64,000 nt of DNA from Nitrososphaerota archaeon (GCA_033581555.1 JAVQSZ010000001.1:96001-160000), one strand, 5' to 3'; counted from the stretch's first letter, positions 1 through 64,000 are shown. The notes: generated by a model not told the origin, from the sequence alone. Numbers and translations are program-made.

Positions 1-282
1 GAGTTCGATCAGGACGCGCTGGCGGAGGTCGCGGGGCTCATCAGGGAGGAACACCCGGACGCTGAGATCGTGGGCTGGTACCACTCTCACCCGGGATACG
101 GTTGCTTCATGTCCCCTACTGACATTCGCTCCCATACGACCTGTTTCCCCTATCCACATCAGGTCGCGCTCGTCATCGACCCAGTCAGAGGCGAGGCCTC
201 GTTCTTCAAGGTCGATGGGGAAGGGGATTACCGAACCGTCCCATCTGCGGTGGTGAGGAGGACGCGTGGTCAGGATCGTTGA
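1..282 (+). CDS. JAB/MPN+ (Rpn11/Mov34-like) metalloprotease, 5'-truncated by window edge
   Basis: Frame 1 is open from base 1 (EFDQDALAEVAGLIREEHPDAEIVGWYHSHPGYGCFMSPTD...VALVIDP); JAMM motif HxHx7Sx2D in Rpn11-like GWYHSHPGxGC context. Confidence 0.9.
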   Translation, partial: EFDQDALAEVAGLIREEHPDAEIVGWYHSHPGYGCFMSPTDIRSHTTCFPYPHQVALVIDPVRGEASFFKVDGEGDYRTVPSAVVRRTRGQDR

Positions 283-437
283 GGTAAGGGAGAGGGACGT
301 CAGGGAGGCTCCGCCCCCCGTTGACGGGGAATACGAGCTGATAGCTGTCGACTGGGAAGGCGTCGGTTACGATCTCTCGGACCTTTTGAGCCAGTTGGAA
401 GATGAAGCGAGCAGGGCTCGGACGGAAGACTAGGCGG

Positions 438-1217
438 TCAGGGTCCACGTCCTTCCGTGCCTCTTCGCGATATGCCCATGACGGCGGCCTTCGACTCGTT
501 CAGGGCCTTCGCTAGAAGGCGCTCCTTCGGGCCGAGCCTCGTCCCCAGCGCGCTAAGGGCGAAGTCGATCTCGGAGGTGACCAACCTCGCGACCTCCTCG
601 ATAAGTGGTTCAAGGGCACTCGAGCCCGACTCGTACTCCCTAAGGAGGACAGCCAAGTCGTCGCCGATGTAGAGGGCCCTGTAGATCGACCGATCAAGCC
701 TCTTGTAGAGTTTCCTGGAGATCCTGATGAGCCGCAGCTCCCAGAGGGCGAGGTCCAGCAGCGCCCGAGCCTCCCTCTCCCTGCCGAGGGACTTCAGTAT
801 TCCGAGCGACGCTACTGCGCCGATGAACGCCCTGTAGAGTTTGCCAGCCTCAGCGACCGTGAGGGGGATCAGCTTGGTGTTGAGCATGAAAGCGATCTGC
901 GCCTCGTCCTTCAACGTGAGGACACTCTTCGCCTCCTCGCCGATGGCCTTGGCTAGGTCCTCCTTGCTCTGCTGGTCTGCCAACAGCGATGACGACTGTT
1001 CTCTGACGTCCGTCCACGACTTGCTCACGGCCAGCATCTTATCGAGGAGCGCCCCTATCGAGGACTCCCCAATCAACGGCGCCTCGGAGACGTAAAGTAC
1101 AGTTGGAGGCGGTAGAACGTATTGATTCACCTTTAGGACCTTGGGTCTGCTTCTCTTCAGCGACTCAGTTCGCCCCCGAAAGAAGAGAGAGCCCGACCGA
1201 TGTCCGCCACGACTCAT
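438..1217 (-). CDS. Hypothetical alpha-helical protein, last gene of the minus-strand pilin-like operon
   Basis: 259-aa ORF; ATG overlaps the stop of the upstream gene (ATGA coupling at 1214-1217); no recognisable motif. Confidence 0.6.
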   Translation of the reverse strand: MSRGGHRSGSLFFRGRTESLKRSRPKVLKVNQYVLPPPTVLYVSEAPLIGESSIGALLDKMLAVSKSWTDVREQSSSLLADQQSKEDLAKAIGEEAKSVLTLKDEAQIAFMLNTKLIPLTVAEAGKLYRAFIGAVASLGILKSLGREREARALLDLALWELRLIRISRKLYKRLDRSIYRALYIGDDLAVLLREYESGSSALEPLIEEVARLVTSEIDFALSALGTRLGPKERLLAKALNESKAAVMGISRRGTEGRGP

Positions 1218-1672
1218 CCCCTGCTCACCGCTAGGATCCCGACCCTATCAGCGGAACAGGTAAGCCTCGCGGTCCACGCGGAGAACGACCTGGTCGGGTC
1301 ATAAGTTCCCCAGACGACCGAGAAGAGCCTGTGGCCTATCACGACGGTACCGTCGGAGTTCCTGACCAGCTTGATGACCGTGAAGTTCACTGAGACGCTC
1401 GGCGGTGCAACTGACGCGATGATGGCGAGGGCCTCGTCGACGGGGATGCCGTCCTCCCGGCATACTAGGGCCTCCATCTGACCGCGCTCCGTCAGGGCCG
1501 CGACCATTTTGTTAGCGAGCTCCTCGAGGTCATTCCTCTGCTCAGAGACCGAGACGGTCTTCATGGAGACGATCTGATAGAAGAGGACAATCCCTATGAC
1601 AATGATGATTGAGGCCAGGATCGCCTCAACGGTCCAAACCATCCCGAGACGCCTGGAGCTCGACGTCCTCAT
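1214..1672 (-). CDS. Pilin-like protein with class III-type signal peptide
   Basis: MRTSSSRRLG|MVWTVEAILASIIIVIGIVLFY: basic leader, Gly, hydrophobic helix; ATG at 1672 overlaps upstream stop; N-terminus recalls archaeal minor-pilin families (DUF7288-like, from memory). Confidence 0.65.
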   Translation of the reverse strand: MRTSSSRRLGMVWTVEAILASIIIVIGIVLFYQIVSMKTVSVSEQRNDLEELANKMVAALTERGQMEALVCREDGIPVDEALAIIASVAPPSVSVNFTVIKLVRNSDGTVVIGHRLFSVVWGTYDPTRSFSAWTARLTCSADRVGILAVSRG

Positions 1673-2409
1673 GACACACCACCCGACCAAGCCCAGACCT
1701 CCACGCTCAGGGTCACCCCGTTCTCTGATACGGTCGTCTCCGAAAGGTAAACCGCATCGGGCGGTATCGAGACCCTGGACGGCTCGACAAAGCGGCCCTT
1801 CACGAACGCCACCACTAATTCGGGGTATACAGCCGGCACGACGTGATAAGAAGACTCCGTGAAGACCACCACGGGCGACTCGAAGATAATCGGTGCGATC
1901 TCGTAACCGGACTCGACTACCGTTGACCCACCGTAATAGCAGAGGCTTGCGCTTCCAGAGACCCGTGTAGTTCCGTCTTCCCCGTAATTCACGAGGCGGG
2001 GATCGAGCCGCAGGCCCCTCACGAGGACGCCGTACTGCGTCACTACGATCGTACCCCCGCCTCCTGTCGCGCAGGTCGTGTAATCGGACGGGAACGAGAG
2101 GGCGACAGCAGGGCCCGATTGCACTATCCTCTGCGTGAACGAGACCCTTGCGACGAAGTCGACCCTGATTCCCCTGAAGTCGTAGGAAGGCGCTCCCACG
2201 TAGGCGGGGTTCAGGAAGAAGGCGTCCCTCGAGGACCTGGAGACGAGCGATTTGATGAGGTTAAGGGCCGCCCTCGACTCGACGCGGACCATCGCGTCCT
2301 CAGTGAAGGAGAGGTAGCTCGATGCTCCGGAGAGCGCGGAGAAGACTACTAGACCAGCGACTAGCGCGAAGAGCGAGACCCCGATTGCCGCGTCAACCAC
2401 CGCCTCCAT
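1669..2409 (-). CDS. Pilin-like / single-pass surface protein
   Basis: N-terminal hydrophobic helix VVDAAIGVSLFALVAGLVVF (DUF7287-like xDxAIGxSxF pattern, from memory), then beta-rich domain; AT-rich sequence upstream. Confidence 0.55.
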   Translation of the reverse strand: MEAVVDAAIGVSLFALVAGLVVFSALSGASSYLSFTEDAMVRVESRAALNLIKSLVSRSSRDAFFLNPAYVGAPSYDFRGIRVDFVARVSFTQRIVQSGPAVALSFPSDYTTCATGGGGTIVVTQYGVLVRGLRLDPRLVNYGEDGTTRVSGSASLCYYGGSTVVESGYEIAPIIFESPVVVFTESSYHVVPAVYPELVVAFVKGRFVEPSRVSIPPDAVYLSETTVSENGVTLSVEVWAWSGGVS

Positions 2410-2488
2410 TCTCGGTATATATCGGTCACCAACAGATAAGCATAATGCTGACTAGGGAAGGCAGATCTGTGAGAACGATTTATTACGT

Positions 2489-2815
2489 ATGAGCGCGGGG
2501 AGCGGCGGATTGGAGGACCTGCTCAAGAGGCTGAGGCTGGAGATCGTCGGCGACTTCAGGCAGTACCTGAACGCGCTTGAGCAGACCGGGGACGGCTCCT
2601 GGGAGGTGGCACTGACCGAGAAGGCAGAGGCCTTCGCGGGAACGATGGAGTGTCCGGTCGATAGGGAGGAGGTGCGGATCGAGGAGAGCGTGCTGTGCCC
2701 CATCTGTTACACGCCATATCACGTGGACTGTGCCAAGATCCTCGCCAGCAGGTCGGAGAAGTGCTGGAAGTGCGAGCGGTTCGACAGGTTCGACCTCCTT
2801 CTGAGGGGCAGGTGA
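2489..2815 (+). CDS. Small RING-finger protein (prokaryotic RING, E3-ligase-like)
   Basis: CPVD-x11-CPIC-x4-HxxC-x10-CWKC metal-ligand pattern (second ligand is Asp instead of Cys). Confidence 0.7.
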   Translation: MSAGSGGLEDLLKRLRLEIVGDFRQYLNALEQTGDGSWEVALTEKAEAFAGTMECPVDREEVRIEESVLCPICYTPYHVDCAKILASRSEKCWKCERFDRFDLLLRGR

Positions 2816-2821
2816 CGCAAA

Positions 2822-3679
2822 ATGAGCCTGGAGCACGAGGCGAGTCGTCGGATCCTGATCAGCCTGCTGACTGATCCTCACAGGTCAGGCAGGACAATTT
2901 ACTTCGACCCAGATGCGCTATCGGCGAGGCTGGGTGGACAGGCATGGGACCACCTCGAGGCGATGATCGAGCTGGGCGAGAAGGGGCTCATCAAGTTCCA
3001 CTTCACCAAGGAAGTGGAACTTCTGTTCAGGTTCATACGCGCAAGGGCGAGGCTTGAGCACGTGGCCGGGTTGAAAGAGGTGGATGAGGTCGCCGACGAG
3101 CTGAGGAAGGCGAAGATCCTCGGCAGGATCGTAGGGAGGGACCTCGAGGTGATTAGGGATCAGAGGGTTCCTGACCACCTCGAGGCGCTCAGGGCCCTCT
3201 CGGTTCAACTCGGCAAGCTGCTGAAGCTCCTCGAGGGGAAGAAACTGGTCAGCAGGGAGGTCTACGAGATGGTTGCAGCGTCAGTGCTGTCCCAGACCGC
3301 TAACGTCGTTCAGTCTACGGAGCAGGTCCTCTCCTCTCTCAGGACGGCCCTAGCCGAACTCGTGGAGGTGATGAACGCATTGATTCAAGAGCGGGCGAGG
3401 ATATTGGGGCTCCGCGACAGGCTAGGCTTCAATCTCGAGGAGCTCGACTTGGTGTCGAACTCCTACCTCTCGGGCATCGAGGAGTTCAGGCGCCTCCTTC
3501 AGCAGATCGATCGACTGTTGAGGGGAGCCATACCGAACTGGGACGAGGTGATAGGGTCAGCTCAAAAGATGAGCTCGGAGTTCGCGCAGAGGGCGCCATT
3601 CGTTGACGTCGTCCTTAAACAGATGACCTCCATCAACGAGATGCTGAAGGCTGGAATTGAGACTGAACTTGGCCGATGA
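2822..3679 (+). CDS. Hypothetical coiled-coil protein with possible N-terminal winged helix
   Basis: 285-aa helical ORF 6 nt downstream of the RING gene; wHTH-like 'LEAMIELGEKGLIKF'; degenerate SHOCT-like 'KKLVSREVYE'. Confidence 0.6.
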   Translation: MSLEHEASRRILISLLTDPHRSGRTIYFDPDALSARLGGQAWDHLEAMIELGEKGLIKFHFTKEVELLFRFIRARARLEHVAGLKEVDEVADELRKAKILGRIVGRDLEVIRDQRVPDHLEALRALSVQLGKLLKLLEGKKLVSREVYEMVAASVLSQTANVVQSTEQVLSSLRTALAELVEVMNALIQERARILGLRDRLGFNLEELDLVSNSYLSGIEEFRRLLQQIDRLLRGAIPNWDEVIGSAQKMSSEFAQRAPFVDVVLKQMTSINEMLKAGIETELGR

Positions 3680-4709
3680 GGAACTTCACCCTCTTGACCT
3701 CCTCGGTGACCCCCTCGAGTACCTTAAGCGCCCGCTGGAGCCTATCGATGGAACCGTTCACGAAGTTGAGGTTGAGGTCTGAGCCTACCCGGAGCAGGCT
3801 TCTCATGGCATCGAGCTGCTCGCGCAACCTCTCGATGCTCCTCTCGAGGACCTCAACGTCTGTTTTACGCCTGCGAGTGAGCTCAGAGGCCCTCCTGGTC
3901 AACTCATGATAAAGGAAGTCGTACTCATCTTGGCTGATCTCGCCTATGCCGAGTCTCGCCTTGAGGAGCTCGAACTCTAACTTCAACTCGGCGGGAATGT
4001 CCTCCTGACCCTCGTCCTCAAGGAACTGCTTCGCAAACGACTCTAGGACCTCCTCGACCACCTCGTTTGACCAGGACGCGGTCGCGACGAGCTGCTCGGG
4101 CTGGAGGTCTCCGATGATGGTTCTCAGCAAGTCCGCCTCGAGCTTCTCCCGAACCTTTGAGAGGGTCTCCAGGGCCTCGCTCCCGAGACCTTTCGACCCC
4201 TCGAGCATCACCATAGACTCCTCGACCTCCCTCAGCGACCTCAGAAGGTCCTCGATCACCGCTGAGTTCCGGTCCTTCGATCCCAGGTAGTTGATCAGCG
4301 AGGAGATTAGCAGCGACCTCCTCCTGAGCAGAACGCCCATGAGGCTCGGCGAGGGCGGGACGTCATTGAGCGACGACCCGGGGATCGACAGCACGAGCTC
4401 CGTCATGACCCTCCTTACGCTCTCGTACTCGTACTCCTCGACCTTCCCGGACATGAATCCGTAGTCGAGCAGCCGGATCGCTTGGATCAGCATCTCCTTG
4501 GCCTCCTCATGGTCGGGGACTCCGACGATCGAGACCAGCCCGAGGGACTGCAGCCTGATCAGCCCCATCAGGACCTTCAGCTCATCGAGCCTGACGGCCT
4601 CCGCGGCCCCCTTCAGATCCACACGGACTCTGCCCCCCCTCCTCGGTAGCGAGGTCAGGTGCTGGATCAGCCGCACGTCCTCCTCCCTTATGCTCAACCC
4701 GCACCTCAC
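3633..4709 (-). CDS. Coiled-coil protein with wHTH-like N-terminus and two SHOCT/CdvA-like motifs
   Basis: 'GLIRLQSLGLVSI' wHTH-like; 'LLDYGFMSGKVEEYEYE' and 'LKARLGIGEISQDEY' motifs; heptad-rich C-terminus. Confidence 0.6.
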   Translation of the reverse strand: MRCGLSIREEDVRLIQHLTSLPRRGGRVRVDLKGAAEAVRLDELKVLMGLIRLQSLGLVSIVGVPDHEEAKEMLIQAIRLLDYGFMSGKVEEYEYESVRRVMTELVLSIPGSSLNDVPPSPSLMGVLLRRRSLLISSLINYLGSKDRNSAVIEDLLRSLREVEESMVMLEGSKGLGSEALETLSKVREKLEADLLRTIIGDLQPEQLVATASWSNEVVEEVLESFAKQFLEDEGQEDIPAELKLEFELLKARLGIGEISQDEYDFLYHELTRRASELTRRRKTDVEVLERSIERLREQLDAMRSLLRVGSDLNLNFVNGSIDRLQRALKVLEGVTEEVKRVKFLIGQVQSQFQPSASR

Positions 4710-4766
4710 CAGCCGTGCCGAATAAAAGCCGTTCGTGGGACATTAGGGGTGAGGGAACCTCTCACG

Positions 4767-6290
4767 TCAGGTCAAGTACTTCGTGCCTCCATGGACGAGC
4801 GCCCTGTAGACGACCGCCGCGAAGGCCGCTACGTACACCGAAGCGGCCGCGATGACCGTCGGCGTCGGGGAGCTGGCCAAAGGTTCGAAAGTCCTGAGGA
4901 CGAGAACCGGGAGGGAGAGGAGGGCGGAGCCAGCTAGAGGGACGACGATGAAGACCAGCGAGCCCAGCGAGAGCGGCGATGACTCGATCCTGACAGTCAG
5001 GGACGTGAGCACCGCGAGCGCCGAGCCGAAGTAGGACATGGACGCGAGCAGGATCAGGTCCACCGCGAGGAACGGCAACTCCCCGACGCCTACCGAGACG
5101 AGCGAGTAGAGGAAGAGCGAGAACGGCAGGGTCACGGTCACGTAAGCCAGCAGGAGGCCCGAGAGGTACGGCCTCTCGCTCCAAGGTGACATCTTGACCA
5201 ACCAAAGGTTCCTCCGCTCCGAGAGGCCCCAGTTTATCGCCAGCAGGGCAGGGAGCAGGGGGACGTAGAGCGCAATCATCGTGAGCTGGGCCAGCTCGGG
5301 GAACGTGAACGACCCCATAATTCTCGGGACCGCGATGTTACCGAGCGTGAGCAAAACGAGGACCGTCGCACCCGTGAAAAGGCTACCCTCCCTGGCGACC
5401 CTCGTGAGGTGTAGGGCGTACATCAGTCCGGTTAGGCGGGAACTGGCCCTAAGTCCGAGCACCCGTAACAGGGCAGCTGGGACCGCAACGCGGCCCGTGA
5501 TCATCGTGGGCCTGTCCATTAACGCCGAGACCAGCAAGGGCGTTACCGAGGGGTAGAAGTTCGTCCCGGAGAGCCGAACGTAAACCGCCAGCGAGGCCGC
5601 GACGTAAGGAAGCAAGTACAGGAGGACTGAAGTTGAGCCTTCGGTCACCGCGTGGGAGAGGATCAGGGCTGGGTGATAACTGAGCTCTGACGGCCGGGGG
5701 ACTCCGAGCGCGGAGAGGCCCAAGGGCATCAGGACCGACGCCATTAGACCCCAGCCGAGCAACCTCGAACCCCTGTCGCCTAACTTCGTCCTCGAGAGCC
5801 CGATCACGTGGGACAGCATGATCGCCATCACCATCGCGATCGCGTAGCACGGTATGGCGACCGCTAGGTACGTCACATGGGCCGGGTAAGTGATTGTCCC
5901 AATCATGAGGGCGACTGGCGGAACGACGAAGAGGGAGAGCATGACGAACTGGAAGATCGCGTCCGAGACTAGGAAGGTCCTCGGCTTCACGCGCGACGGC
6001 AAGACGAAGTCGATCTCGTAGGGGAAGGCGGTGACCCCACCCTTCAGGCCGAGGTATATGCCGGCAGCCATGACGGCGGCCATGGTGACCTCGGTCAGGA
6101 CCGGAAGGAAGCCCGCGGGGCCTGACCCCGACACGACGCCCGCGACCCGGAGCGCGAGCGAGAAGAGGCCGGTCCCGACGAGCCAGAGTCCATAGACGAT
6201 GAACAAGAAGACGACGTTCCTCGGCCTACCGACGACGGGCCCCAAGTATTGGCGGAGTTTGACCCTCAGGAGGACGAAAGCGACCCTCAT
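4767..6290 (-). CDS. ABC-2-type exporter permease (multi-pass membrane protein)
   Basis: About 12 hydrophobic segments; 'EIDFVLPSRVKPR' permease-like motif; coupled to the ABC ATPase gene. Confidence 0.8.
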   Translation of the reverse strand: MRVAFVLLRVKLRQYLGPVVGRPRNVVFLFIVYGLWLVGTGLFSLALRVAGVVSGSGPAGFLPVLTEVTMAAVMAAGIYLGLKGGVTAFPYEIDFVLPSRVKPRTFLVSDAIFQFVMLSLFVVPPVALMIGTITYPAHVTYLAVAIPCYAIAMVMAIMLSHVIGLSRTKLGDRGSRLLGWGLMASVLMPLGLSALGVPRPSELSYHPALILSHAVTEGSTSVLLYLLPYVAASLAVYVRLSGTNFYPSVTPLLVSALMDRPTMITGRVAVPAALLRVLGLRASSRLTGLMYALHLTRVAREGSLFTGATVLVLLTLGNIAVPRIMGSFTFPELAQLTMIALYVPLLPALLAINWGLSERRNLWLVKMSPWSERPYLSGLLLAYVTVTLPFSLFLYSLVSVGVGELPFLAVDLILLASMSYFGSALAVLTSLTVRIESSPLSLGSLVFIVVPLAGSALLSLPVLVLRTFEPLASSPTPTVIAAASVYVAAFAAVVYRALVHGGTKYLT

Positions 6291-7021
6291 TCCCTCACCC
6301 GGGAGACCGTCCTCAAGAAGGCCTCTTCCAGCGACGCCGAAGAGTCGAGCCCCGCAGACCGCTTGAGCTCTTCGAGGCTCCCTGAGGCCAAATCTTTTCC
6401 ACGGTGGACGATCGTCGCCGAGTTGCAGACCCTCTCTATCGTGTCGAGGAGGTGCGTGCTGACCAGTACCGATCCCCCGCGCTTCGATATCTCCTTCATC
6501 TCCGCCTTAGCGACGCTCTGGACTTCGGGGTCGAGACCGTTAAAGGGCTCGTCGAGGACGAGGATGAGTGGGTCGTTGACGATCGCCGACGCGAACGCGA
6601 CCCGCTGCTTCAGGCCCTTCGAGAGGCCGAAGATCAGTTTGTCGAGGAGACCGTTCAACCCGAAGAGCTCCGCGACCTCCGAAACGCTGGTCTGCAACTC
6701 CCTCCCCCCGAGGCCCTTTAGCCTCGCGACGAAGACGAGGAACTCCCTCACGGTCAGGTACTCCGGTAGCGACGGGTTCTCGGGGAGGTACCCAATCAGG
6801 GACTTGTAGGAGACGTCCTCTGTGGCCGAGCGGCCCGCCACTCTGACATGGCCGCGGTCGGGCCTGAGCAGCCCCACGACGCACTTGACGGTCGTGGTCT
6901 TGCCCGCGCCGTTCAGCCCCAGGAGGCCGTGCACGCTCCCCGCCCTCACGGTGAGGTTGAGGCCCCGAACTGCTGGCTCTCCGTCGAAGCTCTTCCAGAG
7001 GTCCTTGACCTCGATCATCAT
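6287..7021 (-). CDS. ABC transporter ATP-binding protein
   Basis: Walker A GLNGAGKT, signature LSKGLKQ, Walker B LVLDEP, H-loop STH. Confidence 0.95.
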   Translation of the reverse strand: MMIEVKDLWKSFDGEPAVRGLNLTVRAGSVHGLLGLNGAGKTTTVKCVVGLLRPDRGHVRVAGRSATEDVSYKSLIGYLPENPSLPEYLTVREFLVFVARLKGLGGRELQTSVSEVAELFGLNGLLDKLIFGLSKGLKQRVAFASAIVNDPLILVLDEPFNGLDPEVQSVAKAEMKEISKRGGSVLVSTHLLDTIERVCNSATIVHRGKDLASGSLEELKRSAGLDSSASLEEAFLRTVSRVRE

Positions 7022-7162
7022 TCGGCCGATCGCCTCCCTCTCGGTTGTACTTCTGGCAGAACTTTGCCCTTTCTGCGACGCAGTAATAGAAAAAGTGCTT
7101 TCAGCGACTTTGGTCCTTACTCACGGGATACCCTTATCAATCGGTAACCGCATATACGCTCA

Positions 7163-8965
7163 ATGAGAAGACGAGACTCTCCCGCTAAGAGCCCTAGCAT
7201 CGTTATCAAGTTCAAGAGGTGGGACGCGCCGAAGAACTTCGAGGTTTTTGACAGGTATAAGACTGGAATGAGCGAGGTCCTGATAGGCAGGGAGCCCAAT
7301 TCACCGGCCCTGAAATACGCGGTTCAGGACCCGCCAGTCAGCGACAAGGAGCTGGAGGAGCTCGGGGCGCTCGCGGGCGAGCTCATCTACACGATAAGGT
7401 CGAAGGAGGAGTTCACGAAGGAGAAGTTCGAGGAGGTGCTAAAGAAGAGAAACCTGCACAACCCGATCCTGCTCCACTACATCGAGAGGGAGCTCTGGGG
7501 ATACGGGCCGTTGGCCGCGGTGATGGCTGACCCTAGGGTCGAGAACGTCGAGTGCAACAAGGCCAACAGCCCGGTGACGGTCACTCATACGGACTACGGC
7601 CGGATAGAGACCAACATGGTTTTCACCGATGAGGAGCTGGACAGGCTGGTGATGAGGCTCGCCCACCTCGCGGGAAAGAGCGTCTCGATCTTCAAGCCGT
7701 TCCTAGACGGCGTGACGATACCTGGAGGTCACCGGTACACCTGCACCTACAGGACAGAGATCTCCTCGAGCAGCACCTTCGCGATCAGGAAGTTCCCTGA
7801 GAAGCCGTGGACCATCACCAAGCTACTCATGAACGAGACCATCACCCCCGAGATGGCGGCCTGGATTTGGTTGATGATCGAGACGAGGCAGGCTACGCTG
7901 GTCGCGGGGGTCATGGGCTCCGGCAAGACCTCTCTCATCAACGCTCTGGCTTCGTTCGCACCGCCTCACATGAAGATCGGGAGCGCGGAGGACGTCCCCG
8001 AGTTCAGGTTGCCTCACACTTACTGGCTGAGGTACGTCATCAGGGAGGCACAGACCATAGAGGGCACCGGCGCCGTAACGATCTTCGACCTCCTCAAGCT
8101 GCTCCTCAGGAGCAACGTCGACTACATTCTGGTCAACGAGATCAGGGGCGAGGACGCGAAGGTCTGGATGCAGGCGGTCGCGACCGGGCACGGCGGAGTC
8201 ACCAGCATCCACGCGGAGGACCCGGAGAGCGTCTTCGCGAGGCTCGAGCAGCTTGGAATTCCGCCGGCCCACCTCTCGGCCCTGAAGGGGATCGCGTTCA
8301 TCGGCTTCATCTTCCAGGACATAGGGAGGGGTTACTTCAAAAGGATCAGGAAGGTAAGGGAGTTCTTCGAGGTTAAGCTCGGCGAGGGCGAGAAGGAGGT
8401 CAAGAGGCTCTTCTGGTACGAGGCGGGCCCACAGGGAGGCCCCCGAAGCGTTCCCTTGGAGGAGCTCCTCTCCACCAACTCCGCAAAGGTTGTCTCAGAG
8501 TACCTGGGGCTCTCGAAGGAGAGGCTCAAGGAGGAGTACCTCAACAGGGTGGAGTTCCTCAAGTGGATGAGGGACATGGCGCTCGCGAAACCTGAGACCG
8601 CGGAGATGGAGTACGTCAAGCAGTTCATGACGAACTTCTACATCGACAAGACTTTCTATAAGTCAATTCCGATCCCGGCTAGACCGGAGCACGCCGTGAA
8701 GGAGAAGAAGGAGGTCCCGGTCGTTAAGCCGAAGGTGACGATTCAGGGGCTGACGCCCACAGGTGCGGCAGGTCCTGCGACCGAGGCCAAGACCGCATCC
8801 GGGTCCGGGGAGAAGGGGTTAGGCGACGTCAAACTCGTGGGAGTCGGCGACTTAGTACTGAAGCCTCCGAGAGTGGTCAAGAAGGGCAGGATGGTTGAAT
8901 CGAAGGAGGAGACGGAGGAGGACTCCGGCGGGATTCTCACCAAGCTCAGGAGGGAGAGGAGATAG
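7163..8965 (+). CDS. Type II/IV secretion / type IV pilus assembly ATPase (FlaI/VirB11/CpaF family)
   Basis: GYGPLAAVMADPRVENVEC, FAIRKF, Walker A GVMGSGKTS, Asp box EDVPE, Walker B ILVNEIRG, His box ATGHGGVTSIHA. Confidence 0.93.
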   Translation: MRRRDSPAKSPSIVIKFKRWDAPKNFEVFDRYKTGMSEVLIGREPNSPALKYAVQDPPVSDKELEELGALAGELIYTIRSKEEFTKEKFEEVLKKRNLHNPILLHYIERELWGYGPLAAVMADPRVENVECNKANSPVTVTHTDYGRIETNMVFTDEELDRLVMRLAHLAGKSVSIFKPFLDGVTIPGGHRYTCTYRTEISSSSTFAIRKFPEKPWTITKLLMNETITPEMAAWIWLMIETRQATLVAGVMGSGKTSLINALASFAPPHMKIGSAEDVPEFRLPHTYWLRYVIREAQTIEGTGAVTIFDLLKLLLRSNVDYILVNEIRGEDAKVWMQAVATGHGGVTSIHAEDPESVFARLEQLGIPPAHLSALKGIAFIGFIFQDIGRGYFKRIRKVREFFEVKLGEGEKEVKRLFWYEAGPQGGPRSVPLEELLSTNSAKVVSEYLGLSKERLKEEYLNRVEFLKWMRDMALAKPETAEMEYVKQFMTNFYIDKTFYKSIPIPARPEHAVKEKKEVPVVKPKVTIQGLTPTGAAGPATEAKTASGSGEKGLGDVKLVGVGDLVLKPPRVVKKGRMVESKEETEEDSGGILTKLRRERR

Positions 8966-8968
8966 CCC

Positions 8969-10630
8969 ATGGCGCTGACCGGCAGGCTCGAGCGCTTCCT
9001 CGCGAACTACATCTATCTCAGCGGGATCAACGTCCTCCCGAGCAGTTACGCCAAGAAGGTGCTCAACCTGCTAATTGCGTCGGCCGCGCTCTCCGGGTTC
9101 CTGATCTACTTCTCGCTGGTCGTCGTGGGCGTTCCTGCTTTCGTGATTATTGGGGTCATGCCGCTGGCCTATTCCGTCTACCTCTTATTCAGGCCTATAG
9201 TGAAGGCGAGAGCCCTTGAGTCCGGCTGCATCAGGGAGCTGCCTTACGTGGCCGCCCTCATGACCTCCTACGCCGCGGTGGGAATTCCGCCTCACAGGAG
9301 CATGGCGGTCGCGGGGATGAAGGAGAGGCTGTTCCCGTACTTCTCCAAGCTGGTCAAGCGGATCGAGACGGTCCGGATAGTGGCCGTTAAGGACGTCCTG
9401 GAGGCGATCGAGGAGGAGGCCGACAAACTCAACTCGCTCACGCTCAAGGACTACCTGCAGTCGGCGGTCGGAGCTGAACGCGGCGGAGGTGGGATGTACA
9501 ACGTCCTGAAGGACAAGATGAGGTCCCTGTTCAACGACCTGAAGGAGAAGTACAAGGCGTTGGGCGACCAGCTCAAGCTCTTCGGAGACCTGCTGCTGGT
9601 CTTCTTCGGGGTGCTACCGCTTCTCCTCTACACGATGCTGACGGTCTTCGCGAGCGACATGGCCATAGACACCTCCCGGACCTTCACGTTCATCATCACG
9701 CCGATGCTGGTCCTGGTCCTCGGGCTGATGATCGACTCGGGATATCCCACGACGCCTCAGAGCTTCGACAAGTACTACGTCAGGACGCTCACCATCGGTC
9801 TGCCCATCGCAGCCGCCGTCGCCGGCGTGATCTACCTCTCTCCGACCGTGGCGGAGGCGGTGCTGGGCGCGAGGCTGCTCCAATACAAGCTCGCATTCGC
9901 GCTGGGAGGCGCCCTCATAGCCATCTCTGCGGTTGGGACTTGGCTCTTTTACAGGGATTACAACTTCATGAACGGAGTAGACTACGCGATCCCGAGCTTC
10001 GTCAGGGACCTGACCGAGGAGGTGAAGAAGGGGAAGAGCCCTGCGATGTCGATGATTTACCTCGCCGAGGTCAGGAGCTACGGGAAGCACTTCGACTCCG
10101 TGCTGCACCACGTCGCGGCACAGCTCAAGATAGGAAGGAGCATCAGGGGGGCCCTCGAGCCTTACAGGGGAAAGATTTCTTGGAGGTCCGAGCTGATCCT
10201 CGACCTGATCGCAGACGCTGAGGAACTCGGCGCCCAGAGGGAGATCTTCGAGGAGCTGACCGAGATCAGCAGGGAGGTTAGGGACGCGATTCGGGTCGCT
10301 AAGGCGAAGACGACCGGGTTCAAGTTCTTCGGGCTGATGGTGGCTGTCTTAATGATCTTCATCGCAGCTCTTTTGATCAAGCAGATCATCGTCCCTCTGT
10401 CAAACTTGGCTGTGACCATACCCCAGACGGTTGGGCTCGGTAGCGTCAGGCTCCTGAGGCCTGATCAGCTCCCGATGCTGATCGACAACATCTCGGCGGG
10501 GATCGTGCTCAACGCGACGTTCCTGGGGATGCTCACCGGGAAGATGAGCGAGGGCATCACGGCCGCGGGCTTCCTCTACGCGGTCATCTACACCACCGCA
10601 GCTGTGATCGCGATGGGGGTGCTGTTCTGA
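8969..10630 (+). CDS. Type II secretion system F family platform protein (TadC/FlaJ-like)
   Basis: Two T2SSF-like cytoplasmic domains (RELPYVAALM; AIPSFVRDLTEEVKKG) with flanking TM helices, directly after the ATPase. Confidence 0.88.
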   Translation: MALTGRLERFLANYIYLSGINVLPSSYAKKVLNLLIASAALSGFLIYFSLVVVGVPAFVIIGVMPLAYSVYLLFRPIVKARALESGCIRELPYVAALMTSYAAVGIPPHRSMAVAGMKERLFPYFSKLVKRIETVRIVAVKDVLEAIEEEADKLNSLTLKDYLQSAVGAERGGGGMYNVLKDKMRSLFNDLKEKYKALGDQLKLFGDLLLVFFGVLPLLLYTMLTVFASDMAIDTSRTFTFIITPMLVLVLGLMIDSGYPTTPQSFDKYYVRTLTIGLPIAAAVAGVIYLSPTVAEAVLGARLLQYKLAFALGGALIAISAVGTWLFYRDYNFMNGVDYAIPSFVRDLTEEVKKGKSPAMSMIYLAEVRSYGKHFDSVLHHVAAQLKIGRSIRGALEPYRGKISWRSELILDLIADAEELGAQREIFEELTEISREVRDAIRVAKAKTTGFKFFGLMVAVLMIFIAALLIKQIIVPLSNLAVTIPQTVGLGSVRLLRPDQLPMLIDNISAGIVLNATFLGMLTGKMSEGITAAGFLYAVIYTTAAVIAMGVLF

Positions 10631-10631
10631 G

Positions 10632-12074
10632 ATGAGGGCTCATTTCGGTCAACGGTCTCCACGACGGTCGAGGAAGAAGGGCCAGGTCATGATAACTGCT
10701 GCGACTGTCATGACGGTCATTCTGCTGATCGTCGCGGCGGGATTGCCAGTGATCAACACCGGCATCGATCCGTCCAGCGAGGTATACGCAATAAGGAGGA
10801 CACTCGCGACGAACCTCGTCCCGCCTCTGGCGATGAGGATGGGGGCCTACCAGTGCGCATCTCAGTTGGTGAACGGAAAGGATCCCGACAGCTATGACCG
10901 AGTCATCGAGGAAGTGATGCAGAAACTCGAGGACAGCCTCAAGAGGAGGATCAAATCCGCGGTCCCAGGTTACGAGGTCCGAGAAATCAGGGTAGAGAAG
11001 GCTAATCTCCGCTCCTCTTGGGACAGGACGGGTTACAGGGCAACTCTAACAGTAGAGGTGGTGGTGGTCGTCTCGTTGAGCCCTGCGAATTCACAGGGCC
11101 TCATCTATGAGGTTAAACATGTTGAGCGGTTCCTGGTCAGCAATGCCCGTGATTTCGGGGGAGAGAACGACTACGCAGAGTCGGACCCTAAGGCTTTGGA
11201 GCCGCTGATGACATTAGTGGGCTTCATCCCGGTCGTAGGTAATATAATTGACGCGGCCCGGGAGATCTTTAACATGACAAAGTGGTCTTTCGGGTTTAAC
11301 GTCGGACTGAACTACTACGATATCTACAAGGGTGATTATGTAACAATAGGAGCACTGAAGAGAAGTGACCTCTGGGGCGTGGAGAGAAACAGAAAGCTTA
11401 ACGAGGGATTAGAGGTCATTCTGCTCAACAGGCATAACGATAAGTCATTCTCTGAGGGATTTGGTGGAATACTCCAGGACCTTAGAATTCTGACTTGGAC
11501 AGAAGGGGACAAAATAGACTGGATTGCGGTAGCGATCTCGTTAATACCGGGGCTCAAGTACGGAAAATTCTTGAATAAGGCAGGAGGATCCAAATCCGAC
11601 CTGGAGGACTCGGAATCACTTTACTCGAGCATCTCAAGAATTGGGAGTAGTCAGAATTTCAAACAGATGATGGAGGAAGCGCAGATGAAGGTGAGAGAGA
11701 TCGTGCAGACGTCCGATAAGCAGGACCTGAAACATCGACTCTTCGCGAACACCAATACTGGTAAACGAATCGGGGGTATCGGCGAAGATGCACAGAAAGC
11801 GATCGTCCTGTCGGCCGCCGAAAAGAAATTGGGGAAGAGTAAACAAATAACCATTATGAACCAATGGAAGGAGGCGTTAGGGGAATACGTAAAACTCGTT
11901 TCCCTCGAGGGACCGAGTTCAGGGAGCGAAGCCCTCTACTCATCTTCATCACAAGACTCGACTGTGAAGTTCCTGAAGGATAACGACCCCTTTGCGGTCT
12001 TCTTTTACACAACCCCTAACGGTCTCATGACGTATTCTGGGTGCGTCTGGTTCGAGGGGATGGCTGAACCATGA
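10632..12074 (+). CDS. Large pilin-like protein with low-GC internal region carrying pre-toxin-TG-like motifs
   Basis: RRSRKKG|QVMITAATVMTVILLIVAA class III signal; internal LVGFIPVVGNIIDAA and DWIAVAISLIPGLKYGKFLNKAG. Confidence 0.7.
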   Translation: MRAHFGQRSPRRSRKKGQVMITAATVMTVILLIVAAGLPVINTGIDPSSEVYAIRRTLATNLVPPLAMRMGAYQCASQLVNGKDPDSYDRVIEEVMQKLEDSLKRRIKSAVPGYEVREIRVEKANLRSSWDRTGYRATLTVEVVVVVSLSPANSQGLIYEVKHVERFLVSNARDFGGENDYAESDPKALEPLMTLVGFIPVVGNIIDAAREIFNMTKWSFGFNVGLNYYDIYKGDYVTIGALKRSDLWGVERNRKLNEGLEVILLNRHNDKSFSEGFGGILQDLRILTWTEGDKIDWIAVAISLIPGLKYGKFLNKAGGSKSDLEDSESLYSSISRIGSSQNFKQMMEEAQMKVREIVQTSDKQDLKHRLFANTNTGKRIGGIGEDAQKAIVLSAAEKKLGKSKQITIMNQWKEALGEYVKLVSLEGPSSGSEALYSSSSQDSTVKFLKDNDPFAVFFYTTPNGLMTYSGCVWFEGMAEP

Positions 12075-12619
12075 GTAGAGGAGCGGTCGAAGACTTGAGG
12101 CGATCAGGACAGGCCAGCGTCACGTTCGTCGTTCTGACCGTTCTCCTAGCGCTGGTGGGCCTAGGTTACTCGATGGCCACCGTGCAGCTGAGCGCGGTCG
12201 AGTCACCGGTGTGGGACGCGGTCGAGTCGATTAACAGGGCGATCCAGAAGGTCTACGGTTTACCGGAAAAGTCCCTGACACTTACCGTTTACGTGCCGAA
12301 GGACTCCGCGATTAGGATCGCAGCGCAGGGGGAGGACCGGTTGGTGATCGAGGCGACCGGCGCCTTCGGCGACAGGAGGTACAGAATCCTCGACGCTGAC
12401 GCGTGGAACATCCTCGACGAGAGGGCGATGAGGCTGACCACCGACGGCCTGCTGACGACGGTGTACGGCAAGCCCCCCGAGTTGCCGATCACGCTCTCCA
12501 ACCGTGAGGTCGTCCTCGGACCCGGGAGGCATACGATCGTACTCAGGAACCTGAACGGATACGTGCTTCAGCTCTTGGTCATCGAGCAAGGGGTTCCGAC
12601 CGAGGTGATCAGGAGGTGA
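12071..12619 (+). CDS. Pilin-like protein
   Basis: RRSG|QASVTFVVLTVLLALVGLGY class III-like signal; overlapping start/stop with both neighbours. Confidence 0.7.
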   Translation: MSRGAVEDLRRSGQASVTFVVLTVLLALVGLGYSMATVQLSAVESPVWDAVESINRAIQKVYGLPEKSLTLTVYVPKDSAIRIAAQGEDRLVIEATGAFGDRRYRILDADAWNILDERAMRLTTDGLLTTVYGKPPELPITLSNREVVLGPGRHTIVLRNLNGYVLQLLVIEQGVPTEVIRR

Positions 12620-15600
12620 ATTCGCTGAGGCTTGGTCCGGCGTTGACGCTCCTGGTGTTGCTGCTCGTGCCCTCGGTGAGCGCCGAGAACTCGCCTTTAC
12701 CTCCCGGAGAGCCGGAGGACCTCGCGATCGCTGTCGCTCCCTCGGGTCACCTGATGGTCTCATACATAGTCGCGTATCCGATGAGTTCGTTAGCGGCCGC
12801 GGCCGATGCGATCCGCGACACCACGGAGGGCTCCGCGGTCCTCCTGCTCAACGTCAGGAGAATGGCGAGCAACGGCACCGCCTTCCTCGAGGTTGCCGGA
12901 CAACCCAGTGAGGCGCGCGTCAACAGCATCGTGAGGGCCTTCGCCTCAGCCACGGGTCTGAGGTTTGAGACGTCCGGCTCCACCGGGCAGTTCATCGCGA
13001 CCGTAACGTGGGGTGACGTAGTCAGGACAGTCGAGGCCCTTAAGCCCGCGACAGTAGGAGGTTTCTCCCCGAACCTCAGAAGGGAGTTCCTCGAACGTTT
13101 CGAGGAGGTCACGGTAGTGGTCAGCGTCTCGAAGATGCGGTGGGGTGTGACCACGTCCCTTGAGGTACGGCTGCTCAGGCAGCTCCAGTTCCCGAGTGGT
13201 GCGAGGGAACACGTGATCGACGTCCTCAGGGAGCTCGGAGTCAGCGATCTCAGGCCCGCGAGGGGTGCTATGCTCAACGTCATCCTGATGCCTCCCTTCG
13301 GGGCCCAGAAGTTCAACTACGAGGTCACCCCCAGATCAATTTCTCTGAGGCCCATCGCGGAGGGCGTCGACGCGCACTTCGCCATGCTGAACGGATCCAG
13401 CGTCATCACATCGCTCCGCTTCGGGTTCACCTACGCGTTCGGGTCCGGCGCGCTCAGGGACCTGCCCACGGACTTCCTCACGTTCGTAGAGAGGATCGAG
13501 AGGGCGGCAGCGCTCGTCAACAGGACCTCCACACCACTCCCAGCTCCGACCACACCACCGGGGCAGCGGCCGGTGCCATCGGATGAGGGCACAGAGGAGG
13601 CACCGGAAACCGAGACTCCCGATGCGGGGACCGTGGAAAGGGCCCCTGCGGGCGGGCCCATGGAAGCGCTGCGGAGAGTGCTCCCGCCGATAGAGGGAGC
13701 GGGCAGGACCATACAGATCGACCCGCTACACCTCCTGGTCATAGTAGTCTCAGCCGCAAGTTTTCTGGCCTTCGCGTCACTCTACGTGAGGGGCAGGGGA
13801 CCGTCGAAGAAGGGAGCGGCCTCTCTGGTCGTGGTCCTGCTGATCACGCTCTCGTTGGTGCTTCCGATAATGGCGATCAGCGCCGTCAGGGCGGAGCGCG
13901 CCTCAGGGGGGCTCGAGTCGATCCTAGAGGTCGAGCAGTTCCATCCGGGAGGAGCGCCATCGGACCTCGAGATACCGCTGCTGTTCCCGGGCTTCAAGAG
14001 GATAGACAAAGTGAGCAAGACCTTCATCTCGTTCGAGGAGATCAACGTCGTCGCGACTCCAGGACTTCACTCGCCTTACGTCCCACAGGGCTTCGAGAAG
14101 CTCCTCGCGACCTTGGGGATGGACCTCAGGCTGATTCAGATGGCAGGCCTGATCTTCGGCGGAGGTCTGAACCCGCTTGGAATGTTCAAGGGCATGACCG
14201 TGGCTCACGGCGCCACTTCGGTCTTTTTGGTGAACGAGGATGTGGGCGCGAACGTCTTCGTGACTTTCAAGGCGAAGCCGAGTGGCACGCTCAAGTCGCT
14301 GCTGAACGTGATCAACACCGTTTACAGAATCGGTTACGCTCTGTACCACTCAACGATCTGCTTCCCCGGGGACGGCTGCCTTCACCCGATCGGCTGGGGG
14401 ATGATGGTCGCCTCTTCCCTTGCGGCCGTTGCGCTCGCTCTCATCGCTCCCGGCTTCATGGTCTACGCGCTCGCCTCGTATCCGGTCGTCGTCAACAACG
14501 AGCTGTACGCGACGTTCTCCTTCAAGGACGGCAAATTTGCGGAGGACGAGGAGAGGCTCTGGCTCGCCGAGGAGAGGTACATGGTCTCTTTGGCCATCCT
14601 GATCATGATACTGAGGGCTCCCACGCTCTCGGGGTGGAGGGGCGCGGAAGGACTCACCGACATCCCGTTGACCGCATCGTTCCACGTCACCTCCGACGCC
14701 GACTCGGGCTGGAGACTGACCGATTTCCTAGGCATCTATTCGGGCGACAGGGGGCTGAAGGTCACGGTGGACTTCAAGGACGCTCTGGGGATATTCGGAC
14801 TCTTCGAGTCTCTCTTCGGTCTCTTCCAAGGCGCGTGGTCCTCTCTGGCCTCACACGTCGCGGGCTCGCTCTCGGAGCAGGAGTCAGTTCTAAGACAGAT
14901 CGCGTTCGAACTCCGGTCGCTGGTTAGAGTCAACGCGCTGCTGGATAGTCCGGTGAGCAAGCTCGATCGCGCGGTGACGCTCCTCGCGGACGCCAGGCTG
15001 AAACTCGGCGCGAGGAACTGCCAGGGCGCTCAGCAGAACGTCGACGGCGCGAGGGCATCGATAAGGAGCGCAATTCAAGACCTCCAGCCGCTCGTCTCGG
15101 ACTCAGGACTCGGTCACCTGATACGCCATTACATAAACGAGCTTGAAAAGGTAGAGGCATCACTCTCCGAGTACACCGAGCAGCTCGATGGGTTGTGCGC
15201 GCCATACAACTTCTCCGCGGAGCCGCCGACCGACCCCGAGTCCATCCCCGACGAGAGGAAGCTCACCCTCACGTTCATCGTGTTGTCCGCAACCCCGATG
15301 GTGACCGAAGCGGTTCACTACAAAACCAGCTCGACGCTCTCGCTGCGAGCGTACTGGGGATGGAACCCCCTGCCGGGCATAGCTTACGGTCTGGAGAGGA
15401 CAGTCAGGGAGATCTTCAGGGTTGCGAGGCTCACCGCGTACAACGCTTTGGACAGGCTGGATGAGGCCGTTGACTTCATCGCGAGCGAGGTCGCTGGGGA
15501 GCTCACGAGACCCCTTAACGCGCTGGTCGGCGGCTTGATTGGAGGGCCGCTCGGCGACTTGAGCGGGGCCCTGAGCCAGATACTGGGGCCGATCAGGTCA

Positions 15601-17088
15601 CTGCTCGAGGGCGTCAGGGGGTTCCTAACCGGTCTTAAGGACGCGATCACTGGGTTCCTCGACAACATCGTCAATCAGATACGGAACTTCGTGAACCTGA
15701 TCAAGCAGACCATCACCTCCCTCGTTAACCAGCTCGTCTCCGCGATCAGCGGTCTGATCTCCTCCGTGGTCGGGGCCCTCCTCGGACCGATAATGAACAT
15801 GGTGAGCCAGCTCTTCAGAGGGTTCGGGTTGCTCGGCGACATCCTCGCAGGCGTAATCAGGGACATGATAACGAACTTCGTGAACGAGTTGATCAGCGGG
15901 TTCGTCCAGGAGATCCTCAACGGTCTGATGCAACCAGTGAACCAGCTCATCAACGGGCTCGACCAGCTGGTGAACCGAATACTCGAACCCATCAACAGGA
16001 TCAAGGAGGCGTTAACGAGATGGCACGACCAGATCGTCTCGACCATCGACCGGTGGTTGGGCGACATCCTCAACCCATTGAACAACGTCCTCTCGGTCGC
16101 CAAATCGGACCTCGCCAACGGTCAGATCAGCGGCCTCGTGACCGCCGCGTTGAGGGAGTTCCTGAGCGGCATGACGCGCCCCGTGAGGGAATCGGTCGAG
16201 GAGGCCGTCAGGAAGCTCAACGAGGCCGAGAGGAAGATACTGGGCTCGCTGATCAGGATCAGGGACTCCATGATCCACCTGAACAACATGCTGAGAGTCC
16301 CTATCATAGGCAGGGGAGGAGTGCTTCAGGCAACCATCGCGGACCTCGGTGAGAGCGCCGCTTCAGACGACTACGGCCGGCTCGGTTCCATCACGATCGA
16401 CACGAGACCCCTGAAGCTGATGCCGGGGTGGTACCACCAGTACGAGATGGTCCTTCACCCCGTCGGCGGTGGCCCATCAGCACCAATTCCGGCCGACTTC
16501 ACCCTACTCTTTGGACCTCTGGAGGAGATCAGGGAGCTCTTCGATGCTCCTCCGCCGAGCGTCGTCCCGGTTAAGGTCAATGAGATCGGCCCGGCGCTGA
16601 GGGGTTGGAGCGTTGACGTCGTGATATTGGGCGACCCGAAGAGGCCGGTGGTCCCGGGAGCATCGGCTACCGCGAGGCTCTTCGTCGTTAAGTCCGACGG
16701 CACCGTTGAGGTGAAGGGACTCGGAGACCTCACCGGGACTCTCATCGCACCGTTCTGTCCGTTCCCGATCGAGAACAACCCACTTCTGGCACCGTTCTGC
16801 CCGTGGCCGATAGAGCAGGGCCCGATGATCGCTCCCTTCGTCCCGTTCCCGATAGAGCGGGAGACGCTGATCGCTCCCTTCGCGCCGTGGCCGATCGAGG
16901 GCGGCCCGTTGCTCTCGCCCTTCGCCCCGTGGCCGATCGAGTACTCGGTCGGAGTCCTGGAGACGCCCTATAACGACCCATCTGCCAGGGCCGTCCCCAG
17001 GATACTGGTACCAGCGGACACGATGACCGGCCCGGTGTTGATCTCGCCCTTCGTCCCGTTCCCGATCGAGCAGACCGCACGGGGGTGA
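12616..17088 (+). CDS. Giant (1490 aa) secreted/membrane protein with helical repeat region and C-terminal 14-aa repeats
   Basis: Sec signal (...VPSVSA|EN), P/T-rich linker, TM hairpin, hydrophobic helices, 11-residue amphipathic repeats, APFxP(F/W)PIE repeats. Confidence 0.8.
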   Translation: MNSLRLGPALTLLVLLLVPSVSAENSPLPPGEPEDLAIAVAPSGHLMVSYIVAYPMSSLAAAADAIRDTTEGSAVLLLNVRRMASNGTAFLEVAGQPSEARVNSIVRAFASATGLRFETSGSTGQFIATVTWGDVVRTVEALKPATVGGFSPNLRREFLERFEEVTVVVSVSKMRWGVTTSLEVRLLRQLQFPSGAREHVIDVLRELGVSDLRPARGAMLNVILMPPFGAQKFNYEVTPRSISLRPIAEGVDAHFAMLNGSSVITSLRFGFTYAFGSGALRDLPTDFLTFVERIERAAALVNRTSTPLPAPTTPPGQRPVPSDEGTEEAPETETPDAGTVERAPAGGPMEALRRVLPPIEGAGRTIQIDPLHLLVIVVSAASFLAFASLYVRGRGPSKKGAASLVVVLLITLSLVLPIMAISAVRAERASGGLESILEVEQFHPGGAPSDLEIPLLFPGFKRIDKVSKTFISFEEINVVATPGLHSPYVPQGFEKLLATLGMDLRLIQMAGLIFGGGLNPLGMFKGMTVAHGATSVFLVNEDVGANVFVTFKAKPSGTLKSLLNVINTVYRIGYALYHSTICFPGDGCLHPIGWGMMVASSLAAVALALIAPGFMVYALASYPVVVNNELYATFSFKDGKFAEDEERLWLAEERYMVSLAILIMILRAPTLSGWRGAEGLTDIPLTASFHVTSDADSGWRLTDFLGIYSGDRGLKVTVDFKDALGIFGLFESLFGLFQGAWSSLASHVAGSLSEQESVLRQIAFELRSLVRVNALLDSPVSKLDRAVTLLADARLKLGARNCQGAQQNVDGARASIRSAIQDLQPLVSDSGLGHLIRHYINELEKVEASLSEYTEQLDGLCAPYNFSAEPPTDPESIPDERKLTLTFIVLSATPMVTEAVHYKTSSTLSLRAYWGWNPLPGIAYGLERTVREIFRVARLTAYNALDRLDEAVDFIASEVAGELTRPLNALVGGLIGGPLGDLSGALSQILGPIRSLLEGVRGFLTGLKDAITGFLDNIVNQIRNFVNLIKQTITSLVNQLVSAISGLISSVVGALLGPIMNMVSQLFRGFGLLGDILAGVIRDMITNFVNELISGFVQEILNGLMQPVNQLINGLDQLVNRILEPINRIKEALTRWHDQIVSTIDRWLGDILNPLNNVLSVAKSDLANGQISGLVTAALREFLSGMTRPVRESVEEAVRKLNEAERKILGSLIRIRDSMIHLNNMLRVPIIGRGGVLQATIADLGESAASDDYGRLGSITIDTRPLKLMPGWYHQYEMVLHPVGGGPSAPIPADFTLLFGPLEEIRELFDAPPPSVVPVKVNEIGPALRGWSVDVVILGDPKRPVVPGASATARLFVVKSDGTVEVKGLGDLTGTLIAPFCPFPIENNPLLAPFCPWPIEQGPMIAPFVPFPIERETLIAPFAPWPIEGGPLLSPFAPWPIEYSVGVLETPYNDPSARAVPRILVPADTMTGPVLISPFVPFPIEQTARG
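16741..17070 (+). repeat. Five tandem 42-bp (14-aa) coding repeats (16741-16950) plus a sixth dispersed copy (about 17038-17070)
   Basis: LIAPFCPFPIENNP / LLAPFCPWPIEQGP / MIAPFVPFPIERET / LIAPFAPWPIEGGP / LLSPFAPWPIEYSV ... LISPFVPFPIE. Confidence 0.95.
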
Positions 17089-17092
17089 AGGC

Positions 17093-17896
17093 TTGAGGTC
17101 TAGGGCAGGGCTCAGCACCGCGGTTCAGACGGCGGCGCTCATCGCGATCACCGCTGGCCTTGCCGTCGCTGTGGTGGCGCTCTGGAGACCTTGGGAGGCA
17201 TCGGGTCAGGCCCAGTCGGCCGCGGTCGCCGTCAGGGTACAACAGATCCACGACCTCCTACTCAGGAGGGAGGGGGCCGTGGTCCTCGCCCATCCCGTGA
17301 TCGTGCGGCCCTTCGCGGAGGCCCACGTGATCGAGGTCGAGTGGAAAGGGAGGAGCGTGATGATACCCGCGGTGGTCAGTGCGATTGAGTACGTGGCTCC
17401 GAAGCAGAGGATCCCCGGAATATACTACCTTGAGCGCGGAATGGTGGACGTCCTGGGCGATTACATCGCGGGTAAAAGGTTGAACTACACGACTACGGGG
17501 ATAGACGTGGTGACATACGCGGTCTACGAGGAGAATGAGGTCAGGATCGTGACCAAAACGCTCCCCTACATCTCGTACTCAATAGATAGGGTGTACAACG
17601 ACGTCGTGGTGACCGTGATGGTCAGGGTGGTCTTCGTTACCCCGTCCCACGCCGACCCCGAGACCTATGGGAGGGTACTGCAAAACGGATACGTCGCGGC
17701 GCCGGGAGACACGCTGACCTTCAGGCTCAACGCCACCCGGAGGACGTTCTACCAGCTCCCCGAGTCGGTGGACGGCGGATCCCTCAGGGTGCTCGTCGAC
17801 GGCGTCGAGGTCCCCCAGTTCAGGTTCTCTACGAGCGAGAGGGCCATCTTCAGGGTCTTCGTCGACTACGTGACCGTCATGGTCTGGGCGAGGTGA
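17093..17896 (+). CDS. Pilin-like protein
   Basis: RSRAG|LSTAVQTAALIAITAGLAVAVVALW class III-like signal, then beta-rich domain. Confidence 0.7.
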   Translation: MRSRAGLSTAVQTAALIAITAGLAVAVVALWRPWEASGQAQSAAVAVRVQQIHDLLLRREGAVVLAHPVIVRPFAEAHVIEVEWKGRSVMIPAVVSAIEYVAPKQRIPGIYYLERGMVDVLGDYIAGKRLNYTTTGIDVVTYAVYEENEVRIVTKTLPYISYSIDRVYNDVVVTVMVRVVFVTPSHADPETYGRVLQNGYVAAPGDTLTFRLNATRRTFYQLPESVDGGSLRVLVDGVEVPQFRFSTSERAIFRVFVDYVTVMVWAR

Positions 17897-17901
17897 GCTG
17901 A

Positions 17902-18375
17902 GTGACCACCTCGTACACCTACATCGTGACGATCGGCGTGATCATGCTGGTGACGTTCACGACCGCGGCCCTCTTCCTCCAACAGGTGAACTCAGTGGAC
18001 TACGCGGCCAAGAGGTCCGCCCTCTCGGTGGCCGCGTCCCACGTGCTCTCCGGGATCTGGAGCGCGGTCGAGGAGGTGAAGCTGACCCAATCGGGAAGGG
18101 AGTTCAAGTCCGTCTCGGTCGGTTTCCCCTTCAGGGCTGAGATAGGGTCCAGTCCTAGGACCGGAGATCTGGTGGTGTGCGTGACCGCTATGGGGATAAC
18201 CTATGAGAGGCCCTTACCCGTGATACAGGGAGTCCAATACGTCCCCTCGGCCTCCGGAGGGGACCGGGTCGGAGTGCTGGTCGAGATGTCGGGAGGGAGG
18301 GCCTCGGTCAGGCTGGTCAACGTCGGTAATGACGGAAACCTGATCTCTGACAACCCCGGCCTCTGCCTGAGATGA
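17902..18375 (+). CDS. Small pilin-like protein
   Basis: TTSYTYIVTIGVIMLVTF N-terminal helix then an amphipathic helix (DUF7266-like pattern, from memory); in operon. Confidence 0.55.
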   Translation: MTTSYTYIVTIGVIMLVTFTTAALFLQQVNSVDYAAKRSALSVAASHVLSGIWSAVEEVKLTQSGREFKSVSVGFPFRAEIGSSPRTGDLVVCVTAMGITYERPLPVIQGVQYVPSASGGDRVGVLVEMSGGRASVRLVNVGNDGNLISDNPGLCLR

Positions 18376-19850
18376 GCCTCAAGGGCCTCGCAGTGGTCGC
18401 GCTCCTGACGGCCGTCCTCCTCCTCCAGTCAGCCGGTGCAGCGGAGACTGCGGTCCGCGAGGCCCCGACCGTCGTCAAGGCTAGGTTGGCAGTTGACGCA
18501 TCGTGCTCCGGTGTTATGACCTACGTGGTAGACGCGGAGGAGGCCAAGAGGGCTGGGCTCTGGAGGCTCTGGCTCCTCCTGCCCAAGGAGCCACTGAGGT
18601 GGAGCGTGGAGCCGCACGCGGTCCACGAGGTCTCCGATCTACCGGAGGGATCAGAGGGCAGAAGGGTCTACAGCAACGTGACCTTCGACCTCAGCTCAAT
18701 CGAGGGCCTCCTGACGGTCTCCTTCAGGATGGACCACGCGTGCCTCGTGAACGGGGACCGGGGCCTATTACTGACGCCGCTGGTCTCTTACGGACCGCCG
18801 ATCAGGGGCGAGCTAGAGATCACCTTAGAGGGCCTCGTGGAGGGGGTTAGGTCCGTCGAGCCGTGGTCGCCTCACGTAGAGGTCCACAACCGGTCGCTCT
18901 CCGTTCGCCGCGAGCTTCCCCTCACCGTCAACAGGGTCGCGATCGACTTCAGGCCCGTGGAAGAGCCCTTCTACCTCGTCTCTTCAAGGGGGTTCAGCGT
19001 CAAGACCCATCAACGCTACGCGCAGGTCGCCGCAGCGGTCATCGACGCCCTAGCGAACGCCAGCGACTACCTGAAGGCCGTCTTCGGCGAAGACGTCCCG
19101 GATGTGACGGTGGAGTTCTTCCTGCCCCGAGACTACCGGTCCGGCCCCGAGGGCTTCGCCCCCGTCCCGTCGGGCGGCTCGAGGGTTATCGGGCTCAACT
19201 TGATCCTCCTCAGGAGGCCGCAGGGGTACTTGGAGGTGATCGCGGTCCACGAGCTAGTCCACCATTACCTCTTCGAGGTCGGCGTAGGTGCGGGCGCGAC
19301 TTGGTTCCACGAAGGCCTCGCGGTCTACTTCTCCCTCGAGCTGGGGGAGCGGCTGAGGCTGGAGGGCGCGCGGGTGATGAGGGAGCTGATCATGCAAGAG
19401 GCGTCCCGTTCGAGGCAGATCAGGCTGAGCGAGTGGAAGCCCGGTGAGTCCAGAGACAGCGACTGGTACGCGACCGCCTTCGCTCTGATCGAGGGGCTCT
19501 TCAGGCTCGACCCCGCAGGCATGTCTAAGGCCCTCCTCAGCCTGAGAGACGAGAGGAGATGGATATCATCGGGAGAGGCTGCGGCCGAGTACCTCGCGAA
19601 GCACCTCAACGAAGAGGCGTTAGGGCTGCTTAGGGAGGCCGGACTTCTCCCAAAGGTGAGTAGGCACTCAGACGACGGATCGACGGCTTCGGCCACGACG
19701 GTCACTGAGACGCGCGGAGATGCTACAACCGACTCCGACAATCACGACCGAAGCGGGACGATTGCGATTGACGAGGAGCTCCTTCTAATAAGCCTGGCGA
19801 CCGCCGCTATCGTGGTCTCGCTCCTCGCGATCAGGGACGCAAAGTCCTAA
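18372..19850 (+). CDS. Secreted, C-terminally anchored gluzincin (peptidase MA/M1-like) metalloprotease
   Basis: Signal peptide; HELVH plus WFHEGLA third ligand; S/T-rich linker and C-terminal TM. Confidence 0.85.
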   Translation: MSLKGLAVVALLTAVLLLQSAGAAETAVREAPTVVKARLAVDASCSGVMTYVVDAEEAKRAGLWRLWLLLPKEPLRWSVEPHAVHEVSDLPEGSEGRRVYSNVTFDLSSIEGLLTVSFRMDHACLVNGDRGLLLTPLVSYGPPIRGELEITLEGLVEGVRSVEPWSPHVEVHNRSLSVRRELPLTVNRVAIDFRPVEEPFYLVSSRGFSVKTHQRYAQVAAAVIDALANASDYLKAVFGEDVPDVTVEFFLPRDYRSGPEGFAPVPSGGSRVIGLNLILLRRPQGYLEVIAVHELVHHYLFEVGVGAGATWFHEGLAVYFSLELGERLRLEGARVMRELIMQEASRSRQIRLSEWKPGESRDSDWYATAFALIEGLFRLDPAGMSKALLSLRDERRWISSGEAAAEYLAKHLNEEALGLLREAGLLPKVSRHSDDGSTASATTVTETRGDATTDSDNHDRSGTIAIDEELLLISLATAAIVVSLLAIRDAKS

Positions 19851-19875
19851 AACAACCGGTTTGACCAGCGTCGGT

Positions 19876-20700
19876 TCAGCTCGACGAACTCTCCACTTGA
19901 TACCCTAGCTCGAGCAGCCTGTTCACGTACTCGTTCTTGAGCTTGTTGTAGACCTGCTCGTTGATCTTCCCGGTCCTGTAGTTCTCCTCGAGGACCCTGA
20001 GGAAGTTCAGGTACCTGACCACCTCAGCCGGGAGCTGTTGGGGTTGTCCGGTCGGGGGCTCGCCGGCAGGCACGATCATCGGCCTGACCTCGACGGCGGG
20101 TTCGCGCCGCTCAGCGAGATCGGGGGCCTCAGCCTCCCTCCGGGTCGCCTCTTCCGTGACACGCTGAACGCCGATCTCCCATGACGACCGAATGCGGGAC
20201 ACGAGAACGTTCAGTCCCATCTTAGGCTTTGTCAGCAGCAAGTAAACGACGTAGAGCGAGATTGCCCCGCTCCACGCAAGCAGACCCAAGAGGGCCGCCG
20301 TCGCGGCACCCAGGGCAATCAACCCGAACGGGTGCGGGACGACTCCATAGACTACCGAGGGGACTGCAGCGATCACGGCCAGCCTGATCAAGTTGTCCCT
20401 CTTCAGAGGTATGTTCACGAGCCCCCTAGTGGCGAGGAAGAGGGCCACTGCCAGGACGATTACCAACCCGGCAACCCCGGACGCTAACTGAGCGACCGCG
20501 ACGAGGAAGAGAGAGAAGACGAGATAGATGATGAGGACGTCCACTCCCTTAACCATCGAGACGAAAGCCGCCAAAACCCCGATGATGATCAGCGTGAGGA
20601 TCAGACTCAGGACGCCGCCCGTGGCATAAGCGGCTGAGGTCAACAGGGCTATGAACGTCGCAACGAAAATGTCCCGCCTCAGGAATTGCTTGAGTTTCAA
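19876..20700 (-). CDS. Multi-pass membrane protein with C-terminal SHOCT-like motif
   Basis: About 6 TM segments; 'LRVLEENYRTGKINEQVYNKLKNEY'. Confidence 0.65.
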   Translation of the reverse strand: MKLKQFLRRDIFVATFIALLTSAAYATGGVLSLILTLIIIGVLAAFVSMVKGVDVLIIYLVFSLFLVAVAQLASGVAGLVIVLAVALFLATRGLVNIPLKRDNLIRLAVIAAVPSVVYGVVPHPFGLIALGAATAALLGLLAWSGAISLYVVYLLLTKPKMGLNVLVSRIRSSWEIGVQRVTEEATRREAEAPDLAERREPAVEVRPMIVPAGEPPTGQPQQLPAEVVRYLNFLRVLEENYRTGKINEQVYNKLKNEYVNRLLELGYQVESSSS

Positions 20701-20794
20701 AGGTGTTCACAGCGTCGAGCGCGGGGGACCTAATTAAACATTAGGAGAAAACCGGCTAGCAAACTAATAATATGAAGGTTAGGGATATCCAGAT

Positions 20795-23026
20795 GTGAAG
20801 GTGAGGACTTTCTCCCCAATATTCGTGATCGCTTTGGTGGTCTCCAGCTTCGCGGTGATTTGGACGCCGGTGGGGGCTGAACCGTCAAAGGCGCCCATAG
20901 ACCTGCCGATCAAAGCACCGCTGGAGGTCAACGTGATACTCGCGGGGTTCTCAAGTCGGGACCTCGGGGTGACGCCCGCGGAGTTAGAGGGACTACTCTC
21001 GCGCCTCGTCAGGAGCGAGGCCGTCGCCTACGCGGGCTTCTTCATGGAGGATCCCTATGTGGTCGCGCTCTTCGACGTCGAGCTGACGGTGATCGAGGCC
21101 GACGCCAGGCTGAACTCGGAGATACGGGCGCTGTTCGGACGTGTCTCCTATGACCCCGCTGCCTTGCCGATCGACGTGAGGAACAGCTTCGTGAGGTACG
21201 TGTCGTTCGTTAGGGAGTACTATGGAACTACGTTCGCGATCCGGTTGAACGACAGGATGACGGACATCGCAGCGCTCACCCTCGGATTAGTCTCGCTCAC
21301 GAACAGGTTCCTCCCACAGATCACCGACGGATACAACATTTACCTGATTTGCGGACTGCCCTTCACTGGCAATAAGTTTCCCGTATACTTCTCCGCCGGG
21401 CAGACTGTCGAGCGCGGAAACGGCATAGGAGCGGTGGGTATGAACCTGTACGGCGGGATAGGGACATACAGGTACGTCGTCCTCGACATTTGCGCAATCC
21501 CAAACCCATTCGGCAACTTCGCGCCGAAGACGGAAGAGGACGTCGAGAAGTATTTGCCGCCAGCGCTCTACAGGGGCCCGCGAGACCAGATCCAAGCGAT
21601 CGCCATGTACGTCGACGAGATAATAGACAACCTATTCGTTAAGAGTCTCATCTATGTCCCGAGGTATCAGGTGACCTTTCTCTTCGACGTAGTGGTGATA
21701 GACATGACCACGACCGGAGGAGGACTGCAGTTCATAGTCTCAAACTTCATACCTGAGATATTCGAGTCGGCGATGAAGTGGCTGATGCCGTACAACTTCT
21801 ACACGAGCAGGTTTCACTACAGGACTATTGCGGAGGCCGCGGTGATGAGGCAAGCCATCTCCGTCCATAGGGGCATTCAGATAATCGACGTCGAGAGGGC
21901 CTTCACGCTTGCCGAGAGGACGGGGCTGATCCCCCCGGCACCGTCTGGAGTAACGAGGATACCGGTGTTGATCTTCCTCTCCGACGCCGACATCTACCCG
22001 AGCTCGCCTGGAACGATAGGGATAGCGTGGCCCGACCTTAGCGACCCGAGGTACCCGAGGGGTGCAGTCGTGGGGTTGAATTACAGGTTCGTCGAGAGGG
22101 AAGGGCTGACCTTGGTCACGATTCACGAGGCCGCCCACACCCTCGGGCTGGCCCATCCACACGACGACCTCGACGAGACTGATCAAGAGGTCATTCGACC
22201 GGGCAAGTCGAAGCCGCAGGTCAAGACGAGATGGGTCTTCAGCTGGGCAGAGACCGCGATGTCCTACGCAGACGTCCCCCAGGTCGTCAATCAGAGGGTG
22301 ATCTACCCGGGAGCGTATCCGTTGAGGACCTACTTCAGCGCCTTCGACCTCGACGCGATCGACAGGGCGGTCGTGACGCTGCTGCTCGGGTACTACCTGA
22401 ACTACAGGGAGGAAGTCATGAAGAAGCTGAAGGAGTCGGGTCTCCGACTGGAGGACATACCTGAGGCCGAGAAGCTCCTGAGGGAGGCCGACAAAGCGGC
22501 TGTTAACGCGGTCAGCCTGTTCAGGGACCACAACTACTTCGACAGGTTTGGGTTCGCGGGACTCGGAGCCCAACTTGAAACGGCCTTCGACTACGCGTGG
22601 AAGGCCTTGACCGACGTCATCGAGCTCTACGACAATGTGGAGGGCGCGAGGCAAGCGATCGAGTCTACTCGGCCGTTGATTAGGAAGCTCGAGAGCGAAA
22701 TCAGTGATCTGAGGTCGACGGTCGAGAGTCTGAAGGGGAGGCTCGATGCTGCCACCGCCCGTGCCGAACAGTTGCAGAGGTCCCTGAGCCAAGAGGCGCA
22801 GGAGAGGCAGAGGATCCAACAGGAGCTGGAATTAACGAAGAGCGACCTCACCAGGGCGAGGACGGAGCTTGAGCTGACCAAGAACAACCTCTCAGCCGCG
22901 AGGTCCGAGGTCAATACCTACCTCATGCTCGCAGCAGCGGGAATGGTGGCGGCAGCCGGATCGGCCGCTTTCGCGATAGCGAGCAGGCGCGGATCAAGGC
23001 CACGCGTCCTAACCTCGTCCACCTAG
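20795..23026 (+). CDS. Secreted membrane-anchored metzincin metalloprotease with coiled-coil stalk
   Basis: Signal peptide; HEAAHTLGLAH zinc motif; Met-turn TAMSY; long coiled coil; C-terminal TM and basic tail. Confidence 0.85.
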   Translation: MKVRTFSPIFVIALVVSSFAVIWTPVGAEPSKAPIDLPIKAPLEVNVILAGFSSRDLGVTPAELEGLLSRLVRSEAVAYAGFFMEDPYVVALFDVELTVIEADARLNSEIRALFGRVSYDPAALPIDVRNSFVRYVSFVREYYGTTFAIRLNDRMTDIAALTLGLVSLTNRFLPQITDGYNIYLICGLPFTGNKFPVYFSAGQTVERGNGIGAVGMNLYGGIGTYRYVVLDICAIPNPFGNFAPKTEEDVEKYLPPALYRGPRDQIQAIAMYVDEIIDNLFVKSLIYVPRYQVTFLFDVVVIDMTTTGGGLQFIVSNFIPEIFESAMKWLMPYNFYTSRFHYRTIAEAAVMRQAISVHRGIQIIDVERAFTLAERTGLIPPAPSGVTRIPVLIFLSDADIYPSSPGTIGIAWPDLSDPRYPRGAVVGLNYRFVEREGLTLVTIHEAAHTLGLAHPHDDLDETDQEVIRPGKSKPQVKTRWVFSWAETAMSYADVPQVVNQRVIYPGAYPLRTYFSAFDLDAIDRAVVTLLLGYYLNYREEVMKKLKESGLRLEDIPEAEKLLREADKAAVNAVSLFRDHNYFDRFGFAGLGAQLETAFDYAWKALTDVIELYDNVEGARQAIESTRPLIRKLESEISDLRSTVESLKGRLDAATARAEQLQRSLSQEAQERQRIQQELELTKSDLTRARTELELTKNNLSAARSEVNTYLMLAAAGMVAAAGSAAFAIASRRGSRPRVLTSST

Positions 23027-23074
23027 GGATCCTCATGAGAGGATGATTCTACAGGGCGCTCCGTGAGGACCGGG

Positions 23075-23767
23075 ATGGAAGCAGACGACCTCATCTCGAG
23101 GATAGTCGCCTGCAGAAGGTGTCCCAGGCTCGTCCTCTACCGGGAAGAGGTCGCCAAGAACCCGCCCAAACGGTTCAGGGGCTGGACCTACTGGGCAAGG
23201 CCTCTTCCGGGGTTCGGAGACCTCACTGGACGAATCCTGGTGGTCGGGCTCGCACCTGCGGCCCACGGCGGCAACCGGACCGGCAGGATGTTCACCGGCG
23301 ACTCCTCCGCGAACTTCCTGATGTCGGTGCTTCACGAGCTCAAACTAGCCAACAAGCCGACCTCTGAGTCCGCGGACGACGGCCTCGAGCTCCGGGGAGT
23401 CTTCCTGACCGCTCCTGTGCGCTGCGCGCCACCGGAGAACAGGCCGACTAGGGAGGAGGTGGAGAACTGCTACCCGTTTCTGCTCGAAGAGGTGAGGCTG
23501 TTGACCCAGCTGAGGGTCGTCGTGGCCTTAGGCGCGATAGGGTTCCGAGCTTCGGTGAGGCTGCTGAGAGACCTCGGCTTCAGGTCCGACGTCCAGTCGA
23601 AGTTCGGGCACGGCGCGACCTACGCCTTCAGGTCCGAAGACGGACGGGAGGTCTTCCTCCTCGGGTCCTATCACCCTTCGAGGCAGAACACGCAGACGGG
23701 AAGGCTGACCAGGCAGATGCTCCTGAAGGTCTTCAGGAGGGCGAAGGAGCTCGCTGGCTACTCGTAG
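23075..23767 (+). CDS. udgB: Uracil-DNA glycosylase family 5
   Basis: CRRCPRL Fe-S cysteines, GLAPAAHGGNRTGRMFTGD, YHPSRQNT; start taken at ATG 23075. Confidence 0.92.
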   Translation: MEADDLISRIVACRRCPRLVLYREEVAKNPPKRFRGWTYWARPLPGFGDLTGRILVVGLAPAAHGGNRTGRMFTGDSSANFLMSVLHELKLANKPTSESADDGLELRGVFLTAPVRCAPPENRPTREEVENCYPFLLEEVRLLTQLRVVVALGAIGFRASVRLLRDLGFRSDVQSKFGHGATYAFRSEDGREVFLLGSYHPSRQNTQTGRLTRQMLLKVFRRAKELAGYS

Positions 23768-24798
23768 TCGATCGTTACTACCTCGTTCGGGACCCTGACG
23801 AACTTGTTGATGCCGGTCATTGCGATCAAACGGCAGTTGTCGATGACCTCAGTCAGGCTCTTGAGGACCATCCTGTACGAGAGGGCCCTGTTCTGGTCCC
23901 TGACACCTTCGATGACCTTGATCTCGAGCGCGTTGATCTCCTGGATCAGCTTCGGGATGAGCGACATAGAGTCCTCCAGGAGCTTCAGGTCGCCGACGAG
24001 GTAGCCGTTCAGCGCCATTCCGAACGCGGTCGTGATCTCGGTCGCGAGGTGTGAGAGCTCCGCAGCGAGCCCCTTCGGGTCCCTCTCCCTGGTCCCGGCC
24101 CACTTCACCGCCTCCCTCGAGATCTGGAGAGCTTGGTCCGCGATCTCCTCTACGGCCGAGAGGATGACCCTCAGCCCCAGGAGCGCGATCGGGGACTCTA
24201 TGCCCAGAGTCTTGATCAGCGACTTGTCCCTTCCGGCCATCAGGAGCTGCCTGAGGCAAAGGAAGTAGTAACTGTCGATCCTCTGCTCCGCCCTCGCGAC
24301 CTCGGAGGCCCTCTCGGGGAGGTTCTCGGCGAACGCGTCGACCGCGGACTCTAGCATCGAGGCGATGAGGACCTGCATCCTCCTCACCAGCTCCTCGATC
24401 GTGTACTTGCTGGAGTCGATGATCACCCTCAGCTCTAGCTCGAAGTCGTCTTGCCTGATCACTTCTAGGCCCGGGAGCCTGTCGACCTCCGCGATGACCT
24501 CGTCGAACATCCAGGAGTTCGCGCCGCTCACCGACCTCACGGTGATCCTGTCGACGCCCTGCAGGTAGCAAGCGGTTACTATCCTCTGGAGGGAGTCCAC
24601 CGACTGGAGCCTGTCGGCCTCTATCTTGGCCACTAGAGACCTCTCGGGCCTGAGGGCGGTCCTGATCAACACGCCCTCGTCCGAGACCTCGACGTAGACC
24701 TGGTCGCCGGCCTTTAGGCCCTGCTCCGCGACCCACTTCCTCGGCAGCGAGACCACGAGGGTCGTCGAGCCGAGCCTCTGAAGCCTCCTGACCTCCAT
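23758..24798 (-). CDS. phoU: AbrB-PhoU family phosphate uptake regulator
   Basis: N-terminal AbrB 'RRLQRLGSTTLVVSLPRKW', followed by PhoU helical repeats. Confidence 0.88.
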   Translation of the reverse strand: MEVRRLQRLGSTTLVVSLPRKWVAEQGLKAGDQVYVEVSDEGVLIRTALRPERSLVAKIEADRLQSVDSLQRIVTACYLQGVDRITVRSVSGANSWMFDEVIAEVDRLPGLEVIRQDDFELELRVIIDSSKYTIEELVRRMQVLIASMLESAVDAFAENLPERASEVARAEQRIDSYYFLCLRQLLMAGRDKSLIKTLGIESPIALLGLRVILSAVEEIADQALQISREAVKWAGTRERDPKGLAAELSHLATEITTAFGMALNGYLVGDLKLLEDSMSLIPKLIQEINALEIKVIEGVRDQNRALSYRMVLKSLTEVIDNCRLIAMTGINKFVRVPNEVVTIDYE

Positions 24799-24808
24799 GC
24801 CCCTGGGG

Positions 24809-24823
24809 TATATGCGACATATA
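24809..24823. promoter_or_regulatory. Inverted repeat TATATG-CGA-CATATA just upstream of phoU (candidate operator)
   Basis: Perfect 6-bp inverted repeat 11 nt upstream of the phoU start. Confidence 0.3.
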
Positions 24824-24900
24824 TCGGATATTAGGGTGTTTGCGCCAACGTCAAGGCCGCTCCAGGGGGAACCCCTCGACCGGGCCTGCCCGGTGATGCA

Positions 24901-25842
24901 TCAGTACATCTCCCTCAGCTGCTCGGCGGGCAGGAACTCCTCCTCGAGCCTCCGGTACCTCTCGATTCCCACCAGGGAGTGGTGGTCCGCGGTCGGGAGA
25001 CCCTTCTCCTGAAGCTCCAGCTCCCACTGGGCCTCCTCCTGACGCTCGGCGAGGGCCTTCGCGAACTTGTAGACCGCCATCATCTCTGCGTGGAGGGCGC
25101 CCATGCTCACCACGATCAGCTTGTAGCCCCTCGAGGCGACCTCGGAGAACCTCAGCGGCCGCTTCGACTCGGTCCACTTGAAGCTCGAGGAGTAGTTGAA
25201 GACTAAGGGGACGTCCGGGTACTCCCTCTTGACGCGCTCGGCGAACTCCCAGGCCAGCTCGTCGTCGGGCCTCCTGAACTCCGCCCAGAGGGCGTCGGCC
25301 CCCGCGTCCCTGAACGCGACAGCCCTTTTGACCGCCTCCTCGAGCGTCCCGCCCTTCGTTCCCAGCACGTCGGTCCTCGCGATCAGGAAGAAGTCCGGGT
25401 CGACCGCGTCCCTCCTCCTCGCGAGGGATTTCACCTTCAGCACGGCCTCCTCGAACCCGATCACCCTCTTCCCCGCCAGGTGGCCGCACCGCTTCGGGAA
25501 CCTCTGGTCCTCGACGTGAATGGCCGCGACTCCTGCAGCGACGAACTCCTCAACGGTCCTCGTCGCGGTCACGGCGTTACCGTAGCCGTCGTCCGCGTCT
25601 GAAATCACGGGGATGCTCACCGCCCTCGCTACCCGGCCCGCGAACTCGACCATCTCGGGGAGCGTGAGGAACCCGATGTCCGGTCTCACCAGGTACCCAA
25701 TCGAGCAAGAGTACCCGCTGACGTAGACCGCCTTCAGCCCCACCATCTCGACGAGCTTCGCCTGGATCGGCGTGTAGACTCCGGTCGTCCAGACGTAGTC
25801 CTCCTGCCTGAGGAGCCTCCTCAGCTCCCTGCTCCTGTCCAC
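24901..25842 (-). CDS. aceA: Isocitrate lyase (haloarchaeal-type) / ICL-PEP mutase family
   Basis: DADDGYG, HVEDQ, KRCGH, ARTD, FNYSSSFKW and C-terminal HH motif. Confidence 0.75.
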   Translation of the reverse strand: MDRSRELRRLLRQEDYVWTTGVYTPIQAKLVEMVGLKAVYVSGYSCSIGYLVRPDIGFLTLPEMVEFAGRVARAVSIPVISDADDGYGNAVTATRTVEEFVAAGVAAIHVEDQRFPKRCGHLAGKRVIGFEEAVLKVKSLARRRDAVDPDFFLIARTDVLGTKGGTLEEAVKRAVAFRDAGADALWAEFRRPDDELAWEFAERVKREYPDVPLVFNYSSSFKWTESKRPLRFSEVASRGYKLIVVSMGALHAEMMAVYKFAKALAERQEEAQWELELQEKGLPTADHHSLVGIERYRRLEEEFLPAEQLREMY

Positions 25843-25972
25843 GTGGGGACTCAGGCTCGTCCGGATAAAGAGTTCGACCCGACCGGGTCCAATGGGACGC
25901 CCACGAAGGTCGGCCGTACCCCGTTACGTAGCACAACAATTATTATCACGCTTAACTGTAAAATAAATCGAG

Positions 25973-27151
25973 TTGGGTAGGAGGGTCGCGGTAGTAGGCA
26001 TCGGTATAACGCGGTTCGGCAGGAGGTCCGACGCGTCGCTCAGCGAGCTGGCCTTCGAGGCCGGCAGGGAGGCAATTAGGGACGCGGGGATAGAGCCGAA
26101 GGACGTGAGGTTCCTCTCGGTGGGGAACGTGGGCGCGTGGAGCGCCGAGCCCCTTCCGGCGGTTCTGGTCGCGGAGTACCTCGGGCTGGACAACCCAGGG
26201 TCGATGAGGGTAGAGGCGGCCTGCGCTTCGGGGAGCGCGGCGATCAAGGTCGCCTACGACGCGGTCGCCTCCGGATCGGTCGACGTCGCGATGGCCTTAG
26301 GCGTCGAGAGGATGAACGAGTCACCGACGCCGAACGTCGTCGAGCTGATAGGCCGCGCGGGGAACTACTTCTGGGAGTTCGAGAACTTCGGGCTGACCTT
26401 CCCGGGATACTACGCGATCTACGCCACCGCGTACATGGACAAGTACGGCGCGAGGGAGGAGGACATCGCTGAGGTCGCCGTGAAGAACCACTACTACGGC
26501 TCGATGAACCCTTATGCGCAGTTCCAGAGGCCGGTGAAGCTCGAAGAGGTGATGTCATCGCGGTACATCGCGTGGCCCCTGAAGCTCCTCGAGTGCTCCC
26601 CGATCACCGACGGGGCTGCAGCGGCCGTCCTGGCCTCGGAGGAGGTCGCGAGGAAGCTTACCGACTCGCCGGTCTGGATCAGGGGGATGGGCTACGCGAC
26701 GGGGACCTCAAACCTCTCGAAGAGGCAGGACTTCCTGGGGCTCGAGCCCGCGGCGAGGGCAGCCAGGCAGGCATACGCGGAGGCCGGAATAGACCCCGAG
26801 AGGCCCTACAAGCAGATAGACGTCGCGACCGTCCACGACTGCTTCTCGATCGCGGAGATCCTGGCTTACGAGGACCTCGGCTTCGCGAGGAGGGGAGAGG
26901 GCTACATGCTGCTGAAGGAGCACCAGACCTACATCGGCGGCTTGGTGCCTGTCAACCTCGACGGAGGCCTGAAGGCTAAGGGTCACCCGATCGGCGCGAC
27001 GGGCGTCGGGATGGCGGTCGAGGCGGTCAAGCAGCTCCGGAGGAAGGCCGAGCCCGGAAGGCAGGCGGACATAAGGAACGGCGTCGCGCTCACCCACAAC
27101 GTCGGCGGGACCGGTCATTACGCCTACGTGACCGTCTACTCGATCGACTGA
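25973..27151 (+). CDS. SCP2-type thiolase (acetyl-CoA acyltransferase)
   Basis: EAACASG, HDCF, GHPIGATG, HNVGG. Confidence 0.92.
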   Translation: MGRRVAVVGIGITRFGRRSDASLSELAFEAGREAIRDAGIEPKDVRFLSVGNVGAWSAEPLPAVLVAEYLGLDNPGSMRVEAACASGSAAIKVAYDAVASGSVDVAMALGVERMNESPTPNVVELIGRAGNYFWEFENFGLTFPGYYAIYATAYMDKYGAREEDIAEVAVKNHYYGSMNPYAQFQRPVKLEEVMSSRYIAWPLKLLECSPITDGAAAAVLASEEVARKLTDSPVWIRGMGYATGTSNLSKRQDFLGLEPAARAARQAYAEAGIDPERPYKQIDVATVHDCFSIAEILAYEDLGFARRGEGYMLLKEHQTYIGGLVPVNLDGGLKAKGHPIGATGVGMAVEAVKQLRRKAEPGRQADIRNGVALTHNVGGTGHYAYVTVYSID

Positions 27152-27184
27152 CCTCCCGGAACTCCCCGGACCTCGACCGGTAGA

Positions 27185-27192
27185 TTTATAAT
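27185..27192 (+). promoter_or_regulatory. TATA box of a probably leaderless transcript
   Basis: TTTATAAT about 25-30 nt upstream of ATG 27215 in a GC-rich background. Confidence 0.5.
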
Positions 27193-27214
27193 TCGTCCAC
27201 TCGGTCCGCGCAGG

Positions 27215-28219
27215 ATGAAGGCCGTAGTTCTCAGGAGGTTCAACGAGTCGCCGGTCTTGGAGGTCGTCCAGCGGCCCGAGAGGGCACCCGAGGGGTTCGC
27301 GCTCGTCGAGGTGGAGGCCGCGGGCGTCTGCTACAGGGACCTGCTAGTGACCGAGGGGAAGTTCCCGAGGGCCAGACTTCCTGTCGTGCTGGGACACGAG
27401 TTCTCCGGGAGGGTCCTCCAGGTGAGCGGCGACTCGGGGATCAGGGAGGGGGACCTGGTCGCGGGGCTCCCTCACGCAGTGTGTGGCTCGTGCGAGTACT
27501 GCCTGACGAAGCGGGAGAACCTCTGCGTCAACAGGCTCTGGTACGGCGAGGCGATCGACGGGACCTTCAGGGAGGTGACCGCGGTCGACCTGAAGACGGT
27601 CGTGAAGGTGCCGGACGGAGTTGCGCCTGAGGCCGCGGCGATCTCGAGCTGCGTCGTCGGGATGCTCATCCACGGGATCAGGGACGTGGGGGAGGCCAAA
27701 AGGGGGGAGAGGGCCCTAGTGACGGGGGCTGGGGGAGGCGTCGGGATCCACGCGGTCCAGGTCGCAAAGGCGATCGGGTGCAAGGTCGTCGCGGTCACGA
27801 GGTCTGAGTCGAAGGCCGAGACGGTGAGGAGGGCGGGGGCGGACGACGTGATCGTCGGGAGCTCCTTCTCCGAGGAGGCGAAGAGGAGGTGGGACGGGGT
27901 CGACTTGGTCATGGAGTGCGTCGGCGAGCCGACCTTCGGCGAGAGCATCAGGTCCCTGAGGTGGGGAGGGAGGATCGTGCTGATAGGGAACGTGACCGCA
28001 GGGACGTTCCCGCTTCCCCTGGGACTGGTCATCCTGAAGGGCCTGAGCGTGAGGGGGGTCGTGGGGTCGACGATGTCAACGCTCCGGGATGCGCTCGAGA
28101 TGATCGCCCGGGGCGACGTGAGGCCGGTCGTGAGGACGCTCCGGCTTGAGGAGTTCGCCCAGGCACTCGAGGCGCTGAGGGCGGGGGCTGCGCTGGGGAG
28201 GTTCGTGCTCAAGCCCTGA
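27215..28219 (+). CDS. Zn-dependent MDR dehydrogenase/reductase, acryloyl-CoA reductase-like
   Basis: CYRDLL, GHE, structural Zn CGSCEYC-x7-C, GAGGGVGIHAVQVAKA. Confidence 0.85.
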   Translation: MKAVVLRRFNESPVLEVVQRPERAPEGFALVEVEAAGVCYRDLLVTEGKFPRARLPVVLGHEFSGRVLQVSGDSGIREGDLVAGLPHAVCGSCEYCLTKRENLCVNRLWYGEAIDGTFREVTAVDLKTVVKVPDGVAPEAAAISSCVVGMLIHGIRDVGEAKRGERALVTGAGGGVGIHAVQVAKAIGCKVVAVTRSESKAETVRRAGADDVIVGSSFSEEAKRRWDGVDLVMECVGEPTFGESIRSLRWGGRIVLIGNVTAGTFPLPLGLVILKGLSVRGVVGSTMSTLRDALEMIARGDVRPVVRTLRLEEFAQALEALRAGAALGRFVLKP

Positions 28220-29378
28220 GGAGCCCAATTACCTCCGAGGCCGGCGCGTCGGTCTTCACCGCAGAACCGTCGTAGTGGACCCTGGAGGCCCTGAACCCCA
28301 GTGACCTCAGCTGCTCGATCAGCCACGTGACGCTCGGCGGGGAACACCTGGCCCTCCTCGCGAGCTCCGAGACCGGATAGGAGTACGGGACGTCGGGGAG
28401 CTCCTCCCGGACCCGCTTCAGGACCCTGACCGCCTCACCGAAGCCCGGGTCCTCTGCCAGCTCGGAGCTCAGGGCCTTATTAACGAGAGAGTCGTCCTTC
28501 AGCGGCCCCAGCCAAAGCGGCCCGAGCGCCCTGACATCCGAACCGCACGAGGGGCACCGGCCTCCGAGCCCCTGTAGGTCCCCGATGACCTCTACGGAGA
28601 GGCATGAGTCGCAGTAGCGGAGGTACCCGAGCGCCGAGACCGCCTCGAAAGCCCTGAGCTTCCCCCTCTCGATCCTCGCGAAGACCCTGACGAAGTGGGC
28701 CTTGACGACCGAGAGGACCGGGACCGCGGACCTCGAGAGCCTCCCCGCAGTGACAGCGCAGATCGCCGCGAGGGCCCTCATCGCGACCTCCTTCCCGAAG
28801 ACGGTCCTCGAGAGGTTCAGCGAGTACCTCCACCTAGCGGTCCTCTGGGAGGCCCCCGTGAGGGCTGCGAGGTCGGTCGCCGAGACTCCGATAAGGCCCT
28901 CGCTCCTCACGGCCCTGATCGAGTTCTCGAGGAACCTCGCGGGCGAGCCCGACGGGTCCAAGTCGACGTAGTGGACCCTCGCGCCCTCCGCGGCGAGCTT
29001 GACCAGCAGGAGGTTCCCGTCCATGTGGTAACCCCTCAGGGAGCCCTCGAGGCCGTTGAGCCTCGCGTTCAGCTCGATCAGCCTCGCAGACCGCTCGTTG
29101 ATGTCGCTCGCGAAGCCCTCGGAGAACCTCGAGGCCTCGAGCATCAGCCTCACCGCCCTCGCGCCCAGCCCGGCCAAGGGCTCCGCGAAGGTCCTCCCGG
29201 AAGAGTCGAAGTAGGCCGCCGTCGTCAGGACCGCGAAGTCCCTCGATATCTTGGACGCCGGGTTGTAGAACGCCGGGAGCTTCGAGGGCTCGATCCTCCC
29301 AACGCCCTCGGGGACCATCAACCTGGCCTTGCCCTCGACCAGCTCGATCGTCGGGAAGTCCAGCTCCAAGCGCTTCAC
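28209..29378 (-). CDS. trm1: tRNA (guanine-26 N2)-dimethyltransferase
   Basis: FYNPASKISRD, DLDPSGSP, SATD, Zn-finger, GPLWLG, KTDAP. Confidence 0.92.
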   Translation of the reverse strand: MKRLELDFPTIELVEGKARLMVPEGVGRIEPSKLPAFYNPASKISRDFAVLTTAAYFDSSGRTFAEPLAGLGARAVRLMLEASRFSEGFASDINERSARLIELNARLNGLEGSLRGYHMDGNLLLVKLAAEGARVHYVDLDPSGSPARFLENSIRAVRSEGLIGVSATDLAALTGASQRTARWRYSLNLSRTVFGKEVAMRALAAICAVTAGRLSRSAVPVLSVVKAHFVRVFARIERGKLRAFEAVSALGYLRYCDSCLSVEVIGDLQGLGGRCPSCGSDVRALGPLWLGPLKDDSLVNKALSSELAEDPGFGEAVRVLKRVREELPDVPYSYPVSELARRARCSPPSVTWLIEQLRSLGFRASRVHYDGSAVKTDAPASEVIGLLRA

Positions 29379-29902
29379 CCCAACAGGTGATTCACGGCCT
29401 CCCTCGCGACCCTCTCGGCCTCTCCGAACCTCACCACGAGCCTCAGCGTCGCAGAGGAGTTCAGCCTCTCAATCAGGGGATGCTTGGCCCTGAAGTGGAC
29501 CGTGAAGAGCGACCTCTCGAGAGAGCTCACGGAAGACCCGACCGCCTCCACGAACCTCCTCGACATCAGCTCCATCGGCCCGACCTCGTCGACGATCAGC
29601 ACCGCTCCCCTCTCCACCGCTGCCGTGATCGCGGGGATCCCGAGCTCCTCAAGGTTCTCGGGGAAGACCGCGTATGACCCGAGTCTGTGCGGGCCGCTGG
29701 GCCCCTTCCTCGCCAGGGGGACGCTCGACGCGCCGGAGAGTTCCACGACGTCGAACCCTATCCTGGCTCCTCCCTCCCTCACCTCCCGGGTGACGAACCC
29801 TCCGACCTCAAGGCCCCTAGACCTGAGCTCCTCTGCGACCCTGATCGCCGCGGTCGTCTTCCCGGACCCCGGAGGGCCCGTGATCACGACGAGCCTCCTC
29901 AT
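29375..29902 (-). CDS. NTPase (THEP1/NTPase_1 family)
   Basis: ITGPPGSGKTT, GGFVTREVREGGARIGF, VDEVGPME. Confidence 0.92.
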   Translation of the reverse strand: MRRLVVITGPPGSGKTTAAIRVAEELRSRGLEVGGFVTREVREGGARIGFDVVELSGASSVPLARKGPSGPHRLGSYAVFPENLEELGIPAITAAVERGAVLIVDEVGPMELMSRRFVEAVGSSVSSLERSLFTVHFRAKHPLIERLNSSATLRLVVRFGEAERVAREAVNHLLG

Positions 29903-30540
29903 CCCTCATCGAGGTGACGGTCGGGGGTGCCCAGGGACCTGACAGTCCTCCACGACCTCCTCACGTAATCCGGGAGGCTTCCGGAAGCCGCGAGGGCCCT
30001 CAGGTGTCCCATCGTCCTAGGATCGCTGGGGTACCCGGATCCGACGTCGCCCAGCCCCCTCACCGCCCTGTCCCTGGTGACCTTCGCGACGATCGAGGCG
30101 GCCGCGACCACCGGGAACCTCACGTCTGCCCTCACTGCGAAGCGGACGTCGACGCCCTCAACGCGCCCCATCAGCTCGCGGGCCCTCGTCGGGTTCCTGT
30201 ACGGAGAGTCGACGTAGACGACCCGTGGCTTCACCTCCTCGATCAGCTCCCTAATCGCCCTCAGCTCGAGGGCGTTGAGGCCGATGCCGCCCCTCGACCT
30301 CGCGGAGCGGTCTATCGACTCGGGCTCCAGGAGCTTCACCCTGATCACCGCGCCCCTCTCCACCAACGCGCCGAAGAGCCGCTCCCTCGCCCGAGGCGTG
30401 AGCGACTTCGAGTCCCTGACGCCCATCGCACTCAGCTCCTCGACAGTCTCCTCCTCGACCGCGATGAGCGCGATCACCAACGGGCCGAGGACCGAGCCCC
30501 TTCCGGCCTCGTCGACGCCGGCGACCAGCGACCGGACCAT
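29899..30540 (-). CDS. rnhB: Ribonuclease HII
   Basis: GVDEAGRG, DSK, AAASIVAKVTRD, GSGYPSDP. Confidence 0.96.
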   Translation of the reverse strand: MVRSLVAGVDEAGRGSVLGPLVIALIAVEEETVEELSAMGVRDSKSLTPRARERLFGALVERGAVIRVKLLEPESIDRSARSRGGIGLNALELRAIRELIEEVKPRVVYVDSPYRNPTRARELMGRVEGVDVRFAVRADVRFPVVAAASIVAKVTRDRAVRGLGDVGSGYPSDPRTMGHLRALAASGSLPDYVRRSWRTVRSLGTPDRHLDEG

Positions 30541-31241
30541 CAGCCCCTGAACCTCGCGATGACCATGACGTGGTCCAGCTCGTAGGGCTCGAGGTCGATC
30601 CTCCGCTCGACGACCGCGCCTCCCCTCTCCATCACCTCGATCTCCCTCCTGAAGACCAGCTCCGGGTCCTCGGTGCTGTCGATGCTCCTCGCCTTGATGG
30701 CCACCATTACTCTCCCCCCGGGCCTGAGGAAGTACCTCGCGTTGTCGATCACGATCCTGGCTTGGTCCGGCTGAGCGACGTCGCAGTAGATCACGTCGAC
30801 CTTGCCGACGAGGTAGGCGTACCTCTCTGGGAGCCTCGCGTCCCCGAAGATCGGGACGACGTTCCTCCTCCGCTTAGCGACCCTCTCGACGAACTGTGCC
30901 AAGACCCTCGGCGAGTACTCGACCGAGTAGACCATGCCTCCCTCGCCGACGACGTCGGAGACGTGACTGACGGTCGTCCCCGAGGCCGCGCCGAGGTAAA
31001 GCACCCTCGCGCCCGGAGAGATCGGCATCCGGTCCAGGCCCTTGAGCAGGGCCGCGGCCAGCTTGCTCCTGTACGGCACCCACTCCCGGAGCTCCTCGCC
31101 CTGATGCCTGAATAGCTGCTCGCCGTAGACCGAGAAGCCCCTGTCCAGGTTCCTGGTGCAGAGGTACCTCTTGGTCCCGTCCCACACCCAGTAGACGTTC
31201 TCCGCCGACTCGTGGGGCTCGACCTTCAGAGTCAACTCCAC
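30540..31241 (-). CDS. flpA: Fibrillarin-like rRNA/tRNA 2'-O-methyltransferase
   Basis: RSKLAAA, VLYLGAASGTTVSHVSD, DVAQPDQ. Confidence 0.97.
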   Translation of the reverse strand: MELTLKVEPHESAENVYWVWDGTKRYLCTRNLDRGFSVYGEQLFRHQGEELREWVPYRSKLAAALLKGLDRMPISPGARVLYLGAASGTTVSHVSDVVGEGGMVYSVEYSPRVLAQFVERVAKRRRNVVPIFGDARLPERYAYLVGKVDVIYCDVAQPDQARIVIDNARYFLRPGGRVMVAIKARSIDSTEDPELVFRREIEVMERGGAVVERRIDLEPYELDHVMVIARFRG

Positions 31242-31294
31242 TCGGTTAAGGGCCCCGTTCTATCTAAACGGTTTTCCCGGGGATTCGGGACCGA

Positions 31295-32482
31295 TCACTT
31301 GCGCCTCCTGACCCCCTTCGGGGGCCTGACCGGTCTCCTGACCTCGACCCTCTCCTTCGCCGGCGGCGCCGGGTACTTCTCCCTGATCTCGCGGACCCTC
31401 TTCTCGAGCTCCTCCCTCAGCTGCGCGGACCTGTCCTCCCCAGAGAAGTAGTCGATCTTCGCGGCGATCGAGATCTTCGCGGCCAGCGCCCTCGCGACCT
31501 TCCCCCTCTGCCACTTGGGAGACCCGTGGACGTACGGGTGCTGGAAGATCACGCCGTGCTTCGGGGCGCCCCTCCCCGTCCTGAGGAACCTGAAGAGCGC
31601 CTTCTCCGCGCCCAGGAGCTGAACGAGGCTCGCCGGGGCCCTCGCGAGCCTCTCGAGCCCGCCCGCGAGCGTTATCAGCCTCGCGCCGACCATCGGACCC
31701 GCGATCGCAGCGACGTTCGGTGCCTCGAGCGCCATCAGCTGCCTGACGTAGGACTGGAGCCTGTCCCTGTACCCCATCAGGTCGACGGCCCTCCTCGCGA
31801 GCTCGAGTATCTCGTTCATGTCCGCCTCCGAGACCTCGACGCCCAAGCTCCTCCTCGACGCCTCGACGACCCTCTCGGCTTCCCTCCTGTCCAGCACGCC
31901 GGAGAGCGCCTCCCTCGACGCGTTAGACCTCGGCCCCATCGCGAGCACGACCTTGACGTACTTCTCGGGGTCGCCCACGAGCTCCTTCAGCTCAGGGAAG
32001 TGGATGCCGTACCAGTCGGACAGCCTCGAGTAGAAGGAGTTCAGCGTCTTCTGGACGTCGTCGAGCGTCCTCACCGCTTGGACGATCATCTGGTCCCTCC
32101 TCAGGACCGCCTCCTTGATCGCGAGCTCCGTCACCCTGATCGCGACGCTCCTCAGGCTCTGGTCGTAGGCCTCGAGGGAGGGGAACGCCCCCGAGCTCAG
32201 GGCGAGGTCCACCCTGTCGCCCGGCAGCTGCTCGGGCCCGATGAGCTGGCACCCGTAACCCATCGAGCGGATCGCCTCGTGGAGAAGAGGGTCGGGCGTC
32301 GCGAACTCCTCGAAGCCCCTCGACTTCAGCCCCTCCAACAGGGCCCTCAGCCACGCCGCCGCGCCCGGCGACCTCAACCTCGCAAAGGCCTCTCCCGCGT
32401 CCCCGGGGACCGAGTGGTGCTCGGTCAGGCCGTCGGACGTCACGAGGACGCCGGCTGGCGTGAGCATCAGCGTCGCCCGCAT
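31295..32482 (-). CDS. nop5: C/D box RNP protein Nop5 (Nop56/58)
   Basis: WYGIHFPEL, QLLGAEKALF, PKHGVIFQHP, RGKVAR. Confidence 0.96.
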   Translation of the reverse strand: MRATLMLTPAGVLVTSDGLTEHHSVPGDAGEAFARLRSPGAAAWLRALLEGLKSRGFEEFATPDPLLHEAIRSMGYGCQLIGPEQLPGDRVDLALSSGAFPSLEAYDQSLRSVAIRVTELAIKEAVLRRDQMIVQAVRTLDDVQKTLNSFYSRLSDWYGIHFPELKELVGDPEKYVKVVLAMGPRSNASREALSGVLDRREAERVVEASRRSLGVEVSEADMNEILELARRAVDLMGYRDRLQSYVRQLMALEAPNVAAIAGPMVGARLITLAGGLERLARAPASLVQLLGAEKALFRFLRTGRGAPKHGVIFQHPYVHGSPKWQRGKVARALAAKISIAAKIDYFSGEDRSAQLREELEKRVREIREKYPAPPAKERVEVRRPVRPPKGVRRRK

Positions 32483-32569
32483 CGACCTCCATCACCGACC
32501 GGCGTCTTATAACGTGATGGTCTGGGTCCCGACGCTCGGTTTTTCGGGCCCGCAGCCGTTCGAGGGCCG

Positions 32570-33613
32570 ATGGCCGAGTCCGAGCTGCCCTGCGTGAGGG
32601 TCAGGAGGGAGAGGGCTGAGGAGCTGAGGAGGGCCCTAATGAGGGAAGGGCTTCTGGTGAGGGGCGCGAGGCCGCGCAAGGTCGGCGACGACGTCCTCTT
32701 CCCCGTGACCGACCCGGAGAGGGCCTCGAGGCTCGCCGAGAGGTTCGGCGCCGAGCTGGGGTCCTACGTCTTCGAGGTCGTGGAGAGGCCGAGGGACCTG
32801 AAGGAAGCCCTCAGGGACCTGCCCGAGGAGCTGCGCGGCCTGCTACCTTCGTCCTACGACGTGGTCGGCGATATCGCGGTCGTCCACGTCCCGGAGCCCC
32901 TCTGGCCCCACAGACGTCGAATCGGCGAGGCGATCATGAGGGTCAACAGGTCGATCAGGGTCGTGCTGGGCGAGGCGGGGCCGGTGAGCGGCGAGTTCAG
33001 GCTGAGGGAGTTCGAGTGGCTCGCGGGCGAGAGTAGGACCGTGACCGTCCACAGGGAGAACGGGTGCGAGTTCGAGCTGGACATCGCGAGGGTCTACTTC
33101 TCGCCCAGGCTCTCCGGCGAGAGGTGGAGGGTTGTGGGACTGGTCGGCCCCGGCGAGAACGTCCTCGACATGTTCGCGGGCGTCGGGCCCTTCGCGATCG
33201 AGATCGCGAGGCACAAAGGGGTCAGGGTCACGGCGGTCGAGCTGAACCCGGTCGCGTACGAGTACCTGGTCAGGAACGTCGAGCGGAACCGCGTGAGGGG
33301 GCTGGTTGAGGCGATCAACGACGACGCGCGCAGGGCCGCGGAGTACTTGAGCCGCTCCTACGACCGTGTGATAATGAACTACCCTGCGGCGTCGCTAGAG
33401 TTCCTCGACGCAGCGGTCTCCGTGGCGAGGGAGGGGGCGATCCTGCACGTCTACGGCTTCGCGTCCAGCCCCGAGGACTGGAGGTGGAAGGTGGAGGAGG
33501 AGCTCAGGGAGCTCTCGGCGAGGGCCGAGGTCGTCTCGGTCAGGAAGGTGAGGGAGGTCTCGGCGTCGAGGGTGATCGCGGTCGCTGACGTGAGGCTCTC
33601 GGGGAGCGCGTGA
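32570..33613 (+). CDS. trm5: tRNA methyltransferase Trm5/Taw2 family
   Basis: YDVVGDIA, YFSPRLSGER, DMFAGVGPF, RVIMNYP. Confidence 0.88.
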   Translation: MAESELPCVRVRRERAEELRRALMREGLLVRGARPRKVGDDVLFPVTDPERASRLAERFGAELGSYVFEVVERPRDLKEALRDLPEELRGLLPSSYDVVGDIAVVHVPEPLWPHRRRIGEAIMRVNRSIRVVLGEAGPVSGEFRLREFEWLAGESRTVTVHRENGCEFELDIARVYFSPRLSGERWRVVGLVGPGENVLDMFAGVGPFAIEIARHKGVRVTAVELNPVAYEYLVRNVERNRVRGLVEAINDDARRAAEYLSRSYDRVIMNYPAASLEFLDAAVSVAREGAILHVYGFASSPEDWRWKVEEELRELSARAEVVSVRKVREVSASRVIAVADVRLSGSA

Positions 33614-33672
33614 GGCGGTCTCGGCCGGCTCCGGGTAACCGATATAACCCGCTCGGAGCGCGTAGCCGCGGC

Positions 33673-35247
33673 GTGGGCAGTAGGGTCTCCCTGCCTCCCT
33701 CGGAAGAGGGACACATCGAGTTCAAGTCGAGGCTGCTCTCTTCGGTCCACCTGAGGCCCGAGAGGAGGCAACAGCTCGTGGCCCAGATGAAGTCGAGGCT
33801 GATAGAGGGGGGCGGCGTCGCGGTCTACGTCCTGGGGGTAGAGGACGACGGCACGCCCGCGGGGCTGACTGAGGTGGAGCTGGAGGAGAGCGTCGCGGTG
33901 ATCAGCTCTCTGGCCGCGGAGTGTGGGGCGAGGGTGAGGCGGGTCGAGAGGGCCTCGACGGAGGGAGGCATCGTGGCGAAGGTCGTGATCGAAAGGGTCT
34001 CGACCTCCCCGAAGAGCCACCTGACCGTAGGGGTGGCGGGACACGTCAACCACGGGAAGTCGACGCTCGTCGCGTGCCTCGTGACCGGAGAGAGGGACGA
34101 CGGGACCAAGTGGCTCTACATGGACACGCTCCCCCACGAGATCTCGAGGAACCTGTCTGCTGACTTGCACTTCACGGTCCTCGGGTTCAGGGAGGGGAGG
34201 CCGGTCTTCCTCAGGAACCCCAGGGACAGGGAGGAGAAGGCGAGGGTCGTCAGGGAGGCCGAGAGGGTCGTGAGCATCGTCGACACGGTCGGACACGAGC
34301 CGTGGCTCAGGACGACCATACGTGGGCTCCTCGGACAGGGCCTCGACTACGGGATCCTCGTGGTCGCGGCCGACGACGGGCCCACCTACATCACCAGGGA
34401 GCACCTCGGCGTGATGTTCGGTTCGCAGCTCCCGGTCATCGTCTGCATCACGAAGGTCGACAAGGTCGGGAGGAAGAGGCTCGAGGAGGTCAGGGAGGAG
34501 GTATCGAGACTGATCAAGCGGGTTGGCCGGGTCCCCTATCAGGTGAAGGACAGGTCTGACGTTGACGTGGTCGTCGACAAGGTTAACCCGGTCGTGCCGA
34601 TCGTGGAGGTATCGTCGGCGACGAGGCAGGGCTTCGACCTCCTCTATGGGCTCCTCTCCTCCCTACCTCCTAGGCCGAAGAGGGTCAACGGGCCGTTCCT
34701 GATGTACGTCGACAGGGTCTACAACGTCGAGGGCGCGGGGACGGTCGTCTCAGGGACGATCCTGCAGGGGACGCTGAGGAGCGGGGACGCGCTGCTGCTC
34801 GGCCCGGACGACAAGGGGAGCTTCGCGGAAGTGAGGGTGAGGAGCATAGAGGTCCATCACTCTAAGGTCGAGGAGGCCTACGCGGGTCAGCTCGTCGGCG
34901 TGGCGATCAGGGGGGTCCCTCAGGGCTCCGTTAGGAGGGGGATGGTCCTCTCGGGCTCGGAGACGAGGCCGAGGGCCGTTAGGCGGTTCGACGGAGAGTT
35001 CGTCGTCCTTAACCACCCCACGAGGGTCGCGACCGGTTACGAGCCGATATTCCACTGCCACACGATCGCCCAGTCGGTCAAGACCTTCGTCCACGAGAAC
35101 GGTTTCGTCGCGCCCGGAGAGCAGGGGACCGCGACGTTCTCGTTCAAGTACAGACCCGAGTTCGTCAGGGAGGACGACGTCTTCGTCTTGAGGGAGGGCA
35201 GGGTCAAGGGGATCGGGAGGATAACGAGGGTGCTAGAGGACAGTTGA
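33673..35247 (+). CDS. Translational GTPase, GTPBP1/2 family
   Basis: N-terminal EEGHIEFK domain; GHVNHGKST, DTVGHE, TKVD; EF-Tu-like domains II/III; start taken at GTG 33673. Confidence 0.88.
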   Translation: MGSRVSLPPSEEGHIEFKSRLLSSVHLRPERRQQLVAQMKSRLIEGGGVAVYVLGVEDDGTPAGLTEVELEESVAVISSLAAECGARVRRVERASTEGGIVAKVVIERVSTSPKSHLTVGVAGHVNHGKSTLVACLVTGERDDGTKWLYMDTLPHEISRNLSADLHFTVLGFREGRPVFLRNPRDREEKARVVREAERVVSIVDTVGHEPWLRTTIRGLLGQGLDYGILVVAADDGPTYITREHLGVMFGSQLPVIVCITKVDKVGRKRLEEVREEVSRLIKRVGRVPYQVKDRSDVDVVVDKVNPVVPIVEVSSATRQGFDLLYGLLSSLPPRPKRVNGPFLMYVDRVYNVEGAGTVVSGTILQGTLRSGDALLLGPDDKGSFAEVRVRSIEVHHSKVEEAYAGQLVGVAIRGVPQGSVRRGMVLSGSETRPRAVRRFDGEFVVLNHPTRVATGYEPIFHCHTIAQSVKTFVHENGFVAPGEQGTATFSFKYRPEFVREDDVFVLREGRVKGIGRITRVLEDS

Positions 35248-35404
35248 GCGGGATCGCGGCCTGCTCTGCATCTCCGAGCGGTGCTATGAGCCGATCTCGG
35301 GCGCGAGGCGCACAGGAGACAAAGATGTCTCCATTCGAATAACCGTGAGGGTCTCACTACACACTTTCCAAAAACTTATCTAGGTCAAAGCTATTTACAG
35401 ATGT

Positions 35405-36400
35405 ATGAACAAGACCCGAATCAGGCTCTTAGTGGTCGTCGGTGTGGTGGTCGTTGCGGCGATAATCACCGCGACCTACTTCACCACGGTCGCGAGGCCT
35501 CCCGAAAGAGTGACGCTCAGCATAGCAACGGGAGGTGTGGGAGGAGTCTACTATCCCGTGGGTGGGGCCTTCGCGTCTCTCTGGAACAAGCACCTCGGGC
35601 CGACGGTGACTGCCACCGTTGAGGCCACGACGGCCTCCGTGGACAACATCAAGCTCCTGAGGGACGGGAAGGTCGAGGTGGCCTTCACGCTGCCTGACAC
35701 AGCTTACGATGCCTACAGGGGGACTGGAGCGTTCTCGGACTCGAGGGTCGAGGTCAGAGCACTCGCGGTGTTGTACAACAACTACCAACACATAGTGACC
35801 CTTGAGGGCAAGGGCATCACGAAGATCTCCGACCTCAGGGGGAAGAGGGTCTCGACGGGCGCTCCGGGGAGCGGGACCGAGGTGATAGCCCTGAGGATCC
35901 TTCGGGCGGCGGGCATCGACCCCGACAAGGACATCGTAAGGGAGAGGTTGGGGGTGAGGGAATCCGCTGACGCGCTCAAGGACGGGAAGATAGACGCGTT
36001 CTTCTGGAGCGGGGGGATACCGACCGCGGCTGTCGCAGAGCTGGCTTCTGCGCCGGGCCTGAAGGTCGTCCTCCTGCCGAGCGCCGAAGTCGTCGACAAG
36101 CTGAGGGAGCAGTACGGGCCCATTTACTTCGTCGCCAAGATACCCGCCAGGACGTACGCGGGCCAGGACAGGGACATCGAGGTCCTGACGGCCACGAACC
36201 TCTTGGTGGTCCACGCCCGAATGCCCGAGTCTCTTGCCTACCAGTTGACGAAGACCCTGTTCGATAACATGAATGAGATCATGGGAGCCCACGCCGTCAT
36301 CAAGGACATCAAGCTTGAGTTCCAGAAGTCAATGTACTCGCCGATACCCTTCCACGAGGGCGCGATAAGGTACTACAGGGAGAAGGGCGTCTGGAGATAG
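35405..36400 (+). CDS. TAXI-family TRAP transporter solute-binding protein
   Basis: IATGGVGGVYYPVG, STGAPGSGT, IDAFFWSGG, PFHEGA. Confidence 0.95.
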   Translation: MNKTRIRLLVVVGVVVVAAIITATYFTTVARPPERVTLSIATGGVGGVYYPVGGAFASLWNKHLGPTVTATVEATTASVDNIKLLRDGKVEVAFTLPDTAYDAYRGTGAFSDSRVEVRALAVLYNNYQHIVTLEGKGITKISDLRGKRVSTGAPGSGTEVIALRILRAAGIDPDKDIVRERLGVRESADALKDGKIDAFFWSGGIPTAAVAELASAPGLKVVLLPSAEVVDKLREQYGPIYFVAKIPARTYAGQDRDIEVLTATNLLVVHARMPESLAYQLTKTLFDNMNEIMGAHAVIKDIKLEFQKSMYSPIPFHEGAIRYYREKGVWR

Positions 36401-36410
36401 CTCGTCGAAC

Positions 36411-36878
36411 TTGAGGGCCAGTCCGCTGGACCTACTGACCGGCTTCATGGTCCTGGTGACCGTGATCGCTCTAGTTACGACGGTCGACGTGAACCGCGAG
36501 ACCGTTTGCGTGAGGGGAGAACGGGGGAAGGCGCTGGTCATGGACGTACCCGAGAACAGGACCGTATCTCTTCGGTACACACACTCGGTGAGGCAGATGG
36601 TTACGATTGAGACTTACCACATCGAGCGGGGTGCGATCGTCCTGAGGAGCGTGAAGATGGGCGACGGAGCCTCGAGCGCCCTCTACGACGAAGGCATGTC
36701 CTTCATGGACGGTGGAGCCGTCAGGATCGAGGGGGTGAACGTCCGGCTCGGCGGGCTGAAGTTGAGGGTCGGCGACGTGGGAAGACCCGTGCTGACGGTT
36801 GGGAACACTCAGATCGACCTCTCCGACGTCTTCGGTCCGGGCGAGGGGGTCGAAATCAGCCTTGATGGATGCGCGTAA
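36411..36878 (+). CDS. DUF1850-like protein of TAXI-TRAP loci
   Basis: N-terminal TM, 'LRYTHSV' motif; lies between the TAXI SBP and permease genes. Confidence 0.7.
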   Translation: MRASPLDLLTGFMVLVTVIALVTTVDVNRETVCVRGERGKALVMDVPENRTVSLRYTHSVRQMVTIETYHIERGAIVLRSVKMGDGASSALYDEGMSFMDGGAVRIEGVNVRLGGLKLRVGDVGRPVLTVGNTQIDLSDVFGPGEGVEISLDGCA

Positions 36879-38814
36879 GCTCTTGACGGACGCCCTTGCG
36901 GCGGCCTTGGTCCTCTGGTCGCTGTACAGCGTGGCACCCATAAACCTAGTTCTGCCGGACTGGGCGATTCAACTCCTGCCCCTCAGACCACCTGTAGAGA
37001 CCTACAAGTTCAGGTGGGTCCACCTGACCTTGATACTTGCCCTAGCGGCGCTGACTTACACGAAGTCCAGAGCGGGGACGCTGCCGCTGCTTTTGCTGGC
37101 GTTCGGAGGCCTGTTCTACCAGGTCTCGCAGTTCGACAGGTTCGTTTACTCGGCCGCGACCCCCACCGCCATCGACGTGATAGTCGGCCTGATGACCGTC
37201 GGGCTACTGCTTTACGCGGTACTGAGGAGCAGCGGCCTGGCGGTCACCCTACTGCTGTTGTTCTTCATGGTTTACGCGGTGACCGGGTATTACTGGCCCG
37301 AGCCCTTCACACACAAGGGCTACAGCTTCGAGAGGCTGATCGGACACCTGTACATGACTCTAGAGGGGATATTCGGCGTCGCCATCGACGTCTCCGCCAC
37401 GCTGGTGATCCTGTTCGTCGCATATGGGGCCCTAATGGACGCCTCAGGGGCCAGCAAGTTCTTCATGGAGCTGGTGTACCTGTCGATGGGAAGAAGCCCC
37501 TCTGCCGCCGGAAGGGCGACCGTACTCCTCACAGCGCTCATCGGCGGGCCCCAGGGCAGCGGGGTCGCCACGACGCTCTCCGTGGGGCCGCTGGTGAAGG
37601 AATACCTGTTGAGGGCCGGGTATCCGAGGGAGAAGGCCGCGGGGCTGCTGTCGGCCGGCGGAATGGGCGCCGTGATATCGCCCCCACTCCTAGGTGCGGC
37701 AGCTTTCCTGATGATGGAATTCCTGAGGATCCCCCTGATCAGCGTGATGGTCCTCGTTCTGGTCCCCACTTTGCTCATCTACATCGTTCTCTACGTGACG
37801 GTCTGGCTCGAAGCGAAGGCCCTGGACCTCAAACCCGTTGAGCTCCCGAGGGTCGAAGCGCGCAAAGTGTTGAGGGGGCTCTATCACCTGCTCTCGATGG
37901 TGGTCCTGATAGCGGTCCTGCTAGTCGGACGCTCGCCCGGAATGGCCATAACGTCGGCGATATTCGTCACGATCGTCACGAGCTTCCTCAGCAGGGACAG
38001 GAGTGAGTGGTTGACTCCTAGGAGGCTCATCAGGACGCTCGTGGATGGGGGGAAGAGCTTCCTGCCGGTGGGGTGCATACTCGCGGGCGTGGGGATCGTG
38101 ATCGGAGTCTTCACCCTCACGGGGCTGGGCCTCAAGCTCGCTGGAATCATCGTGGCCGCGAGCGGGGGAGTCAGGGAGGTAGCGGTCCTGCTCAGCGGGT
38201 TAGCGGTCATACTGGTGGGTCTGGCCGTCCCGATAACCGCCTCCTACGTGGTCACGGCTGCTGTCGTCACGCCGGCCCTCGCCGCCCTCGGCATACCCCC
38301 ACACGTATCGCACGTCTTCGTCTTCTACTACTCAGTGCTCTCAGAGGTCTCACCCCCAATAGGGCTGGCCCCCATGGCTGCTGCATCGATCTTCGGCGGG
38401 AACCCCTTCAGGACCATGATGGAGGCCTGGAGGTACACGCTCCCGGCGTTCATCATACCCTTCTTCTTCACCTTCACGGCGGACGGGGAGCGACTGCTGT
38501 TGCTGCAGGACCCGAGGAACGTCGTCTTCTTCGACCCACAGGGAGCGATCGTGCCCCTCACGGCATCGATCGTAGGGGTGGTGTTGTTGAGCGCCGCCAT
38601 AGCAGGACACCTGTTCGCCAACCTGAGCCCGACCGAGGTCGCGGCCCTCGCAGTCGCGGGCTCGATGATAGGCCTCTACCCGGAGAACCAGCTCGCCGTC
38701 CTCTCCTCGCTGGTCTTGATCGCGGGGGTCTTGTCAGTTCAGATCGCTAAGACCAGGGTGGGAGCCCAGGTTCGGCACCGGCTCGAGCTGAGTCTTTCCA
38801 GGCCTCGTGGCTGA
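36865..38814 (+). CDS. TRAP transporter fused permease (4TM/12TM)
   Basis: EGIFGVA, PPLLGAAAFLM, SEVSPP; many TMs; start taken at ATG 36865. Confidence 0.92.
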   Translation: MDARKLLTDALAAALVLWSLYSVAPINLVLPDWAIQLLPLRPPVETYKFRWVHLTLILALAALTYTKSRAGTLPLLLLAFGGLFYQVSQFDRFVYSAATPTAIDVIVGLMTVGLLLYAVLRSSGLAVTLLLLFFMVYAVTGYYWPEPFTHKGYSFERLIGHLYMTLEGIFGVAIDVSATLVILFVAYGALMDASGASKFFMELVYLSMGRSPSAAGRATVLLTALIGGPQGSGVATTLSVGPLVKEYLLRAGYPREKAAGLLSAGGMGAVISPPLLGAAAFLMMEFLRIPLISVMVLVLVPTLLIYIVLYVTVWLEAKALDLKPVELPRVEARKVLRGLYHLLSMVVLIAVLLVGRSPGMAITSAIFVTIVTSFLSRDRSEWLTPRRLIRTLVDGGKSFLPVGCILAGVGIVIGVFTLTGLGLKLAGIIVAASGGVREVAVLLSGLAVILVGLAVPITASYVVTAAVVTPALAALGIPPHVSHVFVFYYSVLSEVSPPIGLAPMAAASIFGGNPFRTMMEAWRYTLPAFIIPFFFTFTADGERLLLLQDPRNVVFFDPQGAIVPLTASIVGVVLLSAAIAGHLFANLSPTEVAALAVAGSMIGLYPENQLAVLSSLVLIAGVLSVQIAKTRVGAQVRHRLELSLSRPRG

Positions 38815-39676
38815 ATCGCAGGAGCGCCTCAAAGATCGCCTGCGTGCCGTGCTTGTCGAACCCCATTGCACAGAGGACCTTCGTCAGCTGGTGGACCGTC
38901 GAAGCGCCGAACAGCGGGACGCCCGTCCGCTCGGCGACCTCCAGCACGATCCTCAGGTCCTTTCTCAAGTGCTCGACCTTGAAGCCGGGAGCGTAGTCCC
39001 GCTCGATCATCTTCGGCCCGAGGTTGTTCAGCTGCCAAGATCCCGCGGCGCCCGACCCGATCACCTCGAGGACCTTTCGGGGGTCGAGTCCGACCCTCAC
39101 CGCGAACGCTAGGGCCTCAGCGGCCGCGAGGAGCGTCCCCGCGACCGCGATCTGGTTCGAGAGCTTCGTCAACTGACCGCTGCCAGACGGCCCCATGTAC
39201 TCGATCCTCCTCCCCATGCACTCGAGGAGCGGCCTGACCCTCTCGAAGGCCTCCCTCTCGCCTCCGACCATGAAGGTGAGCGTCCCAGACTCGGCCGCGA
39301 AGGTGCTGCCGGTGACCGGAGCGTCGAGGTAGCTCGCGCCGACCTCCGCGAGCCTCGCGGCGATCTCCGCCTCGGTCGACGGGGAGACGGTGGAGCAGTC
39401 GACAACGATCGACCCGGACCTGACCCCCTTCACGACTCCCCTCTCGCCCAGGACGACCTCCATCACGTCCTTCGAGTCGGGGAGCATCAGGAAGACGAAC
39501 TCGGACGCCCTCGCGACCTCCTCGGGGCTCGAGGCCGCTCGCGCGCCCATCGCGACCAGTTCCTCTACCGGCGGCCTGCTCCTGTTGTGGACGGTCAGTT
39601 CGTGGCCGTGCTGCAGCAGCCTCTTCGACATCGGCCTCCCCATCAGGCCCAGCCCGATGAAGCCGACCTTCGCCAT
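38747..39676 (-). CDS. Beta-hydroxyacid dehydrogenase (tartronate semialdehyde reductase / 3-hydroxyisobutyrate dehydrogenase family)
   Basis: GFIGLGLMG, DAPVTG, KLSNQ, KDL. Confidence 0.92.
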   Translation of the reverse strand: MAKVGFIGLGLMGRPMSKRLLQHGHELTVHNRSRPPVEELVAMGARAASSPEEVARASEFVFLMLPDSKDVMEVVLGERGVVKGVRSGSIVVDCSTVSPSTEAEIAARLAEVGASYLDAPVTGSTFAAESGTLTFMVGGEREAFERVRPLLECMGRRIEYMGPSGSGQLTKLSNQIAVAGTLLAAAEALAFAVRVGLDPRKVLEVIGSGAAGSWQLNNLGPKMIERDYAPGFKVEHLRKDLRIVLEVAERTGVPLFGASTVHQLTKVLCAMGFDKHGTQAIFEALLRFSHEAWKDSARAGAEPGLPPWS

Positions 39677-39775
39677 CGAGCATTGGTCTCGATCGGCCGG
39701 CTTTACCCGTTTCCCACGGCGGAGCTCCGATGTCAGGCGCGGCGTTTATGGTGAGGGCGGAGGACGTCAGGAACG

Positions 39776-40327
39776 GTGCAGGTCTTCAGGCCCTACGTCG
39801 ACCTGAGGAGGTCGGCCGTGGTGCTGGACGACAGGAGGCTCGGGAAGCAGCGGGTCGAGTGCAAGCAGGTCCTGAAAGCGATCCTCAGGAAGTTGGGCCT
39901 GATCGACGACGGCCTCAGGGGATGGCTCAACCACCCGGTCGTCCTCCTCTACTTCAACGAGGGGAGGCCCTACGTCAGGGACCTGGTCGGGTTCTTCTGG
40001 GCCTGCGTCGAGGAGTGGAGGATGAGGGGGTACAGCAGCTCGATAGGCCTCGAGGACGTAGACCCCCTTCTCGGGAGGATCGAGGTCACGGAGGGCACGC
40101 CGGTCACCCGGGTCCACGAGATCGAGTACCGGAGGATACTCCTGGTGAAGGACCCAGAGCACTACGTCAGGGCGTTCCCGAGGGAGGAGGTGATTGAGGT
40201 CCTCGAGACCGAGCCGGTCCTCGTGAGCGGGATCAACGGCTGGCTCTTCGAGGACTTGAAGAGCTACGAGAGGGCCGTGAGGAGGATCAGGAGGATGCTC
40301 GAGAAGAGGGTTGCTGGAGGGGCTTAA
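39776..40327 (+). CDS. Pyrimidine dimer DNA glycosylase / T4 endonuclease V-like protein
   Basis: MQVFRPY...LDDRRLGKQRVECKQVL, GWLNHP, EWRMRGY. Confidence 0.78.
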   Translation: MQVFRPYVDLRRSAVVLDDRRLGKQRVECKQVLKAILRKLGLIDDGLRGWLNHPVVLLYFNEGRPYVRDLVGFFWACVEEWRMRGYSSSIGLEDVDPLLGRIEVTEGTPVTRVHEIEYRRILLVKDPEHYVRAFPREEVIEVLETEPVLVSGINGWLFEDLKSYERAVRRIRRMLEKRVAGGA

Positions 40328-40428
40328 GCCCCCTCCGGGCGCGTTGACGTCGAAGTCCCTCGGGAGGACCCTCTCGGTCAGCCTGGTCTGGAGGGCTCCT
40401 TCTCCCTAACAGCCGGATTGTCGAGGTT

Positions 40429-40670
40429 CACCCTCCTGACGTCCTCTGGGACGGCCTCGAGCCCGGAGACCTCGCCTTACCGCTCGACGAGCTCCTCCAT
40501 GACCTCTTCCCAGACGCCTGCCTCCTTCAGGCCCCTCACCAGGTATCCGTTGCACTCGAAGAACTTCCCGGAGAGCTTCCGCCCGCTAAGGAGGTTGCTG
40601 AGGTACGGGTCGGGGTCCGGCGTCGTCCCGGCTGTGATCGAGATCGTCGCGGTCGGCGAGATCGCTAGGC
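40429..40670 (-). pseudogene. Degenerate fragment of a ribonucleotide reductase (class II NrdJ-like) catalytic subunit
   Basis: AISPTATISITAGTT...LSGKFFECNGYLVRGLKEAGVWEEVMEELVER*GEVSGLEAVPEDVRRV matches the RNR 'IAPTGTISIIAGTS' region; in-frame TAA at 40477-40479. Confidence 0.7.
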
Positions 40671-40712
40671 GTGGTTGGCCGCCGAAGAGAGGACGGACCA
40701 GTGAAGCCCGCG

Positions 40713-41168
40713 TCAGAGGAGGGCGTCGACGATGTACGCGACTATCGTTCCGTAGAGAACGTGGAGCGCGACGCTGAGGGCCGAAGGCCTCCACCCGAGC
40801 GGGTGTTTGGTGATCGAGACCCCGGTGAGGGGCTTATGGATGAGCGCAAGCGTGAAGACCCAGAGGAAGACCCCGAAGGCGGGACCGAGGACCAGTGGGC
40901 CGAGCAGGGTGAATTGGGGCACTAACGCGATGAAGGCGCCGTAGGCCATCGCGGCGATGCCTCCGTTCGCGAAGTGGAAGAGGAACCCGATCGAGAAGGA
41001 GTCCTCCGGCCTGCGCCCCATCACCTTCGATGCGATCATCTGGTTCTCGTGCCACTCGAGAATTCCGACAGTCGACCACCTTCGCCAGAAGAAGTACTGT
41101 GGCACGCTCATCACCGCGGTCGCCACGATGCCCGCGAAGAGACCGTATGCGGCGGCCTCGATGACCAC
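40713..41168 (-). CDS. Small four-helix membrane protein
   Basis: Four hydrophobic helices; AGIVATAVMS, HFANG, HVLYG pattern. Confidence 0.7.
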   Translation of the reverse strand: MVIEAAAYGLFAGIVATAVMSVPQYFFWRRWSTVGILEWHENQMIASKVMGRRPEDSFSIGFLFHFANGGIAAMAYGAFIALVPQFTLLGPLVLGPAFGVFLWVFTLALIHKPLTGVSITKHPLGWRPSALSVALHVLYGTIVAYIVDALL

Positions 41169-41267
41169 GGACTGACTCCGTGAGGCAAGAGGATAAGCCT
41201 AACCCATCCCGTGAGGTCCTGCGTCTTCCCGCGAAAGCTTTATCGATGGGTGGTACGGGAGAACGGC

Positions 41268-41837
41268 GTGAGCAGCGACTTCCCGCCTTGGTGGAGGAGG
41301 AGGTGGAGGACCTTTGAGCTCATCGACGAGATGATGAGGGAGTTCGAGAGGTGGTTCGAGGAGGAGTTCAGGAGGTTCGAGAGGGAGTTGCCCAGGGACC
41401 TGATCAGGGAGATCAGGACTCCGACCGGCATCAGAAGGGAGATCGGCCCGATAGTCTACGGCTACTCTATCACGATAGGCCCCGACGGAAGGCCGGTGAT
41501 CAGGGAGTTCGGGAACGTGAGGCCGAGCCGGAGGGGAGAGCCGCCCATGCTGACGGTCGAGAGGGAGCCGCTCGTAGACGTCCTCGACGAGGAGGATAAA
41601 GTCAGGGTGATCGCGGAGGTGCCGGGCGTCAACAAGGAGGACATCAACCTGAACGTCACGGACACCAAGCTGACCATCAAGGTCGACACCGAGAAGCGGA
41701 GGTACTACAAGGAGATCGACCTGCCGGCCGAGGTCGACGCCGAGAACGCGAAGGCCAGCTACAACAACGGCGTCCTTGAGGTCACGCTCCCGAAGAAGGT
41801 CACACGAAGGCCCGTGAAGCAGATTAAGGTCGAATGA
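41268..41837 (+). CDS. hsp20: Archaeal small heat shock protein Hsp20
   Basis: GPIVYGYSITIGPDGRPVIREFGN, AEVPGVNKEDI, ASYNNGVLEV; start taken at GTG 41268. Confidence 0.95.
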   Translation: MSSDFPPWWRRRWRTFELIDEMMREFERWFEEEFRRFERELPRDLIREIRTPTGIRREIGPIVYGYSITIGPDGRPVIREFGNVRPSRRGEPPMLTVEREPLVDVLDEEDKVRVIAEVPGVNKEDINLNVTDTKLTIKVDTEKRRYYKEIDLPAEVDAENAKASYNNGVLEVTLPKKVTRRPVKQIKVE

Positions 41838-41926
41838 GGGCCGCACGGACCCTCGGCGTCGTCCCTCGTCTCACATTCATGCCTCTGAGGATGCGTTAAA
41901 TAGACGCGCGGTGCAGCAAACCGCAG

Positions 41927-43894
41927 ATGCGAGTTTCCTGGATGATCGGGGGGGCGCAGGGGAGCGGCGTTGACTCCTCCGCCAATGTATACGCGTATGC
42001 CGCCGCCTCCTCCGGTTACAACGTCTATGGGAAGAGGGAGTACTTCTCGAACATCAAGGGCAGACACAGCTACTTCACCGTCGTCGCGTCTGACGGTCCG
42101 GTGAGGAGCGTCACCGACGAGGTCCACGTCCTGACGAGTTTCGACGCCGAGACCGTATTCAGGCACGCCTTCGAGGTGATGAAGGGCGGCGTGCTGATCT
42201 ATGACAAGTACCTCGAGGCTGAGCGGCTGAAGAACCAGTCGATGCTGGAGCCGGAGGAGATGGAGAGGCTGGAGCGCGAGCTCGAGGAGAGGGGCGTCTC
42301 GGGGACCGTGAAGGACGTCGTCAGGGCGGCTGAGGAGGGTGGGGCGCACGTGGTCCCGATGCCCTACATGGACCTCCTGAAGAGGGTGGGTGAAATAATA
42401 GGCGAGAGCCAGCTCAGCGCGCTCACCCGAATGGTCAACACGCTAGCCGTCGCGGCCTCCTTCAAGATCCTCAACGGAGAGATCGAGTACCTCGAGAAGG
42501 GGCTGAACTACGCCTTCAGGGCGAAGAGGGCGATCGTGAGGAACAACGTGATAGCGTGCCAGGTCGCATACGAGTACGTCGGTTCGGAGTTCGACGGCGT
42601 CAAGCTCGACGTGAACATCAGGCCGAGGCCCAACGCCAACAACGGCCGCAGGGTCCTCATCACGGGGACCTCGATGGTGGGGATCGCGAAGATCGCCGCG
42701 GGGTGCAGGGTGCAGGCCTATTACCCGATAACGCCCGCCGCCGACGAGAGCTTCTACCTCGAGGACGAGATGGAGTTCGGGGTCAATCCCGAGGCGGAGA
42801 CGGACCTCCCGGCCCTGGCCGAGTCGAAAGTCCTCTCCGAGAAGACGAGCGTCGTGGTCTTCCAGACTGAGGACGAGTTGGCCGCGATAGACCTGGCCGT
42901 CGGGGCGGCCTTAGCGGGAGCTAGGGCCGCGACCGCGACCTCCGGACCCGGGTTCTCCCTGATGCCCGAGGGCCTAGACTGGGCCAGCATAAACGAGGTG
43001 CCGGTCGTGATCACGATCTACTCGAGGGGAGGGCCGAGCACGGGCCTTCCGACCAGGCACGAGCAATCAGACCTACTCTTCAGCGTCTTCGCGGGTCACG
43101 GAGAAGCGCCGAGGATAGTCCTCGCCTCTGGCGACATCGAGGAGGCCTTCTACGACACGATAAGGGCCTTCAACTACGCCGAGCGGTACCAAATGCCGGT
43201 AATTCACCTACTCGACAAGTCAATAGCCAACTCGACGCAGAGCGTACCGTTCCCGGACCTCAGCAGGGTCGTGATAGACAGGGGAATACTCCTCGATTCG
43301 GCCGACAGGGAATACAAGAGGTTCGAGTTCACCGACTCAGGCATCTCGCCGAGGATCCCCTTGGGGACCAAGGACGTCGTATTCTGGAACACCGGCGACG
43401 AACACGACGAGCTCGGCCACATCTCCGAGGACCCCGTCAACAGGATCAGGATGATGGAGAAGAGGATGAGGAAGCTCGAGGTGGCCGCGAGGGAGATTCC
43501 GGCCGACGAGAAGATAGCCGTGTACGGCGACCCATCTGCGGAGAACTGGATCATCAGTTGGGGCTCCACGAAGGGCCCGGTGCTCGACGGCCTCGACCTG
43601 CTGAGGGAGGAGGGCTTCGACCACAACCTGGCGTTCCTTCAAGTCAAGCTCCTCTGGCCGTTCCCCGGGGAACTGATCAAGGAGACGTTGAAGGGCGCGA
43701 AGAGGGTGATCGACCTCGAGCAGAACTACATGGGCCAGATGGGGCTGCTGATGAGGATGACTACCGGGATGGAGCCTACGAACTTCGTCCTGAAGTACAA
43801 CGGCAGGCCCTTCACGATGACCGAGGTCCGCGACGCGGTCAAGGCGGTCATCAGGACCAACGTCAAGAGGCTCGTCACGAACAGGGGCAGGTAG
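41927..43894 (+). CDS. korA: 2-oxoacid:ferredoxin oxidoreductase alpha subunit (gamma-alpha fusion)
   Basis: IGGAQGSG, YYPITPA, QTEDE, TATSGPGFSLM, RGGPSTGLPT. Confidence 0.95.
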   Translation: MRVSWMIGGAQGSGVDSSANVYAYAAASSGYNVYGKREYFSNIKGRHSYFTVVASDGPVRSVTDEVHVLTSFDAETVFRHAFEVMKGGVLIYDKYLEAERLKNQSMLEPEEMERLERELEERGVSGTVKDVVRAAEEGGAHVVPMPYMDLLKRVGEIIGESQLSALTRMVNTLAVAASFKILNGEIEYLEKGLNYAFRAKRAIVRNNVIACQVAYEYVGSEFDGVKLDVNIRPRPNANNGRRVLITGTSMVGIAKIAAGCRVQAYYPITPAADESFYLEDEMEFGVNPEAETDLPALAESKVLSEKTSVVVFQTEDELAAIDLAVGAALAGARAATATSGPGFSLMPEGLDWASINEVPVVITIYSRGGPSTGLPTRHEQSDLLFSVFAGHGEAPRIVLASGDIEEAFYDTIRAFNYAERYQMPVIHLLDKSIANSTQSVPFPDLSRVVIDRGILLDSADREYKRFEFTDSGISPRIPLGTKDVVFWNTGDEHDELGHISEDPVNRIRMMEKRMRKLEVAAREIPADEKIAVYGDPSAENWIISWGSTKGPVLDGLDLLREEGFDHNLAFLQVKLLWPFPGELIKETLKGAKRVIDLEQNYMGQMGLLMRMTTGMEPTNFVLKYNGRPFTMTEVRDAVKAVIRTNVKRLVTNRGR

Positions 43895-43963
43895 CGCTCT
43901 ACCTTCGGTCAACATATATAACGTTACGTATTGGTGATTTCAGAGCAAGTCGGGTGCGGGATC

Positions 43964-44410
43964 GTGTCGGCTGTCGCCGCGAAGAGGTTCGCTGAGGAGT
44001 TCGCCTCGACCCTCGACAAGTCGGTCTCGGTCTCCCTCAAGTCGGGAGTCAGGCTGATAGGGAAGCTGGTAGCCTTCAACCAGTCCGACTACAGTCTCTG
44101 GCTGGCCGACGTCACCTCATCCGACGGGAGGACCGCGAAGAAGCTCTTCGTAGCGGGCAGCGAGGTCTCCTCGATCGAGGTGCTGGAGAGGGGGCCGGAG
44201 CTCGACTCCCTCTACGAGAGGCTCAGCAGGACCTTCCCGAACATGGTCAAGTACCTGAGGGACGTGGGCGTCATACTGGTCATGGACAGGATCAGGGTCA
44301 CGAAGGACGGCGTCGTCGAGGGGACGGGCACGGCCGCCCAGAGGGTCCAGAAGATCTGGGAGGAGTGGAAGAAGGAGGAGGCGGAGAGACAGCAGGCCGC
44401 GGGGACCTGA
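43964..44410 (+). CDS. Lsm/SmAP3-type RNA-binding protein with C-terminal extension
   Basis: Sm fold (VSVSLKSGVRLIGKLVAFN...LWLAD) followed by 'FPNMVKY...ILVMDRIRVTKDGV'; start taken at GTG 43964. Confidence 0.8.
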   Translation: MSAVAAKRFAEEFASTLDKSVSVSLKSGVRLIGKLVAFNQSDYSLWLADVTSSDGRTAKKLFVAGSEVSSIEVLERGPELDSLYERLSRTFPNMVKYLRDVGVILVMDRIRVTKDGVVEGTGTAAQRVQKIWEEWKKEEAERQQAAGT

Positions 44411-44411
44411 G

Positions 44412-45140
44412 TCAGGACTCGAGGCGCGCGATCGTCCTCGTGGAGACCGAGATCACGTCGTCAACCGAGACCTCGCCTATCCCTAGGTCAGCCAACCTAT
44501 CGAGGACCTGCACCGCCCTCCTGCACGCGTAGTAGTCCGGGGTCGACTCGGAGACCTCGATCAGCATCCCCATGTTCTCCATCCCCGCCATGCCTGCGAG
44601 GTTCATCAGTATCCCCGCTGCCCCCACGATCTGCCCAGAGTAGACCTGGCCGTCTATCAGCTTGACGTACTTCTGGAGGACCGCTTTGTCGGTGGAGGAG
44701 CAGTAGACCTCGCGCCTCGGCGAGACGCTCTCCCTCCCGCCCAGCCCTCCGACCGTGAAGGCCCTCGTCGCGCCCATTCCCTTCACGAGGTCTATCACCG
44801 TGCTGCAGAACTCGTACTGCCCGTAGCTCGACGAAGGCTGGGCGGTCCCGTACAAGACGAGCGTCGGCGATGGCTCCTCGACCGCGTATATGTCCGCGAA
44901 GTTGAGGACGATCCTGCCGTCCGAGACGAACGCGGAGGTCGGGAACTCCGGAGAGTAGAGCCTGCAGACCCTCTTCGCCTTCACGACGCCGAGGATATGC
45001 GCGATCGCGACCTTAGACACCATCCCTATCCCAGGGAGGCCCTCGATGAAGGTCGCTCCCTCGAGCCTGTACTCCTTCATGCCCGGCTCGAAGACAACGA
45101 GCGTCCTGAGCGCCGAGTCCCCGAACTTCAGCGGGCCCAC
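44412..45140 (-). CDS. PAC2-family proteasome assembly chaperone
   Basis: EGLPGIGMVSK, QP...QYEF, TVGG, IVGAAG, PD. Confidence 0.85.
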   Translation of the reverse strand: MGPLKFGDSALRTLVVFEPGMKEYRLEGATFIEGLPGIGMVSKVAIAHILGVVKAKRVCRLYSPEFPTSAFVSDGRIVLNFADIYAVEEPSPTLVLYGTAQPSSSYGQYEFCSTVIDLVKGMGATRAFTVGGLGGRESVSPRREVYCSSTDKAVLQKYVKLIDGQVYSGQIVGAAGILMNLAGMAGMENMGMLIEVSESTPDYYACRRAVQVLDRLADLGIGEVSVDDVISVSTRTIARLES

Positions 45141-45165
45141 CTTGGACGGAAATCCGGCGGCCGCG

Positions 45166-45858
45166 TCAAATACTTTCGGGGATCGGACGATCCAGTTCGG
45201 GTATCAGGTCGACGTAGTGGAACCTCCCGTCCCTCACCACGAACTCGCCGAGCCTGAACCTAACGGGCCTGCTGAACGTCGGGCCGTCGTAGACGAACGT
45301 GTGGTACTCTCCGCGTTCGCCCGCGGGGTCGATGCCCGCTGCCGAGGACCTCAGTAGTGCAGTGTCGAGCTCCTTGCCCAGCAGCGCAGAGGGGTCCGCG
45401 GCGTCTCCGTCGACGACGCAGATCACGGCCCTGTACCCGAGGCCCACGAACCTCTCGACGACCTTCGCGGGGTCCTCGCCCCACAGCGGGAAGAGCAGCT
45501 CGACGCCGGACCGGGCCATCCTCTCCTCCCTGTACCTCCGGACGTCCTCGAGCCAGATGTCGCCGAACGCGACCGCGTCGACGCCGAACTCGGTCCTCAG
45601 CCGCTCGACCGCCTCCGACATCCTCCGCTCGTAGACCTCGTTCGGTGCGTTTGGAGGAATCCAGACCTCGAGGACCTCAAGCCCGAGCGACTCCGCCTGC
45701 CTCAGGAGAAGCTCTCGCCTCACGCCGTGCATCGTCACCCTGTTGAACCCCTCAGTGAGGGTCGTGAGCAGACAGGCCACCTCATGGCCGCGCGAGATCA
45801 CCTCGTGGAGCGTCAGGGCGCTATCCTTCCCGGTGCTCCACGATACAGTGACCCGCAA
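45166..45858 (-). CDS. Diphthine-ammonia ligase (Dph6)-like PP-loop ATPase
   Basis: SWSTGKDS, FGDI, PLW, GERGEYHTFV. Confidence 0.85.
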   Translation of the reverse strand: MRVTVSWSTGKDSALTLHEVISRGHEVACLLTTLTEGFNRVTMHGVRRELLLRQAESLGLEVLEVWIPPNAPNEVYERRMSEAVERLRTEFGVDAVAFGDIWLEDVRRYREERMARSGVELLFPLWGEDPAKVVERFVGLGYRAVICVVDGDAADPSALLGKELDTALLRSSAAGIDPAGERGEYHTFVYDGPTFSRPVRFRLGEFVVRDGRFHYVDLIPELDRPIPESI

Positions 45859-45925
45859 CCGCTCAGTCGACTCGGACGCACCTCAAAAAGGAGACGATAA
45901 TAGGACCTGGGCAGGTGGTCGGGGG

Positions 45926-46774
45926 ATGGGCAGGCCGAGGGCTTCGACGGCTGAGATCGTGGTCGTGGGCAACGAAGTCCTGAACGGCGAAGTCCTCGAC
46001 ACCAACAGCAACTGGCTGGCGAAGAGGCTCTATGCCTCGGGGCTCGTCCTGAGGAGGGTCACGGCGGTTAGGGACGACTTAAGGGAGATATCGGCCGCAG
46101 TGAGGGAGGCGCTCAGGAGGAAGACCGAGTGGATCTTCACCACGGGCGGGTTGGGGCCGACCGACGACGACATGACCCTGAGGGGCGTCGCGTTGGCGAC
46201 GAGAAGGAGACTCGTCTTGAACTCGGAGGCGCTCGAGATGCTCCGGGACCGGTACTCGAGGCTCTACGAGATGGGCGTGGTGAGGGAGAGGGAGCTTACC
46301 CCCTCCAGGCTGAAGATGGCCATGTTGCCGAGGGGCGCGAAGGCCCTGCGGAACCGAGTCGGGTCGGCGCCTGGCTCCTTGCTCAAGCACGGCAGGTCCT
46401 GGATAATCTCGCTTCCAGGGGTCCCATCGGAGATGAAGGACATCTACGAGAACGAGGTCGAACCTCTCCTGCTGAAGAGCGCGAGGAGGACCTTCAGGAG
46501 CGTCGGAGGACTGGTGGTGAGGGGCGTCCCCGAATCGGCTCTCGCGCCGGTGCTGAGCGCGGTCAGCAGGAGGCACAAGCAGACGTACGTCAAGTCCCAC
46601 CCGAAGGGCATCGAGGCCGGCCGATCGGTGGTGGAGATCGTGGTCCACGGCGAGGGAGGGAGCGAGGAGGAGGCGAGGAGGGTCGTCGAGGAGGTGCTGC
46701 GGGAGCTCCAGGAGCAGGTCAAGGGACTTATGCCGGCCTCCCTCGAGAGGATCGAGGCGAGGGAAGGGGGTTGA
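45926..46774 (+). CDS. CinA-like molybdopterin-binding domain protein
   Basis: VGNEVLNG...DTNSNWLA, TGGLGPTDDD, LPGVPSEM, YVKSHPKG; start taken at ATG 45926. Confidence 0.88.
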   Translation: MGRPRASTAEIVVVGNEVLNGEVLDTNSNWLAKRLYASGLVLRRVTAVRDDLREISAAVREALRRKTEWIFTTGGLGPTDDDMTLRGVALATRRRLVLNSEALEMLRDRYSRLYEMGVVRERELTPSRLKMAMLPRGAKALRNRVGSAPGSLLKHGRSWIISLPGVPSEMKDIYENEVEPLLLKSARRTFRSVGGLVVRGVPESALAPVLSAVSRRHKQTYVKSHPKGIEAGRSVVEIVVHGEGGSEEEARRVVEEVLRELQEQVKGLMPASLERIEAREGG

Positions 46775-47805
46775 GCCGCGAGCTCAGCGCCTCGGAGCTG
46801 ATCGGCGACGAGCGGTACGGCGCCATGCTCAAGCAGATCTCCGACCAGCCGGTCCTCTACAGAGTTGGCCTCGCGAAGGGCGTCAAAGTCCCGGTCCCTG
46901 ATAGGCCCGTGAGGGCCTTCGTTGTGTATGGCCTTGGAGGGTCGGCCATGCCGGGCGCGATGCTGGCCTCGCTCGCCTCGCTTCACGCCGACGTCCCGGT
47001 CGTGGTCTCGAACGGCTCCCATCCGCCAGCGTGGATTCGCGAGGACGACTTCGTGGCCTTGGTGAGCTACTCGGGGAGGACGACTGAGGTGATTAGGGCG
47101 CTGGACGTCCTGTCGAAGAGGAGCATCAAGCCATTGGTACTGGCTAGCGGCGGGAAGCTCCTGCAGTCAGCGGAGGAGATAGGGCTGCCGACCGTGAGGC
47201 TCACTCCCGAGATGACCCCGCGGATGTCGGTCCCCGAGATGTTCGGGGTGCTGGTCGCCGTATACCACAGGGTCTCCGAGTGCGAGGCGTTCTCGCCCGA
47301 GTCTGTGTCGTCCGCGGCGGAGAGGCTTTCGGCTTTCTGGAGGAGGATCTCCCCCGAAGTGAAACCCGAGGAGAACGACGCGAAGACGTGCGCCCTCCTA
47401 ACCTCCGAGGGTACGCTCAGCGTCTTCGGGTGGGGACACATGCACATAGCTGCCCTGAGGCTGAGGAACCAGCTCGCGGAGAACGCGAAGCTCCCCTGCG
47501 TCGTCAACGAGGTCCCTGAGAACCTCCACAACACCGTCGAGTCCATGGGGGCCTTCAAGGGCCTGAGGCACGTGGCCCTCAGGTCGAAAAACGAGCCCCA
47601 GGACGTAGCGCTGCAATTCAGTGTCCTCGGTTCAATTCTGGAGCTCACGCTGACGGTCTCGTTCGCGGGCGGCCCCGTTTACGAGCTGATGTCCTCGGTG
47701 ATGTGGGCAGACGCGGTCAGCATCTACGCCGCGGCCCTGCGCGGTGTCGACCCGAGGGAGATACCGACGATCTCCAGGATCAGGCGAGCAGTGGAGGGAG
47801 CGTGA
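46771..47805 (+). CDS. Bifunctional phosphoglucose/phosphomannose isomerase-like SIS protein
   Basis: GLGGSA, SYSGRTTE, SGGKL, QLAENAK, PENLHN; start taken at TTG 46771, overlapping the upstream stop. Confidence 0.82.
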   Translation: MSRELSASELIGDERYGAMLKQISDQPVLYRVGLAKGVKVPVPDRPVRAFVVYGLGGSAMPGAMLASLASLHADVPVVVSNGSHPPAWIREDDFVALVSYSGRTTEVIRALDVLSKRSIKPLVLASGGKLLQSAEEIGLPTVRLTPEMTPRMSVPEMFGVLVAVYHRVSECEAFSPESVSSAAERLSAFWRRISPEVKPEENDAKTCALLTSEGTLSVFGWGHMHIAALRLRNQLAENAKLPCVVNEVPENLHNTVESMGAFKGLRHVALRSKNEPQDVALQFSVLGSILELTLTVSFAGGPVYELMSSVMWADAVSIYAAALRGVDPREIPTISRIRRAVEGA

Positions 47806-48338
47806 GCTTGTGGGCGATTGAGAGGCTGAAGTGGGCAGCAATAACCACAGCGATACTTTACGTGGTCTTCGCTGCGGCAGCGCACGTGCCCCTCGGACGG
47901 GAGGAAGCGCGCCGGATGTCCGAGGAGCTCTCGTCAATCGCAGCATCGATAGACTCGCCGCTGAAGATCTTCGCGAACAACGCAGCGATTGCCTTGCTGA
48001 TGGTCGTGCCCCTGCTAGGCGCAGCTGCTGGACTGTACGTCATCTATAACACAGGCCTCTATCTCTCTGCGCTCGCCATAACTTCTGGCACCCCTCCGGC
48101 TCTGCTCGCAGTCGTCCCCGTCCTCGCGGTCTACGGGGTCCTCGAGTTCTTCGGTTACGGGATTTGCTTCAGCGAGGGCATCAGGCTTCTCCTCGCGATC
48201 GCGAAGAGGAGACTTAGGCCAGAGATCAGACCAACGTCGTTTATGGTCGCGTTGGGGCTGCTCGTGCTATTCGTGGCCGCGCTTCTAGAATTTCTGATAA
48301 TTCAGTCCCTCCAGACCTTTAGCGCGTGGTTCTCCTGA
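47802..48338 (+). CDS. Stage II sporulation protein M (DUF95) family membrane protein
   Basis: IFANN, YNTG, YGVLE, AALLE; start taken at GTG 47802. Confidence 0.75.
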   Translation: MSLWAIERLKWAAITTAILYVVFAAAAHVPLGREEARRMSEELSSIAASIDSPLKIFANNAAIALLMVVPLLGAAAGLYVIYNTGLYLSALAITSGTPPALLAVVPVLAVYGVLEFFGYGICFSEGIRLLLAIAKRRLRPEIRPTSFMVALGLLVLFVAALLEFLIIQSLQTFSAWFS

Positions 48339-48397
48339 TATCTGAGAGTAGAGGTGACCAATTAGAAATATATAGCAGCTTAACTGCGTCTATATCG

Positions 48398-48742
48398 ATG
48401 GCGAGACGGCTTAAGAGAAATCCTAAGGGGTATTCGGAACCGATAATATTGAAAACTCTCCTGAAATCACCAATGACGGTATCGCAGCTGGAGAAGGCGA
48501 CTAAGATAAAGAAGCCAACCCTCTACCTCTCCCTCAACAGGCTCATCAAGAACGGACTGGTCACCAGCGACAGGGCGAAGAGGAACAGGAAGTTCAGCCT
48601 GACGAGGCGGGGCCGGGTCATCGCGAGGAACAGGGCGAAGGCCGAGAGGATGCTGGAGTCGATAATGCCGAGGCTGAGGGAGGTCCTGAGGCTCGGGATA
48701 GGGATGAGGGAGATAGAGAAGGCTATCTCGGCAGGGTCCTGA
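48398..48742 (+). CDS. Basic winged-helix DNA-binding protein (ArsR/PadR/TrmB-like)
   Basis: PMTVSQL...KPTLYLSLNRLIKNGLV...FSLTRRG; AT-rich promoter upstream. Confidence 0.75.
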   Translation: MARRLKRNPKGYSEPIILKTLLKSPMTVSQLEKATKIKKPTLYLSLNRLIKNGLVTSDRAKRNRKFSLTRRGRVIARNRAKAERMLESIMPRLREVLRLGIGMREIEKAISAGS

Positions 48743-49445
48743 CCACTGGGAAGAGCAGGTCGCCGTAAAGAAGGTTGACGACGTGACCTACAGCGATGAA
48801 GACGATCAAGGGTATGCCCGGGGTCGCCCAGACCCTCTCGGAGGAGCTGGCCGAGGGGTCGGAGAAGTAGTCGTCGAGGGGCGGCGAGAACGAGAGCCTT
48901 TTGCCGCTCCCGACGGTCACCTTGGCCCAGAAGCTCTTCGGCCAGTCGACCCTTGTCCCTAGGAGAAGCGCCCCGAGCTTCAGGTGCGCCGGGACGCCCT
49001 CGAGCCCCTCGAAGACCCGCTCGCCCTTGAGCAGCGGCCTGACTAGGAGGTTGTAGGCCAGGAGGGCTGAGGGGACGGAGAGTGAGATCAGCAGCCCGTT
49101 GAGCAGGGAGGTGATCGGTACGAACGGGTGGAACCTGTTTCCGTCGAGGGAGACGGGGAGCGCGATGGCGATCGCGATGACGGCCTTCGCGTCGGCGCCG
49201 CCGTAGAACCCGAGCCTGTAGAAGAGCAGGGCCACGACAGTGGAGACGGCGATCGACGCGGTCGCCATGAGTGGGTAGTCCGAGTCGTGCCTGAGGACGT
49301 AGAGGTATGCCGTCGAGGGCAGCGTGAGCGAGGCGAGGAGCAGCCAGACCCAGTCGTCCACCTCCCTCCGCCTCAGGTCCATGACCGAAGCTACGGCGAG
49401 CATCGCAGTCGTGACGGCCGCGTTGAGGGCCTCGAGGGGGCTCAA
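48723..49445 (-). CDS. pibD: Prepilin/prearchaellin peptidase (A24B, PibD/FlaK-like)
   Basis: SVMDLRRREVDD first Asp, GGADAK second Asp, WATPGIPL C-terminal motif. Confidence 0.85.
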   Translation of the reverse strand: MSPLEALNAAVTTAMLAVASVMDLRRREVDDWVWLLLASLTLPSTAYLYVLRHDSDYPLMATASIAVSTVVALLFYRLGFYGGADAKAVIAIAIALPVSLDGNRFHPFVPITSLLNGLLISLSVPSALLAYNLLVRPLLKGERVFEGLEGVPAHLKLGALLLGTRVDWPKSFWAKVTVGSGKRLSFSPPLDDYFSDPSASSSERVWATPGIPLIVFIAVGHVVNLLYGDLLFPVVRTLPR

Positions 49446-49464
49446 GGCGTCGACGGTTGCGGGC

Positions 49465-50100
49465 CTACTCCGCGACGCCCTCGACGGCCGCGGTCGTGAC
49501 GAACTGCTCTAGCGTGACGTTCGCGAGCAGCTCTGGCGTAGCTTGGCCGCGCTCGATCAGGACCCTCCTGGCCAGGTACCAGAACCCGAACGGCAGCGAG
49601 AGCCTACCCCTGTTGTTGATCGGGATTATCAGGTCGACGTTGGAGGTCGTGTTGTCGCTGCTGCACATCGCGATTATCGGGATCTTCGCGATCCGCGCCT
49701 CGTTCACCACTTGGGCGTCGAACCTAGGGTCCGAGACGACTATGATCTCCGGCTCCATGTAGTACCTGAGGGCCTTGTTGGTGAAGGCCCCTGCGGGGAT
49801 CTTCCCGGAGATGGCGCGGGCGCCCGTGACCTCCGCGAACCTCTGGACGGCCTTCGTGCCGTAGACGTGTGTTGACACCGCGACGACCTTCTCAGGCGGG
49901 TAAAGGGCGATCAGCCTCGCGGCCAGGTTCAGCCTCTCGACGACCTTCTTCACGTCGAAGAGGTGGACACCGTCGGACCTCTGCCTGAACACGAACCTCT
50001 CCATGTGGGCGACCTTCACTTTGGCCCCGAGGTGGGCATTGCACTTCACGAGGACCTCGGCGATCTCGACCTCAGGGGAGACGGCGACGTCGGAGGTCAA
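49465..50100 (-). CDS. rps2: 30S ribosomal protein uS2
   Basis: AHLG, RSDGVH, GAFTN, DP...QVVNEA, IPINNRG. Confidence 0.95.
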   Translation of the reverse strand: MTSDVAVSPEVEIAEVLVKCNAHLGAKVKVAHMERFVFRQRSDGVHLFDVKKVVERLNLAARLIALYPPEKVVAVSTHVYGTKAVQRFAEVTGARAISGKIPAGAFTNKALRYYMEPEIIVVSDPRFDAQVVNEARIAKIPIIAMCSSDNTTSNVDLIIPINNRGRLSLPFGFWYLARRVLIERGQATPELLANVTLEQFVTTAAVEGVAE

Positions 50101-51353
50101 GGCCTCAACCTCCTGATCCTCCCCTCACCAACCTCCTCCTCTGTCCTCAGCAGCTCGTTCAGCTTCGCCACCCTTTCACCGCCGATCAGGCCGCACTTTA
50201 TAACCTTGCAGCCAGTTCCGACCGCGACCTGCGAGATGTAGGCATCGGTCGTCTCGCCGGAGCGATGGGACGCGACGGCCACCGCACCGTTCGACGCGCA
50301 CGCCTTCACCGCCTCCAGTGTTAGTGTGAGGGTCCCGACCTGGTTGGGCTTGACGATCGCAGCCCTTATCGCGCCCCTTCTCGCCATCTCCGATATCAGC
50401 TCTGCCCTGGTGACGACGAGGTCGTCGCCGCAGACCAGCACGGACTTGAGGTCGCGCTGGAGCTCCGCGTACAGCTCTGGCGAGTCCTCGGAGAAGGGGT
50501 CCTCGATGTAGACGAGCCCGAACTCGTCCGCGATGGCTGCGAGGTAGTCCCTGAACTCCTGACCGGTGAGGTAGAGGCCCTCGGACCTAAGCGCGTACTT
50601 CCCGGACTTCGGGTCGTAGACGTTGCTCCCTGCGACGTCGAGCCCCACTCCCACCTCGACGCCGGTCTCATCGGAGGCCTCGTCGGCCGCGGCCCTCACG
50701 AGCTCGAGGGCCTTCCTGTTCCCGATCGGGGGCGCGTAGCCGCCCTCGTCGCCCTTGCCCAGGGGGAACCCGGGCAGCTCGCGCTGGAGCAGCCTCCCGA
50801 GCCTCCTGTACGCGATGACGTTGACCTCAATCGCCTCCTTCATCGTCCTCGCGCCCAGCGGTATCAGCAGGAACTCCTGGATCTCCGGAGCTCCGGGGCC
50901 GGCGTGCGCACCTCCTCCCAGGACGTTCGAGAGCGGTAAGGGTAGGGCCGGAGTCTCCCCGGTCAGGTGCGCGAGGGCCTCGTGGAGCCTCTTGCCCTCC
51001 GAGGCAGCGTAAGCGGTGGCAGCCGCGACCGAGAGCGCGATGGCCGTGTTACCCCCGATCGCCGAGAGGTCAGGGGTGCGGTCGATCTCGGCCAGCAGCG
51101 CGTCCATCGCCAGCAGACCGTCGAGCTCGCGGCCCAGCAGCCCAGCGAACCTCTCCCGGACGAGCCTGACCGCGGCCTCCGGACCACCTTCCGGGAACGG
51201 GACGACCTCCCTCTTCCCCCTGCTCTTCCCCGACGGAGCTCCGGCCCTCGCTGTGTGGCCGTCGACCGTGACCTCGACCTCCACGGTCTTATCGCCCCTA
51301 CTGTCGAAGACCACCCTCGCGGTCACCCGCTCGAGCCGCTTTGCCCTAGACAC
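50097..51353 (-). CDS. eno: Enolase
   Basis: DSRG, PSGKS, GDEGG, EDP, GDDL, KPNQVGT, SHRSGET. Confidence 0.96.
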   Translation of the reverse strand: MSRAKRLERVTARVVFDSRGDKTVEVEVTVDGHTARAGAPSGKSRGKREVVPFPEGGPEAAVRLVRERFAGLLGRELDGLLAMDALLAEIDRTPDLSAIGGNTAIALSVAAATAYAASEGKRLHEALAHLTGETPALPLPLSNVLGGGAHAGPGAPEIQEFLLIPLGARTMKEAIEVNVIAYRRLGRLLQRELPGFPLGKGDEGGYAPPIGNRKALELVRAAADEASDETGVEVGVGLDVAGSNVYDPKSGKYALRSEGLYLTGQEFRDYLAAIADEFGLVYIEDPFSEDSPELYAELQRDLKSVLVCGDDLVVTRAELISEMARRGAIRAAIVKPNQVGTLTLTLEAVKACASNGAVAVASHRSGETTDAYISQVAVGTGCKVIKCGLIGGERVAKLNELLRTEEEVGEGRIRRLRP

Positions 51354-51399
51354 GTCACGCTGCTCCCCTTCTCCTGATTTAACCCCTTCCTCCCCGGCC

Positions 51400-51621
51400 T
51401 CACCGCCTGAGAGGCCTCTGCCTCGAGTGGACCTCGAAGGCGATCAGCTCGTCGATGTACTCGACGTGGGAGAGGAACATCCTCCTGCAGCAGTACCTCT
51501 TGATCCCGAGCTCGTCGAGGACCTGGCCCGGGTGCCTACCCGACTCGACCTCGGACCTGTATCTCTCCCAGAGGTGCGCGAGGGGCTTCCCGCAGCTGAA
51601 GCACCTGATCGGGAACATCAA
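51400..51621 (-). CDS. rpoN: DNA-directed RNA polymerase subunit N (Rpo10)
   Basis: PIRCFSCGK, RYCCRRM. Confidence 0.97.
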   Translation of the reverse strand: MMFPIRCFSCGKPLAHLWERYRSEVESGRHPGQVLDELGIKRYCCRRMFLSHVEYIDELIAFEVHSRQRPLRR

Positions 51622-51743
51622 GGGCCCTGCTCCCGGCTTTCCGCACGGCCCCGTCTAATTTAGTGTTCGGCCCCTGCCCGGTTAGGCGTGGTGAGGTGGC
51701 GGGCACACGGTTTTTGACGGGGAATCGGTCCGATGGCGGGGAG

Positions 51744-52715
51744 TTGAGGGTCGAGGCGCACCTCTCCGGAAACCTCCCCAGGGGTGATTCGGTCTTCAGG
51801 GTCCTCAGGAGGCACTCGAGGGGCAAGGCCGGATGGGAGGAGGTGAGGGCCGCGGCTGAGGCGGAGACCGCCGAGTGGGTCAGGCTACAGGCGGAGCTAG
51901 GCCTGAGGCCTGTCACGGACCCGATGCTGCTATGGCACGACCACTTCAGGCCGTTCGCGGAGAACGTCAAGGGGATGGCCGTCGACGGGCTGAGGAGGTG
52001 GTACGACAACAACCTCTTCTACAGGGCTCCGGTGGTTTTCGGGAGGCTCGGGTTAGGAGACCCGTTCCTCGAGAGGTACCTCTTCCCCGTGGCCCTCAGG
52101 GGCCTCGAGGTCAAGCTGGTCATCCCCGAACCCCTCACTTTCGCTAGGCTCTCCGTCAACAGCGGCTACACGGACCATGCGGAGCTCGCGATGGACCTAG
52201 CAGAGGTCACTTCGGCCGAGGCCTCTAGGCTGGTCTCGAGGCACGGGCTCAGCGTGAGTCTGGTCCAGCTCAGCGCGCCGGAGCTCGCGAGGGAGCTGAG
52301 GGCCGACGACCTCGAGCTGGTCAGGGAGGAGGTGGGACTCTTTAAGCGGAGGCTCGGGTGCAAGGTCCAGCTCCACACGTTCTTCTTCTCAGCGGCTAGG
52401 AGCCTCAGGTCGCTGCTCGACACCGGGGTTGACGTGATCGGGATAGACCTTCACGCGACGCCGGCCTCCGCGCTCAAGGGCGTGGACGTCGACAGGGAGC
52501 TTGCGGTCGGTGTGGTCGACTCGCGGAGCGTCGTCGTGGAGGAGCCCGGGTGGATGGCGTCGCTAGCTGAGAGGGCCGTCGAGGCGACCGGCGCGAGGGC
52601 AGTTCACGTCACCACGAACACGGACCTCGACTTCCTCCCCGCAGGCGTCGCGAGGGAGAAGGTGCGTGCGCTGTCGGCGTGTGCGAGGCTGTTGAGGGAG
52701 AGGTGGGGGACTTGA
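51744..52715 (+). CDS. MetE N-terminal-half-like protein (non-catalytic barrel)
   Basis: GNLPR, RWYDNNLFYRAP, GVVDSRS; lacks Zn ligands; start uncertain (51663-51744). Confidence 0.75.
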   Translation: MRVEAHLSGNLPRGDSVFRVLRRHSRGKAGWEEVRAAAEAETAEWVRLQAELGLRPVTDPMLLWHDHFRPFAENVKGMAVDGLRRWYDNNLFYRAPVVFGRLGLGDPFLERYLFPVALRGLEVKLVIPEPLTFARLSVNSGYTDHAELAMDLAEVTSAEASRLVSRHGLSVSLVQLSAPELARELRADDLELVREEVGLFKRRLGCKVQLHTFFFSAARSLRSLLDTGVDVIGIDLHATPASALKGVDVDRELAVGVVDSRSVVVEEPGWMASLAERAVEATGARAVHVTTNTDLDFLPAGVAREKVRALSACARLLRERWGT

Positions 52716-53836
52716 CCGGAGGCGAGGTCCTCTTCAGGACCCAGGAGGTCGGGAGCCTCTCGAGGGCGCCGTTCCTAAAGGGCAGCTTGGAGGAGAAGGC
52801 CTTCCAGGCCAGATACTGGGGGATCAGGCTTGGCGTCGAGGGACACGAGGAGCTGGTTGAGCTGATCAGGAGGGGCGCCGGAACGTCGGAACTGCTGCCG
52901 TGGGCCTCGCTCTACGGGATCAGGTTCCACGAGGCCGCGGGGCTCGACGTCGTCTGGGACGGGGAGCAGAGGAGGGTCGAGATGTACGAGCACCCCCTCA
53001 TGCACGTCGAGAACTTCGAGTTCGTGGGGAGGGTTAAGGTCTGGGACGCGGAGACCTACAACAAGGCGAAGCTAGTGGGGCCTCCGAGGCTGAAGTCCAG
53101 CGCCTACCTCGAGGAGTTCCTCTTCGCGAAGTCTAAGGCCACGAAGGAGCTGAAGGTCCCGGTCACGGGGCCGTACACCCTGATGGACTGGAGCTTCGAC
53201 GACTACTTCGCGAGGCGCTACGCCCACCTCGAGGACCCGCTGGAAAGGAGAAGGAGGTCGAGACTCGACTTCCTCTACAGCCTGATAGAGGAGGTGATGA
53301 GACCCGAGCTGAGGGCGCTCGCGGAGGCCGGCGCGAGGAGGATCCAGGTCGACGAGCCAGCGCTGACCTCGAAGCCCGAGGAGGTGAGGGACTACGTCGA
53401 GGCCTTCAACGAGATGGTGAAGGGGTTGGACGTCACTCTCACGCTCCACGTCTGCTACAGCGATTACTCACTGCTCCTTCCCCACGTGGCCGAGATGAGG
53501 ATTCACGAGCTCTCGATAGAGTGCGCCAACAGGGACACGACCGACCTCGGCCTAGACGCGAGGGCTAGGAGGGGCTACTCGATACTGAGGGAGTTCGGGG
53601 AACACGACGTCCCGTTCAAGATAGCGCCTGGCGTGATCGACGTCCACACGGACTTCGTCGAGCCGGCGGAGCTCGTGAGGGACAGGCTGCTCTACGCGGC
53701 CAAGCTCCTGGGAGACCCCGCGAAGGTGATTGCCTGTAACGACTGCGGCCTCAGGACGAGAGGGTGGGAGGTAGCGTTCGAGAAGGAGCGGAGCCTCGTC
53801 GAGGGCGCTGGGCTGGCGAGGAGGGCCTCCTCCTGA
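52712..53836 (+). CDS. metE: Cobalamin-independent methionine synthase, catalytic (core) subunit
   Basis: VGSL, DGEQRR, PVTGPYT, IQVDEP, HVC, GVIDVH, DCGLRTR Zn ligands. Confidence 0.9.
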   Translation: MTGGEVLFRTQEVGSLSRAPFLKGSLEEKAFQARYWGIRLGVEGHEELVELIRRGAGTSELLPWASLYGIRFHEAAGLDVVWDGEQRRVEMYEHPLMHVENFEFVGRVKVWDAETYNKAKLVGPPRLKSSAYLEEFLFAKSKATKELKVPVTGPYTLMDWSFDDYFARRYAHLEDPLERRRRSRLDFLYSLIEEVMRPELRALAEAGARRIQVDEPALTSKPEEVRDYVEAFNEMVKGLDVTLTLHVCYSDYSLLLPHVAEMRIHELSIECANRDTTDLGLDARARRGYSILREFGEHDVPFKIAPGVIDVHTDFVEPAELVRDRLLYAAKLLGDPAKVIACNDCGLRTRGWEVAFEKERSLVEGAGLARRASS

Positions 53837-53840
53837 AGGG

Positions 53841-54299
53841 TCACTTGGCCTTTCTGGCGACCCCGACCGGCCCTCCCTTCCTCCCGGTCGTCCTCGTCCT
53901 CTGTCCCCTCACCTTCAGGCCCAGCGCGTGCCTCACTCCCCTCCACGACCTGATCCTCTTCTCCCGTTCTATGTCCTCCCTGACGGCCAGCCTCAGGTCC
54001 GGGCCGATGAGGTGGAGGTTCTTCCCGGTCACCGGGTCGCTCCTCCTGTTGAGCATCCACACCGGGATGCCGTACTTCAATGGGTTCCTGATCGCGTCCT
54101 CGATCTGGGAGAGCTGCTGCTCGGAGAGCTGGCCCAACCTCAAGGTCGGGTCTATCCCGAGGGCCCTCGAGATCGCGTATCCGAGGTTGATCCCGACGCC
54201 CTCGATCGCGGCAAGTGCGAACGGGACGTGCTTGGTCCCGTCCAGGTCGGTCCCCAGCAGCCTGACTATCAGCTTCGCCTCCCTCTGTTGGGCCGCCAT
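53841..54299 (-). CDS. rps13: 30S ribosomal protein uS13
   Basis: C-terminal 152 aa of the 516-aa ORF-track entry: MAAQQREAKLIVRLLGTDLDG...WRGVRHALGLKVRGQRTRTTGR; ATG at 54299. Confidence 0.95.
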   Translation of the reverse strand: MAAQQREAKLIVRLLGTDLDGTKHVPFALAAIEGVGINLGYAISRALGIDPTLRLGQLSEQQLSQIEDAIRNPLKYGIPVWMLNRRSDPVTGKNLHLIGPDLRLAVREDIEREKRIRSWRGVRHALGLKVRGQRTRTTGRKGGPVGVARKAK

Positions 54300-54410
54300 C
54301 CCCACCAGCTGCCGAGCAGGTCGTAAAAAACGTTCACGCCGCCGGCGTTCGTCCGGGAAGCCGTTCAAACTTAAAAAAATGGACGGAGCCAATCCGGACA
54401 GGGTTAAGGC

Positions 54411-55577
54411 GTGACTTCGCAGCAGTCCTCGGTCAAGTACGTGATAGAGGCGAAGGTGGAGGTTGACGGCATCGTCGACAAGAACGACGTGATAGGCGCG
54501 GTCTTCGGGCAGACGGAGGGGATCTTCAGCGCCGACCTCGACCTGAGGGAGCTCCAGAAGACCGGGAGGATCGGGAGGATAGAGGTCCACATCCACGCCC
54601 AGGGCGACAGGACCGTCGGGAAGGTCCTGGTCCCCACGAGCGTCGACAGGTTCCACACCGCCCTGATCGCGGCTATGGTCGAGAGCGTCGACAGGGTAGG
54701 TCCGTACTCCGCGAGGGTCACGATCGAGAAGATCGAGGACGTCAGGGCCGAGAAGAGGAAGCGGATCATCGAGAGGGCGAGGTCCCTGCTGATCGAGTGG
54801 GAGAGGAGGAGGGTGCCGGAGGTCGACGAGGCCCTGAAGGAGCTCGAGGAGACGATCGCGAAGTCCAGGGTCGTCGAGATAGGGCCCGACAACCTCCCCG
54901 CGGGGCCCGAGGCCCTGACCAGCGACGAGGTGATCGTCGTCGAGGGCAGGGCCGACGTCATCAACCTCCTCAGGCACGGCTATTTCAACGCGATCGGAGT
55001 CGAGGGCGTCAAGGTCCCCTACTCCCTTGAGGAACTGGTGAGCAGGAAGAGGGTGATCGCGTTCCTCGATGGCGACAGGGGAGGCGACATGATCCTGAGG
55101 GAGCTGGCGAGGCGGATCAAGATCGACCTGGTCGCGAGGGCTCCTCCGGGCAGGGAGGTGGAGTCCCTGGGGGCCAAGGAGATCGCCGAGGCCCTCGCCA
55201 ACGCCGTCCCGCTCCAAGAGGCCCTGAAGAGGATAGGGGTCCACATCGAGCACGAGAAGGCTGAGCATGCCGCAGCGCCGTTCGAGAAGCTGAAGAGGTA
55301 CGTCGAGGAGGTCGAGGGCAGCCTGATGGCGATAGGCCTCAAGGACGACCTCTCGGAGGCCTTCAGGGTCCCGGTAAGCGAGCTCTACCAAAGGCTCTCC
55401 TCCGATGGCGACGTGAAGTACGTCGTCTTCGACGGCGTCGTGACCCAGAGGCTCGTGGACCTAATGAAGGAGAGGGGGAGAGAGGTGCTGCTGGTCGGGG
55501 CGAGGGTCGCGGAGAACGTCCAGAGGGCGGGGAACGTGAGGGTCTACAACTTCGAGTCGGTCAAGAGAGCCGCGTGA
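54411..55577 (+). CDS. dnaG: Archaeal DnaG primase-like protein (exosome-associated)
   Basis: DVIGAVFGQTEG, LRELQKTGRIGRI, TOPRIM VEGRAD and DGDRGG. Confidence 0.96.
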   Translation: MTSQQSSVKYVIEAKVEVDGIVDKNDVIGAVFGQTEGIFSADLDLRELQKTGRIGRIEVHIHAQGDRTVGKVLVPTSVDRFHTALIAAMVESVDRVGPYSARVTIEKIEDVRAEKRKRIIERARSLLIEWERRRVPEVDEALKELEETIAKSRVVEIGPDNLPAGPEALTSDEVIVVEGRADVINLLRHGYFNAIGVEGVKVPYSLEELVSRKRVIAFLDGDRGGDMILRELARRIKIDLVARAPPGREVESLGAKEIAEALANAVPLQEALKRIGVHIEHEKAEHAAAPFEKLKRYVEEVEGSLMAIGLKDDLSEAFRVPVSELYQRLSSDGDVKYVVFDGVVTQRLVDLMKERGREVLLVGARVAENVQRAGNVRVYNFESVKRAA

Positions 55578-55642
55578 CGGCGGACACGCTTGCCTGAACC
55601 GTTGGGTTACACGTTAATAGCTGAGCGACCGACTGAGCCCGG

Positions 55643-55942
55643 ATGAGGGTAGAGCTCTTCAGCCACCTGAAGAGGGCCGCTGGCTCCGGGACGGTCGAGG
55701 TCAGGGTGGAGGGGGAGATGCCGTTGAAGGAGGCGCTCAAGCTCCTGCCCGAGGGCGTGAGGGAGCTCGTCATCGACGAGTACGGGTCCATCAGGTCTGG
55801 GCTACTGGTGCTCGTGAACGGGGTCGACGCAAGGACCGTCTACAACTACAGGGTCACCGTCAGGGACAACGACGTGGTCTCGATAGTCCCGATGATCCAC
55901 GGAGGCTCGACGGCGAGCGCCGAAATCCGTCCAGGGGGATGA
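55643..55942 (+). CDS. Urm1/MoaD/SAMP ubiquitin-like protein with 11-aa C-terminal extension
   Basis: GLLVLVNGVD...DVVSIVPMIHGG followed by STASAEIRPGG. Confidence 0.85.
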   Translation: MRVELFSHLKRAAGSGTVEVRVEGEMPLKEALKLLPEGVRELVIDEYGSIRSGLLVLVNGVDARTVYNYRVTVRDNDVVSIVPMIHGGSTASAEIRPGG

Positions 55943-55949
55943 ACGCCCG

Positions 55950-56282
55950 ATGAGCGGCCCCGTCGCGGGTATTCCGGGCTACCCGTACTCGCTTATTGCG
56001 CTCCTCGCAGCCTCCTTCGTTGTGCTCCTCTTCGCGGGCCCGAGGACGCCGAAGCTGGAGCCCCGCGTCACCCCCATCCACAAGGTCTCCCGAGCGCTGA
56101 GGTACGCGCTGGGCGAGGAGGAATCGATCGACCTGAAAAGCGCTAAGTGGCTCTTCTACCGGCTGGGGCCGAGGGGCCCCGGGAGATTTTCTGGGCTCAG
56201 CATGAGGGCCCTCTTCGCCCTGACGTCAATGGCTCCCCGTGCCAGGAGGTGGTTGGTCAGGTGGGCGGCCAGGAGAGGGTAG
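55950..56282 (+). CDS. Hypothetical single-pass membrane protein
   Basis: N-terminal TM; in apparent operon with MoxR. Confidence 0.45.
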   Translation: MSGPVAGIPGYPYSLIALLAASFVVLLFAGPRTPKLEPRVTPIHKVSRALRYALGEEESIDLKSAKWLFYRLGPRGPGRFSGLSMRALFALTSMAPRARRWLVRWAARRG

Positions 56283-57235
56283 AGCTGCTGAGCCTCCAGG
56301 AGCTGAAGGAGGTCGTCCATAGGGTCGTCAGCGAGATCCACAGGGTCATAGTCGGGATGGACGACGCGATAGAGGCCCTGATCATCGCGCTCCTTACCGA
56401 GGGCCACGTGCTGATGGAGGGGGTGCCGGGACTCGCGAAGACCTACCTCGCCAAGTACTTCGCCAGGACGCTCAGCCTCTCCTTCAGCAGGATCCAGATC
56501 ACGAGCGACCTCCTCCCGTCCGACATCACGGGTTCCCTGGTCTACGACAGGGCCACCGGACAGTTCGTCTTCAGGAAGGGACCGATATTCGCGAACCTGG
56601 TCCTAGCAGACGAGATCAACAGGGGCCCTCCGAGGACGCAGTCGGCGCTACTTGAGGTGATGCAGGAGCGTCAGGTGACCGTCGAGGGCGTGAGCTACGA
56701 GGTCCCGAGGCCCTTCATGGTGATAGCGACCCAGAATCCTATCGAGCTCGAAGGGACATTCCCGCTCCCCGAGGCCCAGCTCGACAGGTTCCTGATGAGG
56801 GTCGTCGTCACCCATCCGGAACGCGACCAGGAGATCGAAGTCCTCAAGATGAAGCAGGCCTCCGGAGAGGAGCCCGACGTCAGCCCGGTCGTCAAGGCGG
56901 ACACGGTGCTGAAGGGTATAGCCGCGATCTCGTCGGTGTACGTCGACGAGTCCATCATGGCGTACATTGTAGACGTCGTCAGGAGGACGAGGCAGATGCC
57001 GGAGGTCTACCTCGGTGCCAGCACCAGGGCCGAGGTCGCCCTGATGTACGCCGCGAAGGCCAAGGCCGCGATCTCCGGGTACCCTTACGTCACGCCGGAC
57101 CACGTGAAGGCAGTCGCTCCCTTGGTCCTGAACCACAGGATAATCCTGAGGTCCAGGAGGAAGGGGCCCTTCTCCTCCTGGTCCGAGTTCGAGGTGATCC
57201 GCAGGGCCCTGGAGGAGGTGGACGTCCCGGTTTGA
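56261..57235 (+). CDS. MoxR-family AAA+ ATPase
   Basis: EGVPGLAKT, DLLPSD, LADEINR, ATQNPIE, PLPEAQLDRF; start GTG 56261 preceded by GGAGGTGG. Confidence 0.95.
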   Translation: MGGQERVELLSLQELKEVVHRVVSEIHRVIVGMDDAIEALIIALLTEGHVLMEGVPGLAKTYLAKYFARTLSLSFSRIQITSDLLPSDITGSLVYDRATGQFVFRKGPIFANLVLADEINRGPPRTQSALLEVMQERQVTVEGVSYEVPRPFMVIATQNPIELEGTFPLPEAQLDRFLMRVVVTHPERDQEIEVLKMKQASGEEPDVSPVVKADTVLKGIAAISSVYVDESIMAYIVDVVRRTRQMPEVYLGASTRAEVALMYAAKAKAAISGYPYVTPDHVKAVAPLVLNHRIILRSRRKGPFSSWSEFEVIRRALEEVDVPV

Positions 57236-58491
57236 TGACGGTCCAAGCGAGACTGCTGCTGATCGAGGCCGCGGTCTCGTCCTTCCTCTTCGGGGCCGTC
57301 TTCCCGAACCCCGTCATGTTCCTCTCCATGGCCTTCCTGACGTTCTTCTTCGCATTCTACGTGCTTTTGACCTCTCGGAGGCTATCGTCGCTGAACCACT
57401 CCTCGATCGAAGTGAGGAGGGAGCTATCCGCGGAGGAGTTGCCCGAGGGCTCGACTGTGGAGGTCAAGGTGGAGGTGGAGCTGGGGTGGGAGGGAGGCGT
57501 GGAGGTCCGGGAGCTCTTCCCGAGCGGCCTCAGGCTGAGGGAGGGAGCGAGCTCGGCCAGGTCCACGCTCAACGGCAGGGGCAGGCTCGGCTTCTCCTAC
57601 AGGGCCTCCCTCTGGAGGGGAGTGAGATCCGCGGAGTTCAAGGGGGTGGCCTGCACGCTCACCGACCCGTGGAGGCTCGTCAGCAGGACGGTCGTCGTGC
57701 CGTCTCCGGGCGTGGTCAGGTCATCGAAGGAGAGGACCAGGTCTAGTGAGTTCGAGACCGGCGGGAGGCTCCTGGGCCCGGTCTTCGGGACCGTGGTGAA
57801 TCCGTTCGTCGGTGAGGACGCCCACTTCGTCGGGGTAAGGCCCTTCATTCCTGGCGACAAGCTCCGCAGCGTCCACTGGAGGAGCACGGCCAAGCTCACC
57901 GACAACGAGATTCTCGTGAAGAAGTTCGAGAGGCTCGCGAGGGGAAGGGTCGTCGCGGTGATCGACTGCTCGCCGGAGATGAGGTTCGGGACATCGCCCG
58001 ACTACTTCGACGACGCGCTGGACTTCCTTGAGCCCGTCTGCGTCCAGTTCATCGAGCAGGGTAACTCGGTGAGGCTCTTCGCGGTGACCGGGGAGGGGCT
58101 CCTGACACAGTCGCCCAGGTCGCCCGCGGAGGTCGAGGGCTTCCTGAGGTCGCTCGAGGTCTCGGATGTCGGGAGGCTGAAGTACGCCCCCGAGGTGGCC
58201 GAGTCGCTCACGCCGGGCTCCTTTCTCATCGTCGTGACCTCCCTCGGATCGGCGCAGATCCCTGAGCTCTCGGAGCTCGCACGCGCGGCGGTCTCGATGG
58301 GATGCAGGGTCCTCGTGGTGTACCCGAGGGTCGCTTCGTACCTGGGCCGCGCGATGGACCTCGCGAGGGGCCTGCTCGAGGCCATCCAATCGAGGGACTT
58401 GGCAGCCTTCCCGGAGGAGTGCGCGATCGAGGAGCTGGAGGGCGTTCCGAGCATCAGGGCCGCAGGGAGGTCGGTCGCGCGTGAGGGCTAG
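57232..58491 (+). CDS. DUF58 family protein (MoxR partner)
   Basis: N-terminal TMs, VRPFIPGD...VHWRSTAK, VKKFE, IDCSPEM. Confidence 0.85.
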   Translation: MMTVQARLLLIEAAVSSFLFGAVFPNPVMFLSMAFLTFFFAFYVLLTSRRLSSLNHSSIEVRRELSAEELPEGSTVEVKVEVELGWEGGVEVRELFPSGLRLREGASSARSTLNGRGRLGFSYRASLWRGVRSAEFKGVACTLTDPWRLVSRTVVVPSPGVVRSSKERTRSSEFETGGRLLGPVFGTVVNPFVGEDAHFVGVRPFIPGDKLRSVHWRSTAKLTDNEILVKKFERLARGRVVAVIDCSPEMRFGTSPDYFDDALDFLEPVCVQFIEQGNSVRLFAVTGEGLLTQSPRSPAEVEGFLRSLEVSDVGRLKYAPEVAESLTPGSFLIVVTSLGSAQIPELSELARAAVSMGCRVLVVYPRVASYLGRAMDLARGLLEAIQSRDLAAFPEECAIEELEGVPSIRAAGRSVAREG

Positions 58492-59197
58492 CGAGCTGGT
58501 CCTCGGCCTGATGGCCTTGTCGCCGGCGCTATACATGCTGGCGGCCACAGTCGTCGAGACGAGGTGGACCCTGTTCTCGGCGCTCGGGTTCATCTCCCTC
58601 TCCACGACCATGCTCCCAGCGAGGATGCAGTCCCTCACCCTCGCGCTGATCTACGCCCCCGCGCTCTACGCGGTCTACGACCTGGTCGCCTCCAACAACC
58701 TGTACCTCCTCGACCTCGCGGGGGGATACGTGGTCTCCCTTCCGGTCCTGATCGTGGCCTCGGCGCTGCAGGCGAGTTCGGTCGCGGGCCTCGTGGGGGC
58801 GTACGTCTCGTCGGTCCTGGTCTCGATGGTCGGCCTCTTCGGCGCCGAGATCTCGAAGGGAAACCCGCGGGCCTTGCTCCACGCGCTCATCTCCTCCTTC
58901 CTGAGGGGGCAGGAGAGGGAGCTGGGCGCGGTCGATCCCTCGCTGCTCGCGCCGGTGGTGCCGCTAATGGCCGTCTCCCTGATATCGCTCCTGCTCTTCG
59001 CCCACCATAGGCTGGGGCTGAGGTCCGAGTCCCTCTACGGGACGCTGATCAAGTCCGGGGCGGCCTCGGTGGCCCTGCTCGCGCTGATCGTCTACTACTC
59101 GGCTGTCTTTCCAGACGGCGTCGCGGCCGGGACGCTCGCGGTCGCGCTCGTCGTCCTGTTGGGTGGTGCGTATGCGGCGGTCGCTGCTAGGCGCTGA
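58481..59197 (+). CDS. Hypothetical multi-pass membrane protein
   Basis: About 7 hydrophobic segments; overlaps neighbours in the operon. Confidence 0.6.
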   Translation: MRASELVLGLMALSPALYMLAATVVETRWTLFSALGFISLSTTMLPARMQSLTLALIYAPALYAVYDLVASNNLYLLDLAGGYVVSLPVLIVASALQASSVAGLVGAYVSSVLVSMVGLFGAEISKGNPRALLHALISSFLRGQERELGAVDPSLLAPVVPLMAVSLISLLLFAHHRLGLRSESLYGTLIKSGAASVALLALIVYYSAVFPDGVAAGTLAVALVVLLGGAYAAVAARR

Positions 59198-60713
59198 GCT
59201 GCTGATCGTCGCGGTCCTGCTCTCGGCGCCCTTGCCGGCCGCCTCCCAGGCCACCGAGCCCTGTGCGCTGCTGGTCGGATACGGAGGTCAGGGGTTCCTG
59301 CCCTTCGTCGACGGGGGCGCCCTGAACTTCGCGGTCGGCGAGCGGCTCCACGTCCTCACCCCGGCAGGGGGCGCGACGGTCCAGCTGATCGACCCGCGAG
59401 GCAGGGTCGAACGTCACGAACTCGCAGGAGGGATTCAGACGAGGCTGAAGGAGTTCGGGCGCGGCGACGGAGGCGTCTGGAGGCTGGTATCCGGCGACAG
59501 ATGTGAGATGACCTTGACGGTCTCGGAGAGGGGTTCGGTGATCTACGGCGAGGTCGTGGTGGAGAAGGACTTCAGGGGCGCGATCGTCCTGAGCATCAGG
59601 GGTCCGCCCTACATCGGCTTCAGCGTGGAGGAGCCGAGGGACGACAGGAACGTCCTCTGGACGAGGCCGGGCGGAGAGCTGCTCCTCGAGCTCGGGAGGC
59701 CCATCAGGTCGGTCGTCGTCTACCTGCTCTACCCCGACCGCGTGACGATCTCCGGTAAGGTTGGCGAGACGCCGTTCACCTACACGATCGATCCGCTGGT
59801 CGGCGTCTACAGGTACGAAAGGCCCGTGAGGGGGACGCAGGTCCCGGTGAGGCTGCCGGAGCTCGGGAGCGTCGGCCCGGGCGGTACCTTCCCCCTCAGG
59901 TACGGCACTTACACGCTGAGGGTGATGGGGACGGCCCCCGACGGCCAGCAGTTCTCGATGACGTTCGCGGTCGAGGTCGCTCCCTTCGCGTTCAGGGCCC
60001 CGAGGCTCTCGACGTACTTGGTGACTGACGTCGACAAGTTGAGGGAGGGGATAAGGCTGGTCTTCCTGAACTACGAGACCGGGACCGTCGAGTCGATCGC
60101 CCTCAAGGTGCCGATGTACGAGGTTGTGGTCCTCGACGAGAGGACCGGCCAGCCCATCGAGGACTACTCGCTCTCGGTGGAGGGGATGATCGGCGTTAGG
60201 GACGGGGCCGCCACCGTGCTCCTCCCGAGGAGCTTCGACCTGCGAGAGGTCCAGGTCGGCGAAGACGTGCTGAAGGTGAAGCCGTCTCTGATCATCGAGG
60301 GCGTGAACTTGACCGGCGTGGTCCGCGAGGTCATTCTGAGGAGGGGCGAGCCGACCGTCCTGAGCGTCCCGATGTCCGAGGTCCAGCTCAGGGTCAGGCT
60401 CGCGGGTCACCAGGATGCCATAAGGGCCAAGGTCTCGCTGAACGGCTCGACCCCCCTTGAGCTCGAGGGCGCCGCCCGCATCAGGTTGCCGGCCTACCTT
60501 TACAACGCGACCGCAGAGACGCCCTGGGGAAGGGTCGGGGGGCTCTTCGACGCCTCCAGGGAGAGGGAGGTGGAGCTCGTCGTCTACGCGCCGACCGACC
60601 TGACGCTCGCTCTGGCCTTTGCGGCCGCCGCCCAGCTCGCGGTTCTCGCGGCGATCTCCTTAAGAGCCTACAGGGCCGGGTCCCGTCACAGGGTTAAGAG
60701 CGAGTCAGGATGA
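59172..60713 (+). CDS. Hypothetical secreted beta-rich protein with C-terminal membrane anchor
   Basis: Signal peptide MRRSLLGAELLIVAVLLSAPLPAASQA; C-terminal TM and basic tail. Confidence 0.65.
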   Translation: MRRSLLGAELLIVAVLLSAPLPAASQATEPCALLVGYGGQGFLPFVDGGALNFAVGERLHVLTPAGGATVQLIDPRGRVERHELAGGIQTRLKEFGRGDGGVWRLVSGDRCEMTLTVSERGSVIYGEVVVEKDFRGAIVLSIRGPPYIGFSVEEPRDDRNVLWTRPGGELLLELGRPIRSVVVYLLYPDRVTISGKVGETPFTYTIDPLVGVYRYERPVRGTQVPVRLPELGSVGPGGTFPLRYGTYTLRVMGTAPDGQQFSMTFAVEVAPFAFRAPRLSTYLVTDVDKLREGIRLVFLNYETGTVESIALKVPMYEVVVLDERTGQPIEDYSLSVEGMIGVRDGAATVLLPRSFDLREVQVGEDVLKVKPSLIIEGVNLTGVVREVILRRGEPTVLSVPMSEVQLRVRLAGHQDAIRAKVSLNGSTPLELEGAARIRLPAYLYNATAETPWGRVGGLFDASREREVELVVYAPTDLTLALAFAAAAQLAVLAAISLRAYRAGSRHRVKSESG

Positions 60714-60724
60714 CTCTCCGCAGA

Positions 60725-60838
60725 GCCGGGGTCCCATAGCGGCCATTGGGGCGGCCTCGAGATCGTGAAGGGTCTGGCCGGAACGCGAAAGCCGCTGCCC
60801 CCTCGGGGGGCGCGCGGGTTCGAGTCCCGCCCCCGGCG
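60725..60838 (+). tRNA. tRNA-Ser(CGA) with 28-nt intron at canonical 37/38 position (60762-60789)
   Basis: Acceptor GCCGGGG/CCCCGGC+G; anticodon stem GCGGC/GCCGC with CT-CGA-G; long variable arm; GGTTCGAGTCC T-loop. Confidence 0.9.
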
Positions 60839-60942
60839 TTCTTAATAGACGAGTACAAAGTATCGCGCCCGCAATTGAAGCACGATGGTCTACAGAAATG
60901 ATATTGACGATGTGAGGATGGTTACATGTTGAGTGGAGTGAA

Positions 60943-61652
60943 ATGATGGGGCCTGACTTCCGCGAGCTCACCGTGGAGGACCTCTTAGGCCAACCGCTCA
61001 ACGGATATGAGCGCAAACACGCGCCAAAGAAGCTTTACCTGACCGGGACGTTGAGGGTCCCATTCGAAGCTCCGCGAATATCAGTAGTGGGAACTAGGTC
61101 GCCGAGTCGCGTGGGGGTCACGTTCACCCGTGAGTTGGTCAAGAGGCTCGTTGAGAGGGTGATCATCGTGGTGAGCGGGCTGGCCAGGGGAATCGACACT
61201 GAGGCCCACACGACCGCAATCGAGTCCGGAGGTCAGACCGTCGCCGTGCTAGGGACACCTCTCGACAGGTTCTAACCCCCGAGAACCGAAAACTGCAGCA
61301 GCTGATCATGGAGAAACACCTAGCGGTGAGTCAGTTCCCCTTCGGCCACAAGACGCATCGCTCTGACTTCGTCAAGAGGAACAGGACGATGGCTTTGATC
61401 TCTGACGCGACGATCATCGTCGAGGCCGAAGACGGAGGAGGGACTCTGTCGCAGGGATGGGAGGCGATAAGGCTCAAGAGGCCTCTGTCTCTGGCTCCCT
61501 TCCTTCTCGAGAGGCGGGACTTGAAATGGCCCGATCGAATGCTCGACTACGGGGCTGAAGTCTTGAACCTAGAGAACATCGAGGAGATCTGCGAGACCTT
61601 GCCGCTGTATCCAACCTCCAAATATGAAGACTTGCTCGCCCTTCTGAAGTAG
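60943..61652 (+). pseudogene. dprA: DprA/Smf-like protein, frameshifted at about 61273-61280
   Basis: SVVGTR, VVSGLARGID, VLGTPL in ORF 60943-61275; ENRKLQ, RNRTMA, IIVEA...GGT in the shifted frame; consistent with a 1-nt deletion. Confidence 0.85.
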
Positions 61653-61657
61653 CAGGG

Positions 61658-62311
61658 TTGATTGGTGAGATTAGCAGGCTCCCGTTTGGCCCACTTTGGT
61701 CTTGGACTAACAAACCGACAGACGAAGAAGGCCACAAGGCTAAAACACTTTGCTACGCCCTCAAGAGATATCAAGTCTTCAACAAAGATTTAGATGCGAT
61801 TAAGATGGCGGTCGATAGCCTTGACTCTAGGATGGGTTCCCTTCCCTTCAGCGACTTCTTCTCTGGCGAGGTAGCCCTAGTTCCCATTCCAAGCAGTAAA
61901 CCAACGAGGCCAGACGATGTATGGGTATCCCGGGACATCTGCGATGAGATGGAAAAGAGGGGATTGGGCCTCAAGTTAGAGTTGTTAAAGCGGGCGTATC
62001 CAATTAGGAGGTCATCCCTCAGTCCTCCGGGCGAAAGACCTTCGCCTATAGAGCATTACAACTCTATGAGAGGCAGAAAGATCGAGCGAATACCCACAAG
62101 GGTCATCCTAGTGGATGACGTGATAACAAAAGGGCACACGATGCTCGGCTCTGCTTAGAGAGTCATAGAGTTATACCCTAAAGCAGACATCCGCGGATTC
62201 GCTGTCTTCAGGACAATAAGCAACACCTCGGAGTTCGTACGGATGGATGACCCGGTAAAGGGCGAAATAATTTACGATCCCGAGTTAAGAACTGCGAGGA
62301 GAATACCGTGA
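61658..62311 (+). pseudogene. ComF-like phosphoribosyltransferase with in-frame TAG at 62156-62158
   Basis: LVPIPSS, ILVDDVITKGHT PRPP motif; frame continues 50 codons past the TAG (RVIELYPKADIRGFAVFRT...RRIP*). Confidence 0.8.
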
Positions 62312-62312
62312 A

Positions 62313-62409
62313 TGGGGCCGGTGGGATTCGAACCCACGACCTGCGGGTGACCTCTGACCAGCGATCTGCACCTGGAGCCCGCCGCCATACCTTGCTAGGC
62401 CACGGCCCC
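62313..62409 (-). tRNA. tRNA-Trp(CCA) with 23-nt intron (62349-62371)
   Basis: Reverse complement GGGGCCG...GCGGG-CT-CCA-G[intron]A-CCCGC...GGTTCGAATCC...CGGCCCC-A. Confidence 0.9.
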
Positions 62410-62525
62410 CTTCAGCTTTCGCGTCCCTACCTTTACTTAACCCTAGCAGGCCCGCGACCCGGGAGACCACGCCCCGTTGAGCTCGGACGATAAGCTAAAT
62501 GGGGGCGAAGAGTTGACCCGATCGG

Positions 62526-62924
62526 ATGGACTACACCGAGACGATCGACGAGATCCTCGACCACTACAGGAACCCCAGGAACTACGGTGAGCTCCCGGAC
62601 GCGACCGTGAGGGCGAAGGACTCGAACCCGCTCTGCGGCGACGTGATCGAGATGTCCCTCAAGATCGAGGGGGACAGGATCGTCGACGTGAGGTTCAGGG
62701 GGAAGGGATGCGCGATAAGCCAGGCCTCGGCCTCGATGCTCACCGATCGGCTGAAGGGCATGACCCTGGACGAAGCGAGGTCCTTGAACCGGGACTACGT
62801 CCTCGGGATGCTGGGGATTGAGCTGAGCCCCGTGAGGGTGAAGTGCGCAACTCTAAGCCTCAAGGTGCTGAAGCTGGGGATCTACTCGTACCTGGGGAGC
62901 TCCACGAAGGACCTGGAGGTCTAG
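62526..62924 (+). CDS. iscU: Fe-S cluster scaffold IscU/SufU (NifU N-terminal)
   Basis: DHYRNPRN, NPLCGD, GCAISQAS, RVKCA. Confidence 0.93.
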   Translation: MDYTETIDEILDHYRNPRNYGELPDATVRAKDSNPLCGDVIEMSLKIEGDRIVDVRFRGKGCAISQASASMLTDRLKGMTLDEARSLNRDYVLGMLGIELSPVRVKCATLSLKVLKLGIYSYLGSSTKDLEV

Positions 62925-63033
62925 GACGGGGTCCGTCGAATCCCTGCGCACACATTTCCGTATTACCGGAGTGATAGCGACCTAAAGGGCCGCTCTCAAC
63001 CCACGAATACGGCTGTAGAGAGCGCGGCCGCGA

Positions 63034-64000
63034 ATGAGCGAGCTGGAGAGGCTTGCGGCCTCGAAGGCGAGGGAGGCGGTGCTGCTCGACAGGTCTGGTT
63101 CCAAGTCCGAGGCGATCAGGAGGTACAGGGAGGCGATCGGCATGCTCAGGAAGCTGATCGAGTTGACCGAGAGCCCGATCAACCGGGAGGTCTACAGGGA
63201 GAGGATCGAGGCCTACGAGCGGAGGATTATGGAGCTCCAGGAGGGAAGGGCGGACCAGGAGCCTGGGTCTGACGGCCCGTCTCAACCGCCGAAGGCCCCG
63301 GTCCAGGACTTCAGGCCGCCCGTGAAGTGGGACGACGTCGTCGACCTCGAAGAGGCGAAGAGGGCGATTAAGGAGAGCATCGTCTACCCGGCGAGGAGGC
63401 CTGACCTCTTCCCGCTCGGGTGGCACAACGGGATCCTCCTCTTCGGACCACCTGGCTGCGGGAAGACGCTGCTAGTGGCGGCGACGGCCAACGAGATCGA
63501 CGCGAAGCTCTACGTCGTCGACTCGGCGAGCCTGATGTCGAAGTGGCTCGGCGAGAGCGAGAAGAACCTACAGAGGGTGTTCAGCTCGGCGAGGTCAGAG
63601 GCTGCGCGGGGCAGGACCGTGATCGTCTTCATCGACGAGGTCGACTGGATAACGAGCTACAGGGCCGTCGAGGTTGGGGGAGAGGCGCGGGTGAGGGCCC
63701 AGCTCCTCTCGGAGATGGACGGAATCCTCAGCAAGTTCAACAAGTCCTTCCTCTTCCTGATGGCCGCGACCAACAGGCCCTGGAGCCTCGACGAGCCGTT
63801 CGTCAGGAGGTTCCAGAAGAGGATCTACATCCCGCCGCCCGACAGGCAGGTGAGGCTGATGACCCTCCGTCACTACACGAAGCGGCTGAGGCTCGCAGCG
63901 AACGTCGACCTGGAGACGCTCGCGGACCGGCTGGAGGGCTACTCGCCCGCCGACATCTACTCGATCTGCCTCGACGCCCAGACCACCGCCCTCAGGAGGG
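63034..64000 (+). CDS. cdvC: CdvC/Vps4-like MIT-domain AAA ATPase, 3'-truncated by window edge (absent from ORF track)
   Basis: MSELERLAASKAREAVLLD...EAIRRYREAI...YRERI MIT domain; WDDVVDL, FPLGW, GPPGCGKT, SKWLGESEK, FIDEVD, ATNRPW, RRFQKRIYIP. Confidence 0.88.
   Translation, partial: MSELERLAASKAREAVLLDRSGSKSEAIRRYREAIGMLRKLIELTESPINREVYRERIEAYERRIMELQEGRADQEPGSDGPSQPPKAPVQDFRPPVKWDDVVDLEEAKRAIKESIVYPARRPDLFPLGWHNGILLFGPPGCGKTLLVAATANEIDAKLYVVDSASLMSKWLGESEKNLQRVFSSARSEAARGRTVIVFIDEVDWITSYRAVEVGGEARVRAQLLSEMDGILSKFNKSFLFLMAATNRPWSLDEPFVRRFQKRIYIPPPDRQVRLMTLRHYTKRLRLAANVDLETLADRLEGYSPADIYSICLDAQTTALRR

Follow-up and report, generated by a model that had tools for sequence, protein, structure and literature searches.

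The genes described here form a cluster of about 26.2 kb (G000:C1:92811-119026) in the genome of a Caldarchaeales hot-spring archaeon. The cluster starts about 3.2 kb upstream of the window, i.e. the whole 64,000-nucleotide stretch of DNA that was analysed, and ends at window position 23026. It encodes a pilus assembly ATPase and platform, five proteins that carry a canonical class III leader and two more pilin-like proteins, together with an intact E1, a ubiquitin-E2 fusion (Ub-E2), a JAMM protease and a RING-like finger, and the clustering of these genes is conserved. A preliminary description of the window had listed a FlaI/VirB11-type ATPase, TadC, six pilin-like genes, a 1490-aa protein, a JAB protease, an ABC pair and two zinc-motif proteins, and this gene content was largely right. 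Missed were the genes outside the window or at its edge: the ThiF-type E1, the ubiquitin-E2 fusion, a seventh, canonical pilin and a 234-aa membrane protein. Taken as a whole, its observation was partly confirmed and its interpretation partly supported.

The assembly ATPase (7163-8965, plus strand) belongs to the FlaI/VirB11/TadA superfamily (Pfam T2SSE, 3.7e-22) and has a Lys/Glu-rich tail of about 100 aa. Its best NCBIfam match was the bindosome ATPase BasE (226 bits, cut-off 1000); FlaI scored 213 bits (cut-off 550), and both scores are far under the cut-off. None of the NCBIfam-named families fits. In an ATPase phylogeny, which the preliminary description had proposed as a check, the protein falls in a nine-row clade (support 100), itself part of a group of 27 rows (support 98) that also includes Thermofilum-type and FHA-fused Thermoproteales ATPases. 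The TadC/ArlJ-type platform (8969-10630, plus strand; T2SSF 3.7e-7) is multi-pass by hydropathy and reached 75 bits with the NCBIfam UpsF model, whose cut-off is 400. The A24 (PibD/FlaK-type) prepilin peptidase lies where the preliminary description had placed it, at 48723-49445 on the minus strand (Peptidase_A24 4.6e-11, Arc_PepC_II 3.4e-7). It was the single match genome-wide and is the sole one in the assembly.

Four of the six pilin-like genes in the window carry a canonical basic-G/A class III leader. The pilin pil158 (1214-1690, minus strand) has the leader RRLG followed by a hydrophobic helix, matched DUF7288 weakly (2.6e-5) and is 28% identical to a minor pilin of a locus in the distant Thermoprotei genome G417. 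The large pilin pil480 (10632-12074) has 480 aa, and the minor pilins pil182 (12071-12619) and pil267 (17093-17896) have the leaders RSG then Q and RAG then LS, respectively; all three genes are on the plus strand. The other two, pil246 (1669-2409, minus strand) and pil157 (17902-18375, plus strand), have only the pilin-like N-terminal hydrophobic helix; no leader is recognisable in pil246 and that of pil157 is short and atypical. The seventh pilin, of 137 aa, comes from a gene shortly before the window, flanked by those for E1 and Ub-E2. It has a canonical leader and is small and highly conserved, which is typical of a major subunit. When a pil267 profile was run on 401 genomes of the phylum, full-length matches were found only in three genomes of genus g1 (G000 included), and the remaining matches were weak and partial (E 2.5e-4 or worse).

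The body of pil480 is a hypervariable cassette (DNA 10823-12109). G000 and G002 are 87% identical up to 10822 and then show no match before 12110; the GC content over 10001-12000, the pil480 region, is 0.539. Between loci that are otherwise 96-100% identical, the pil480 proteins share 26-39% identity, which indicates that the body is swapped, while the next downstream pilin is 87-98% identical. The variable bodies have a common framework with invariant Cys75 and Cys471 and other motifs, and the family gave 13 matches in 1.84 billion representatives. The pre-toxin-like motifs previously ascribed to pil480 could not be substantiated, as the Pfam search gave no family and no toxin domain. No immunity gene was found beside pil480: no gene lies before the next pilin, and that pilin does not co-vary.

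The giant1490 gene (12616-17088, plus strand) is an ORF of 1490 aa. Its product starts with a signal peptide, an N-domain and a Pro-rich linker, followed by hydrophobic segments near residues 366-393, 397-427, 591-626 and 656-674, a long helical region and a C-terminal domain with six P-F-x-P-[FW]-P-I-E repeats. The protein had been regarded as cargo; the signal peptide and at least four further hydrophobic segments speak against this, and it is predicted to be a polytopic membrane protein and not an obvious cargo. The AF2 model has a pLDDT of 44.8 and is confident only for a helical bundle (727-865). The family forms 11 clusters in 5.8 billion proteins, and no relatives of giant1490 or the accessory pilins were detected outside the lineage.

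Two further proteins are secreted and, like giant1490, have ordinary Sec-type signal peptides and not class III leaders. The 492-aa Zn492 (18372-19850, plus strand) is C-terminally anchored and contains HExxH (H293, E294, H297) and a downstream glutamate (E314), all invariant in six orthologues; it has no Pfam family and no PDB relative. In sec743 (20795-23026, plus strand), which has a C-terminal coiled coil and a membrane anchor, the HExxHxxGxxH motif (H444, E445, H448, G451, H454) is invariant in seven orthologues, no Pfam family was found and PDB matches were to the coiled coil only. The preliminary description had counted both as membrane-anchored zinc proteases of the system. Motifs, secretion and anchoring are borne out; a place among the constant parts is not, since the two are not consistently linked to the cluster. 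Zn492 was seen only in two of the gene orders described below (I and II), and HExxH is absent from five large secreted proteins encoded in the G417 locus.

Several other genes accompany the pilus genes. The helical cytoplasmic protein g259 (438-1217, minus strand) has no Pfam or NCBIfam family, gave only helical-repeat noise in a PDB profile search and in every gene order directly follows the JAB gene in convergent orientation. Both cc285 (2822-3679, plus strand; no Pfam family) and cc358 (3633-4709, minus strand; no Pfam family above cut-off) have a winged-HTH-like N-terminus and a coiled coil. Their hhalign alignment covers only the N-terminal HTH region (E 8.6e-4, probability 24%), and residues 6-74 of the low-confidence Atlas model of cc358 gave target-normalised TM scores of 0.66-0.68 with small HTH_36 proteins. 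The multi-pass membrane protein mem274 (19876-20700, minus strand) has a helical cytoplasmic tail and occurs in gene orders I-III. The preliminary description had named SHOCT/CdvA-like proteins; this was not confirmed, as Pfam returned no such match for cc285, cc358 or mem274, which are two winged-HTH and coiled-coil proteins and one membrane protein.

The second group of genes encodes a ubiquitin-like cascade. Positions 1-282 (plus strand) are the 3' part of a 160-aa JAB/JAMM protease gene that starts 200 nt upstream of the window (G000:C1:95800). Pfam JAB was matched at 1.7e-8 by the fragment in the window and at 3.8e-14 by the whole gene, which bears out the earlier assignment, and the JAMM motif H-S-H-P...S-P-T-D is invariant in five orthologues. 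Upstream of the window lie the E1 (Pfam ThiF, 3.7e-46) and the Ub-E2 fusion (UQ_con 31 bits, cut-off 27; ubiquitin 23 bits), in which the ubiquitin ends in GG before an E2 with HPN and the cysteine. Catalytic and GG motifs of the cascade are invariant in 5-6 orthologues. The RING/PHD-like zinc finger RING108 (2489-2815, plus strand), always directly upstream of cc285, is a candidate E3. Its identification as a RING finger is weak (Pfam Prok-RING_1 1.6e-3 and PHD_2 3e-3, both below cut-off); its Cys/His pattern is invariant in five orthologues.

Since a canonical E2 and E1 pair is present elsewhere in the genome (contig C7), the cascade of the cluster is a second, separate ubiquitin-like system. 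The full-length Ub-E2 fusion was found in five of the 76 genomes of the class, all of genus g1 (G000 included), and the other genomes gave only weak matches to separate ubiquitin or E2. The fusion forms nine protein clusters, and in these searches the fused form occurs only in this lineage. Outside it, the next-best E2 matches that carry names were all Asgard E2s (30-51% identity, with alignments that span between about a quarter and two thirds of the query); the majority of rows are unnamed.

The preliminary description had treated JAB and RING genes as belonging with the pilus, and their lack of conservation beside pilus genes in relatives would have spoken against it. The pilus and ubiquitin genes are kept together across four gene orders in relatives and in G417. 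Ub-E2 and JAB are on the same DNA piece as the ATPase in seven of nine metagenome loci containing the ATPase gene, and they share its contig in G000, G001, G002, G004 and G006, so for the ubiquitin genes the association holds. The two modules are interleaved in each order: the E1 and Ub-E2 genes flank that of the major pilin in order I, E1 has mem274 and sec743 on either side in order II, and RING108 is oriented divergently to two pilin genes. The most divergent loci of the lineage, L055 and L056, have the seven-gene core alone, with no ubiquitin gene within 1.4 or 3.2 kb upstream; the rest of these contigs is short. In this pair the central part of giant1490 is mosaic. No cluster was seen in G003, a genome of the same genus that is 84% complete. 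In G001 a cluster of 24.7 kb is kept in different flanks, while synteny around it is broken every 1-5 kb. Two unrelated modules could be held together if the entire cluster were transferred as a single block.

In G417 (GC 0.40) the pilus and ubiquitin genes are again together, with an ATPase 40% identical to that of the window. The order there is ubiquitin (ending GG-stop), E2, JAB, a winged-HTH and coiled-coil protein and ThiF, followed by the major pilin, ATPase, TadC and five pilin-like genes. By E-value the window cascade is closer to that of G417 (ThiF 46%, 1e-84; E2 36%, 4e-39) than to the canonical one of its own host (ThiF 45% over 165 aa, 1e-32; E2 24%, 1e-5). Among 121 genomes of the G417 order, the ATPase clade and the E2 were each found in one, the same genome. 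G418 has a G417-type locus at a contig start (ATPase 98%), and its whole assembly yielded no E2; none turned up in G541 either, where the ATPase is at 45%. All Caldarchaeales loci are kin, which leaves two independent lineages with both modules.

We found no description in the literature of a type IV pilus-like machine paired with its own ubiquitin-like enzymes. The words ubiquitin, JAB and Aigarchaeota/Caldarchaeales are absent from the main text of both Makarova et al. 2016 (PMC4858521) and the T4F census of 2026 (PMC13705601). The complex clade-4 pilus loci of Thermoproteales and Thermofilum, as those main texts describe them, come closest. They share an ATPase with a single TadC and one PilA-like major pilin accompanied by several minor pilins that evolve very fast. 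Large proteins that are secreted or anchored at the C-terminus, additional membrane proteins and small helical proteins of the cytoplasm are common to both as well, and the window ATPase groups with the Thermofilum-type and FHA-fused Pyrobaculum/Thermoproteus ATPases. Unlike in those descriptions there is no MinD/FleN gene here, and the accessory pilins and the giant protein are without detectable relatives outside the lineage. The cascade resembles the E1/E2/RING/Rpn11 operon of Caldiarchaeum subterraneum (PMC5654768) in its ThiF-type E1, UBC-type E2 with HPN and Cys, RING-like finger, JAMM protease and ubiquitin ending in GG. Here, however, the genome has a canonical E2-E1 pair in addition to this second copy, whose ubiquitin is fused to E2 and whose genes are interleaved with pilus genes.

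We give a probability of about one half to the reading that the cluster encodes a lineage-specific type IV pilus-like filament for recognition or adhesion, controlled by a dedicated ubiquitin-like cascade. The suggested coupling of pilus and cascade is drawn entirely from synteny. ATPase and TadC would polymerise the well-conserved 137-aa pilin, and the operon-encoded minor pilins would prime the filament. Exposed probably at the tip, pil480 with its body swapped between near-identical strains may form a strain-specific recognition or adhesion surface, and giant1490, whose exposed middle is also mosaic, may be a co-assembled envelope or filament-associated component. By cutting the Ub-E2 precursor, JAB would free the ubiquitin, which E1, E2 and the RING-like protein, together with the winged-HTH and coiled-coil partners, would attach to regulators of the machine or to a cytoplasmic part of it, thereby switching assembly or turnover. 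There is experimental precedent in C. subterraneum, whose Rpn11 cleaves N-terminal ubiquitin fusions (PMC5654768).

The tip and anchor roles are analogies, because both structure models are of low confidence. Bacterial minor-pilin operons include a large non-pilin partner, PilY1 or PilC, and GspK is the tip pseudopilin of the T2SS. The cluster likewise has a very large protein among its minor pilins and one oversized pilin as a candidate tip subunit, but no sequence or fold similarity was shown and giant1490 has internal membrane segments. The Ups pili of Sulfolobales achieve species-specific recognition by pilin variation. Here too pilin variation could set partner specificity, although the UpsF score is far from its cut-off, there is no UpsX and nothing points to UV control. 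PilY and Ups pili are both mentioned in the main text of the T4F census (PMC13705601).

It is possible, though we consider it unlikely, that an ordinary, complex adhesion pilus and a stand-alone cascade are two unrelated modules travelling together on one horizontally mobile island and not affecting each other, the cascade serving general protein turnover or, as bacterial E1/E2/JAB operons do (bioRxiv 10.1101/2023.09.26.559546), antiviral defence. Bacterial Bil and type II CBASS operons combine E1, E2, JAB and a ubiquitin-like protein, with a cyclase or effector as neighbours. The enzyme set is the same here, and ThiF and JAB weakly matched the PADLOC models for CBASS E1-E2 and JAB (1.1e-14 and 1.4e-5). 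The distribution is patchy, GC ranges from 0.47 to 0.61 among the cluster-bearing loci and is 0.40 in G417, flanks differ, L055 and L056 have the core operon alone, and G255 has a ubiquitin module on a 12.4-kb contig without a pilus ATPase. However, PADLOC found no system beyond these generic E1 and JAB matches, a RING-like finger is present and the conserved neighbours are pilus genes, unlike in the bacterial antiviral operons. Moreover, the modules are interleaved rather than juxtaposed and were re-shuffled four times but never separated, and no integrase or tRNA was found at the cluster borders.

Rather improbable is a T2SS- or bindosome-like device, in which a short pseudopilus places or releases giant1490 and the zinc-motif proteins at the surface and no long adhesive pilus is made. 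The many minor-pilin-like genes, the secreted or anchored proteins encoded inside and next to the operon and the BasE match would suit it. Yet neither BasE nor BasF comes near its cut-off (1000 and 1300), a conserved major-type pilin exists, the proposed clients have Sec-type signal peptides and the zinc-motif proteins come and go. Contact-dependent delivery of toxins or effectors, as proposed in the preliminary description, with pil480 as a polymorphic toxin and giant1490 as cargo, is very improbable: a conserved N-terminus with a body replaced between near-identical strains is the population pattern of polymorphic toxins, but the bodies share a framework instead of carrying unrelated C-terminal domains, no toxin or pre-toxin family was found in Pfam, no immunity-like gene co-varies and giant1490 appears membrane-embedded.

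The ABC pair on the minus strand (4767-7021) consists of a 507-aa multi-pass permease (4767-6290) and a 244-aa ATPase (6287-7021; ABC_tran 3e-28). It had been included in the system as an exporter. In the context of the cluster it occurs only in gene order I, and copies (70% and 52% identical) adjoin a different, simple pilus locus in the sister genus g3; the two genes are probably neighbours and not part of the system.

The pilus genes at the start of the window stand in one cluster with the genes of a predicted ubiquitin-like cascade, and the cluster begins upstream of the window. The window is G000:C1:96001-160000 of an assembly of 1.43 Mb, 90.6% complete. On the adjoining stretch L029 (G000:C1:84000-96300), glutamate synthase, succinyl-CoA ligase, ETF and a metallo-beta-lactamase-fold gene are followed by four cluster genes and then by JAB. 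The four encode a 234-aa N-terminally anchored protein, a ThiF-type E1, a 137-aa pilin with a textbook class III leader and a 276-aa protein, Ub-E2 (L029:10960-11790; G000:C1:94959-95789), in which a ubiquitin-like domain ending R-P-V-G-G is joined to a UBC-type E2. The gene inventory of the preliminary description was largely right but incomplete, as these four genes, E1 and Ub-E2 among them, had been missed.

JAB (1-282, plus strand; ORF list and family scan) starts 200 nt upstream of the window. It is followed by the helical cytoplasmic protein g259 (438-1217, minus) and two pilin-like genes (1214-1690 and 1669-2409, minus), all three read from the ORF list and translation, by a small RING/PHD-like finger, RING108 (2489-2815, plus; family scan, below cut-off), by the winged-HTH-like coiled-coil proteins cc285 (2822-3679, plus) and cc358 (3633-4709, minus), and by an ABC permease with an ABC ATPase (4767-7021, minus; family scan). 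The plus strand then carries the assembly ATPase (7163-8965), the TadC platform (8969-10630), a 480-aa pilin (10632-12074), a 182-aa pilin (12071-12619), a 1490-aa giant protein (12616-17088), a 267-aa pilin (17093-17896), a 157-aa pilin-like protein (17902-18375) and a secreted, anchored HExxH protein, Zn492 (18372-19850). From the ATPase through Zn492 (7163-19850) the genes overlap or nearly abut and form one tight operon. The multi-pass membrane protein mem274 (19876-20700, minus) and sec743 (20795-23026, plus), a secreted HExxHxxGxxH protein with a coiled coil and an anchor, complete the cluster. We placed its end at 23026 because the genes to the right encode a uracil-DNA glycosylase, a PhoU-like protein, a PEP mutase/isocitrate lyase and a thiolase. 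No tRNA gene lies within the window or at either cluster border, and the scanned genes flanking the cluster include no integrase.

In the Pfam scan the ATPase matched T2SSE (78.9 bits, cut-off 24.9) and the platform T2SSF (30.6 bits, cut-off 25.2). Class III leaders, read by eye as a basic residue and G/A followed by a hydrophobic helix, are present in five proteins and kept in their orthologues. The A24 peptidase reported in the preliminary description was confirmed at 48723-49445 on the minus strand, and it is the sole match in the genome (43.5 bits, cut-off 26.5). As known from genes alone, the ATPase, platform, leader-bearing substrates and peptidase would make up an archaeal type IV filament (T4P/T4F) gene set. 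By these scores the ATPase is no FlaI equivalog of the archaellum (213 bits, cut-off 550), and the set also falls short of the bindosome (BasE 226 bits against 1000 and BasF 67.5 against 1300) and Ups (UpsF 75 bits against 400) equivalogs.

The ATPase was placed in a FastTree phylogeny of 114 rows, comprising 111 of the 120 listed database matches and three added rows, with proteins below 380 or above 800 aa left out; the rows are database matches with their source names. It falls in a clade of nine rows (support 100) inside a 27-row group (support 98), which also holds a Thermofilum-type clade (10 clusters) and the FHA-fused ATPases of Pyrobaculum/Thermoproteus. Its relatives beyond the nine-row clade, from Thermoprotei and Thermofilum MAGs, share 42-48% identity with it. 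Caldarchaeales also have a third ATPase paralogue (G000:C7:36967-37512, G001:C2:304086 and G008:C1:872458) with open frames of 830-1100 aa; database relatives of such length carry the intein families PF14890 and PF14528.

E1 (ThiF, 157.6 bits, cut-off 28.1), the E2 part of Ub-E2 (UQ_con, 31 against 27) and JAB (52.9 against 22.5) matched their families; in PADLOC, E1 and JAB gave only generic matches. The ubiquitin part scored about 23 bits for both ubiquitin and Rad60-SLD, just under the cut-offs, and RING108 was below cut-off for Prok-RING_1 (18.8 against 29.1) and PHD_2 (17.4 against 28). The GxGxxG nucleotide loop and two CxxC pairs of E1, the HPN and downstream Cys of E2, the JAMM motif of JAB and the Cys/His pattern of the finger are invariant across 5-6 orthologues, as is the R-P-V-G-G end in 6. 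A separate E2-E1 pair of canonical type is present on G000 contig C7, with another JAB elsewhere on that contig. The full-length Ub-E2 fusion was found only in five genomes of genus g1, G000 included, among 76 of the class, and makes up nine clusters in the protein database; weak matches are ordinary separate Ub and E2, in 75 of the 76 Caldarchaeales genomes. Because of this canonical pair and the lineage-limited fused form, we regard the cluster as bearing a second, dedicated ubiquitin-like cascade, as predicted from its genes. The adjacent JAB would process the Ub-E2 precursor, and such processing is supported by PMC5654768, in which the Rpn11 of Caldiarchaeum is reported to cut ubiquitin from proteins that carry it as an N-terminal fusion. 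Outside the lineage most of the next-best database rows for the E2 domain are unnamed; those with a name all belong to Asgard archaea (30-51% identity) and none to other Caldarchaeales. Further PADLOC matches near the 0.01 threshold, two each for g259 (typeIV_Cas11) and RING108 (PDC-M06A), were set aside.

Within the genus, G002 and G004 share the gene order of the window and G001 differs. There the pilin/RING/coiled-coil block is at the left, g259 and the ATPase are immediately preceded by Ub-E2 and JAB, the membrane protein is separated from sec743 by the 234-aa gene and E1, the 137-aa pilin comes after sec743, and the ABC pair is absent. The flanks of this 24.7-kb cluster map to G000 contig C8, and the 13.5 kb to its left are a patchwork of blocks from five G000 contigs; the cluster therefore stays together where ordinary synteny fails. 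A search of metagenome contigs with the alignment of the giant protein yielded 15 loci and, among them, two further gene orders, with GC from 0.47 to 0.61 among cluster-bearing loci. Ub-E2 and JAB are present in 7 of the 9 metagenome loci that contain the ATPase gene. The other two (L055 and L056) have the most divergent giant protein and show the seven-gene core alone, the upstream DNA of 1.4 or 3.2 kb carrying a glycosidase and a transposase fragment. A 63%-identical ATPase (P0081) and a 65%-identical Ub-E2 (P0030) probably share one 17,197-bp contig.

By scanning named genomes with the Thermofilum-type ATPase alignment we found the same combination in G417, a MAG labelled Desulfurococcaceae (GC 0.40), in which a single contig holds both the Ub module and the pilus genes. 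The order is a Cys-rich 118-aa protein, a 93-aa ubiquitin-like protein that stops exactly at GG, E2 (UQ_con, 29.4 bits), JAB, two proteins without a known family, a winged-HTH coiled-coil protein (HTH_IclR, 24.9 bits, cut-off 22), an opposite-strand helical protein, ThiF, a membrane protein, a 982-aa secreted protein, a major pilin, the ATPase, TadC and five pilin-like genes. The ATPase is 40% and TadC 37% identical to those of the window. By E-value, the window and G417 cascades are closer to each other than the window's is to the canonical enzymes of its host: ThiF 46%, 1e-84 against 45% over 165 aa, 1e-32; E2 36%, 4e-39 against 24%, 1e-5; JAB 36%, 2e-33 against 35%, 5e-16. The Ub-E2 fusion of the window's lineage looks like the product of a stop codon lost between two adjacent genes. 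In a sample of 121 genomes of the order of G417, the ATPase clade and E2 were both found in G417 alone. As homologues of g259, cc358, cc285 and sec743, the positional counterparts in G417 reached hhalign probabilities of just 0.3-11%, with matches limited to N-terminal, HTH or coiled-coil regions, and are therefore called analogous.

Some results speak against the link. In G418, a MAG labelled Thermofilaceae, a contig begins with this pilus locus (ATPase 98%), and E2 was found neither in the assembly of G418 nor in any of the 41 genomes of its order; G541, with a 45% ATPase, likewise gave no E2. The near-identical loci of G417 (L085) and G418 (L086) lie in species-representative MAGs labelled as different families, which points to recent transfer or a binning problem.

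The association of pilus and ubiquitin genes proposed in the preliminary description is, as judged from gene order, real as a conserved and repeatedly reshuffled synteny in one lineage, together with one distant lineage. Here the ubiquitin-type cascade (E1, a self-priming Ub-E2, a JAMM protease and a RING-like E3 with winged-HTH/coiled-coil adaptors) may be built into an archaeal type IV filament machine as its control module, all 25 kb having moved between Thermoprotei and Caldarchaeales as one piece; we give this tentative reading a chance of about one in three. The functions of the cluster are predicted throughout, and what would be new is the coupling of such a cascade to a filament machine, which we infer from synteny. 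If true, it would provide the first example of a prokaryotic surface-filament or secretion apparatus with ubiquitin-like signalling of its own. Interest in archaeal ubiquitin-like cascades comes from their place as forerunners of the eukaryotic system, and to our knowledge hardly any of their natural targets have been identified. The dedicated copy stands beside a few well-defined candidates for modification (the pilus ATPase, the platform, g259 and the two winged-HTH/coiled-coil proteins), so the purpose of archaeal ubiquitylation would become directly testable in vitro.

The pilus half has known parallels. PMC4858521 and PMC13705601 describe complex type IV loci of Thermoproteales in which minor pilins that evolve extremely fast are accompanied by large proteins of adhesin-like or anchored type, additional membrane proteins and small cytoplasmic proteins of helical make-up, and this content fits the pilus half of the cluster. 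The main texts of both papers, as far as available, do not contain the words ubiquitin, JAB, Aigarchaeota, Caldiarchaeum or Caldarchaeales, and their supplements may list Caldarchaeales loci. Papers dealing with the Caldiarchaeum cascade or with Aigarchaeota genomes make no mention of pili in their accessible parts, and our literature search found no paper joining pilins with JAMM/E1-like genes in archaeal gene neighbourhoods. The cascade would be a new kind of accessory module for the fast-evolving clade-4 pilus systems.

The 480-aa pilin is hypervariable. The DNA of G000 and G002 is 87% identical up to 10822 and 83% from 12110 onward, and over the pilin body (10823-12109), where GC drops to 0.539, no match between them was detectable. 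Protein identity of this pilin is 39% in G001/L061 and 26% in L063/L064, with the other genes at 96-100% (a few somewhat below this in the L063/L064 pair). Common to the 13 members of the family are the leader, some short motifs and a pair of invariant cysteines. An AF2 model from the 13-row alignment had a mean pLDDT of 50.7 and was usable only at about residues 45-175 (helices and a sheet); with this low-confidence model Foldseek gave no PDB match at E <= 0.001, and the best one, at 1.7e-2 (TM 0.10), carries no meaning. The same allele was present on contigs of four DNA sequencing runs. A 571-bp G000 contig, C58, carries a second allele of residues 124-317 (window 11000-11582; 80% DNA and 69% protein identity), explained either by a mixture of strains in the sample or by a silent copy.

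A conserved N-terminus with a body swapped among strains is also what a polymorphic toxin would have, and the preliminary description had read this protein as a pilin with pre-toxin-like motifs. No toxin or pre-toxin Pfam family was found in it, and the next gene, which overlaps it by 4 nt, does not co-vary as an immunity gene would, staying 87-98% identical where the pilin is 26-39%; hypervariability is therefore no evidence of toxicity.

The giant protein had been taken for cargo, which does not agree with its Sec-type signal peptide and four or five hydrophobic segments. An N-terminal domain and a proline-rich linker are also present, as are a long helical region, which matches Baculo_PEP_C weakly and below threshold, and six P-F-x-P-[FW]-P-I-E repeats in the C-terminal part. 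Between L055 and L056 it is 60% identical, with every other compared gene at 98-100%; per 50-column window the first ~150 and last ~280 residues are 82-100% and the middle 8-30% identical. Among 15 genera of the class it was found in g1 only (a g4 match is weak, E 6.5e-4). The family has 11 clusters in 5.8 billion proteins, its closest homologue being named as Candidatus Caldarchaeales archaeon, and the profile of the 267-aa pilin (pil267) is likewise confined to the lineage. Residues 291-1490 were modelled by AF2 from 11 rows with a pLDDT of 44.8, too poor for use, as was the model of the 480-aa pilin, and the Atlas structure search gave no usable match. In the repeat region (16826-17000), three of four hot-spring DNA runs (X2, X3 and X6) have a joint that goes back 175, which suggests that repeat number varies between strains.

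The variation of the pilin and the giant has the signature of exposed recognition surfaces that recombination would exchange. The pilin provides a clear case of cassette-like replacement between near-identical strains, a pattern that suggests pressure from viruses or for recognition in hot-spring communities. If the control-module reading is true, the 480-aa pilin and the giant would be swappable parts of the filament that confer strain-specific recognition, either between cells or related to viruses.

For the two proteins described as membrane-anchored Zn proteases, the zinc-binding motifs stood: H444, E445, H448, G451 and H454 are invariant in 7 sequences of sec743, and H293, E294, H297 and E314 in 6 of Zn492. 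A protease family did not, as neither has a Pfam or NCBIfam family or a PDB relative by sequence or profile; these PDB searches, g259 included, gave coiled-coil or helical-repeat noise at most. Zn492 was seen in gene orders I (that of the window) and II (which includes that of G001) only, sec743 and mem274 in orders I-III. The SHOCT/CdvA assignment was dropped, with no such Pfam match at E <= 0.01 for 2822-3679, 3633-4709 and 19876-20700; in the Atlas comparison cc358 had N-terminal HTH likeness alone, from a poor model.

The ABC exporter, earlier counted as part of the system, is treated here as a neighbour, the pair being seen only in the window's gene order. In the sister genus g3 the pair (70%/52% identity) adjoins a simple pilus locus with one Pilin_N pilin and glycosyltransferases, and the ABC-adjacent ATPase falls in another major tree branch. 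The pair, kept there beside a different pilus ATPase, therefore looks like the older resident of the chromosomal site. Further coordinates of the pair are L018:6738-9034 and L019:528-2776, and the g3 neighbour pilus ATPase is 36% identical.

A further result against the link comes from G255 (GC 0.38), where Ub-E1-E2-JAB lie beside a winged-HTH/coiled-coil/RING-like protein, a small membrane protein and a large vWA protein, with no pilus ATPase on this 12.4-kb contig. The first of these (L094:5396-6700), a 434-aa protein adjoining the Ub-E1-E2-JAB operon, joins a winged HTH, a coiled coil and a C-terminal RING-like finger and may resemble a fusion of RING108 and cc285 (RING108 against the finger end, pairwise E just 0.024). 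Just downstream of the core operon of L056 lies a gene for a secreted protein with a divergent InlB B-repeat (L056:14634-16652). A gene at the end of the G255 contig (L094:11714-12463) encodes an evidently similar N-terminus, and a transposase fragment is found near both.
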